Below, piece after piece: positions 1-64,000 of a DNA stretch of 64,000 bases. How positions within the stretch are numbered: the first letter of the stretch is position 1; the number at the start of each line of letters is the position of its first letter. The notes beneath the pieces were generated by a model. It worked only from the letters and a program-made list of their open reading frames with translations, was not told the DNA's origin and did no database searches. The translations under genes were made by a program, and so were the position numbers. Origin of the DNA: Raillietiella orientalis (Eukaryota); assembly GCA_036172245.1 (NCBI GenBank), contig JAYWIR010000057.1, positions 1-64,000 of the forward strand, read 5' to 3'.

Positions 1-3000
1 TCACATCCCGACTTCCTCCGAATCCCTTGCTCCACGAGAAGAAATCATAAGAGAACCGAACTGATTTCAAAAAGGGAGGATTGGTCTTGGTCTGGTTTTC
101 ATGGCAACCATTTTTGCAATGCACAGATCAAGTTTTTTTCCCTCCATCTTCCTTTTTCCGGTGCAAATTTGAGGGGTTTGGTGATTTCAAATCATTTTCT
201 ATGATGTCCATTCCATCGATGTGCTCCTTCCTTGCATCGGAACGGATTTCTTCCACTTTGGATGCAAATGCACCTTACTCACATCCCGACTTCCTCCGAA
301 TCCCTTCCTCCAGGAGAAGTAATCATAAGAGAACCTACCGTATTTGAAGAGAAGAGGATTGGTCTTAGTCTGGTTTTCATGGCAACCATTTTTGCAATGC
401 ACAGATCAAGTTTTTTTCCCTCCATCTTACTTTTTTCAGTGCAAATTTGCAGTGTTTGGTGATTTCAAATCATTTTCTATGATGTGGATTCGATCGTTTG
501 GCTCCTTCCGAGCATACTAACGGTTTCCTTCTCCTTTGGATGCAAATGCACCTTTCTCACATCCCGACGTCTTCCGAATCCCTTGCTCCACGAGAAGAAA
601 TCATAGGAGAGCCAACTAATTTCAAAACAGGATTGGTGTTAGTCTGGTTTTCATGGCAACCATTTTTGCAATGCAGAGATCAAGTTTTTCCCTCCATCTT
701 CCTTTTTTCAGTGCAAATTTGCAGTGTTTGGTGATTTCAAATCATTTTCTATGATGTCGATTCCATTGATGCCCTCCTTCCGAGCATCCGAACGGTTTCC
801 GTCCACTTTGGAAGCAAATGCACCTTAATCACATCCCCACTTCATCCGAATCCCTCCCTCAGGAGAAGTAATCATAAGAGAACCGACCGAATTTCAAGAG
901 AAGAGGATTGGTCTTAGTCTGGTTTTCATGGCAACCATTTTTGCAATTCACAGATCACGTTTTTCTCCCTCCATCTTCCTTTTTTCAGTGCAAATTTGCA
1001 GTGCTTGGTGATTTCAAATCATTTTCTATGATGTCGATTCCATCGATGCGCTCCTTCCGAGCAACCGAACGGTTTCCGTCCACTTTGGATGCAAATGCAC
1101 CTTAATCACATCCCCACTTCATCCGAATCCCTTGCTCCACGAGAAGAAATCATAGTAGAATCAACTTAATTTCAAGAGAAGAGGATTGGTGTTAGTCTTG
1201 TTTTCATGGCAACCATTTTTGCAATGCAGTGTTCAAGTTTTTTTCCCTCCATCTTCCTTTTTTCAGTGCAAATTTGCAGTGTTTGGTGATTTCAAATCAT
1301 TTTCTATGATGTCGATTCCATTGATGCCCTCCTTCCGAGCATCCGAACGGTTTCCGTCCACTTTGGATGCAAATGCACCTTAATCACATCCCCACTTCAT
1401 CCGAATCCCTTCCTCCAGGAGAAGAAATCATAAGAGAACCGACCGAATTTCAAGAGAAGAGGATTGGTCTTAGTCTGGTTTTCATGGCAACCATTTTTGC
1501 AATTCACAGATCACGTTTTTTTCCCTCCATCTTCCTTTTTTCAGTGCAAATTTGCAGTGTTTGGTGATTTCAAATCATTTTCTATGATGTCGATTCCATC
1601 GATGCGCTCCTTCCGAGCATCCTAACGGTTTCCGTCCACTTTGGATGCAAATGCACCTTAATCACATCCCCACTTCATCCGAATCCCTCCCTCCAGGAGA
1701 AGTAATCATAAGAGAACCGACCGAATTTCAAGAGAAGAGGATTGGTCTTAGTCTGGTTTTCATGGCAACCATTTTTGCAATTCACAGATCACGTTTTTCT
1801 CCCTCCATCTTCCTTTTTTCAGTGCAAATTTGCAGTGCTTGGTGATTTCAAATCATTTTCTATGATGTCGATTCCATCGATGCCCTCCTTCCGAGTAACC
1901 GAACGGTTTCCGTCCACTTTGGATGCAAATGCACCTTAATCACATCCCCACTTCATCCGAATCCCTTGCTCCACGAGAAGAAATCATAGTAGAATCAACT
2001 TAATTTCAAGAGAAGAGGATTGGTGTTAGTCTTGTTTTCATGGCAACCATTTTTGCAATGCAGTGTTCAAGTTTTTTTCCCTCCATCTTCCTTTTTTCAG
2101 TGCAAATTTGCAGTGTTTGGTGATTTCAAATCATTTTCTATGATGTCGATTCCATTGATGCCCTCCTTCCGAGCATCCGAACGGTTTCCGTCCACTTTGG
2201 AAGCAAATGCACCTTAATCACATCCCCACTTCATCCGAATCCCTCCCTCCAGGAGAAGTAATCATAAGAGAACCGACCGAATTTCAAGAGAAGAGGATTG
2301 GTCTTAGTCTGGTTTTCATGGCAACCATTTTTGCAATTCACAGATCACGTTTTTCTCCCTCCATCTTCCTTTTTTCAGTGCAAATTTGCAGTGCTTGGTG
2401 ATTTCAAATCATTTTCTATGATGTCGATTCCATTGATGCCCTCCTTCCGAGCATCCGAACGGTTTCCGTCCACTTTGGATGCAAATGCACCTTAATCACA
2501 TCCCCACTTCATCCGAATCCCTTCCTCCAGGAGAAGTAATCATAAGAGAACCTACCGTATTTGAAGAGAAGAGGATTGGTCCTAGTCTGGTTTTCATGGA
2601 AACCATTTTTGCAATTCACAGATCACGTTTTTTTCCCTCCATCTGACTTTTTTCAGTGCAAATTTGCAGTGTTTGGTGATTTCAAATCATTTTCTATGAT
2701 GTCGATTCCATCGATGCGCTCCTTCCGAGCATGCTAACGGTTTGCGTCCACTTTGGATGCAAATGCACCTTTCTCACATCCTGACTTCTTCCGAATCCCT
2801 TGCTCCACGAGAAGAAATCATAGTAGAATCAACTTAATTTCAAGAGAAGAGGATTGGTGTTAGTCTTGTTTTCATGGCAACCATTTTTGGAATGCAGAGA
2901 TCAAGTTTTTTTCCCTCCATCTTCCTTTTTTCAGTGCAGATTTGCAGTGTTTGGTGATTTCAAATCATTTTCTATGATGTCGATTCCATCGATGCGCTCC

Positions 3001-6000
3001 TTCCGAGCATCCGAACAATTTCCGTCCACTTTGGATGCAAATGCACCTTAATCACATCCCCACTTCATCCGAATCCCTTCCTCCAGGAGAAGTAATCATA
3101 AGAGAACCGACCGAATTTCAAGAGAAGAGGATTGGTCTTAGTCTGGTTTTCATGGCAACCATTTTTGCAATTCACAGATCACGTTTTTTTCCCTCCATCT
3201 GACTTTTTTCAGTGCAAATTTGCAGTGTTTGGTGATTTCAAATCATTTTCTATGATGTCGATTCCATCGATGCGCTCCTTCCGAGCATCCTAACGGTTTC
3301 CGTCCACTTTGGATGCAAATGCACCTTAATCACATCCCCACTTCATCCGAATCCCTTCCTCCAGGAGAAGAAATCATAAGAGAACCGACCGAATTTCAAG
3401 AGAAGAGGATTGGTCTTAGTCTGGTTTTCATGGCAACCATTTTTGCAATTCACAGATCACGTTTTTTTCCCTCCATCTGACTTTTTTCAGTGCAAATTTG
3501 CAGTGTTTGGTGATTTCAAATCATTTTCTATGATGTCGATTCCATCGATGCGCTCCTTCCGAGCATCCTAACGGTTTCCGTCCACTTTGGATGCAAATGC
3601 ACCTTAATCACATCCCCACTTCATCCGAATCCCTTCCTCCAGGAGAAGTAATCATAAGAGAACCGACCGAATTTCAAGAGAAGAGGATTGGTCTTAGTCT
3701 GGTTTTCATGGCAACCATTTTTGCAATTCACAGATCACGTTTTTCTCCCTCCATCTTCCTTTTTTCAGTGCAAATTTGCAGTGCTTGGTGATTTCAAATC
3801 ATTTTCTATGATGTCGATTCCATTGATGCCCTCCTTCCGAGCATCCGAACGGTTTCCGTCCACTTTGGATGCAAATGCACCTTAATCACATCCCCACTTC
3901 ATCCGAATCCCTTCCTCCAGGAGAAGTAATCATAAGAGAACCTACCGTATTTGAAGAGAAGAGGATTGGTCCTAGTCTGGTTTTCATGGAAACCATTTTT
4001 GCAATTCACAGATCACGTTTTTTTCCCTCCATCTGACTTTTTTCAGTGCAAATTTGCAGTGTTTGGTGATTTCAAATCATTTTCTATGATGTCGATTCCA
4101 TTGATGCCCTCCTTCCGAGCATCCGAACGGTTTCCGTCCACTTTGGATGCAAATGCACCTTAATCACATCCCCACTTCATCCGAATCCCTTCCTCCAGGA
4201 GAAGTAATCATAAGAGAACCTACCGTATTTGAAGAGAAGAGGATTGGTCCTAGTCTGGTTTTCATGGAAACCATTTTTGCAATTCACAGATCACGTTTTT
4301 TTCCATGCACCTTGCTTTTTTCAGTGCAAATTTGCAGTGTTTGGTGATTTCAAATCATTTTCTATGATGTCGATTCCATCGATGCGCTCCTTCCGAGCAT
4401 GCTAACGGTTTGCGTCCACTTTGGATGCAAATGCACCTTTCTCACATCCTGACTTCTTCCGAATCCCTTGCTCCACGAGAAGAAATCATAGTAGAATCAA
4501 CTTAATTTCAAGAGAACAGGATTGGTGTTAGTCTTGTTTTCATGGCAACCATTTTTGGAATGCAGAGATCAAGTTTTTTTCCCTCCATCTTCCTTTTTTC
4601 AGTGCAAATTTGCAGTGTTTGGTGATTTCAAATCATTTTCTATGATGTCGATTCCATTGATGCCCTCCTTCCGAGCATCCGAACGGTTTCCGTCCACTTT
4701 GGAAGCAAATGCACCTTAATCACATCCCCACTTCATCCGAATCCCTCCCTCCAGGAGAAGTAATCATAAGAGAACCGACCGAATTTCAAGAGAAGAGGAT
4801 TGGTCTTAGTCTGGTTTTCATGGCAACCATTTTTGCAATTCACAGATCACGTTTTTCTCCCTCCATCTTCCTTTTTTCAGTGCAAATTTGCAGTGCTTGG
4901 TGATTTCAAATCATTTTCTATGATGTCGATTCCATTGATGCCCTCCTTCCGAGCATCCGAACGGTTTCCGTCCACTTTGGATGCAAATGCACCTTAATCA
5001 CATCCCCACTTCATCCGAATCCCTTCCTCCAGGAGAAGTAATCATAAGAGAACCTACCGTATTTGAAGAGAAGAGGATTGGTCCTAGTCTGGTTTTCATG
5101 GAAACCATTTTTGCAATTCACAGATCACGTTTTTTTCCCTCCATCTGACTTTTTTCAGTGCAAATTTGCAGTGTTTGGTGATTTCAAATCATTTTCTATG
5201 ATGTCGATTCCATCGATGCGCTCCTTCCGAGCATGCTAACGGTTTGCGTCCACTTTGGATGCAAATGCACCTTTCTCACATCCTGACTTCTTCCGAATCC
5301 CTTGCTCCACGAGAAGAAATCATAGTAGAATCAACTTAATTTCAAGAGAACAGGATTGGTGTTAGTCTTGTTTTCATGGCAACCATTTTTGGAATGCAGA
5401 GATCAAGTTTTTTTCCCTCCATCTTCCTTTTTTCAGTGCAAATTTGCAGTGTTTGGTGATTTCAAATCATTTTCTATGATGTCGATTCCATAGATGCGCT
5501 CCTTCCGAGCATCCGAACGGTTTCCGTCCACTTTGGATGCAAATGCACCTTAATCACATCCCCACTTCATCCGAATCCCTTGCTCCACGAGAAGAAATCA
5601 TAGTAGAATCAACTTAATTTCAAGAGAAGAGGATTGGTGTTAGTCTTGTTTTCATGGCAACCATTTTTGCAATGCAGAGATCAAGTTTTTTTCCCTCCAT
5701 CTTCCTTTTTTCAGTGCAAATTTGCAGTGTTTGGTGATTTCAAATCATTTTCTATGATGTCGATTCCATTGATGCCCTCCTTCCGAGCATCCGAACGGTT
5801 TCCGTCCACTTTGGAAGCAAATGCACCTTAATCACATCCCCACTTCATCCGAATCCCTCCCTCCAGGAGAAGTAATCATAAGAGAACCGACCGAATTTCA
5901 AGAGAAGAGGATTGGTCTTAGTCTGGTTTTCATGGCAACCATTTTTGCAATTCACAGATCACGTTTTTCTCCCTCCATCTGACTTTTTTCAGTGCAAATT

Positions 6001-9000
6001 TGCAGTGTTTAGTGATTTCAAATCATTTTCTATGATGTCGATTCCATCGATGCGCTCCTTCCGAGCATCCTAACGGTTTCCGTCCACTTTGGATGCAAAT
6101 GCACCTTAATCACATCCCCACTTCATCCGAATCCCTTCCTCCAGGAGAAGAAATCATAAGAGAACCGACCTAATTTCAAGAGGGGAGGATTGGTCTTAGT
6201 CTGGTTTTCATGGCAACCATTTTTGCAATTCACAGATCACGTTTTTTTCCCTCCATCTGACTTTTTTCAGTGCAAATTTGCAGTGTTTGGTGATTTCAAA
6301 TCATTTTCTATGATGTCGATTCCATCGATGCGCTCCTTCCGAGCATCCGAACGGTTTCCGTCCACTTTGGATGCAAATGCACCTTAATCACATCCCCACT
6401 TCATCCGAATTCCTTCCTCCAGGAGAAGAAATCATAAGAGAACCGACCGAATTTCAAGAGAAGAGGATTGGTGTTAGTCTGGTTTTCATGTAAACCATTT
6501 TTGCAATTCACAGATCACGTTTTTTTCCCTCCATCTGACTTTTTTCAGTGCAAATTTGCAGTGTTTGGTGATTTCAAATCATTTTCTATGATGTCGATTC
6601 CATCGATGCGCTCCTTCCGAGCATGCTAACGGTTTGCGTCCACTTTGGATGCAAATGCACCTTTCTCACATCCTGACTTCTTCCGAATCCCTTGCTCCAC
6701 GAGAAGAAATCATAGTAGAATCAACTTAATTTCAAGAGAACAGGATTGGTGTTAGTCTTGTTTTCATGGCAACCATTTTTGGAATGCAGAGATCAAGTTT
6801 TTTTCCCTCCATCTTCCTTTTTTCAGTGCAAATTTGCAGTGTTTGGTGATTTCAAATCATTTTCTATGATGTCGATTCCATAGATGCGCTCCTTCCGAGC
6901 ATCCGAACGGTTTCCGTCCACTTTGGATGCAAATGCACCTTAATCACATCCCCACTTCATCCGAATCCCTTGCTCCACGAGAAGAAATCATAGTAGAATC
7001 AACTTAATTTCAAGAGAACAGGATTGGTGTTAGTCTTGTTTTCATGGCAACCATTTTTGGAATGCAGAGATCAAGTTTTTTTCCCTCCATCTTCCTTTTT
7101 TCAGTGCAAATTTGCAGTGTTTGGTGATTTCAAATCATTTTCTATGATGTCGATTCCATCGATGCTCTCCTTCCGAGCATCCGAACGGTTTCCGTCCACT
7201 TTGGATGCAAATGCACCTTAATCACATCCGCACTTCATCCGAATCCCTTCCTCCACGAGAAGAAATCATAAGAGAACCGACCTAATTTCAAGAAGGGAGG
7301 ATTGGTGTTAGTCTTGTTTTCATGGCAACCATTTTTGCAATGCAGTGTTCAAGTTTTTTTCCCTCCATCTTCCTTTTTTCAGTGCAAATTTGCAGTGTTT
7401 GGTGATTTCAAATCATTTTCTATGATGTCGATTCCATCGATGCGCTCCTTCCGAGCATCCGAACGCTTTCCGTCCCCTTTGGATGCAAATGCACCTTAAT
7501 CACATCCGCACTTCATCCGAATCCCTTCCTCCACGAGAAGAAATCATAAGAGAACCGACCTAATTTCAAGAAGGGAGGATTGGTGTTAGTCTTGTTTTCA
7601 TGGCAACCATTTTTGCAATGCAGTGTTCAAGTTTTTTTCCCTCCATCTTCCTTTTTTCAGTGCAAATTTGCAGTGTTTAGTGATTTCAAATCATTTTCTA
7701 TGATGTCGATTCCATCGATGCGCTCCTTCCGAGCATCCGAACGGTTTCCGTCCACTTTGGATGCAAATGCACCTTAATCACATCCCCACTTCATCCGAAT
7801 CCCTTCCTCCAGGAGAAGTAATCATAAGAGAACCGACCTAATTTCAAGAAGGGAGGATTGGTGTTAGTCTTGTTTTCATAGCAACCATTTTTGCAATGCA
7901 GTGTTCAAGTTTTTTTCCCTCCATCTTCCTTTTTTCAGTGCAAATTTGCAGTGTTTGGTGATTTCAAATCATTTTCTATGATGTCGATTCCATCGATGCG
8001 CTCCTTCCGAGCATGCTAACGGTTTGCGTCCACTTTGGATGCAAATGCACCTTTCTCATCCTGACTTCTTCCGAATCCCTTGCTCCACGAGAAGAAATCA
8101 TAGTAGAATCAACTTAATTTCAAGAGAACAGGATTGGTGTTAGTCTTGTTTTCATGGCAACCATTTTTGGAATGCAGAGATCAAGTTTTTTTCCCTCCAT
8201 CTTCCTTTTTTCAGTGCAAATTTGCAGTGTTTGGTGATTTCAAATCATTTTCTATGATGTCGATTCCATCGATGCTCTCCTTCCGAGCATCCGAACGGTT
8301 TCCGTCCACTTTGGATGCAAATGCACCTTAATCACATCCCCACTTCATCCGAATCCCTTCCTCCACGAGAAGAAATCATAAGAGAACCGACCTAATTTCA
8401 AGAGGGGAGGATTGGTCTTAGTCTGGTTTTCATGGCAACCATTTTTGCAATGCAGAGTTCAAGTTTTTTTCCCTCCATCTTCCTTTTTTCAGTGCAAATT
8501 TGCAGTGTTTGGTGATTTCAAATCATTTTCTATGATGTCGATTCCATCGATGCGCTCCTTCCGAGCATCCGAACGCTTTCCGTCCCCTTTGGATGCAAAT
8601 GCACCTTAATCACATCCGCACTTCATCCGAATCCCTTCCTCCACGAGAAGAAATCATAAGAGAACCGACCTAATTTCAAGAAGGGAGGATTGGTCTTAGT
8701 CTGGTTTTCATGGCAACCATTTTTGCAATTCACAGATCACAAGTTTTTTTCCCTCCATCTGACTTTTTTCAGTGCAAATTTGCAGTGTTTGGTGATTTCA
8801 AATCATTTTCTATGATGTCGATTCCATCGATGCGCTCCTTCCGAGCATCCTAACGGTTTCCGTCCACTTTGGATGCAAATGCACCTTAATCACATCCCCA
8901 CTTCATCCGAATCCCTTCCTCCAGGAGAAGAAATCATAAGAGAACCGACCGAATTTCAAGAGAAGAGGATTGGTCTTAGTCTGGTTTTCATGGCAACCAT

Positions 9001-12000
9001 TTTTGCAATTCACAGATCACGTTTTTTTCCCTCCATCTTACTTTTTTCAGTGCAAATTTGCAGTGTTTGGTGATTTCAAATCATTTTCTATGATGTCGAT
9101 TCCTTCGATGCGCTCCTTCCGAGCATCCGAACGGATTCCTTCCCCTTTGGATGCAAATACACCTTTATCACATCCTGACTTCTTCCGAATCCCTTGCTCC
9201 ACGAGAAGAAATCATAGTAGAATCAACCTAATTTCAAGAGAAGAGGATTGGTGTTAGTCTTGTTTTCATGGCAACCATTTTTGAAATGCAGAGATCAAGT
9301 TTTTTTCCCTCCACCTTCCTTTTTTCAGTGCAAATTTGCAGTGTTTGGTGATTTCAAATCATTTTCTATGATGTCGATTCCATCGATGCCCTCCTTCCGA
9401 GCATCCGAACGGTTTGCGTCCACTTTGGATGCAAATGCACCTTTCTCACATCCTGACTTCTTCCGAATCCCTTGCTCCACGAGAAGAAATCATAGTAGAA
9501 TCAACTTAATTTCAATAGAACAGGATTGGTGTTAGTCTTGTTTTCATGGCAACCATTTTTGAAATGCAGAGATCAAGTTTTTTTCCCTCCACCTTCCTTT
9601 TTTCAGTGCAAATTTGCCGTGTTTGGTGATTTCAAATCATTTTCTATGATGTCGATTCCATTGATGCCCTCCTCCCGAGCATCCGAACGGTTTCCGTCCA
9701 CTTTGGATGCAAATGCACCTTAATCACATCCCCACTTCATGCGAATCCCTTCCTCCAGGAGAAGAAATCATAAGAGAACCGACCGAATTTCAAGAGAAGA
9801 GGATTGGTCATAGTCTGGTTTTCATGGCTACCATTTTTGCAATTCACAGATCACGTTTTTTGCCCTCCATCTCACTTTTTTCAGTGCAAATTTGCAGTGT
9901 TTGGAGATTTCAAATCATTTTCTATGATGTCGATTCCTTCGATGCGCTCCTTCCGAGCATCCGAACGGATTCCTTCCCCTTTGGATGCAAATACACCTTT
10001 ATCACATCCGGACTTCTTCCGAATCCCTTGCTGCACGAGAAGAAATCATAGTAGAATCAACCTAATTTCAAGAGAAGAGGATTGGTGTTAGTCTTGTTTT
10101 CATGGCAACCATTTTTGGAATGCAGAGATCAAGTTTTTTTCCCTCCATCTTCCTTTTTTCAGTGCAAATTTGCAGTGTTTGGTGATTTCAAATCATTTTC
10201 TATGATGTCGATTCCATTGATGCCCTCCTTCCGAGCATCCGAACGGTTTCCGTCCACTTTGGATGCAAATGCACCTTAATCACATCCCCACTTCATCCGA
10301 ATCCCTTCCTCCAGGAGAAGAAATCATAAGAGAACCGACCGAATTTCAAGAGAAGAGGATTGGTGTTAGTCTTGTTTTCATGGCAACCATTTTTGGAATG
10401 CAGAGATCAAGTTTTTTTCCCTCCATCTTCCTTTTTTCAGTGCAAATTTGCAGTGTTTGGTGATTTCAAATCATTTTCTATGATGTCGATTCCATCGATG
10501 CCCTCCTTCCGAGCATCCGAACGGTTTCCGTCCACTTTGGATGCAAATGCACCTTAATCACATCCCCACTTCATCCGAATCCCTCCCTCCAGGAGAAGTA
10601 ATCATAAGAGAACCGACCGAATTTCAAGATCGGAGGATTGCTCTTATTCTGGTTATCATTGCAACCATTTTTGCAATTCAAAGATCAAGTTTTTTTTTCT
10701 CCATCTTCCTTTTTTCAGTGCAAATTTGCAGTGCTTGGTGATTTCAAATCATTTTCTATGATGTCGAATCCATCGATGCGCTCCTTCCGAGCATCCGAAC
10801 GGTTTCCGTCCACTTTGGATGCAAATGCACCTTAATCACATCCCCACTTCATCCGAATCCCTTCCTCCAGGAGAAGAAATCATAAGAGAACCGACCTAAT
10901 TTCAAGAAGGGAGGATTGGTCTTAGTCTGGTTTTCATGGCAACCATTTTTGCAATTCACAGATCACGTTTTTTGCCCTCCATCTCACTTTTTTCAGTGCA
11001 AATTTGCAGTGTTTGGAGATTTCAAATCATTTTCTATGATGTCGATTCCTTCGATGCGCTCCTTCCGAGCATCCGAACGGATTCCTTCCCCTTTGGATGC
11101 AAATACACCTTTATCACATCCTGACTTCTTCCGAATCCCTTGCTCCACGAGAAGAAATCATAGTAGAATCAACCTAATTTCAAGAGAAGAGGATTGGTGT
11201 TAGTCTTGTTTTCATGGCAACCATTTTTGGAATGCAGAGATCAAGTTTTTTTCCCTCCATCTTCCTTTTTTCAGTGCAAATTTGCAGTGTTTGGTGATTT
11301 CAAATCATTTTCTATGATGTCGATTCCATTGATGCCCTCCTTCCGAGCATCCGAACGGTTTCCGTCCACTTTGGATGCAAATGCACCTTAATCACATCCC
11401 CACTTCATCCGAATCCCTCCCTCCAGGAGAAGTAATCATAAGAGAACCGACCGAATTTCAAGATCGGAGGATTGCTCTTATTCTGGTTATCATTGCAACC
11501 ATTTTTGCAATTCAAAGATCAAGTTTTTTTTTCTCCATCTTCCTTTTTTCAGTGCAAATTTGCAGTGTTTGGTGATTTCAAATCATTTTCTATGATGTCG
11601 ATTCCATCGATGCGCTCCTTCCGAGCATCCGAACGGTTTCCGTCCACTTTGGATGCAAATGCACCTTAATCACATCCCCACTTCATCCGAATCCCTTCCT
11701 CCACGAGAAGAAATCATAAGAGAACCGACCTAATTTCAAGAAGGGAGGATTGGTCTTAGTCTGGTTTTCATGGCAACCATTTTTGCAATTCACAGATCAA
11801 GTTTTTTTCCCTCCACCTTCCTTTTTTCAGTGAAAATTTGCAGTGTTTGGTGATTTCAAATCATTTTCTATGATGTCGATTCATTCGATGCGCTCCTTCC
11901 GAGCATCCGAACGGATTCCGTCCCCTTTGGATGCAAATGCACCTTAATCACATTTCCACTTCATCCGAATCCCTTCCTCCAGGAGAAGAAATCATAAGAG

Positions 12001-15000
12001 AACCGACCGAATTTCAAGAGAAGAGGATTGGTCTTAGTCTGGTTTTCATGGCAACCATTTTTGCAATTCACAGATCACGCTTTTTTCCCTCCATCTGACT
12101 TTTTTCAGTGCAAATTTGCAGTGTTTTTGATTTCAAATCATTTTCTATGATGTCGATTCCTTAGATGCGCTCCTTCCGAGCATCCGAACGGATTCCTTCC
12201 CCTTTGGATGCAAATACACCTTTATCACATCCGGACTTCTTCCGAATCCCTTGCTCCACGAGAAGAAATAGTAGAATCAACCTAATTTCAAGAGAAGAGG
12301 ATTGGTCTTAGTCTGGTTTTCATGGCAACCATTTTTGCAATTCACAGATGACGTTTTTTTCCCTCCATCTGACTTTTTTCAGTGCAAATTTGCAGTGTTT
12401 GGTGATTTCAAATCATTTTCTATGATGTCGATTCCATCGATGCGCTCCTTCCGAGCATCCGAACGGTTTCCGTCCACTTTGGATGCAAATGCACCTTAAT
12501 CACATCCCCACTTCATCCGAATCCCTTCCTCCACGAGAAGAAATCATAAGAGAACCGACCTAATTTCAAGAAGGGAGGATTGGTCTTAGTCTGGTTTTCA
12601 TGGCAACCATTTTTGCAATTCACAGATCACGTTTTTTTCTCTCCATCTGACTTTTTTCAGTGCAAATTTGCAGTGCTTGGTGATTTCAAATCATTTTCTA
12701 TGATGTCGATTCCATCGATGCCCTCCTTCCGAGCATCCGAACGGTTTCCGTCCACTTTGGATGCAAATGCACCTTAATCACATCCCCACTTCATCCGAAT
12801 CCCTTCCTCCACGAGAAGAAATCATAAGAGAACCGACCTAATTTCAAGAAGGGAGGATTGGTCTTAGTCTGGTTTTCATGGCAACCATTTTTGCAATTCA
12901 CAGATCACGTTTTTTTCCCTCCATCTGACTTTTTTCAGTGCAAATTTGCAGTGCTTGGTGATTTCAAATCATTTTCTATGATGTCGATTCCATCGATGCG
13001 CTCCTTCCGAGCATCCGAACGGTTTCCGTCCACTTTGGATGCAAATGCACCTTAATCACATCCCCACTTCATCCGAATCCCTTCCTCCACGAGAAGAAAT
13101 CATAAGAGAACCGACCTAATTTCAAGAAGGGAGGATTGGTCTTAGTCTGGTTTTCATGGCAACCATTTTTGCAATTCACAGATCAAGTTTTTTTCCCTCC
13201 ATCTTACTTTTTTCAGTGCAAATTTGCAGTGTTTGGTGATTTCAAATCATTTTCTATGATGTCGATTCCATCGATGCGCTCCTTCCGAGCATCCGAACGG
13301 TTTCCGTCCACTTTGGATGCAAATGCACCTTAATCACATCCCCACTTCATCCGAATCCCTTCCTCCACGTGAAGAAATCATAAGAGAACCGACCTAATTT
13401 CAAAAGGGCAGGATTGGTCTTAGTCTGGTTTTCATGGCAACCATTTTTGCAATTGAAAGATCGAGATTTTTCCCTCCATCTTCCTTTTTTCAGTGCAAAT
13501 TTGCAGTGTTTGGTGATTTCAAATCATTTTCTATGATGTCGATTCCTTCGATGCGCTCCTTCCGAGCATCCGAACGGTTTCCGTCCCCTTTGGATGCAAA
13601 TGCACCTTAATCACATCCCCACTTCATCCGAATCCTTTCCTCCAGGAGAAGAAATCATAAGAGAACCGACCTTATTTCAAGAGGGGAAGAATGGTCTTAG
13701 TCCGGTTTTCATGGCAACCATTTTTGCAATGCGGAATTCAAGTATATTTCCCTCCACCTTCCTTTTTTCAGTACAAATTTGCAATGTTTAGTGATTTCAA
13801 ATCATTTTCTATGATGTCGATTCCATCGATGCGCTCCTTCCTAGCATCCGAACGGTTTCCGTCCCCTTTGGATGCAAATGCACCTTAATCACATCCCCAC
13901 TTCATCCGAATCCCTTCCTCCACGAGAAGAAATCATAAGAGAACCGACCTTATTTTAAAAAGGGAGGATTAGTCTTAGTCTGGTTTATAAGGCAACCATT
14001 TTTGCAATTCAAAGATCAAGTTTTTTTTTCTCCATCTTCCTTTTTTCAGTGCAAATTTGCAGTGCTTGGTGATTTCAAATCATTTTCTATGATGTCGAAT
14101 CCATCGATGCGCAACTTTTGAGCATCCCAACGGATTCCTTCCCCTTTGGAAGCAAATGCACCTTAATCACATCCGCACTTCATCCGAATCCCTCCCTCCA
14201 GGAGAAGTAATCATAAGAGAACCGACCGAATTTCAAGAGAAGAGGATTGGTCTTAGTATGGTTTTCATGGCAACCATTTTTGCAATTCACAGATCACGTT
14301 TTTCTCCCTCCATCTGACTTTTTTCAGTGCAAATTTGCAGTGCTTGGTGATTTAAATTATTTTCTATGATGTCGATTCTATTGATGCCCTCCTTCCGAGC
14401 ATCCGAACAGTTTCCGTCCACTATGGATGCAAATGCACCTTAATCACATCCCCACTTCATCCGAATCCCTTCCTCCACGAGAAGAAATCATAAGAGAACC
14501 GACCTAATTTCAAGAAGGGAGGATTGGTCTTAGTCTGGTTTTCATCGCAACCATTTTTGCAATTCACAGATCACGTTTTTTGCCCTCCATCTGACTTTTT
14601 TCAGTGCAAATTTGCAGTGCTTGGTGATTTAAATTATTTTCTATGATGTCGATTCCATTGATGCCCTCCTTCCGAGCATCCGAACAGTTTCCGTCCACTT
14701 TGGATGCAAATGCACCTTAATCACATCCCCACTTCATCCGAATCCCTTCCTCCACGAGAAGAAATCATAAGAGAACCGACCTAATTTCAAGAGGGGAGGA
14801 TTGGTCTTAGTCTGGTTTTCATGGCAACCATTTTTGCAATGCACACATCAAGTTTTTTTCCCTCCATCTTACTTTTTTCAGTGCAAATTTGCAGTGTTTG
14901 GTGATTTCAAATCATTTTCTATGATGTCGATTCCATTGATGCCCTCCTTCCGAGCATCCGAACAGTTTCCGTCCACTTTGGATGCAAATGCACCTTAATC

Positions 15001-18000
15001 ACATCCCCACTTCATCCGAATCCCTTCCTCCACGAGAAGAAATCATAAGAGAACCGACCTAATTTCAAGAAGGGAGGATTGGTCTTAGTCTGGTTTTCAT
15101 CGCAACCATTTTTGCAATTCACAGATCACGTTTTTTGCCCTCCATCTGACTTTTTTCAGTGCAAATTTGCAGTGTTTGGTGATTTCAAATCATTTTCTAT
15201 GATGTCGATTCCATCGATGCGCTCCTTCCGAGCATCCGAACGCTTTCCGTCCCCTTTGGATGCAAATGCACCTTTATCACATCCCCACTTCATCCGAATC
15301 CCCTCCTCCACGTGAAGAAATCATAAGAGAACCGACCTAATTTCAAAAGGGGAGGATTGGTCTTAGTCTGGTTTTCATGGCAACCATTTTTGCAATTCAC
15401 AGATCAGGTTTTTTTCCCTCCACCTTCCTTTTTTCAGTGCAAATTTGCAGTGTTTGGTGATTTCAAATCATTTTCTATGATGTCGATTCCTTCGATGCGC
15501 TCCTTCCGAGCATCCGATCGGTTTCCGTCCACTTTGGATGCAAATGCACCTTAATCACATCCCCACTTCATCCGAATCCCTTCCTCCACGTGAAGAAATC
15601 ATAAGAGAACCGACCTAATTTCAAAAGGGGAGGATTGGTCTTAGTCTGGTTTTCATGGCAACCCTTTTTGCAATGCGCAGTTCAGGTTTTTTTCCCTCCA
15701 CCTTCCTTTTTTCAGTGCAAATTTGCAGTGTTTGGTGATTTCAAATCATTTTCTATGATGTCGATTCCTTCGATGCGCTCCTTCCGAGCATCCGATCGGT
15801 TTCCGTCCACTTTGGATGCAAATGCACCTTAATCACATCCCCACTTCATCCGAATCCCTTCCTCCACGTGAAGAAATCATAAGAGAACCGACCTAATTTC
15901 AAAAGGGGAGGATTGGTCTTAGTCTGGTTTTCATGGCAACCCTTTTTGCAATGCGCAGTTCAGGTTTTTTTCCCTCCACCTTCCTTTTTTCAGTGCAAAT
16001 TTGCAGTGTTTGGTGATTTCAAATCATTTTCTATGATGTCGATTCCTTCGATGCGCTCCTTCCGAGCATCCGATCGGTTTCCGTCCACTTTGGATGCAAA
16101 TGCACCTTAATCACATCCCCACTTCATCCGAATCCCCTCCTCCACGTGAAGAAATCATAAGAGAACCGACCTAATTTCAAAAGGGGAGGATTGGTCTTAG
16201 TCTGGTTTTCATGGCAACCCTTTTTGCAATGCACAGTTCAAGTTTTTTTCCGTCCGACTTGCTTTTTTCAGTGCAAATTTGCAGTGTTTGGTGATTTCAA
16301 ATCATTTTCTATGACGTCGATTCCACCGATGTGCTCCTTCCGAGCATCCGAACGGTTTCCGTCCACTTTGGATGCAAATGCACCTTTATCACATCCCCAC
16401 TTCATCCGAATCCCTTCCTAGAGGAGAAGAAATCATAAGGGAACCGACCTAATTTCAAAAGGGCAGGATTGGTCTTAGTCTGGTTTTCATGGCAACCATT
16501 TTTGCAATTCAGAGTTCCATTTTTTTTTCCATGCACCTTCCTCTTTTCAGTGCAAATTTGCAGTGTTTGGTGATTTCAAATCATTTTCTATGATGTCGAT
16601 TTTATCGATGCCCTCCTTCCGAGCATCCGATCGGTATCCGTCCACTTTGGATGCAAATGCACCTTAATCACATCCCCACTTCATCCGAATCCCTTCCTCC
16701 ACGTGAAGAAATCATAAGAGAACCGACCTAATTTCAAAAGGGCAGGATTGGTCTTAGTCTGGTTTTTATGGCAACCATTTTTGCAATTGAAAGATCGAGA
16801 TTTTTCCCTCCATCTTCCTTTTTTCAGTGCAAATTTGCAGTGTTTGGTGATTTAAAATCATTTTCTATGATGTCGATTCCTTCGATGCGCTCCTTCCGAG
16901 CATCCGAACGGATTCCTTACCCTTTGGATGCAAATATACCTTTATCACATCCCCACTTCATACGAATCCCTCCCTCCAGGAGAAGAAATCATAAGACAAC
17001 CGGCCTAATTTCAAGAGGGTAGGATTGGTCTTAGTCTGGTATTCATGGCAACCATTTTTGCAATGCACAGTTCAAGTTTTTTTCCGTCCACCTTGCTTTT
17101 TTCAGTGCAAATTTGCAGTGTTTGGTGATTTCAAATAATTTTCTATGATGTCGATTCCATCGATGCCCTCCTTGCGAGCATCCGAACGGTTTCCGTCCAC
17201 TTTGGAAGCAAATGCACCTTAATCACATCCCCACTTCATCCGAATCCCTCCCTCCAGGAGAAGTAATCATAAGAGAACCGACCGAATTTCAAGATCGGAG
17301 GATTGGTCTTAGTCTCGTTTTCATGGCAGCCATTTTTGCAATTCACAGTTCAAGTTTTTTTCCATGCACCTTCCTCTTTTCAGTGCAAATTTGCAGTGTT
17401 TGGTGATTTCAAATCATTTTCTATGATGTCGAATCCTTCGATGCGCTCCTTCCGAGCATCCGATCGGATTCCTTCCCCTTTGGATGCCAATGCACCTTTA
17501 TCACATCCCCACTTCATCCGAATCCCTTCCTCCAGGAGAAGTAATCATAAGAGAACCGACCCAATTTCAAGAGAAGAGGATTGGTCTTAGTCTGGTTTTC
17601 ATGGCAACCATTTTTGCAATGCACAGTTCAAGTTTTTTTCCCTCCACCTTCCTTTTTTCAGTGCAAATTTGCAGTGTTTGGTGATTTCAAATCATTTTCT
17701 ATGATGACGATTCCATCGATGCGCTCCTTTCGAGCATCCGAACGGTTTCCGTCCACTTTGGATGCAAATGCACCTTAATCACATCCCCACTTCATCCGAA
17801 TCCCTTCCTCCACGTGAAGAAATCATAAGAGAACCGACCTAATTTCAAAAGGGCAGGATTGGTCTTAGTCTGGTTTTCATGGCAACCATTTTTGCAATTG
17901 AAAGATCGAGATTTTTCCCTCCATCTTCCTTTTTTCAGTGCAAATTTGCAGTGTTTGGTGATTTCAAATCATTTTCTATGATGTCGATTCCTTCGATGCG

Positions 18001-21000
18001 CTCCTTCCGAGCATCCGAACGGTTTCCGTCCACTTTGGATGCAAATGCACCTTTATCACATCCCGACTTCATCCGAATCCCTTCCTAGAGGAGAAGAAAT
18101 CATAAGAGAACCGACCTAATTTCAAGAGGGGAGGATTGGTCTTAGTCTGGTTTTCATGGCAACCCTTTTTGCAATGCGCAGTACAAATGTTTTTCCCTCC
18201 ACCTTAATTTTTTCAATACAAATTTGCAGTGTTTGGTGATTTCAAATCATTTTCTATGATGTCGATTCCTTCGATGCGCTCCTTCCGAGCATCCGATCGG
18301 ATTTCTTCCCCTTTGGATGCCAATGCACCTTTATCACATCCCCACTTCATCCGAATCCCTTCCTCCACGTGAAGAAATCATAAGAGAACCGACCTAATTT
18401 CAAGAGAAGAGGATTGGTCTTAGTCTGGTTTTCATGGCAACCCTTTTTGCAATGCGCAGTTCAAGTTTTTTTCCGTCCACCTTGCTTTTTTCAGTGCAAA
18501 TTTGCAGTGTTTGGTGATTTCAAATCATTTTCTATGACGTCGATTCCACCGATGCGCTCCTTCCGAGCATCCGAACGGTTTCCGTCCACTTTGGATGCAA
18601 ATGCACCTTTATCACATCCCCACTTCATCCGAATCCCTTCCTAGAGGAGAAGAAATCATAAGGGAACCGACCTAATTTCAAGAGGGGAGGATTGGTCTTA
18701 GTCTGGTTTTCATGGCAACCCTTTTTGCAATGCGCAGTACAAATCTTTTTCCCTCCACCTTAATTTTTTCAATACAAATTTGCAGTGTTTGGTGATTTCA
18801 AATCATTTTCTATGACGTCGATTCCACCGATGCGCTCCTTCCGAGCATCCGAACGGTTTCCGTCCACTTTGGATGCAAATGCACCTTAATCACATCCCCA
18901 CTTCATCCGAATCCCTTCCTCCACGTGAAGAAATCATAAGAGAACCGACCTAATTTCAAAAGGGCAGGATTGGTCTTAGTCTGGTTTTCATGGCAACCAT
19001 TTTTGCAATTGAAAGATCGAGATTTTTCCCTCCATCTTCCTTTTTTCAGTGCAAATTTGCAGTGTTTGGTGATTTCAAATCATTTTCTATGATGTCGATT
19101 CCATCGATGCCCTCCTTCCGAGCATCCGAACGGATTCCTTCCCCTTTGGATGCAAATGCACCTTAATCACATCCCCACTTCATCCGAATCCCTAACTCCA
19201 GGAGAAAAAATCTTAAGACAAACCGACCTAATTTCAAGTGGGTAGGATTAGTCTTAGTCTGGTTTTCATGGCAACCATTTTTGCAATGCACAGTTCAAGT
19301 TTTTTTCCGTCCACCTTGCTTTTTTCAGTGCAAATTTGCAGTGCTTGGTGATTTCAAATCATTTTCTATGATGTCGATTCCATCGATGCCCTCCTTCCGA
19401 GCATCCGAACGGTTTCCGTCCACTTTGGATACAAATGCACCTTAATCACATCCCCACTTCATCCGAATCCCTAACTCCAGGAAAAAAAATCTTAAGACAA
19501 ACCGACCTAATTTCAAGTGGGTAGGATTAGTCTTAGTCTGGTTTTCATGGCAACCATTTTTGCAATGCACAGTTCAAGTTTTTTTCCGTCCACCTTGCTT
19601 TTTTCAGTGCAAATTTGCAGTGTTTGGTGATTTCAAATCATTTTCTATGATGTCGATTCCATCGATGCGCTCCTTCCGAGCATCCGAACGGTTTCCGTCC
19701 ACTTTGGATGCAAATGCACCTTAATCACATCCCCACTTCATCCGAATCCCTTCCTCCAGGAGAAGAAATCATAAGAGAACCGACCTAATTTCAAAAGGGC
19801 AGGATTGGTCTTAGTCTGGTTTTCATGGCAACCATTTTTGCAATTCACAGTTCCATTTTTTTTTCCATGCACCTTCCTCTTTTCAGTGCAAATTTGCAGT
19901 GTTTGGTGATTTCAAATCATTTTCTATGATGTCGATTTTATCGATGCCCTCCTTCCGAGCATCCGATCGGTATCCGTCCACTTTGGATGCAAATGCACCT
20001 TAATCACATCCCCACTTCATCCGAATCCCTTCCTCCACGTGAAGAAATCATAAGAGAACCGACCTAATTTCAAAAAAGCAGGATTGGTCTTAGTCTGGTT
20101 TTTATGGCAACCATTTTTGCAATTGAAAGATCGAGATTTTTCCCTCCATCTTCCTTTTTTCAGTGCAAATTTGCAGTGTTTGGTGATTTCAAATAATTTT
20201 CTATGATGTCGATTCCATCGATGCGCTCCTTCCGAGCATCCGATCGGATTTCTTCCCCTTTGGATGCCAATGCACCTTTATCACATCCCCACTTTATCCC
20301 AATCCCTTCCTCCACGTGAAGAAATCATAAGAGAACCGACCTAATTTCAAGAGAAGAGGATTGGTCTTAGTCTGGTTTTCATGGCAACCCTTTTTGCAAT
20401 GCGCAGTTCAAGTTTTTTTCCGTCCACCTTGCTTTTTTCAGTGCAAATTTGCAGTGTTTGGTGATTTCAAATCATTTTCTATGACGTCGATTCCATCGAT
20501 GCGCTCCTTCCGAGCATCCGAACGGTTTCCGTCCACTTTGGATGCAAATGCACCTTAATCACATCCCCACTTCATCCGAATCCCTTCCTCCAGGAGAAGA
20601 AATCATAAGAGAACCGACCTAATTTCAAGAGGGGAGGATTGGTCTTAGTCTGGTTTTCATGGCAACCATTTTTGCAATGCACAGTTCAAGTTTTTTTCCC
20701 TCCACCTTCCTTTTTTCAGTGCAAATTTGCAGTGTTTGGTGATTTCAAATCATTTTCTATGACGTCGATTCCATCGATGCGCTCCTTCCGAGCATCGGAA
20801 CGGTTTCCGTCCACTTTGGATGCAAATGCACCTTAATCACATCCCCACTTCATCCGAATCCCTTCCTCCACGTGAAGAAATCATAAGAGAACCGACCTAA
20901 TTTCAAAAGGGGAGGATTGGTCTTAGTCTGGTTTTCATGGCAACCATTTTTGCAATTCACAGTTCAAGTTTTTTTCCATGCACCTTCCTCTTTTCAGTGC

Positions 21001-24000
21001 AAATTTGCAGTGTTTAGTGATTTCAAATCATTTTCTATGATGTCGATTCCTTCGATGCGCTCCTTCCGAGCATCCGATCGGATTCCTTCCCCTTTGGATG
21101 CCAATGCACCTTTATCACATTTCCACTTCATTCGCATCCCTTCCTCCAGGAGAAGTAATCATAAGAGAACCGACCGAATTTCAAGAGAAGAGGATTGGTC
21201 TTAGTCTGGTTTTCATGGCAACCATTTTTGCAATTGAAAGATCAAGATTTTTCCCTCCATCTTCCTTTTTTCAGTGCAAATTTGCAGTGTTTGGTGATTT
21301 CAAATCATTTTCTATGATGTCGATTCCTTCGATGCGCTCCTTCCGAGCATCCGAACGGATTCCTTACCCTTTGGATGCAAATATACCTTTATCACATCCC
21401 CACTTCATACGAATCCCTCCCTCCAGGAGAAGAAATCATAAGACAACCGACCTAATTTCAAGAGGGTAGGATTGGTCTTAGTCTGGTATTCATGGCAACC
21501 ATTTTTGCAATGCACAGTTCAAGTTTTTTTCCGTCCACCTTGCTTTTTTCAGTGCAAATTTGCAGTGTTTGGTGATTTCAAATAATTTTCTATGATGTCG
21601 ATTCCATCGATGCCCTCCTTGCGAGCATCCGAACGGTTTCCGTCCACTTTGGAAGCAAATGCACCTTAATCACATCCCCACTTCATCCGAATCCCTCCCT
21701 CCAGGAGAAGTAATCATAAGAGAACCGACCTAATTTCAAGAGGGGAGGATTGGTCTTAGTCTGGTTTTCATGGCAACCCTTTTTGCAATGCGCAGTACAA
21801 ATGTTTTTCCCTCCACCTTAATTTTTTCAATACAAATTTGCAGTGTTTGGTGATTTCAAATCATTTTCTATGATGTCGATTCCTTCGATGCGCTCCTTCC
21901 GAGCATCCGATCGGATTTCGTCCCCTTTGGATGCCAATGCACCTTTATCACATCCCCACTTCATCCGAATCCCTAACTCCAGGAAAAAAAATCTTAAGAC
22001 AAACCGACCTAATTTCAAGTGGGTAGGATTAGTCTTAGTCTGGTTTTCATGGCAACCATTTTTGCAATGCACAGTTCAAGTTTTTTTCCGTCCACCTTGC
22101 TTTTTTCAGTGCAAATTTGCAGTGTTTGGTGATTTCAAATAATTTTCTATGATGTCGATTCCATCGATGCCCTCCTTGCGAGCATCCGAACGGTTTCCGT
22201 CCACTTTGGAAGCAAATGCACCTTAATCACATCCCCACTTCATCCGAATCCCTCCCTCCAGGAGAAGTAATCATAAGAGAACCGACCTAATTTCAAGTGG
22301 GTAGGATTAGTCTTAGTCTGGTTTTCATGGCAACCATTTTTGCAATGCACAGTTCAAGTTTTTTTCCGTCCACCTTGCTTTTTTCAGTGCAAATTTGCAG
22401 TGCTTGGTGATTTCAAATCATTTTCTATGATGTCGATTCCATCGAAGCCCTCCTTCCGAGCATCCGAACGGTTTCCGTCCACTTTGGATACAAATGCACC
22501 TTAATCACATCCCCACTTCATCCGAATCCCTAACTCCAGGAAAAAAAATCTTAAGACAAACCGACCTAATTTCAAGTGGGTAGGATTAGTCTTAGTCTGG
22601 TTTTCATGGCAACCATTTTTGCAATGCACAGTTCAAGTTTTTTTCCGTCCACCTTGCTTTTTTCAGTGCAAATTTGCAGTGCTTGGTGATTTCAAATCAT
22701 TTTCTATGATGTCGATTCCATCGAAGCCCTCCTTCCGTGCATCCGAACGGTTTCCGTCCACTTTGGATGCAAATGCACCTTAATCACATCCCCACTTCAT
22801 CCCAATCCCTCCCTCCAGGAGAAGAAATCATAAGAGAACCGACCGAATTTCAAGAGGGGAGGATTGGTCTTAGTCTGGTTTTCATGGCAACCATTTTTGC
22901 AATTGAAAGATCAAGATTTTTCCCTCCATCTTCCTTTTTTCAGTGCAACTTTGCAGTGTTTGGTGATTTCAAATAATTTTCTATGACGTCGATTCCATCG
23001 ATGCCCTCCTTCCGAGCACCCGAACGGTTTCCGTCCACTTTGGATGCAAATGCACCTTAATCACATCTTCACTTCTTCCGAATCCCTAACTCCAGGAGAA
23101 AAAATCTTAAGACAAACCGACCTAATTTCAAGAGGGTAGGATTAGTCTTAGTCTGGTTTTCATGGCAACCATTTTTGCAATGCACAGTTCAAGTTTTTTT
23201 CCGTCCACCTTGCTTTTTTCAGTGCAAATTTGCAGTGCTTGGTGATTTCAAATCATTTTCTATGATGTCGATTCCATCGAAGCCCTCCTTGCGAGCATCC
23301 GAACGGTTTCCGTCCCCTTTGGATGCCAATGCACCTTTATCACATCCCCACTTCATCCGAATCCCTTCCTCCAGGAGAAGTAATCATAAGAGAACCGACC
23401 CAATTTCAAGAGAAGAGGATTGGTCTTAGTCTGGTTTTCATGGCAACCATTTTTGCAATGCACAGTTCAAGTTTTTTTCCCTCCACCTTCCTTTTTTCAG
23501 TGCAAATTTGCAGTGTTTGGTGATTTCAAATCATTTTCTATGATGACGATTCCATCGATGCGCTCCTTCCCAGCATCCGAACGGTTTCCGTCCACTTTGG
23601 ATGCAAATGCACCTTAATCACATCCCCACTTCATCCGAATCCCTTCCTCCATGTGAAGAAATCATAAGAGAACCGACCTAATTTCAAGAGGGGAGGATTG
23701 GTCTTAGTCTGGTTTTCATGGCAACCATTTTTGCAATTCACAGTTCCATTTTTTTTTCCATGCACCTTCCTCTTTTCAGTGCAAATTTGCAGTGTTTGGT
23801 GATTTCAAATCATTTTCTATGATGTCGATTCCATCGATGCGCTCCTTCCGAGCATCCGATCGGTATCCGTCCACTTTGGATGCAAATGCACCTTAATCAC
23901 ATCCCCACTTCATCCGAATCCCTTCCTCCACGTGGAGAAATCATAAGAGAACCGACCTAATTTCAAAAGGGCAGGATTGGTCTTAGTCTGGTTTTTATGG

Positions 24001-27000
24001 CAACCATTTTTGCAATTGAAAGATCGAGATTTTTCCCTCCATCTTCCTTTTTTCAGTGCAAATTTGCAGTGTTTGGTGATTTCAAATAATTTTCTATGAT
24101 GTCGATTCCATCGATGCGCTCCTTCCGAGCATCCGATCGGATTTCTTCCCCTTTGGATGCCAATGCACCTTTATCACATCCCCACTTTATCCCAATCCCT
24201 TCCTCCACGTGAAGAAATCATAAGAGAACCGACCTAATTTCAAGAGAAGAGGATTGGTCTTAGTCTGGTTTTCATGGCAACCCTTTTTGCAATGCACAGT
24301 TCAAGTTTTTTTCCGTCCACCTTGCTTTTTTCAGTACAAATTTGCAGTGTTTGGTGATTTCAAATCATTTTCTATGACGTCGATTCCACCGATGCGCTCC
24401 TTCCGAGCATCCGAACGGTTTCCGTCCACTTTGGATGCAAATGCACCTTAATCACATCCCCACTTCATCCGAATCCCTTCCTCCACGAGAAGAAATCATA
24501 AGAGAACCGACCTAATTTCAAAAGGGGAGGATTGGTCTTAGTCTGGTTTTCATGGCAACCATTTTTGCAATTCACAGTTCAAGTTTTTTTCCATCCACCT
24601 TCCTTTTTTCAGTGCAAATTTGCAGTGTTTGGTGATTTCAAATCATTTTCTATGATGTCGATTCCTTCGATGCGCTCCTTCCGAGCATCCGATCGGATTC
24701 CTTCCCCTTTGGATGCAAATGCACCTTTATCACATTTCCACTTCATTCGCATCCCTTCCTCCAGGAGAAGTAATCATAAGAGAACCGACCGAATTTCAAG
24801 AGAAGAGGATTGGTCTTAGTCTGGTTTTCATGGCAACCATTTTTGCAATTGAAAGATCAAGATTTTTCCCTCCATCTTCCTTTTTTCAGTGCAAATTTGC
24901 AGTGTTTGGTGATTTCAAATCATTTTCTATGATGTCGATTCCTTCGATGCGCTCCTTCCGAGCATCCGAACGGATTCCTTACCCTTTGGATGCAAATATA
25001 CCTTTATCACATCCCCACTTCATCCGAATCCCTCCCTCCAGGAGAAGAAATCATAAGACAACCGACCTAATTTCAAGAGGGTAGGATTGGTCTTAGTCTG
25101 GTATTCATGGCAACCATTTTTGCAATGCACAGTTCAAGTTTTTTTCCGTCCACCTTGCTTTTTTCAGTGCAAATTTGCAGTGTTTGGTGATTTCAAATAA
25201 TTTTCTATGATGTCGATTCCATCGATGCCCTCCTTCCGAGCATCCGAACGGTTTCCGTCCCCTTTGGATGCAAATGCACCTTAATCACATCCCCACTTCA
25301 TCCGAATCCCTTCCTCCACGAGAAGATATCATAAGAGAACCGACCTAATTTCAAGAGGGGAGGATTGGTCTTAGTCTGGTTTTCATGGCAACCATTTTTG
25401 CAATGCAGAGTTCAAGTTTTTTTCCCTCCACCTTCCTTTTTTCAGTGCAAATTTGCAGTGTTTGGTGATTTCAAATCATTTTCTATGATGTCGATTCCAT
25501 CGATGCGCTCCTTCCGAGCATCCGAACGGATTTCTTCCCCTTTGGATGCAAATGCACCTTTATCACATCCCCACTTCATCCGAATCCCTACCTCCAGGAG
25601 AAGAAATCATAAGAGAACCGACCTAATTTCAAGAGGGTAGGATTAGTCTTAGTCTGGTTTTCATGGCAACCATTTTTGCAATGCACAGTTCAAGTTTTTT
25701 TCCGTCCACCTTGCTTTTTTCAGTGCAAATTTGCAGTGTTTGGTGATTTCAAATCATTTTCTATGATGTCGATTCCATCGATGCCCTCCTTCCGAGCATC
25801 CGAACGGTTTCCGTCCACTTTGGAAGCAAATGCACCTTAATCACATCCCCACTTCATCCGAATCCCTCCCTCCAGGAGAAGTAATCATAAGAGAACCGAC
25901 CTAATTTCAAGTGGGTAGGATTAGTCTTAGTCTGGTTTTCATGGCAACCATTTTTGCAATGCACAGTTCAAGTTTTTTTCCGTCCACCTTGCTTTTTTCA
26001 GTGCAAATTTGCAGTGCTTGGTGATTTCAAATCATTTTCTATGATGTCGATTCCATCGAAGCCCTCCTTCCGAGCATCCGAACGGTTTCCGTCCACTTTG
26101 GATACAAATGCACCTTAATCACATCCCCACTTCATCCGAATCCCTAACTCCAGGAAAAAAAATCTTAAGACAAACCGACCTAATTTCAAGTGGGTAGGAT
26201 TAGTCTTAGTCTGGTTTTCATGGCAACCATTTTTGCAATGCACAGTTCAAGTTTTTTTCCGTCCACCTTGCTTTTTTCAGTGCAAATTTGCAGTGCTTGG
26301 TGATTTCAAATCATTTTCTATGATGTCGATTCCATCGATGCCCTCCTTCCGAGCATCCGAACGGTTTCCGTCCACTTTGGATGCAAATGCACCTTAATCA
26401 CATCCCCACTTCATCCCAATCCCTCCCTCCAGGAGAAGAAATCATAAGAGAACCGACCGAATTTCAAGAGGGGAGGATTGGTCTTAGTCTGGTTTTCATG
26501 GCAACCATTTTTGCAATTGAAAGATCAAGATTTTTCCCTCCATCTTCCTTTTTTCAGTGCAACTTTGCAGTGTTTGGTGATTTCAAATAATTTTCTATGA
26601 CGTCGATTCCATCGATGCCCTCCTTCCGAGCATCCGAACGGTTTCCGTCCACTTTGGATGCAAATGCACCTTAATCACATCTTCACTTCTTCCGAATCCC
26701 TAACTCCAGGAGAAAAAATCTTAAGACAAACCGACCTAATTTCAAGAGGGTAGGATTAGTCTTAGTCTGGTTTTCATGGCAACCATTTTTGCAATGCACA
26801 GTTCAAGTTTTTTTCCGTCCACCTTGCTTTTTTCAGTGCAAATTTGCAGTGCTTGGTGATTTCAAATCATTTTCTATGATGTCGATTCCATCGAAGCCCT
26901 CCTTGCGAGCATCCGAACGGTTTCCGTCCCCTTTGGATGCCAATGCACCTTTATCACATCCCCACTTCATCCGAATCCCTTCCTCCAGGAGAAGTAATCA

Positions 27001-30000
27001 TAAGAGAACCGACCCAATTTCAAGAGAAGAGGATTGGTCTTAGTCTGGTTTTCATGGCAACCATTTTTGCAATGCACAGTTCAAGTTTTTTTCCCTCCAC
27101 CTTCCTTTTTTCAGTGCAAATTTGCAGTGTTTGGTGATTTCAAATCATTTTCTATGATGTCGATTCCATCGATGCGCTCCTTCCGAGCATCCGATCGGAT
27201 TTCTTCCCCTTTGGATGCCAATGCACCTTTATCACATCCCCACTTCATCCGAATCCCTTCCTAGAGGAGAAGAAATCATAAGGGAACCGACCTAATTTCA
27301 AGAGGGGAGAATTGGTCTTAGTCTGGTTTTCATGGCAACCCTGTTTGCAATGCGCAGTACAAATGTTTTTCCCTCCACCTTAATTTTTTCAATACAAATT
27401 TGCAGTGTTTGGTGATTTCAAATCATTTTCTATGATGTCGATTCCACCGATGCGCTCCTTCCGAGCATCCGAACGGTTTCCGTCCACTTTGGAAGCAAAT
27501 GCACCTTAATCACATCCCCACTTCATCCGAATCCCTCCCTCCAGGAGAAGTAATCATTAGAGAACCGACCGAATTTCAAGATCGGAGGATTGGTCTTAGT
27601 CTCGTTTTCATGGCAGCCATTTTTGCAATTCACAGTTCAAGTTTTTTTCCCTCCACCTTCCCTTTTTCAGTGCAAATTTGCAGTGTTTGGTGATTTCAAA
27701 TCATTTTCTATGATGTCGATTCCACCGATGCGCTCCTTCCGAGCATCCGAACGGTTTCCGTCCCCTTTGGATGCAAATGCACCTTAATCACATCCCCACT
27801 TCATCGGAATCCCTTCCTCCACGTGAAGAAATCATAAGAGAAGCGACCTAATTTTGAAAGGGCAGGATTGGTCTTAGTCTGGTTTTCATGGCAACCATTT
27901 TTGCAATTGAAAGATCGAGATTTTTCCCTCCATCTTCCTCTTTTCAGTGCAAATTTGCAGTGTTTGGTGATTTCAAATCATTTTCTATGATGTCGATTCC
28001 TTCGATGCGCTCCTTCCGAGCATCCGATCGGATTCCTTCCCCTATGGATGCCAATGCACCTTTATCACATCCCCACTTCATCCGAATCCCTTCCTCCAGG
28101 AGAAGTAATCATAAGAGAACCGACCGAATTTCAAGAGAAGAGGATTGGTCTTAGTCTGGTTTTCATGGCAACCATTTTTGCAATGCACAGTTCAAGTTTT
28201 TTTCCCTCCACCTTCCTTTTTTCAGTGCAAATTTGCAGTGTTTGGTGATTTCAAATCATTTTCTATGATGTCGATTCCACCGATGCGCTCCTTCCGAGCA
28301 TCCGAACGGTTTCCGTCCACTTTGGATGCAAATGCACCTTAATCACATCCCCACTTCATCGGAATCCCTTCCTCCACGTGAAGAAATCATAAGAGAAGCG
28401 ACCTAATTTTGAAAGGGCAGGATTGGTCTTAGTCTGGTTTTCATGGCAACCATTTTTGCAATTGAAAGATCGAGATTTTTCCCTCCATCTTCCTCTTTTC
28501 AGTGCAAATTTGCAGTGTTTGGTGATTTCAAATCATTTTCTATGACGTCGATTCCACCGATGTGCTCCTTCCGAGCATCCGAACGGTTTCCGTCCACTTT
28601 GGATACAAATGCACCTTAATCACATCCCCACTTCATCCGAATCCCTAACTCCAGGAAAAAAAATCATAAGACAAACCGACCTAATTTCAAGTGGGTAGGA
28701 TTAGTCTTAGTCTGGTTTTCATGGCAACCATTTTTGCAATGCACAGTTCAAGTTTTTTTCCGTCCACCTTGCTTTTTTCAGTGCAAATTTGCAGTGCTTG
28801 GTGATTTCAAATCATTTTCTATGATGTCGATTCCATCGAAGCCCTCCTTCCGAGCATCCGATCGGTATCCGTCCACTTTGGATGCAAATGCACCTTAATC
28901 ACATCCCCACTTCATCCGAATCCCTTCCTCCACGTGAAGAAATCATAAGAGAACCGACCTAATTTCAAAAGGGCAGGATTGGTCTTAGTCTGGTTTTTAT
29001 GGCAACCATTTTTGCAATTGAAAGATCGAGATTTTTCCCTCCATCTTCCTTTTTTCAGTGCAAATTTGCAGTGTTTGGTGATTTCAAATAATTTTCTATG
29101 ATGTCGATTCCATCGATGCGCTCCTTCCGAGCATCCGATCGGATTTCTTCCCCTTTGGATGCCAATGCACCTTTATCACATCCCCACTTCATCCGAATCC
29201 CTTCCTAGAGGAGAAGAAATCATAAGGGAACCGACCTAATTTCAAGAGGGGAGGATTGGTCTTAGTCTGGTTTTTATGGCAACCATTTTTGCAATTGAAA
29301 GATCGAGATTTTTCCCTCCATCTTCCTTTTTTCAGTGCAAATTTGCAGTGCTTGGTGATTTCAAATCATTTTCTATGATGTCGATTCCATCGAAGCCCTC
29401 CTTCCGAGCATCCGATCGGTATCCGTCCACTTTGGATGCAAATGCACCTTAATCACATCCCCACTTCATCCGAATCCCTTCCTCCACGTGGAGAAATCAT
29501 AAGAGAACCGACCTAATTTCAAAAGGGCAGGATTGGTCTTAGTCTGGTTTTTATGGCAACCATTTTTGCAATTGAAAGATCGAGATTTTTCCCTCCATCT
29601 TCCTTTTTTCAGTGCAAATTTGCAGTGTTTGGTGATTTCAAATCATTTTCTATGACGTCGATTCCACCGATGTGCTCCTTCCGAGCATCCGAACGGTTTC
29701 CGTCCACTTTGGATACAAATGCACCTTAATCACATCCCCACTTCATCCGAATCCCTAACTCCAGGAAAAAAAATCTTAAGACAAACCGACCTAATTTCAA
29801 GTGGGTAGGATTAGTCTTAGTCTGGTTTTCATGGCAACCATTTTTGCAATGCACAGTTCAAGTTTTTTTCCGTCCACCTTGCTTTTTTCAGTGCAAATTT
29901 GCAGTGCTTGGTGATTTCAAATCATTTTCTATGATGTCGATTCCATCGAAGCCCTCCTTCCGAGCATCCGAACGGTTTCCGTCCACTTTGGATGCAAATG

Positions 30001-33000
30001 CACCTTAATCACATCCCCACTTCATCCGAATCCCTTCCTCCACGTGGAGAAATCATAAGAGAACCGACCTAATTTCAAAAGGGCAGGATTGGTCTTAGTC
30101 TGGTTTTTATGGCAACCATTTTTGCAATTGAAAGATCGAGATTTTTCCCTCCATCTTCCTTTTTTCAGTGCAAATTTGCAGTGTTTGGTGATTTCAAATA
30201 ATTTTCTATGATGTCGATTCCATCGATGCGCTCCTTCCGAGCATCCGATCGGATTTCTTCCCCTTTGGATGCCAATGCACCTTTATCACATCCCCACTTT
30301 ATCCCAATCCCTTCCTCCACGTGAAGAAATCATAAGAGAACCGACCTAATTTCAAGAGAAGAGGATTGGTCTTAGTCTGGTTTTCATGGCAACCCTTTTT
30401 GCAATGCACAGTTCAAGTTTTTTTCCGTCCACCTTGCTTTTTTCAGTGCAAATTTGCAGTGTTTGGTGATTTCAAATCATTTTCTATGACGTCGATTCCA
30501 CCGATGTGCTCCTTCCGAGCATCCGAACGGTTTCCGTCCACTTTGGATGCAAATGCACCTTTATCACATCCCCACTTCATCCGAATCCCTTCCTAGAGGA
30601 GAAGAAATCATAAGGGAACCGACCTAATTTCAAAAGGGCAGGATTGGTCTTAGTCTGGTTTTCATGGCAACCATTTTTGCAATTCACAGTTCCATTTTTT
30701 TTTCCATGCACCTTCCTCTTTTCAGTGCAAATTTGCAGTGTTTGGTGATTTCAAATCATTTTCTATGATGTCGATTTTATCGATGCCCTCCTTCCGAGCA
30801 TCCGATCGGTATCCGTCCACTTTGGATGCAAATGCACCTTAATCACATCCCCACTTCATCCGAATCCCTTCCTCCACGTGAAGAAATCATAAGAGAACCG
30901 ACCTAATTTCAAAAAAGAAGGATTGGTCTTAGTCTGGTTTTTATGGCAACCATTTTTTCAATTGAAAGATCGAGATTTTTCCCTCCATCTTCCTTTTTTC
31001 AGTGCAAATTTGCAGTGTTTGGTGATTTCAAATAATTTTCTATGATGTCGATTCCATCGATGCGCTCCTTCCGAGCATCCGATCGGATTTCTTCCCCTTT
31101 GGATGCCAATGCACCTTTATCACATCCCCACTTCATCCGAATCCCTTCCTAGAGGAGAAGAAATCATAAGGGAACCGACCTAATTTCAAGAGGGGAGGAT
31201 TGGTCTTAGTCTGGTTTTCATGGCAACCCTGTTTGCAATGCGCAGTACAAATGTTTTTCCCTCCACCTTAATTTTTTCAATACAAATTTGCAGTGTTTGT
31301 TGATTTGAAATCATTTTCCATGATGTCGATTCCATCGATGCGCTCCTTCCGAGCATCCGAACGGTTTCCGTCCACTTTGGAAGCAAATGCACCTTAATCA
31401 CATCCCCACTTCATCCGAATCCCTCCCTCCAGGAGAAGTAATCATTAGAGAACCGACCGAATTTCAAGATCGGAGGATTGGTCTTAGTCTGGTTTTCATG
31501 GCAGCCATTTTTGCAATTCACAGTTCAAGTTTTTTTCCCTCCACCTTCCCTTTTCAGTGCAAATTTGCAGTGTTTGGTGATTTCAAATCATTTTCTATGA
31601 TGTCGATTCCACCGATGCGCTCCTTCCGAGCATCCGAACGGTTTCCGTCCCCTTTGGATGCAAATGCACCTTAATCACATCCCCACTTCATCGGAATCCC
31701 TTCCTCCACGTGAAGAAATCATAAGAGAAGCGACCTAATTTTGAAAGGGCAGGATTGGTCTTAGTCTGGTTTTCATGGCAACCATTTTTGCAATTGAAAG
31801 ATCGAGATTTTTCCCTCCATCTTCCTCTTTTCAGTGCAAATTTGCAGTGTTTGGTGATTTCAAATCATTTTCTATGATGTCGATTCCTTCGATGCGCTCC
31901 TTCCGAGCATCCGATCGGATTCCTTCCCCTATGGATGCCAATGCACCTTTATCACATCCCCACTTCATCCGAATCCCTTCCTCCAGGAGAAGTAATCATA
32001 AGAGAACCGACCGAATTTCAAGAGAAGAGGATTGGTCTTAGTCTGGTTTTCATGGCAACCATTTTTGCAATGCACAGTTCAAGTTTTTTTCCCTCCACCT
32101 TCCTTTTTTCAGTGCAAATTTGCAGTGTTTGGTGATTTCAAATCATTTTCTATGATGTCGATTCCACCGATGCGCTCCTTCCGAGCATCCGAACGGTTTC
32201 CGTCCACTTTGGATGCAAATGCACCTTAATCACATCCCCACTTCATCGGAATCCCTTCCTCCACGTGAAGAAATCATAAGAGAACCGACCTAATTTTGAA
32301 AGGGCAGGATTGGTCTTAGTCTGGTTTTCATGGCAACCATTTTTGCAATTGAAAGATCGAGATTTTTCCCTCCATCTTCCTTTTTTCAGTGCAAATTTGC
32401 AGTGTTTGGTGATTTCAAATAATTTTCTATGATGTCGATTCCATCGATGCGCTCCTTCCGAGCATCCGAACGGTTTCCGTCCACTTTGGATGCAAATGCA
32501 CCTTAATCACATCCCCACTTCATCGGAATCCCTTCCTCCACGTGAAGAAATCATAAGAGAAGCGACCTAATTTTGAAAGGGCAGGATTGGTCTTAGTCTG
32601 GTTTTCATGGCAACCATTTTTGCAATTGAAAGATCGAGATTTTTCCCTCCATCTTCCTCTTTTCAGTGCAAATTTGCAGTGTTTGGTGATTTCAAATCAT
32701 TTTCTATGATGTCGATTCCTTCGATGCGCTCCTTCCGAGCATCCGATCGGATTCCTTCCCCTATGGATGCCAATGCACCTTTATCACATCCCCACTTCAT
32801 CCGAATCCCTTCCTCCAGGAGAAGTAATCATAAGAGAACCGACCGAATTTCAAGAGAAGAGGATTGGTCTTAGTCTGGTTTTCATGGCAACCATTTTTGC
32901 AATGCACAGTTCAAGTTTTTTTCCCTCCACCTTCCTTTTTTCAGTGCAAATTTGCAGTGTTTGGTGATTTCAAATCATTTTCTATGATGTCGATTCCACC

Positions 33001-36000
33001 GATGCGCTCCTTCCGAGCATCCGAACGGTTTCCGTCCACTTTGGATGCAAATGCACCTTAATCACATCCCCACTTCATCGGAATCCCTTCCTCCACGTGA
33101 AGAAATCATAAGAGAACCGACCTAATTTCAAAAGGGCAGGATTGGTCTTAGTCTGGTTTTCATGGCAACCATTTTTGCAATTGAAAGATCGAGATTTTTC
33201 CCTCCATCTTCCTTTTTTCAGTGCAAATTTGCAGTGTTTGGTGATTTCAAATAATTTTCTATGATGTCGATTCCATCGATGCGCTCCTTCCGAGCATCCG
33301 ATCGGATTTCTTCCCCTTTGGATGCCAATGCACCTTTATCACATCCCCACTTCATCCGAATCCCTTCCTCCACGTGAAGAAATCATAAGAGAACCGACCT
33401 AATTTCAAGAGAAGAGGATTGGTCTTAGTCTGGTTTTCATGGCAACCCTTTTTGCAATGCGCAGTTCAAGTTTTTTTCCGTCCACCTTGCTTTTTTCAGT
33501 GCAAATTTGCAGTGTTTGGTGATTTCAAATCATTTTCTATGACGTCGATTCCACCGATGCGCTCCTTCCGAGCATCCGAACGGTTTCCGTCCACTTTGGA
33601 TGCAAATGCACCTTTATCACATCCCCACTTCATCCGAATCCCTTCCTAGAGGAGAAGAAATCATAAGGGAACCGACCTAATTTCAAGAGGGGAGGATTGG
33701 TCTTAGTCTGGTTTTCATGGCAACCCTTTTTGCAATGCGCAGTACAGATGTTTTTCCCTCCACCTTAATTTTTTCAATACAAATTTGCAGTGTTTGGTGA
33801 TTTCAAATCATTTTCTATGATGTCGATTCCATCGATGCGCTCCTTCCGAGCATCCGAACGGATTCCTTCCCCTTTGGATGCAAATGCACCTTTATCACAT
33901 CCCCACTTCATCCGAATCCCTTCCTCCACGTGAAGAAATCATAAGAGAACCGACCTAATTTCAAGAGAAGAGGATTGGTCTTAGTCTGGTTTTCATGGCA
34001 ACCATTTTTGCAATGCACAGTTCAAGTTTTTTTCCGTCCACCTTGCTTTTTTCAGTGCAAATTTGCAGTGCTTGGTGATTTCAAATCATTTTCTATGATG
34101 TCGATTCCATCGATGCCCTCCTTCCGAGCATCCGAACGGTTTCCGTCCACTTTGGATACAAATGCACCTTAATCACATCCCCACTTCATCCGAATCCCTA
34201 ACTCCAGGAAAAAAAATCTTAAGACAAACCGACCTAATTTCAAGTGGGTAGGATTAGTCTTAGTCTGGTTTTCATGGCAACCATTTTTGCAATGCACAGT
34301 TCAAGTTTTTTTCCGTCCACCTTGCTTTTTTCAGTGCAAATTTGCAGTGCTTGGTGATTTCAAATCATTTTCTATGATGTCGATTCCATCGAAGCCCTCC
34401 TTCCGTGCATCCGAACGGTTTCCGTCCACTTTGGATGCAAATGCACCTTAATCACATCCCCACTTCATCCCAATCCCTCCCTCCAGGAGAAGAAATCATA
34501 AGAGAACCGACCGAATTTCAAGAGGGGAGGATTGGTCTTAGTCTGGTTTTCATGGCAACCATTTTTGCAATTGAAAGATCAAGATTTTTCCCTCCATCTT
34601 CCTTTTTTCAGTGCAACTTTGCAGTGTTTGGTGATTTCAAATCATTTTCTATGACGTCGATTCCATCGATGCGCTCCTTCCGAGCATCCGAACGGTTTCC
34701 GTCCACTTTGGATGCAAATGCACCTTAATCACATCCCCACTTCATCCGAAACCCTTCCTCCACGTGAAGAAAGCATAAGAGAACCGACCTAATTTCAAAA
34801 GGGGAGGATTGGTCTAAGTCTCGTTTTCATGGCAACCATTTTAGCAATTCACAGTTCAAGTTTTTTTCCATGCACCTTCCTCTTTTCAGTGCAAATTTGC
34901 AGTGTTTAGTGATTTCAAATCATTTTCTATGATGTCGATTCCTTCGATGCGCTCCTTCCGAGCATCCGATCGGATTCCTTCCCCTTTGGATGCCAATGCA
35001 CCTTTATCACATTTCCACTTCATTCGCATCCCTTCCTCCAGGAGAAGTAATCATAAGAGAACCGACCGAATTTCAAGAGAAGAGGATTGGTCTTAGTCTG
35101 GTTTTCATGGCAACCATTTTTGCAATTGAAAGATCAAGATTTTTCCCTCCATCTTCCTTTTTTCAGTGCAAATTTGCAGTGTTTGGTGATTTCAAATCAT
35201 TTTCTATGATGTCGATTCCTTCGATGCGCTCCTTCCGAGCATCCGAACGGATTCCTTACCCTTTGGATGCAAATATACCTTTATCACATCCCCACTTCAT
35301 CCGAATCCCTCCCTCCAGGAGAAGAAATCATAAGACAACCGACCTAATTTCAAGAGGGTAGGATTGGTCTTAGTCTGGTATTCATGGCAACCATTTTTGC
35401 AATGCACAGTTCAAGTTTTTTTCCGTCCACCTTGCTTTTTTCAGTGCAAATTTTCAGTGTTTGGTGATTTCAAATCATTTTCTATGATGACGATTCCATC
35501 GATGCCCTCCTTGCGAGCATCCGAACGGTTTCCGTCCCCTTTGGATGCCAATGCACCTTTATCACATTCCCACTTCATCCGAATCCCTTCCTCCAGGAGA
35601 AGTAATCATAAGAGAACCGACCCAATTTCAAGAGAAGAGGATTGGTCTTAGTCTGGTTTTCATGGCAACCATTTTTGCAATGCACAGTTCAAGTTTTTTT
35701 CCCTCCACCTTCCTTTTTTCAGTGCAAATTTTCAGTGTTTGGTGATTTCAAATCATTTTCTATGATGACGATTCCATCGATGCGCTCCTTCCGAGCATCC
35801 GAACGGTTTCCGTCCACTTTGGATGCAAATGCACCTTAATCACATCCCCACTTCATCCGAATCCCTTCCTCCACGTGAAGAAATCATAAGAGAACCGACC
35901 TAATTTCAAAAGGGGAGGATTGGTCTTAGTCTGGTTTTCATGGCAACCCTTTTTGCAATGCGCAGTTCAGGTTTTTTCCCCTCCACCTTCCTTTTTTCAG

Positions 36001-39000
36001 CGCAAATTTGCAGTGTTTGGTGATTTCAAATCATTTTCTATGATGTCGATTCCTTCGATGCGCTCCTTCCGAGCATCCGATCGATTTCCGTCCACTTTGG
36101 ATGCAAATGCACCTTAATCACATCCCCACTTCATCCGAATCCCTTCCTCCACGAGAAGAAATCATAAGAGAACCGACCTAATTTCAAAAGGGGAGGATTG
36201 GTCTTAGTCTGGTTTTCATGGCAACCATTTTTGCAATGCAAAGATCAAGTTTTTTTCCCTCCATCTTCCTTTTTTCAGTGCAAATTTGCAGTGTTTGGTG
36301 ATTTCAAATCATTTTCTATGATGTCGATTCCATCGATGCGCTCCTTCCGAGCATCCGAACGGTTTCCGTCCACTTTGGAAGCAAATGCACCTTAATCACA
36401 TCCCCACTTCATCCGAATCCCTCCCTCCAGGAGAAGTAATCATAAGAGAACCGACCGAATTTCAAGAGGGGAGGATTGGTCTTAGTCTGGTTTTCATGGC
36501 AACCATTTTTGCAATGCACAGTTCAAGTTTTTTTCCCTCCACCTTGCTTTTTTCAGTGCAAATTTGCAGTGCTTGGTGATTTCAAATCATTTTCTATGAT
36601 GTCGATTCCATCGATGCGCTCCTTCCGAGCATCCGAACGGTTTCCGTCCCCTTTGGATGCAAATGCACCTTAATCACATCCCCACTTCATCCGAATCCCT
36701 TCCTCCACGAGAAGATATCATAAGAGAACCGACCTAATTTCAAGAGGGGAGGATTGGTCTTAGTCTGGTTTTCATGGCAACCATTTTTGCAATGCAGAGT
36801 TCAAGTTTTTTTCCCTCCACCTTCCTTTTTTCAGTGCAAATTTGCAGTGCTTGGTGATTTCAAATCATTTTCTATGATGTCGATTCCATCGATGCCCTCC
36901 TTCCGAGCATCCGAACGGTTTCCGTCCACTTTGGATGCAAATGCACCTTAATCACATCCCCACTTCTTCCGAATCCCTAACTCCAGGAGAACAAATCTTA
37001 AGACAAACCGACCTAATTTCAAGAGGGTAGGATTAGTCTTAGTCTGGTTTTCATGGCAACCATTTTTGGAATGCACAGTTCAAGTTTTTTTCCGTGTACC
37101 TTGCTTTTTTCAGTGCAAATTTTCAGTGCTTGGTGATTTCAAATCATTTTCTATGACGTCGATTCCATCGATGCCCTCCTTCCGAGCATCCGAACGGTTT
37201 CCGTCCACTTTGGATGCAAATGCACCTTAATCACATCCCCACTTCTTCCGAATCCCTAACTCCAGGAGAAAAAATCTTAAGACAAACCGACCTAATTTCA
37301 AGAGGGTAGGATTAGTCTTAGTCTGGTTTTCATGGCAACCATTTTTGCAATGCACAGTTCAAGTTTTTTTCCGTCCACCTTGCTTTTTTCAGTGCAAATT
37401 TTCAGTGCTTGGTTATTTCAAATCATTTTCTATGATGTCGATTCCATCGATGCGCTCCTTCCGTGCATCCGAACGGTTTCGGTCCACTTTGGATGCAAAT
37501 GCACCTTAATCACATCCCCACTTCATCCCAATCCCTCCCTCCAGGAGAAGAAATCATAAGAGAACCGACCGAATTTCAAGAGGGGAGGATTGGTCTTAGT
37601 CTGGTTTTCATGGCAACCATTTTTGCAATGCACAGTTCAAGTTTTTTTGCGTCCACCTTGCTTTTTTCAGTGCAAATTTGCAGTGTTTGGTGATTTCAAA
37701 TCATTTTCTATGATGTCGATTCCATCGATGCCCTCCTTCCGAGCATCCGAACGGATTCCGTCCACTTTGGATGCAAATGCACCTTAATCACATCCCCACT
37801 TCATCCGAATCCCTCCCTCCAGGAAAAGAAATCATAAGAGAACCGACCGAATTTCAAGAGGGGAGGATTGGTCTTAGTCTGGTTTTCATGGCAACCATTT
37901 TAGCAATTGAAAGATCAAGATTTTTCCCTCCATCTTCCTTTTTTCAGTGCAACTTTGCAGTGTTTGGTGATTTCAAATCATTTTCTATGACGTCGATTCC
38001 ATCGATGCCCTCCTTCCGAGCATCCGAACGGTTTCCGTCCACTTTGGATACAAATGCACCTTAATCACATCCCCACTTCATCCGAATCCCTAACTCCAGG
38101 AAAAAAAATCTTAAGACAAACCGACCTAATTTCAAGAGGGTAGGATTAGTCTTAGTCTGGTTTTCATGGCAACCATTTTTGCAATGCACAGTTCAAGTTT
38201 TTTTCCGTGTACCTTGCTTTTTTCAGTGCAAATTTGCAGTGCTTGGTGATTTCAAATCATTTTCTATGATGTCGATTCCTTCGATGCGCTCCTTCCGAGC
38301 ATCCGAACGGATTCCGTCCACTTTGGATGCAAATGCACCTTAATCACATCCCCACTTCATCCGAATCCCTCCCTCCAGGAAAAGAAATCATAAGAGAACC
38401 GACCGAATTTCAAGAGGGGAGGATTGGTCTTAGTCTGGTTTTCATGGCAACCATTTTAGCAATTGAAAGATCAAGATTTTTCCCTCCATCTTCCTTTTTT
38501 CAGTGCAACTTTGCAGTGTTTGGTGATTTCAAATCATTTTCTATGACGTCGATTCCATCGATGCCCTCCTTCCGAGCATCCGAACGGTTTCCGTCCACTT
38601 TGGATACAAATGCACCTTAATCACATCCCCACTTCATCCGAATCCCTCCCTCCAGGAAAAGAAATCATAAGAGAACCGACCGAATTTCAAGAGGGGAGGA
38701 TTGGTCTTAGTCTGGTTTTCATGGCAACCATTTTAGCAATTGAAAGATCAAGATTTTTCCCTCCATCTTCCTTTTTTCAGTGCAACTTTGCAGTGTTTGG
38801 TGATTTCAAATCATTTTCTATGACGTCGATTCCATCGATGCCCTCCTTCCGAGCATCCGAACGGATTCCGTCCACTTTGGATGCAAATGCACCTTAATCA
38901 CATCCCCACTTCATCCGAATCCCTTCCTCCACGTGAAGAAATCATAAGAGAACCGACCTAATTTCAAAAGGGCAGGATTGGTCTTAGTCTGGTTTTCATG

Positions 39001-39760
39001 GCAACCATTTTTGCAATTCACAGTTCCATTTTTTTTTCCATGCACCTTCCTCTTTTCAGTGCAAATTTGCAGTGTTTGGTGATTTCAAATCATTTTCTAT
39101 GATGTCGATTCCATCGATGCCCTCCTTCCGTGCATCCGAACGGTTTCCTTCCCCTCAGGATGCAAATGCACCTTAATCACATCCCCACTTCATCCCAATC
39201 CCTCTCTCCAGGAGAAGAAATCATAAGAGAACCGACCGAATTTCAAGAGGGTAGGATTAGTCTTAGTCTGGTTTTCATGGCAACCATTTTTGCAATGCAC
39301 AGTTCAAGTTTTTTTCCGTCCACCTTGCTTTTTTCAGTGCAAATTTGCAGTGTTTGGTGATTTCAAATCATTTTCTATGATGTCGATTCCATCGATGCCC
39401 TCCTTCCGTGCATCCGAACGGTTTCCGTCCACTTTGGATGCAAATGCACCTTAATCACATCCCCACTTCATCCCAATCCCTCTCTCCAGGAGAAGAAATC
39501 ATAAGAGAACCGACCGAATTTCAAGAGGGGAGGATTGGTCCTAGTCTGGTTTTGATGGCAACCATTTTTGCAATTGAAAGATCAAGATTTTTCCCTCCAT
39601 CTTCCTTTTTTCAGTGCAAATTTGCTGTCTTTCGTGATTTCAAATCATTTTCTATGATGCCGCTTCCATGCATGCGCTCCTTCCGTGCTTCCGAGCGGAT
39701 TCCTTTCATCGTTGATGCAAATGCACCTTTATCACATTTTCACTGCATCCGCATTAATTG
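1..39760. repeat. Tandem satellite DNA array, ~278-bp monomer, ~143 copies
   Basis: The unit (GGTTTTCATGGCAACC...TGCAAATTTGCA...TGATTTCAAATCATTTTCTATGA...GGATGCAAATGCACC...) recurs continuously. The recurring short ORFs are spaced 278 bp or multiples of it (908, 1186, 1742, 2020, 2298...). 277- and 279-bp indel variants occur. The array continues off the left edge. Confidence 0.99.
95..108. promoter_or_regulatory. RFX X-box-like motif GTTTTCATGGCAAC (representative copy; one per satellite monomer)
   Basis: Matches the degenerate X-box consensus RTHNYYWTRRNRAC at all 14 positions, with one perfect half-site (GTTGCC on the minus strand). Binding is not demonstrated. Confidence 0.4.
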
Positions 39761-40621
39761 GAGAAAGTTAAAAAATCAAAAAAGGCCCAAACTACTTTTT
39801 GGAGGTGCACTTCGTCCTTTGACTTGTTTTCATGGCAACCATTTTTGCTGTGATGATAACTAGTTTATTCTTCCGAAATTCCTTTTGTGATCCAAATTTC
39901 CAGTGTTTTTTGATTCCAAATGATTTCCAACTGCGTCCAATCCACAATTGCTCTTTTTCGGAGCATACTCGCGGGTCACTTTGCACGCTGATGCAACTGC
40001 TGTTTTTTCACATGCCATCTGCATCCGTATCAATCGGAAAAAGTGAAAAAATCACAACATGCCCATACTTATTCAAGGAGGTGCACATTGGTTTTTGTCT
40101 TGTTTTTATAGCAACCTTCTTTGCAATCCACAGATAAAGTTTTTTTCCCCTCCATATCCCTTTTTTTAGGGCAAATTTGCAGTGTTTGGTTATTTGAAAT
40201 GATTTTGAATTCTGTCGATTCCAACACTGTCCTCCTTGGAGCTTTCCTATGCATCCATTTCCTTGGTAATTCAAATTCAATTTTGTAACATCCCTATCCA
40301 TTGAATCCAGTTAAGAAATCACTGGAGGACGTAATTTTACTATGTGTAGGCCCACTGGATTCTTTGCTGTTTTCATGGCAACCAGTTTTGCTATGATAAG
40401 ATAAACCTTTTTCCTCCTTATATCTTGTCTGGTCCAAATTACCTTTGTTTTGTGATATTTAATTTGTAATTTTTCCGTTTCCATAAATGCCCTCTTTCGC
40501 GTGTTCCCTTAGTCTATTTCTACGGAGATGCAATTGCGCATTTATCAAATCCCCGCTGCATCTCAATCTCTTGGAAACTTTGGGAGAATCGGTTGGGTCC
40601 CTTGCTTCTTTAGGGCTGGGC
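39761..40621. repeat. Highly diverged (old) satellite monomers at the array edge
   Basis: Anchors gttttcatggcaac (39826), gtttttatagcaac (40102) and gttttcatggcaac (40369), spaced 276 and 267 bp. Residual gcaaatttgcagtgtttgg at ~40171 and gatgcaa motifs. Confidence 0.9.
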
Positions 40622-41729
40622 CTTAATTAGATCTCCAGGAGTCCGTTTCCGCGTGTGGAAAAATGAACTTTTCCAGCGATGTGAACTTCTGCGTCCGTCG
40701 AGAAAGGAACGCTGTCCAGCCTTTGTGGGAGGTCGTTTCCAATCCTCGAAAGCTCTTGTCCCTGTGTTGCCTTTTTTCAGAGAAGCCAGAGATAGCCAAG
40801 GGCAGTTTTCCTATTTAGTTTCGTGCCACATCGTAGGCAGGAAAAAAAATTGATGAATCCGTGGGCGTCCCGGGAACTAGCGGACGCTACAATCCCGAGT
40901 GTCCCGCCAAATGGAATTGTGTGATGGGAGAGCTGCTCTGCATGTTTCCGGAGAAGGTGAAGTGGCCCCATCGTATTGATACAGTAGCACCCTCTCTTTG
41001 GATTGGCAGGATACGGCGCTGCTTGTGCTCCATTGGGGACTTTCGAGCTGATTACTCCCGTCTCACTGGACACTGGGAGATTGGATGCCCATTGTACAGA
41101 GTGTTGGGAAAGGTAGACCTTCCCCCTCTTACTAATCGAATGTTTTGCCCTCCGTTGCTCGTGTTAGCGACTCTCTTTGGCCATAAGTGTAGAGGTTGGC
41201 GACCCTAAAAACATTTTTCATCGCCTCCTGATACGGAACTCCCTGCCAGCTGCCGCGTCTGTTGCGGTTCCCTGCTGCATACTAGGATTACTGGACACGC
41301 GGAACGCGTCGATAAGAGACCACTGTAGACGTTATGCCATACACTGGGCGGTCATCTCCATGGAGAAGGCTTCCCGCTGGCGCCGGCTGAGTAAAATTCA
41401 TTGAGCGCTTGTTCGTATCCGTATCCAAAGGCAGAGGTCTCCCGTATGCAAACAGTGATCCCTTCTTTTCCCTCCGCTTCCCTTGAAACACTGTTCCTCA
41501 AGCGTTTTTACTTTTTGGGTTTTTTTTTTCTTTTTTTTTCCCGTTCCCTTCGCCAGTGGAGAAGGCCTTACCGGCATACTAGTCGGGAAGGACCATTGCA
41601 TAAGATAAGAAAATGAGAACAATGTGTTCTGACAGGAGCACAAATACAATTAATCAATAATTGACAGCAATTAATAATTGTAAAAATGTTTTTTTCATAA
41701 CAAAAGCCCCGGCTTATCCGGGTGAAAGA
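40622..41729 (+). mobile_element. 5'-truncated Tx1/L1-clade non-LTR retrotransposon (ORF2 C-terminus + 3'UTR)
   Basis: Collinear with 59.9-60.95 kb (ggagaaggtgaagtg, gcccattgt, gccat.cactgg.cg). Degenerate C-terminal zinc finger (CPLYRV), T-rich 3'UTR and terminal motif ATAACAAAAGCCCCGGC. Flanked by TTAGGGCTGGGC / TTAGGGTGGGGC. Confidence 0.85.
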
Positions 41730-42218
41730 TTAGGGTGGGGCACAGTGTCCTCTGCGTGGTTTTCATGGCAGCCAATTTTTGGAAATGAAAAGAGAGAGTT
41801 CTTTTTCACACTGATTCCTTATGTGGTCCGCATTTTCAGTGTTTGCTGTTTTGAAATCAATTCCAAATCCGCTAATCTCACCAATGCACTCTTTCCTTAC
41901 TTATCTATGCATCCATTTCTACGGAGATGCAAATACGCGAAAAACACATCCGCAGTGCATCCTTATCTCTTGGAAACAGTGGAAAAATCAGTTGACACCC
42001 GAACTTCATTAGGGGGGGACACAGTGTAGTCCGTTCTGTTTTCATGGCTACAATTTTTGGAAATGAAAAGATAAAGTTTTGTTTTTTTTTTTTTTTGATT
42101 TATTATGTTGTTCAAATCTCCAGTGTTTTATATTTTAAATCAATCTCAAATCGGCTGAATTCACCATTGCACTCTTGCTCCACTTCACTCCACTCCACTC
42201 ATTTAAATAGAGATGCAA
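41730..42218. repeat. Last ~1.7 diverged satellite monomers
   Basis: gttttcatggcagc (41759) and gttttcatggctac (42038) are 279 bp apart. They share atttctacggagatgcaa and atctcttggaaac with the 40.5-kb monomer. Confidence 0.85.
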
Positions 42219-42569
42219 CGAAAGGCCTTCTCTGTGGTGCCAACGTTTTGGCATGTTTAAAAAGTCGTAGGGATGCTCTTTTCTCACCTCATGTTTTTTT
42301 TATGCGGCTTCTTAGCCTCTGGATTGGGAGCACCGGGACTCTTGATCTTTCTTACCTTTTTATGCCAGGATACCCTTCTTTCCCTTTCCTGAATGGCAGC
42401 ATTCTGCCAGGAAGCTTTAATGTTCCCATTGCTGGCTCTCCTTTCTGTTTTCCAGGATCTCGGTGCACATTGATTTTGTGTGCCTGTGTTTGTTCCAGGG
42501 GTGTCACTCGACCCAGTGACCATCATCTGGCGTCTATTCATCATGTGTTTTTTACAGGAAGCCGTCTAA

Positions 42570-43300
42570 TGTGATCGACCTGACAGTAGCAATGGTAGAT
42601 AAGAGGTTTGTTGGGAGAGCCGGTAAGTTTCGAAAATTCGTGGGGAAGCTTCCGATAGGTACATTCGGAATATTATGAGCTGCAACAGCTTCTGCTCAAT
42701 TGTCGAATGTCATTCCATGTGATCTCCCTTCGAGCTGGTCCACGTTTAAGATGTGGCAGTCCTTTTATTTTCCTGTTGGCAGCGTTGATAATGGTTTAAG
42801 GGGGAACTCTCCTAATATGTCCGTGTGGATTGAATGAGCATTCACCTCACGGCGTATTAGGTGTCCTATCTGGGCGGTCAAATACGGGTCGCAACCGCAC
42901 TCTCATGATCCGTCGCAAGGAATGGTCTGAGAGCAACGATGGGATGTTTGGGAAGACTTGCACACTTGGCACTATGTTTGCGATCTCCGTTGACTGTTTC
43001 CGCACTTCATGGGAACGTATAGAGAATGGACTATTACATCTTCAGAAAATTGGTGTTTAATTACTTTTGTAAACTCATATTTTCTTGATGCTTTTGGCGA
43101 CCCAGTCAGCTGGGACAGAATCATTTCTGCTAAGATCTCTGCGGAAGTATGGTGTTTCTCGAAAATCCATTAAGAGCATCATCCTCTGAACGCTAATTAG
43201 AAATCGCATGCGAAATCTCCTAAGACGGTGAAGCAAATGAAGGAATGAAGTGTACGTGACTGCTATGAAATTTGCTGCCTCTGTTGGGATGGAAGCTGGA
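42570..43300 (-). mobile_element. Possible very decayed non-LTR reverse transcriptase fragment
   Basis: Minus-strand peptides EISHAISN, LKRGPARREITWNDI and TSYLPLLLS loosely resemble the pre-RT 'EI..AI', 'APG.DGIT' and 'YRPISLL' motifs in the expected order. Many stops. Confidence 0.3.
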
Positions 43301-43599
43301 AAAGGTGCTCTACCTTGATAATTAGGAACTCATGACTAAGAACTTCACTCTCAGAACCTGATCCCGGTCTACAATCGTGGTGAAGGGTGCTGCAACCATA
43401 CGGCAAAGTTGTGATCACGTCACAACATTGGCTGATTTTTCTCGTGTGATTTTGAGCTTCGTCTAAGTCATTCTGCAGAGAAGAGAGTCAGTGAGATCAA
43501 CCCTTCGCGCAACAACAGGAAAGCTGCTCCATCTTTTCTCATCTGTGTCCTCTGTTGCGGGTACGATTGCAGGTGCCGTTTCTGCAGGACAAACTTCAT

Positions 43600-46500
43600 G
43601 AAGCATTGGTTTCCCTCAGAGGCACTTAGCTTTATGTATGTCTCTGCAGTTTGGCATCAGATTTTGCGTACCGGATCTAACGCATCGTGGGCAGTGCAGC
43701 TGACGTTCTATGCTTCCTGGATGCATACGAAGTTTTCACTACGCCTTACCCATATACAGGAATGTGTGGGAAAAAACGCAACCCGTGAAGCTCTTGCTTT
43801 TCTCATCAGTTCGTATTTTGCTACATGAAGTTCGCGCACTTGGATGGGATTCAGTTTTGATTTCTGGACATGATAAAAACGAGCTAAGTTCTTCTTTGTG
43901 CTGAAAGGGGACGATTTACTTTGCTGTGATTCACTACATTTCAGTATCCTCTTCATCGTACAAGAAGTTTTTTAAAGTTTGAGATCTGTGTGAAGAAGTT
44001 TTGCCATCCGAAAGTTCCGAGAGGACAAGATTTCTATGAAAGCGTTGCTCCTGTTTAGCAAGGGGGCAAACTCAAAAAGGTGAACAAGTCATTGTGTGAT
44101 CCCGATTTAGCAAAGTGAGATCAGCAAATGGGCTCCGAGGAAAGAGCAAGATCGAATGCACTTCACACATATGTTGATGTTCTTGCTTTGTTCAGCAAAG
44201 TGCTTTTGTGCTACTCGGCAAGTTGCACTCTGCCTGCACCCTGCAGGCAGACTCCCGCTCGACACTCCGTTGACACTTTGCGTATGAGCTGCTGTGAAAC
44301 ACTTTGCCTTTCTGGGATTCTAGAGATTGGCAGCCTTTGATAGGATTCCCTCCACTAGAGAAATGCAAGGGCTGGTAGCACCTGGTGCGATTTAGCCTGT
44401 TAGCCCAGCTGGGAATTTAGAAGAAAATCCGTTAGGTGCAGGGGAACCTCAGCACACGTTAATCAAACAAAGGAGGCACAAAGAGAACATGTCCAGCAAA
44501 TGACACTTCTGTTTCAAACAACGAATACTAGCCTATTTTACGCTGCTACACTTTTCATATCGAAACGCACGTAGCTCTGAAAGCCAGTTTTTCAATTTCC
44601 TCCTGGAACTCTCATTCTGCAGCAAAGAGATTCAATGATGAGGAAGCCCTTTAACACTCTAAGGACTTTTCGACATTTGGGAAACAATCTCTGCAGCCCG
44701 CTTGTGTTGCAGGCATTCATTCTTTCATCAAAGAGTTTTATTAAAGCAGAGTTGCTTCTCCTGCTAGTAGATGCAAAAGAACTGATATTCCATCAATTGA
44801 AGTACGTCATGCAATCCGATTGCTCAGTATGTCCAAAAGAAGCAGTGGCAAACCCGTAGCGTCATGCAAAAATCAGATGGGATATCACACCATTTGACGG
44901 TGGTGTTCATCATCTTCTTGCCATTTCGGAGTCATTTGCGCACAGAGGGCAACTCTCAACCGACAAAACAGCCGCTGGTCAACGGAATTCTTTATCCATA
45001 TTCCTAAGATTACAACCGATTTGTTTCTTCAAGGCTCTTTGGCGTGCGTTCGTAAAGCCTTTGAATTTTCGATACTTGTATAGACGCATCTCATGTTTAT
45101 CACCAGTGTAGTGAAGAAAATGCAAATGCATCATGAACCCGTTGCAGGGTTTTTCTCTAAACAGTAAGGAAAGCGTTCAATGGCAAAGAAGGTTAGGCTC
45201 CAGAGTTGAGAGAGCTCTGTGAGGCTTTGCAGATTTTCGAAAATGCGTCACAGAGAGATCGCAGAATGCACTGAAAACAGCAAGTTCTCGGAAACGTCCC
45301 TTTTTTTTTTCATGAGCCGTAATTTGAACGTGATTTTGATATAAAACAAGCGTTACCTACAAAGCCCTTTACGAGGAAGAAATTGCGCAAACGCCGGTTT
45401 CTCTGTCTGCCATGGTTCGGCTCCAGCACCAGAGAACGGAGTGAAGACCGCAGATTTGTCCCGACGCCTCTGAAAGTAATCAGTGCTTCCTGGCTGCTTC
45501 CTGTGGCACCTTATGCAAATGCCTTCAACAGCAGACACAGTTGAGAAAGGTGAAGCACCTCGTTCTTTTTCATGCGGAGGGATTACCTTAGTGAGTCTAT
45601 CTTCTCTTCAACATGCCTCAGGCGTAGCCTTTAGGATCACTTAAGAAAGAATAGCCATTGATGTGGTGTGATCGTCAGTTAGTCATTACAATTGCAACTT
45701 TCTTCAGCAAAAAAGATGATAATGGCGAATAACACGTTATGATTGGGGAATCTCGTTCTCAATCAAAAAGCTGCTTCAGACTAAGACCCCGCTTATTTAT
45801 TAAGGAACAGTTCGGTCGCATCTGCTTCTTGTTCTCTTCCAAGAATCCAAATGTGGATTATGCTGCTGGGAAAATTAGTGTTTGAATCCATCGAGGATAT
45901 CAAAAGGTTGTGATAAGTTTCCCTCTTACCGTACGAAATTCGAATTCTGCAAAACTGTTGATGTCTTCCTATTTCTTGAAAACAAAATGCTTTTTGCAAA
46001 CGGTTACTGTGCTTCGATGAAATTGAAAAAGCTTCCTTGACAATCCTTCCAGAAACCATCTTAAAGTGAGAAACGCTGTCCGCTGATTCTGCACCCTCCG
46101 AATACTGAATCTCTTTCTGATCTCTGCGGCGCTTTCCTCCATTGGACACGAGCCATCATTCAGCTATTGTAGCTATTGATTCAATCCTCTGGTTCTCGCA
46201 ACCATGTAGCAAGCCAGCACTCTAGTGCGTAGCATTTGACTGCCTCAAATTCACAGTTGCATCGCAGCCGAGGCAAAACGGAAAACTACGGAGTGAAAAC
46301 TTTCTTCATTTTCATTCTTTTCGTGAGGCAGAATGGTGCTTTTTGCATTGCATCTGTGTTCCTCAATGCGGAGCAGCAATGGTGTCTATCCGAATTCGAG
46401 CTGGTGAGGCACTGCAGCCGATGCATTTTTTGAAAGTATCCAAATGCTGCATCTAGCTAACACCGATACGTGCATGCTCCGAGACAGCACTGCAACGGAG

Positions 46501-48010
46501 GAGGATGTTGTTCAGCAGCCACTTCACAGGAGAAGCTTTTAAGAATGCATGGTAGGTTATCCACTGGGAAAAGGTGTGACTCGATGAGACATCTCCATAA
46601 CATCCTTTACAAAGCACATTTCGCAAACAGATAGTGGAAGGTCACTTTCTTACCCGCAAACGCTGCGCTTGATACTGATGTCCCTTGTTGTCCAGTAGTG
46701 GCGGTGCGTCTTCCACTGCAGTGTTTAAAACAACATCAGCAGCATCAAATGCTGCTACTGTGGGGGAGCCACGATTCCCTCTCAATCGCGCGAGCCCATT
46801 AAATGGTATCCCGAAAAGTTCACTCCCTCAAACAAGTCCTCTGAGTGGGTCCGAGCTTCTTCCGGCGTGAGCGAGAGTATGCGCGATTCAGACACCCAGA
46901 AGTTTCCAGGACTTGGTGACCAGGAACTTGCAGGGAACCAGCAACTTTGCTGTTGAAATTTGCCGTATTTTTTGAAAGCGAAGAACACTAATGAGGCTAT
47001 GGGAGTGACTGACGGCAAATCGGCAGTGCTACTTCGTCGCTCACTACATCCGCAGCTCTTCTGGCGTTTTGTCAGAACTGTCTCCACTTGTGAGATTCGT
47101 CATCGCAGTTCTCGTTCGGATTACGTTTGCTTCCAGGAGCAATTCTCTGTTGGACGAAGGGGGGTACACTGGTGTGCTCTTGTGATGGCCTTCATTTGGC
47201 TGAGCGGGAAGCCGAGGTCTTCAGACCTCTGCGACTGCGCAGAGGTCTGAAGTTGCAAACCTTCCGCAGCCAGCAGCTGCTTGCTCGAGAATACGTGCTT
47301 GAGTGCACAAATAGGTGTCTGATAATTGATCAGGAGAGCAGTCTCTTGAATTGAAGCTGAAGCAGATTTATTTGCCACAATTTCAGGAAGCCACTTCTTT
47401 AATAACCACGTAAACCGCACACGTGTTTCAACAGGACTCTGTACGTCTTTGAGCTCCGAGAAGCCTTTTGCAGAACACTATTTCTTATTTTGTGTACTTC
47501 ACTAAAGAATATGCATACAAAGGGTAGGGAACGAGAAGGAGAACCTCGTAGAGGTTCCAGAATGCGCTTTTTTCTGGAAAGAGGAGTCTGCTTTTTAGGA
47601 ACGGGTCGAGCTTCTTGTGCGCTTGCAAGAGGCAGTCAATCCGCGATAGCAAAAGGAAAAATTCCCTCAAAGAATTTGGACCGCAAAATTCGTGGGTGCA
47701 ACCAGTTTGAATCTTAAGCGCAAAATGCAGTAACTGAGAATGCAAATGAGTTTCACTTCTTTCAGCTCACCTAACCTACACAATGCACCAGCCTGAAGTT
47801 GTCGAGCAACTCCATCGGGAAATACATGAGCAGTGCAAACCAAAGATCGGCACCATACGCTGATAAGGTGTACTGGGCGCTCACCCGACCCGTATAGTAA
47901 GGTACGCCGTTTGGTCGTCAACAGCAACTGCAAATGAAAACGGAGCCCATGCAGCCTTTCTGTCAATGCCACAACAACTGAAATCGCGGATGACTTCATC
48001 CTCTTCACCG
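43600..48010 (-). pseudogene. MMS22L: MMS22-like (MMS22L) unprocessed pseudogene, C-terminally truncated
   Basis: Collinear minus-strand peptides resemble vertebrate MMS22L as recalled: DFSCC (~47980), GALCR (~47785), PTNF (~47690), WITYHAFL..KWLLNNIL (~46560-46500), GFWK (~46050), VKG|VHS..LQSLTELSQLWSL (45365-45190, across a GTAAC...TTTTCAG intron at 45356-45271), GLHDVLQ..CIY*QEKQL (~44815-44750), ADLTLLNRD (~44120), LARFYHV..IWVR (~43890-43745). In-frame stops (e.g. TGA at 45250-45248) and frameshifts are present. Confidence 0.7.
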
Positions 48011-48315
48011 TCCGTGCAGCCGCGAGAAAGGCGTGTGCTGTTACCTGCTCCTCAGTTGGTTGTCACCTTTCCTTAGTGAGGGGTTTACAGGAGACTCTAT
48101 GATGTAAAGGCAGTAATGCCAAACGCCAACACCAACGAAGGCCAGGTGATCTCCGCATTACTCTCAAGGGCTAGAAACACCCAGGAGAACGGCCAGGAGC
48201 ATGAAGGGCAGGTGGTGGATACTGAAAAACACAAGAAGGAGAGAAAAGAAGTTGAAGGCGCTGAATGCAGCGAGAATCCGTTGTGTCGCGAGAATACAAA
48301 AACTCCCTTGAAGAC

Positions 48316-50640
48316 GTTTATCACCTAATTGTGGCGGAGCGATTCTTCAGAAAGTGAACAAACCATCTGGGAACAAGGTTCTCCATACAAAGGGATCAGC
48401 AGTTTAAAGAGAGGACTCCCTGGCATGCAGATATGGTACACTGAAAGCCCGGATCAGAAGGAAAGGCATTGCCAATAAATAAATATGAAAATACAAAAAA
48501 AATGTAAGTCAGGGGAAAAATAACTTTGGTGTAACCCATTCCATCTTTTCAAAAACGCAGCTGAATCCCGGTGATCTACTTCCCTAATTCATTCCCGAGA
48601 TGGTGCCACCAGGCAGCTGTCTTCATGATGACATATGCAAACCTGGTGACCTTGGCGGTTACCGTGTGCGACACAACACGTAGAGTTTATGGCAATGGCT
48701 CAAATGCAACTGATCGTTGCGATGACCCTGCCTATCAAGAGGTCGCCACGACTGAAAAATTGACGCATCTTGGAAAAATCGCCGCAACTCCCTTGGAAAC
48801 TAAAGCCGGCAAATGAACACCCCAAAACAACAGCAGAACCACGTTCTCTTCCCATCGGAGAGGCAACACAGCTGTTCACTTGTGAGGGGGAACCTCAAGG
48901 TCAACAAGCGAACACTGAACAACTCTCTTTACCGAAAGTGTTCCTTCGCACATTTGCAAGGGGGAGCAGCGTCTCCCAGTTTTTATCCACCTGCTTTCCT
49001 CGAAAAGAGTTCAAAAGACCTCTCACTCCACCGGCAGGCAACCGTCATCACTTGCCCTTAGCGCTGCGGCAAGAGGAGTGGCGGTCAGGCAAGTCAAATT
49101 GTCCTGGTCCGGCAGCACATTGCTCACCGGACACTACGGGAAAAAGTGCACGCAACGATGTTCCACAAAAGACACTTGCTAATGCGTTGCCCAGATGGCA
49201 CTGTCTCCTGCAGCCAAACGTTAGAGTTTGCTGGGAGGGAGGAGATCCCCTGAAGCAAACCGAGGCCAGCTGCCTGAGCAAAAAGTCGAATTCTCTCCTG
49301 GAAAACTGGGCATGCGATATCAAAAAAGCAGTCTCACGCCGCCAGTACAGCCCCGCAGTAACAGGAGCGCGATAGCACACCATGGATGAGGCCATAGCTT
49401 GGCACAAAGTGCCAATATCCAAAACTGTACTCGCAGCTTGATCCTCTCTAACGTTAGGATGCCTAAGACTGCATCCCGACGCAGAGCCTTCAGGTCCTTG
49501 AGACAAATCCTAGACCTCTCAGGGCACCACAGATCGTTCCTCAACAGGAGTCGAGTCCGGATCATGGTCAAGTTGGGGGCCGGACAAACAAAAAAAGGGG
49601 GCTGCGGACGGTGCAGCGTAGGTGTTCCGTACGGAAGCCTGCTCTGGCAAGATCTGTTATATTGGAACGCTATGAGAGCCTCTCTGCCTCTCTGCCTTCC
49701 GAACTCAGTCCGACCACTTTTCTATTGGAGTGAAATCGCCCAACGGCACGCTGAGGTTTTTCAAGCACTTGGACGTGGGTACCCCTAGATGGATCCATCG
49801 GAATGTCCCTCCCACGTAAAAAAGCCAACCGTGATGACAGTGAGCTTCGACCTGTTGACGCCCACACCTGCTCCCAGGAGCATCAGCTTGAAGAAATTTT
49901 TGAGCCTAGCAGCCGGGGTGGACGTGGGATGCAAGAGAAGCAGGTCGTTTGCGTAAGCGGCCAAGACAGGCGCTCCCGGGAGAGAGCTGGGCAGGTCAGC
50001 CGCTGTCAGGCTGTACTCCCTGAACTCGAATGGGATGCTGAAGAGCATCGAAGTTAAGCTGTCGTCTTGCCTGATATGTTTGCACTGGAATACTGTACAC
50101 GTGATAGCCGCTAGAAGAAATGTAGGTTAGCGCGTGGCACCAGCAAGCGCGCAAGCAGACTAAGAGTTGCGCTGGGAGACCAATGCCTTCCAGAAGCTCC
50201 AAAAGTAGCTTTGGTTAACTCAGTTGAACGCCTTGTGGAGATCGAGGCACCCGGCACGTCAGCGGTCGACTGCTTCGAGGAGGGAAGCGATGACCGTGCC
50301 TCACACGCGGATGCTGAGCCCAGTGCGGTCGCGAGCGAAACTTCTCAGGAAAGCGCAGCCGCTGCAACAGTTTCCTAAGCGTATGCACATGCAACGCGTC
50401 GTCACTCGCCTGATGAGGAGACAGCGCCCTTCGCAGCGCAAAAGGGACAGTTTACGCCTGCGCAGAGACAGCGCCCCTAAAGGTAGCAGAGGCAACAAAT
50501 GTAACGCTCGCGGAGGCAACGCCATCTTCTGAAAGCGGAATAAACTGCGGACACCAGGAGGTAGGACAGACGGAGGTGAGGTGACAAAAGACGAAAAAAA
50601 CTGCAATCTTCTCATGGCTCCTTTGCAACAAAATAAGTAG
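48316..50640 (-). mobile_element. Decayed Tx1/L1-clade ORF2 (RT to 3' end)
   Basis: ELLEGIGLPAQLLVCLRACW, LFSIPFE, AYANDLLLL (YADD box) and GVNRSK. Paralogous to 58.4-60.9 kb. T-rich 3'UTR (A-rich on + at ~48475-48520) and a degenerate terminal motif at 48316-48347. Confidence 0.85.
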
Positions 50641-50879
50641 CCGCATGAACCCTACTGCGAAGTCTTTGCAGAAAAAGTCATGTCACTTGTTTCCTGCGCG
50701 GTCATCATCTCGCGGACACAACGGCTGACTTGGAGACTCATGGCTGACTCATGCCTGCTCACTTCAACCTGGCATGCCCCGGGTTTCCTCAGGGTTTCGC
50801 GCTTATTTGAGTAACCAGACTCGAACTCTAAATCCGAATGCCGCGCGCGAGATTGACGTATTGCTCATTTTTCCATGCG

Positions 50880-52716
50880 CCTAGCTGCGGTGGTTTTCGT
50901 AGGATCCTTCTGTCCAGCTTCTTGTGATCTTGACGGCAGCACCTCTGTCGCAACGAGGGACAACAAAGGTGCAGGTAGTAAGAGTGATTGCCATTTCTTG
51001 CGCATTTTTCAGCTCGCGAAATTCCTCCGCATCATCTACCTTCGGCACAACAAGCTGAGGGGGGTTGGTATTCTTATGTTTTCCTTCCCTCGTCACCTCA
51101 GTTCAATATTCTTTGCTCTTACCTGTCACTTTCGCGATGTAGGCAACAGCCTGTAGCATTTCTATTGAGGCCGCTAGTGATGCTGCCTTCGGGGGTTGTG
51201 ACGAGATGCGACTTTGTTTTCTCGTCGTCAGCTGGCATTCCTTCTTCCTTCTGCATGGTGTGGGTTCGCTTTCTTCCCTACGATTCGTCGAGGCATTTGA
51301 ACCATAGCAGCCCGTGCTTCGCACTGCAAGACCTAAAGGCGGTGAATGGAGAATTCCTATCACCTCGAAAGAGATGTCAGTAGACTTTGCTGCTGCATCC
51401 CCACTGGACCTAACCGTCTCGTTTATTCTCGTATGCGCTTCCGCCGTGACAGTTCCGCGCCCGCTCGTGACTGTCTGTTTCTCCTTTCCGCATTTTTTCT
51501 TCTGTGGCTTTTCCGCCGAGGAGGCCTGAGAAAGGCTGAGAAAAGCACTTTTCTGCAATTGTGCAGCTGCTGACTTTTCCGTGCAAGGGCTCGTTACCGC
51601 AGATGCGCGCGTTTTCTTCCTGCCTGCAGAATTCGGATTGCCAGCTGCCACATCCGACGAGGGAGGCGGAGGCTTGCATCCCTCAGCGGAAGAGGTTTTC
51701 CTCATGAGTCCGCTAGCAACGCGCTACTCGGATTTTTCTTTAGAATCATCTGATGCGGGCTTTCCCTGTTTAGAGCGCATCTTCAGGAGTTTTCGCTTTT
51801 TGAGCACGGGACACTTTTTCGCGCAGTGCTCGAGCTCCTTACAGAAGTTGCAGCCATCGGAAGAGCACTTTTTAATGAAGTGCCCATCTCTGTCGCATTG
51901 TGTGCAAATGCGCGGCTCTCTCACAAACGGGAGTTCAGGGAACGACTCCAGTACTTTTGGTCTTGGGAGGAAGCAACTTCACAAGAGTCACGGTGGAGGT
52001 TCTATACCGTGACTCTCGCTGTGGCGAGCCCACAGTAGATCCACTCCGGCCTCTTGGCTGGGTTAGATCTTCTCATAACGCGTGAACTGTTTCAAAATTC
52101 CGAATAGACGCTGTTATTTCACAGTCCTTTAATCTGTCCTCCATCTCGTTTAAATGTACGACGAACGATTGGTAATCTACAGAGGGGATGACCTTCCGTC
52201 CCTCGATAGTCAGAAAAGTTCGCAGCAGCTGCTGTGTAAGAAGCGCATCTTTACAGGGCAGCTTCCAGTACCCCTTTCCGCAAACAAGCATGAAAAAGTT
52301 TAGGTTCTCGGGCTTGACCTTCACGCGACACAGTTCCCGTTCGAACTCCTTTGCAACGCGCCCAGGCGTCAGAACTTACCTGGTAGCGGAGTCCCGGCTT
52401 GGAGCCATGAGTAACGTAAGCCTGCAGCTCCGCATTCTGGGGAGTTTGTCCATGAAACGCCCCGGAGGCATCCACAATCAGCGTATGCCCTCATCAGTTA
52501 ATGACCTCACCAGTGCCGAGGCAAGTTTCCCGGAAGCGACCGTCATTCCCTGCACGGATGCGACGGCTTCGACCTTCATAGGATCCTGGGTGCTGGCCAT
52601 GATTTACAGAGTGAACCACAGAGGAACCGCACACAGGAACACACAAGCGACGGAGAAACCACTGGCACAAAACTGCTCGTTCTCGAGGGAGCGCGGCCAG
52701 CTTGAGAGCTTGCTGA
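50880..52716 (-). mobile_element. Tx1-like ORF1 (gag-like, two CCHC zinc knuckles) with 5'UTR, disrupted
   Basis: ATG at 52600 (MASTQDP...). RRM-like segment FVVHLNEMEDRLKDCEITASIRNF, then CTQCDRDGHFIKKC and CNFCKELEHCAKKC (~51905-51810), then a basic/Ser-rich tail. Frameshifts and stops are present. Confidence 0.8.
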
Positions 52717-52960
52717 GGTTAATCATCCGGTCACGCTGGGACGCTTATTTTATAGAAAACAAACCATTCGAGAGCAAAGTTTCCCATCGACGACAAAACA
52801 AGCAGAAGGGAGGATCCCTCTGCACTTAGGTCGGAAATAACGAAAGATAGGAACAAAGCAGGGGACAACAAAAAGAATATTAAAAACGATGGAATGGGGC
52901 AGGGGTCTTCGAGGTTGCTCCAGGAGGCACTGGATTACAAACGAAAACACCGGCTAAGTT
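52717..52960 (-). mobile_element. Tx1-family 3'UTR/3'-end fragment
   Basis: Minus strand reads ccctgcccc...tttttaatattctttttgtt, like the 60.7-kb UTR. It ends ATAAAATAAGCGTCCCAGCGTGACCGGATGATTAA (52753-52719). Confidence 0.65.
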
Positions 52961-53026
52961 GCGCAGCAAACAGGGATGAAGCATCAAAAAAAATGGAAAG
53001 AAAAAAACAAGTGCTGCTTACATTTG

Positions 53027-53260
53027 TTTTCCGGTCACGCCGGGCGCTTATTAAAATAAGCCAGTTGGGAACTTTGTTCCCAACGGAGACAGAACAAGCA
53101 AAGGAGGAAGTCAATTGGCACGCAGGTCGCGATAATGGAAGTTTGGAACGAAGTGTGGGTTTAACGGGGCATGTTTTTTGTCCGACATTGTGACGATTTT
53201 TACCATCCTCAAGCCAGCATCCTGGCGTGGCGCCACAGTCGTTCAATGGGACACAGGACC
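53027..53260 (-). mobile_element. Second Tx1-family 3'-end fragment
   Basis: Minus strand ends TTTTAATAAGCGCCCGGCGTGACCGGAAAA (53056-53027), nearly identical to the 52.7-kb terminus. The 5' limit is uncertain. Confidence 0.55.
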
Positions 53261-53279
53261 TTGCAGAGCCTTACAAGGT

Positions 53280-53720
53280 TTTGTGTTAAAGGCTCTCTCC
53301 CCGGATCTGGGACCAAACGAGGGAGCGGGAAAACTAAGAAGAGGTAGCAGAGGACGGGGGCAACGAAGGTGTTCCGAACGGAGGCCCTCTCCGACAGGAC
53401 GAACCTGCCAATCTGGAACGGCTCCAGAGCACTCTCTACCTTCCAAAGACAGTCCTACCACGCTTCCACTGGAGTGATGTCGTCCAGCGGAAGGCCAAGG
53501 TACTTCAAACACTTGGTCGTGGGGATTTCTTGGCGGCTCTAGTCAGAGCGCCCCTCCCACGCCGCATCCAAAGTAACGATGACACTCTTGCTCCTGTTCA
53601 CGCTCACGCCCACTCCCCGACAATTCAGCTCGCAGAAATCCTCGAGACTGGATGCCGGGGTGAACATGGGTAAAAGGAGAAGCAAGAGCTCAGGAGCTTG
53701 GGACAGTTGGCCAGCGTGGG
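53280..53720 (-). mobile_element. Tx1/L1-clade RT fragment (domains 5-7)
   Basis: Minus-strand GVSVNRSKSVI and EIPTTKCLKYLGLPL. Confidence 0.7.
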
Positions 53721-55585
53721 CCTGTACAACTGGCCATCACTACACCGGCAGATTCAACCCGAGCTGCAAACTTGCAAATAGGTCCCAATAAATGCGTACT
53801 TCCCATCACTACATAGCTTCCCCATTACAAGTGCGAATTCCCCAATATCTGTGAGCGGCGCATTAATTCCGTTCCTTTTCCTTCAAATACTAGAGAAATT
53901 ATTTAGAGAAACCCATCGGCTTCGATCCACTCATGTACGACGGAAACGTGGATACCTTCATTGCCCATTTCAAAATCATTGCCGACTCCTCCTTAGTCCC
54001 ATGGCAGAAACTGGACGCCATCAAATGCTTTTTCTTGCCATCATTAGTACATGGCCTTCGTCTTGGCACCAAGCCACTATCGTCATGGACCAAGATTGAT
54101 AAAACAATACGGAATACGCTAAAGCAAAGCATTCTTTCGTTTATAGAAGGATCATCATCAAATACCTATGAAAAGTGTACGTGATGGATGCATCGGGATA
54201 ATGCTTCTTGTCGAAGAAGCACTAAAAATGATCGCTAACTCTGCGTTCAAGCTACAAATGTGTCCGCATTCCCATGTGACTGATCTCATCTTCTCCTCCC
54301 TCTCCGAAGCCATAAGCAGGAAGGCTCATGTGCCGCCAAAATTGGTTCTGTTTACTCGGTTCCTCGATGGATGCTGTTCGTCCCTCTTGGACCGCTCAAG
54401 TGGTGATTCTCGCACAATGTGGTCCACACTACGGGAAGCAAGGAAGCACCTTCCCATAACGTGGAATTTTGCTCACAATGATGTGACGCTCTCTTTATCC
54501 TTCCCCGAACATGAAAACCCCAAAATCCTCTCCTTTCCGCAGTGTCGACAAGTAGCACGGACGATATGTGCTCACTTTGGAGAGCAAAAACGCTTATCGC
54601 TTCTAGCCAAGCCAGACCATGGTAGGATAGTAGAATGTATAGCCCTCCACGAAGCCTCCATGTCCTTCCTGCCTGCATGTGATCAACTCCGCTTCGCAGA
54701 TTTATACACCGTGCCCGTTTGAACCTCTTATATCTCAACGGAAATCGGAAAACGCCTAGTGAAATTGAGCAATGCCGAAGATGTGGTTACATAAAAGAAA
54801 CATTGGCTCATGCCCTGTGTCATTGTGACAATGATCACCCAACGACATGACGTTGTCGACGCCTTGTTCAAGATCCTCTCCCCTCGATGGCCCGTTGCCC
54901 AGAAGGATCGCCGAGTAGACATGTTAAACTCCACTTTTCTCCCCGACATATTTTTACAGAATGCGTTCACAGCTGTTATCATTGACGTTGTGATCTCCTT
55001 TGAAAATCGTATATCATCGCTACAGCGTGCAAGAGAAATCCTGAAGTACGCTGAGATCGAGACCGCCCTCAAGAATCAGGGCTTGTGCACCATCAACACC
55101 ACCAAGCATTTGTAATTCGTGAGCTCGTCTCATGGGATCCGGAAAATGATAAACTCCTAAAATTGCTCGGAATCCCTCAAAGAACAATTACCGCGATCTC
55201 TAGGCATCTATGTACAGAAATTATAAAACTTTCCCGGGACATATTCATCAACCATATCTCCACGCCCAATCCTTCTGCGCATCCAGCAGAAAACCTCGAA
55301 GGAAATCTTTGCCATGAGAATATGTACCAAACACACAGAGAGGTGTGCCCTATATCTCAAATACAAACAGCAGTCCTCCTCCATCACAGTGTAGGTCCGC
55401 CAGCAGATGACATCCTTTTGGACAACTCTTCCGCATTTCCAATAGCGAAGCTATTCAGGTGCTAACGTCCCTCTAAGTGTTATTTTAATACACTAACCCT
55501 CTTTCAATGCTCCTCCCTGAACAGCTGTGTATTCAAAGGCGATTGAAACCTCTGTAAAATTGAACTCTACAAATATGTTTTTAAA
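53720..55585 (+). mobile_element. 5'-truncated NeSL/Utopia-like non-LTR retrotransposon with restriction-like endonuclease (RLE), disrupted
   Basis: NYLEKPIGF, PWQKLDAIKCF, NSAFKL, LRFAD..RARLNL, a CCHC remnant (CRRCGY..ETLAH), RHD, PDIF..IIDV..SFEN, KY, SWDPEND and SRDIFINH occur in canonical order. Frameshifts are present. Confidence 0.85.
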
Positions 55586-55634
55586 CTAACCCTTATATAA
55601 GGTACAAATGTAACAAGAATGTCGTAATAAACAA

Positions 55635-57240
55635 AACTTCAGCACCAACTCGAAGAAGATGCTAAAGAGCAGAGGGCTTAAGTTGTCTCCCTGTCTGATG
55701 CCCAGCCTTACCGGCAGGCCACACACGTGAGAGCCGCTGAAACAGATAGAGATGATTTCGTAGCGCCAGCAAGAGCGCAAGTAGACCAGCAGGTTGCCCG
55801 AGAGACCGAGACGTTGCAAGTGTTGCAGAAGGACTTCCTTGTAGATGCAGTTGAACGCTTCGTGTAGATCGACTGCGATCGCCAAATCTCTCGGTATTTC
55901 TTCCCTCAGCCGGTTCTTACGCCTTTGGTCGGTAGTAGCTCTCACTACTACTCGCAAATCCAGCGCCACTCGTTACTGCAGTTGAAGCCATGTCCGTGCG
56001 AAAAGGAGGTTCGCATCCATGGACTGCCCAGGAACAGCATAAGACTTCTCCGGGCTACCAAGGACTTAGAGATGCTCCCTAGGCGCGCGAGGCAGAGCTT
56101 CGAGAACAAGTTGATGTTCGAATTCACCAAGATGATCGGACGCCAGTTGTTCAACAGGAGCAAATCCTCCGCTTTTCGGTAGGAGACGCACTTTCGCTAA
56201 GCAAAACAAGGAGGGGACATCGTCCGTGTCTTGCATCAGCGAAGAGAGTCTCGTTTTCAGGGGTATGAGCTCCTCCGCGAAACACTGGAAGAACTCCACT
56301 GGCAGGCCATCCTCGCCTTGCGTCTTCCACCTCTTGAGTCCCGCGATGGCTGAAGAGATTTCCACGGTCGTGAAGGGCTCGTCGAGACATACGCGTTGCT
56401 CATGAGGACGTCTCCAGGCGAGCAGCGACCTTTTCCCCGCACTACTCTCCCCAGGAAACATTTTCCTTGCCAAGGATTCCGAGAACCGCAGCAGAGCGTT
56501 CCCAAAGAAGCCGGAGGGCAACATAGTCCACTAGCAGGTGCAGGAGGGATTGTTACTCCCCGCAACATTCTGAGCTTACTCCCTCCAGCGATTAATGCTG
56601 TCAGCGTGCGTTGCGAGGGGGATCCCAATGCAAGAGAAGTGCCGACTCCAGTCCCCTCAGAGAGTGCGTGCTCATATCCTTCAGCACTGGAGGCCATTCA
56701 ACGTCTCCAAACTGAATGTCATGCAGCTCTCCCTTCGGCTCCTTCCTCGAGGACAGTCCTCGAGGAAGGATCCTTGGGGACGCGACTTCCGCCATTTGTC
56801 CCATGATTCAACCACTCATCATCTTCTGCCTTCCTGCGATCTCGCAGGAGACTTTCCACCGTGACCATTGGCTGATTCCCAGTGCGCTCCTCAGAAAATG
56901 CAGCAAGAAAGGTCGTCTATGCCCACTGCTCCTGCAGGGACACTCCAAGATCTTCCAAAACGAGAAGCGGACGTAGTTGCTGAATCGCAAGCAGTTTCAG
57001 GTTTCAGATATTGTCTTATTCAACTTTGCTTACATGGCAACGCTCCCCTCCAGCCAGGCGCTAGAGTTGACGGGACAACAGACCATCCATCTGTTCTGCT
57101 TCGCCAGGGTGGCCATGTGCCCAAGGAGGAGACCGCATCCTCTCATCCTTCGGCCGGGGCACAAAAGGTATGACGCAAGTCCTCTCGTTCTGCATACACA
57201 GCTGGCAGGGAGACGTGCGTCCCGGCACGTCGCCGGTGTA
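55635..57240 (-). mobile_element. Tx1/L1-clade ORF2 fragment (linker + RT domains 0-4)
   Basis: LDEPFTTVEISSAIAGLKRWKTQGEDGLPVEFF, NWRPIILVNSNINLFSK, AVDLHEAFN and GIRQGDNLSPLLFSIFFE. Confidence 0.9.
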
Positions 57241-57244
57241 AAAA

Positions 57245-57615
57245 CTTCCTCATTAGTTCTTACTATTGCTTGAGCACCACCTGTACAAATATGAATACAC
57301 TCCTCTCCACCGATTACCTGTATCGTAATATGATTATTGATGCAAGTGATTACATCTTCTTCGGTAGTTCTTTCTTGTAGATATTCGCACATGTGTAAAT
57401 TTTAATGAGATTGTCAAATGCATAACCCAGAAACACCAGGGATACAGGGAGCACTGGGATGTCTGTAGACTCATCCATTGGCAATGCACATTCACTGCAA
57501 AGCTCTTCTTCTATGTCAGAAGAAAGGTATTTGATGCGGCGTGAAACATTATTATTTGATATTATTGGAAAATTCTTATGCATCTATATTCTTCATCTCA
57601 GTTCTAGACTCATTT
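57245..57615 (-). mobile_element. hAT (Buster/ZBED5-SCAND3-like) transposase fragment
   Basis: SNNNVSRRIKYLSSDIEEEL...MDESTDI...LVFLGY, then after a frameshift TTEEDVITCINN...CIHICTGGAQA (cf. LDESTD and CTDGA motifs). No TIRs seen. Confidence 0.8.
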
Positions 57616-57960
57616 ATCTTCGCTAACGTGTCAACTGTTTCTTCTATCCAGGAGCTAGAGTCCGCGGAACTACAGACCATCCAACCCTTCTCCTTTGCCA
57701 GATTGACCACGCGTCTAAAAAGGAAACTGCATCTTCTGACCTTCCGGCTGCGACACAAAAAGTACGACGCAAGCCCTTTCGTTGGGGATACACTGCTGGC
57801 ATGAAATTTTGCAGGAATGCACCATAGGATGCTCCAGTATTTCCTTGCGATCGCCATGGTTCACATCGCTGTCCCAACTCCCCATGCACAAGTTCTTCAG
57901 CAAGACTCGCGCCTTCTGTTGTTCCACAGGTCGATTCGAAGATCTCTAGCCGGCTCTTAC
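57616..57960 (-). mobile_element. Tx1-family ORF2 linker fragment
   Basis: Nucleotide similarity to 57.02-57.2 kb and 63.6-63.83 kb (e.g. ccagg.gctagagt, cagaccatcca, gctccagta.ttc, tcgccatggttc). Confidence 0.7.
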
Positions 57961-57989
57961 ACGTCTCGAGGGAAAATGGAAACAAATTG

Positions 57990-58363
57990 CAGAAAGCCAA
58001 GGTGAAAACAGCAATAGTGTTCCAGACCGCGTTTCGTGCCGGCAAGTGAAACTTGCTCTCAGGGAATGAACCAGTCACCATCTCAACCTCCTGAAGACGG
58101 TTGGTCTAGAATTTCAAATGGCAAAATTCCCCCAACGGAACCCCAAGGTACACCGAGCACTATCCCGTGGGGATCTCCAAGCGGATCCAGTTAGGTCATC
58201 CAGCCCACGTCGCACCAACTGCAACCCCCGACGATTTTGCCCTGTTTACCTTCAGACTCATTCGCCGGCTTAACATCTAGAAGTACCGCTTGCTGGTGTG
58301 GACATGGCAAGCAGAAGCAATAGACTAACGGCATACGCCGACAAGGCAGGCGTACCGGAACAC
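57990..58363 (-). mobile_element. Tx1 RT domains 5-7; distal part of the host element split by a nested insertion
   Basis: TPALSAYAVSLLLL (degenerate YADD), VNRAKS and YLGVPLG. Continues the RT from the 60953 junction. Confidence 0.8.
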
Positions 58364-60952
58364 AAAGTTGCTCGCCAAATTATCGGCTGAGCAACTGGGA
58401 CGGAATCTGTGGTCGGTCTGAAGATGACTTACGCTGCTCCCGGACGAACTATGAAGGCCAACCTGTTCCTCACCAGCACAAGGTGGCAGTTGCGACAACG
58501 CAAAGCATAGACGAGTGAAGAGAATCCTGGGTTCTCCTCTGAACATGGAGGGGAAAACGAAGGAGAAAGTCGCGTTCGCAGCCCTTTAAGTCGCAGTCGG
58601 TTTGCGTAAAGCTCATGACTGCATCGACCGGGAACTCCTTCTGGAACTACTGGAACGCATGGGATTTCCGACCGTCTTTCCGGCTTATCTCCGCTCCTGC
58701 TGGCGATTCGCCCTCACCAATATTTGTTTCAGCGGCCGGCACGTGTATGGCGTGCCGGTTCGCTGCGTCATAGGGCAGGGGGACAGCCTGAGCCCCCTGC
58801 TCTTCAGCATCTACTTTGAGTTGTAGCTAAGAGCATACAGAGAGACTGGCAACTCTGCCGAGCTAGTGTCCCGGAACGCCTGCCGTGTCGGTCTATGCTG
58901 ACGACCTTCTGTTCCTGCTCCCCGGGTCCGCCCCAACTTCGGCACTCGAAGACTTCTTTGAGCTGCTGCGCCGCGGGGAGGGCCTAGAGTTGAACAGGGC
59001 GAAATCTTTAATAATTACTGTAAATACGGCTTAGGCTATATGGCCGGACTGAATCCGCCTGGGGAACCCTACGGGTAGGTACATCAAATACCTTGGCGTT
59101 CCGTTGGGGACTTCTGCGCTGCAGAAATCTGGTCCGACCGTCTCCAAAAGTGAAGTTGGCGATCGGCTTGTTCCGGAATGGCAAGTTTTACTTGCAGGAA
59201 CGGGCCACGGTGTGGAACGCTTTCCCAGCCTCCATTCTTCTGCTTTTACTTTTTGTTTGTTCGCCCCACCAATCATCAAAAAACAAAACGTGGGCTTCCT
59301 GAGGCAAACCCTGTGGGGCACACGGAGGTCCCGTGTCCGTTTCAAAGACTTGTGAGTAACGAAAAACGCAGGGACGGTGGATTGGGCCTTCTTACGCTAA
59401 AGCGCATGGAGCGGCAGCTCCAATTTCGAAAACTCGCCCTTACGGCGAAGTTCTGGACCACGCCCTGGTGCGAACCTTCACGCCTCCTCGCCAGCAGTGC
59501 GACCAGCTGAGAAGGATATTCTTCGATCCTTGTGTCTTACGAACGCAGCCTCAACAGCTCTAGAGATCAGCTGCGCCAGATGTTAGCTCTGATGAGGAAC
59601 AACACGTGGATCTCCTGCTTCCCTGCGAACTCTACTGCCTGGCTTCAGGAGTCAGTTTCCGCGTGGACCATGATCAACGGCTCGAGCGAGGCGGAATACA
59701 CCTGATAGCCGACGTCATGTTCCCGTCGGCTATTGCGGTGACCTCTCGAGAGCTCACCTGCGACTCCAACTGGCGATGGGTTTTGTCATGGCGCGGATGC
59801 AACAGATCGTTGCGACAACCGCATCTAACGAGAGGACGCCTGGCGTGAAGAAGCGGCTTATTAAAATCATTGCGGTTTCCCCTTGGTGGAGGAGCGCTCG
59901 AGCCAGCCTCTGACACAGTCCTTGGAGGAACCGCAGTCGAAGAGCAGATGAGGGAGCGATTCCGCTTCATTGCACCAACGCAAGCAACTCTAAGCATCTT
60001 TTACTCCTTTTAACCCAGTGCTGTACTCTCTGAGGAACGTTAGGGATAGCGACGAACGGTGAACATGGGAAGTGTCTTGCTTCATGAGAGGCACGAAAAA
60101 ATCGTTAAAGGGGTTGACAATTCGGGAGCTAGCGGACGCTGTGACCCCGTACGTCCCGCCGAAAGAACTAGCGTGCTGGGGTGAGCTGTTCTCAATACCT
60201 CTGGAGAAGGTGAAGTGTCCTCTAGCGTGTTCTGGTAGCGGCATTCTTCTGATGATGTGGGAAGAAACGCCGTTGCTCTTAGATTGAAAAATCCTCTGCA
60301 GAGCACGCCTCTCTCATGGACACTTGGAAGTGCAAATGCCCATTGTGCAGGGTGCAGTGAAAGGGAAACCTACCCGCATCTCCTAATAGAGTGCGTCGCC
60401 CTCGGTGAACTTTGAGATCGACTCTAGTCTATCCTGAATATTCCAGGGGGAGACCCTATAGACATTTTCCAGCACCTCTTTATGCGTGATGTCCTACCCT
60501 CCTCCGCGTCTCTAGCTGTTGTCTGCAGTTTTCGCGGCATTCTGGCAAGATGGAACGCCAAAAGATACCAAAAAGGAAGGGTTGCCATCCACTGGACGAT
60601 GATCTTTTTGGAGACCGCGACAAGATTGCACCACCGAAATAATACAACAGCAGCACTTGTCAGCATCCTGAATAGGATGCGGAGGATCAATCCAGACTTG
60701 CAGTGATCCATTCCCTGCCCCCCACTCTTTTCCGAAAAAACATTTTTCTCCCCTTTTTAATTCTTTTTGTTTATTTTTTGTTTGGCTTTTCTGTTCGCCG
60801 CTGGAGAGGACCTCACAGGTCTTAGCAACATTTGATAGCAAATCTCCTGAACGTGGTAGAACCAAGTGTTTTACCGCAGAAACATAATTTTGAGTTTATT
60901 AAATTTTGATAAAAAATTTCATAATAAAAGCCCCGGCATTTCTGAGTGATAA
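58364..60952 (+). mobile_element. 5'-truncated Tx1/L1-clade retrotransposon with complete 3' end and 10-bp TSD
   Basis: KLLAKL, GQGDSLSPLLFSIYFE, YADDLL (~58896), YLGVPLG, GGLGL and CPLCRV..ETYPHLLIEC, stop at 60706, then a T-rich UTR. TSD ACCGGAACAC (58354-58363) / ACCAGAACAC (60953-60962). Confidence 0.92.
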
Positions 60953-62600
60953 ACCAGAACACGTGCTCTGCAGAGTGGCCAGAGTTGCCCTGTATCCACT
61001 CAGCACATACTCAAAGTAGGTGGTGAAGTATAGGGCACTCACGCTTTCTCTTTGCCTTATGCCACACCGCAACGGCAGATATCAATTTGAGGGAGAAATG
61101 AATCCGCGTCTCTAGGAGTGCGGGTTGACCGCTAAGGCGGGTCAGCAGCTGATGCGTTCCAGGTGCTTCAGAAAAAGCTCTCGGTCCGCATAGTCGAACG
61201 CTTTGTGCAGATCGACTGAAATCGTTAGGGCTCCCGCCCAGTTCTACCTTGCCTGCCCAGCGGAAACCCACAAACTGGAGTTGCCGACAAGACCCTTTCT
61301 TTTTTTTCCTCGCGTAGCACACGAAACCATGTGCTGGAGAAGAACAGGCTGGCGTCCATGCTCCGCCCAGGAACAGAGTAAGTCTGCTCCATGCTTTTAA
61401 AGCTTTTTGCCACCTCTCCCAAACGCGCAGCCCGCAGTCCTGCCAGCAACTTGGCGTTTGCGTTCACGACGGTGATCGGACTTTAGTTGCTTAATTATTT
61501 GAGGTCTCCTGACTTTAAAAGAGGATAAGCCCTTGCTGACTGAAACGAGGCGGGAAACATTTCCTTCGTCCCGATCACCTTTATCAACCTAAGCACCAAA
61601 GGAGTCGACTCTCACGCGAAACACTAATGGAATCCCGTAGGAAAACTGTTATCCCTTGGCTGTTTTCGCCTCTTGAGCTTTCCGATAGCGCTGATAATCT
61701 CATTGGTCGTGAAAAAGTGGAAAAAACATTTCGTATCTACCTCTCCCATTGCCGGGGCATCGGCAGTAGCATGAATCGCAAAAAATCCTGCTTCGGAGGT
61801 GCCCTGGCATGAAGGTAGGTTGGAATCTTTGCAAGAGGCTTTGTATAGTACCAGGGGCCGATTGTTGCCGTCGCTTGTCGTTAGCAGGCTGGGGGGTCCG
61901 AGATGCCAGGTTTGACGATCGACCCCGACTCGGTACTCGGTCAGGCAACGGACGTTGAAGGTCCTCAAGTAATGTCGGACATGCAGATACGGTTTTTTGT
62001 TAAGGGCATGCTTCCCCGAATCCAATGGACAAGCGATCCGGAAGAAATTGCTTGCAGAACTCGCAGACCAAGCGTTTGATGCGGTTTTAGTTCTCGAGAT
62101 TCTCAAGAGTGAACACCCTCAGGAACTAGCTGAGATCTTCTGCTGCTTCTGGAAGGTTCTTACAGTTCTTCGGCATACGTCACACCTTCGAAGAAGATCC
62201 CCCATTACGCGGGAATACCTCGAGTTCAGGCCGCGAATGGTCGAACAGAGTCGATTCCACTCTGCCTCGCATTCCGACCTGTCGACAAAGGTCGTAGTCG
62301 AAGAACAGGTAGTTGTCGCTGTCCTCCATTCCCGGCTGTCTTTCCAGCAAGTTTCCCAAGCTCATCTTTGCGCACAGATGGTTGTCCGCGTGCTTCTGCT
62401 CGCAGAGCGTTTCTATCAACGGGCGGAGGTTTAAACCTACACCTATTAATTACTCCCGGAGCACACCTGCCCCCTCCAGCTACTTGCACTTCGGCTCGCT
62501 GAGGAATGTTTTTCTCGAGCCGTTTTTTCCACTGGGAGTTGCCGCGGGGGCGTTCCTTATATAAGAGCAAAAAACCCACAACTCTCAGGGCGAAGCATGT
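60953..62600 (-). mobile_element. Tx1 ORF2 fragment (linker + RT domains 0-4); proximal part of the host element
   Basis: FTTNEIISAIGKLKRRKQPRDNSFP, VNANAKLLA and LPLRCGIRQRESVSALYFTTYFE. Confidence 0.8.
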
Positions 62601-62614
62601 AGCTTTCTACATCC

Positions 62615-62735
62615 AATTGCTCACTGAACCTGCCGGGTCGCCGGTATTCAGTACGACGAACTCACATCGGCAACGGTGGGGCAGGGAAAAAAAAAATTAA
62701 ACATGAAAAAAATGAAATAAATAAAAACACTCTGA
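62615..62735 (-). mobile_element. Probable Tx1-family 3'UTR/3'-end remnant
   Basis: Minus-strand T-rich tract, ccctgccccac, and terminal-like GAATACCGGCGACCCGGCAGGTTCAGTGA. Confidence 0.45.
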
Positions 62736-62739
62736 AGGG

Positions 62740-64000
62740 CCTGGAAGGGGGATCAGTGCTCCCTGGAGGAAGTGTCCATTCTTTACCGGATGTTAGCGAG
62801 GTCCTTTTGCATACTCCTCAGGTGGGGCCGTTGGGTCCAAGCAGCTATCCGCTGGAAGCAAACTGCTTATTCGACGGCATCCCTTTCGTCCTTTTCTTCC
62901 AGGGTTTTGCTCCACGCTGCCACAATCCCTCGGACGCAGAAGAATGCTGCCAGGACTGTGGCCGGCTGCAGTGCGTCTTGCAAAAGACGGACAGACACGT
63001 AAAACGTCTCTGAAGGGGCTGCCAGCCGGAATCCGGAGGATCGTTGTGGAAGGTTCCTATGGGAACCGGAGTCAGTCAGAACAGTCCACGAGCAGGTACG
63101 GGAGGGATTTGCGTTCTCCAGCCTGTGACAGTCCGGGCATGCCCTCCCGAACGTCCAATGGTGCTGACGTGCGTAGCAAGGAAAACCCCAGTACTACAGC
63201 AGAAGCGCAGACCCCTGCCTTTTCAGGGAGAGGGTGCTGCTGTTCATGAGCACTGGGGCAACTCCAGGACTTTGGAAAGAATACCGAACAGCTCACTCCA
63301 GCGTTGTAGTCTCCGTGGAAGGACACTTCGGGTAGCAATATCTACCATCTGCCCCATGGTCCAACCACTCATCTATTTCCGTGTGTTGTTATTTAGCAGA
63401 AGACTTGCCACCTCGGCGTTCCGGTGCTGCTCAATGTTTTCCTCAGGAAAGGCATCATTGAGAAGAGGGTCACCTCCGCCCTCGTGCTCATGCCAAGACA
63501 CTCCATGATATTCTAGAGCGAGTTTCGGCCGTGGTTGCCGATTCGCAAGCAGGTTCACCTCTCGGTTGTCGTCACGTTCATCTTTGCGAGTGTCAGCTGT
63601 TTCCTCTATCCAGGCGCTCGAGTAGGCGCGGCATCAAATCATCCAGTCTTCTTATTTTCGTAAGGTTAACTATGCTATCGAAGAGAAGACCGCGTCTTCG
63701 CAGCTTGGGGAGCACGCACAAAGAGAAAGACGTGAGACTTTTTGTCCTGGCTTCGCGACTGGAGAAGAAAGCCGCAAGAACGCACCAAGGGGTGCTCCAG
63801 TACTTCGCTGCGATGGCCATCGTTCGCCATGGTTCTGGATTTCCATCCACTCTAGCGTCAGGACTCCCAGACCGCCCTCTCAATGCTGGGCGCACAAGTC
63901 CATCATCAGGACACAGGATGTACGATGTTCCAAAGGGCGTTTCTCAGAAAGACCTTCGTTTTCTTAACCTAGCTAGCTGTCCTTTGCTGCCTTTGTGGGA
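62740..64000 (-). mobile_element. Tx1-family ORF2 fragment (end of endonuclease region/linker), probably continuing off the window
   Basis: Paralogous to 56.3-57.9 kb (cccatg.t.caaccactcatc at ~63352 vs ~56800; AIAAKYWS vs AIARKYWS). Confidence 0.7.

Follow-up and report, generated by a model that had tools for sequence, protein, structure and literature searches.

CENP-B is a transposase-derived centromere protein. Its box in primate alpha satellite is, according to the accessible portion of 10.64898/2026.05.25.727640, a short element kept at regular spacing in divergent monomers, and the 278-bp satellite superfamily analysed here likewise keeps a box across divergent monomers. Compared with the CENP-B box, the present one resembles the site of a transcription factor (RFX), occurs once per 278-bp monomer and is known here from sequence alone. 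Alpha satellite is also said to be layered, with older, diverged monomers at the array edges, as in the window described below. In the accessible text on Meloidogyne, very divergent monomers have a single conserved box in common, and this box shows a degree of dyad symmetry, as here (the alphaCenH3 19-bp box, PMC8097292; Box 1/2 of M. chitwoodi/fallax, PMC3694981), and the arrays again lie at scaffold ends. The Meloidogyne monomers are not uniform in length, and in M. chitwoodi the boxes are located at junctions, whereas the monomers here are colinear at 275-281 bp (compared with the available parts of PMC8097292 and PMC3694981). Unlike in Meloidogyne, junctions in the present arrays neither avoid nor favour the box, which matches the consensus of a known factor.

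With the X-box promoter element, as far as PMC2375033, PMC10530576 and 10.1101/2021.02.03.429678 are accessible, our box shares a 14-bp imperfect inverted repeat, an AT spacer and one perfect half-site, and with the 'ideal' C. elegans X-box it further shares the G1/T3 and A/C end positions. It differs in occurring as thousands of tandem copies rather than as single sites near ciliary gene starts, and in a second half-site that, in the modal box, is two mismatches from RGYAAC. RFX proteins are master regulators of ciliary genes. Sequence-specific, bulk binding to satellites is known for Pax3/Pax9 on mouse major satellite and for D1 and Prod in Drosophila, with roles in heterochromatin or clustering. 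A search with most subscription papers and supplements outside its scope found no report of RFX on satellite DNA or of a 278-bp arthropod satellite, and the accessible parts of PMC11293539 and PMC3245922 add nothing on RFX at satellites. It is rare for the binder of a satellite box to be guessable from sequence and directly testable; the candidate RFX has a solved, near-identical DNA-binding domain, and three natural variants of the box exist.

The window, the 64,000-nucleotide stretch analysed here (G000:C57:1-64000), comes from a 210-Mb assembly of 491 contigs. Positions 1..39751 hold a homogeneous 278-bp satellite array of lineage A on the forward strand, cut by the contig start (TRF: period 278, 143.1 copies, 92% matches). 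The array has no array-wide higher-order repeat (lag identities 0.915-0.923 at lags 1-15). Weak local higher-order periodicity was seen at 1-9425 and 19410-28878, with best lags of 9 and 13 monomers (0.946-0.948 vs ~0.92). No clear internal sub-repeat was found inside the monomer, the best shift scoring 0.311 against a mean of 0.258±0.018. An origin of the satellite from a structured RNA or a tRNA was discarded, with no Rfam family in 38000-43000 and no tRNA across the window.

The X-box-like 14-mer first appears at 95..108 on the forward strand and then once per monomer to 39549. When in-register sites with at most three mismatches to GTTTTCATGGCAAC were counted, 148 were present up to 42051, 117 of them exact, with a spacing of 267-280 bp except across one insertion. 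The first-pass annotation had placed GTTTTCATGGCAAC once in every monomer over this range, and its coordinates and motif proved correct. The consensus RTHNYYWTRRNRAC fits 135 of the 148 sites on the forward strand and 137 on either strand. The variants that the annotation listed as recurrent hold for GTTTTTATGGCAAC (8 copies), GTTTTCATGGAAAC (4) and GTATTCATGGCAAC (4) but not for GTTTTCATAGCAAC, which occurs once in the window. Read on the reverse strand, the box is GTTGCC-AT-GAAAAC, one perfect RFX half-site and one imperfect half.

Beyond the homogeneous array, an older layer occupies 39696..40621 on the forward strand and comprises three full monomers (boxes at 39826, 40102 and 40369) plus an incomplete monomer that stops at model column 115, as delimited by a motif-masked HMM. 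These monomers are 0.67-0.80 identical to cluster 18 and 0.57-0.70 to the core consensus. The layer is interrupted by a dispersed-repeat insertion of ~1.1 kb at 40622..41728 (strand not assigned), which splits one monomer; it matches, at 65-72%, window positions 60123-60406 and loci L051, L034, L050, L032 and L102, and probably derives from a LINE 3' end. Model columns 103-115 are present on both sides of it, a candidate diverged target-site duplication. Sequence resembling this insertion also adjoins satellite on contigs C122, C1, C245 and C54. The remainder of the split monomer (box at 41759) and one further old monomer (box at 42038) follow on the forward strand at 41729..42220, with HMM matches at 41729-41902 and 41908-42187 and the end set by eye. 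The last of these is intermediate between the two lineages A and B of the superfamily, being 0.70 identical to cluster 18, 0.64 to B clusters and 0.57 to the core. The flank at 42221..64000, without strand assignment, contains no long ORFs (longest 217 aa) and holds broken retroelement pieces, including a reverse-transcriptase fragment at 55586-55969 on the reverse strand (RVT_1, E 5.4e-8), the only one of nine window ORFs scanned for which a family was found.

The annotation had described the edge boxes as intact or nearly so. The boxes at 39826 and 40369 are exact, that at 40102 carries two changes and still fits the consensus, and that at 42038 fits on the reverse strand, but the box at 41759 breaks it. 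The five edge monomers are 53-68% identical to the core consensus, and no 14-mer in them is better kept than the box (0.943 vs a mean of 0.586, with monomers cut by motif position). In the 143 core monomers it reaches 0.984 against a mean of 0.947 and ranks 37 of 278, which excludes the box as the best-kept stretch within the core array. The picture of edge monomers as decayed core copies has to be replaced: they are relics of an older subfamily, and the one present on C228 and C245 is closer to them (0.67-0.80) than the core is, four of the five being full-length matches. Because the edge monomers form an older layer, the contrast between edge and core reflects subfamily turnover, not slower decay of the box.

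Across the assembly, the satellite forms non-coding, head-to-tail arrays of 275-281-bp monomers on many contigs, in related but diverged subfamilies. Exact counts gave 2023 copies of the window's box, 2210 of a GGTAAC variant and 938 of a GGYTAC variant, 5,171 in total, compared with 1, 2 and 4 for the respective reversed-pattern controls; these three exact variants account for at least 1.44 Mb. In a sample of contig starts taken at fixed steps and blind to sequence, the satellite was found at 22 of 60 small-contig starts. Since 86 of the 169 monomers sampled in this way carry one of the first two variants exactly, the superfamily is estimated at ~8,300 monomers, or 2.3 Mb, ~1% of the assembly. 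A profile HMM in which the box and three flanking columns per side were masked returned 619 matches, of which 557 near-full monomers were kept, and average-linkage clustering at 25% yielded 26 clusters, 11 with three or more members. The 11 clusters fall into the two colinear lineages A and B, whose identity to each other, the box excluded, is 45-61%; compared with lineage B, the clusters of the window and of C1 reach 45-50%. Monomer length stays at 275-281 bp in all arrays, with hardly any indels despite ~50% divergence; arithmetically, 278 bp corresponds to ~26.5 helical turns and two monomers to about three nucleosome repeats. An octamer-like element, ATGCAAAT, is kept only in lineage A.

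Retention of the box is seen between these subfamilies. Over the 11 subfamily consensuses (557 monomers, motif-masked HMM) the box scored 0.948, compared with 0.787 for the next non-overlapping block and 0.646 expected from matched base composition, and invariant columns make up 12 of 14 in the box compared with 64 of 277 overall; no second block is kept as well as the box. The consensuses are related, so the permutation P of this test is optimistic. The margin shrinks when de-replicated monomers are scored individually (0.79 for the box, 0.74 for the next block), and the total number of parsimony changes, 17.5 per column against 20.6, is not significantly reduced. Splitting the changes by extent of spread reconciles the strong consensus signal with this small margin. 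In a test of 19 windows along the monomer, each with a separate tree built without that window from 245 representatives, single-tip changes in the box numbered 208 against 222±31, but changes common to at least 5 tips only 8 against 43±9 and those common to at least 10 tips 3 against 28±7. As the motif had served to retrieve several of the arrays, the test was repeated with nothing but the blind sample (169 monomers and 106 representatives from 22 of the 60 contig starts), in which the box ranked 1 of 264, with 69 single changes (62±11) and 5 shared ones (21±4). Blind and BLAST-found arrays together (202 representatives) gave 163 single changes (160±16) and 10 shared ones (36±7). The P value corrected for scanning all windows, by column shuffling, was 0.032 for the blind set and 0.006 for the blind and BLAST-found set.

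The box mutates at background in single copies, and its variants seldom sweep into amplified lineages. A mutation cold spot is excluded by single-tip box changes equal to background in both tree sets, and assembly error cannot explain these changes, because one array (L063) is 99% identical to its consensus. The claim that the box outlasts the rest of the repeat stands in that it is best kept across diverged monomers, in motif-blind samples too, and falls for single copies, which decay at background; the finding named beforehand as fatal to it, motif columns no better conserved than others in diverged monomers, did not materialise in either setting. In some arrays the box is unprotected, with ranks of 165, 135 and 215 of 264 in clusters 5, 6 and 16. 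The per-column profile of deep changes places the left edge of constraint at X-box position 1, sharp and not tapering, and extends the constrained block two bases (CA) past the X-box; the degenerate X-box positions 3-4 are fixed as firmly as invariant ones. It is a 14-16-bp block that is retained at the level of arrays. Judged by these comparisons, the box is a real, constrained X-box-like element within an otherwise ordinary satellite superfamily. An element that mutates freely in single copies and rarely spreads is direct sequence evidence for array-level selection or biased amplification, and array-level constraint on satellites is a long-standing open point.

It is improbable that the box has no function and is by chance the slowest stretch of an ageing satellite, aided by shared ancestry and the choice of arrays. 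Such an origin would agree with a scan-corrected P of only 0.03 in the purely blind set, with the small per-monomer margin and the unremarkable total of changes per column, and with the core-array rank of 37 of 278. The profile and a spaced pattern outside the box could also miss far-diverged box-less subfamilies, both having been trained on known ones; the pattern revealed no box-less array among the first 100 matches listed (C1 to the start of C57), and it is a weak control, having missed three of eight known array sites on large contigs (C11, C40 and the second C1 array). However, the position of the box was named in advance of the tests, the result repeats in blind samples, and normal single-copy mutation combined with four- to fivefold fewer shared changes is unlike a slow site; base composition predicts 20.5 shared box changes where 5 were observed.

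Very unlikely is an explanation in which the DNA itself keeps the box, either as a hairpin or cruciform dyad or as a recombination or conversion point homogenised between subfamilies. The box is an imperfect palindrome, pairing at 7 of 9 positions in the lineage of the window, and in the accessible text a dyad has been proposed for the Meloidogyne 19-bp box (PMC8097292) and Meloidogyne satellites have conserved boxes at their junctions (PMC3694981). Nevertheless, the dyad score is only 5-7 of 9 while a better lineage-A dyad (8 of 9) is not kept, folding energies of -2.1 and -0.5 kcal/mol rule out a strong hairpin, and the left edge of constraint does not taper. A junction hot spot at the box likewise finds no support: of 33 array ends located mid-monomer, columns 128-151 contain 2, where ~3 are expected. 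Boxes inside one array all have the same orientation. Inversion junctions, at which arrays on opposite strands meet, were seen at L015:5019-5029 (C23), L043:5861-5884 (C59), L034:4836-4838 (C1) and L086:433-443, none of them at the box.

We infer that a protein reads the box, and whether this protein is an RFX we regard as evenly poised. RFX proteins recognise GTNRCC N0-3 RGYAAC, or GTTRCY as a monomer site, with a specificity conserved across animals and fungi (accessible part of PMC10530576). The C. elegans X-box is described as a 14-bp form with an AT spacer (available text of 10.1101/2021.02.03.429678), and the degenerate X-box RYYNYY N1-3 RRNRAC as not predictive by itself (available text of PMC2375033). 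The satellite box agrees with this degenerate form; RTHNYYWTRRNRAC as a string is absent from the accessible parts of PMC3245922 and 10.1101/2021.02.03.429678. Using consensus strings rather than position weight matrices, we found that RTHNYYWTRRNRAC fits 554 of 726 monomers on either strand and all 22 blind array consensuses, 18 of them forward. The strict form GTNRCC N1-3 RGYAAC does not extend over both halves, one half being perfect in 133 of the 148 window sites. On the reverse strand the box family reads GT[T/A][G/A]CC-AT-GAAAAC, and the two changes that define large subfamilies sit on N and R of GTNRCC; a third subfamily change (C122) alters the imperfect half and breaks RTHNYYWTRRNRAC, and the variant with 938 copies no longer contains the monomer site GTTRCY, agreeing with GTNRCC only. 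Among shuffled monomers, RTHNYYWTRRNRAC matches 1.8%, GTHNYY-AT-RGYAAC 0.03% and the loosest published X-box 9.5%. When shared and single changes were divided into those tolerated by the RFX pattern and those breaking it, one of nine set-by-consensus combinations was significant (whole set, RTHNYYWTRRNRAC, shared meaning at least 5 tips: tolerated changes made up 12 of 15 shared ones and 127 of 245 single ones, P 0.029), the others giving P 0.12-0.67, among them 0.21 for the blind set and 0.13-0.62 for the Laurencon consensus. The observed-to-expected ratio of box changes was 0.76 for breaking and 1.03 for tolerated ones. The RFX identity of the box is suggestive only.

These data also bear on the possibility, which we hold to be unlikely though real, that another sequence-specific protein, CENP-B-like or satellite-binding, binds and keeps the box and that its X-box likeness is coincidental. 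Such a protein would account equally for the tree pattern of shared and single changes, and would suit a constraint that includes positions 3-4, where the X-box is degenerate, and the two bases following it, a largely non-significant RFX-pattern test and the ease with which the loosest X-box arises in shuffled monomers; many motif families could presumably be matched post hoc. Coincidence is harder to reconcile with the rarity of a perfect RGYAAC half with AT spacer in shuffled monomers (0.03%), with a constrained block that begins exactly at X-box position 1, and with both large-subfamily changes lying on N and R of GTNRCC.

The host encodes an RFX1-3-type gene with both domains intact (RFX DNA-binding domain, encoded at G000:C19:192905-193132, E 1.1e-32; BCD domain, E 3e-109), and its DNA-contacting recognition wing, RTRRLGTRGNSKYHYYG, is identical to that of human RFX1 (1DP7). 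A second, more distant RFX gene is present in the genome. Perfect X-box palindromes occur 14 times genome-wide compared with none in the control and ~3 expected by arithmetic, an excess that hints weakly at RFX sites in use in the genome; two of the 14 look like one repeat. No ciliary gene was recognised near the 13 non-satellite palindromes, and no ciliary Pfam family was found among 278 ORFs, a subset in which exons may be short, around 20 dispersed X-box-type sites. RTHNYYWTRRNRAC was likewise found at none of four ciliary loci (three B9-domain genes and IFT20) within ~1.5-kb flanks, the true gene starts being uncertain. The B9-domain and IFT20 genes (L133-L137) are present and strongly diverged. 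The one perfect palindrome within a satellite monomer, at G000:C1:12170049-12170062 (L034), arose by two changes and did not spread. It may reflect template switching in a quasi-palindrome.

Our tentative preference is that an old 278-bp superfamily keeps its single 14-16-bp X-box-like box as an RFX1-3-type site that would help heterochromatin packaging. One lost box among thousands would be invisible to selection, so that individual copies could decay freely, but once a box-less variant had swept an array, RFX occupancy would be lost over kilobases and the array would be selected against or out-amplified. Purely by analogy, RFX dimers spaced at 278 bp might recruit repressive enzymes in likely pericentromeric DNA. 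Human RFX1 recruits SUV39H1 and can recruit DNMT1 and HDAC1 (available text of PMC3046540). Were the binder an RFX, a packaging role would have some edge over transcription, since the surroundings of the arrays are dead retroelements at assembly breaks and since, again by analogy, human RFX1 has these recruiting abilities. If RFX does bind, a developmental transcription factor may double as an organiser of repeat DNA or be titrated by ~1% of the genome; with a landing site in satellites, this gene regulator would gain an undescribed job on repeat DNA.

That RFX acts instead as an activator, driving satellite transcription in the germ line or in ciliated cells so that transcribed, box-bearing monomers are amplified or give rise to small RNAs, seems rather improbable. 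The same sequence evidence would apply as for the packaging role, the box has a single orientation within each array, and in C. elegans X-box variants placed in tandem were enough to give weak expression of a reporter (accessible part of 10.1101/2021.02.03.429678). On the other hand, the missing Rfam match in 38000-43000 and tRNA in the window, and the lack of a second equally kept block as a core promoter, speak against this role. A further reading, possible but doubtful, would make RFX in this lineage a CENP-B-like satellite protein whose phased X-boxes, thousands of them along (peri)centromeric arrays, are preserved by selection at the level of entire arrays. Satellite X-boxes would then outnumber strong dispersed sites many times over, and satellite copy number could tune chromosome organisation as well as the RFX left free for ciliary and sperm genes.

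Satellite arrays lie at or within ~50 kb of contig ends on C1, C7, C11, C23, C34, C40, C57 and C59. TTAGG is the arthropod telomere repeat, and a tract of it ends C13, which together with the RFX genes suggests an arthropod genome; the last 9.5 kb of this telomere-bearing end, the one such end examined, contain no satellite, and a subtelomeric position of the arrays is not supported at this single telomere. A second satellite of 180 bp, unmatched by the 278-bp profile, occurs at L039:1-689 (start of C11) and at L081, L082, L092 and L103; on C11 the distance to a 281-bp array is 1.4 kb. A local 464-bp unit at L019:875-2003 (C122) consists of a full monomer and a 187-bp truncated one. Isolated pieces of one to two monomers with the box are found inside large contigs at L026 (C16), L032 (C54), L046 (C4), L047 (C25) and L048 (C33).
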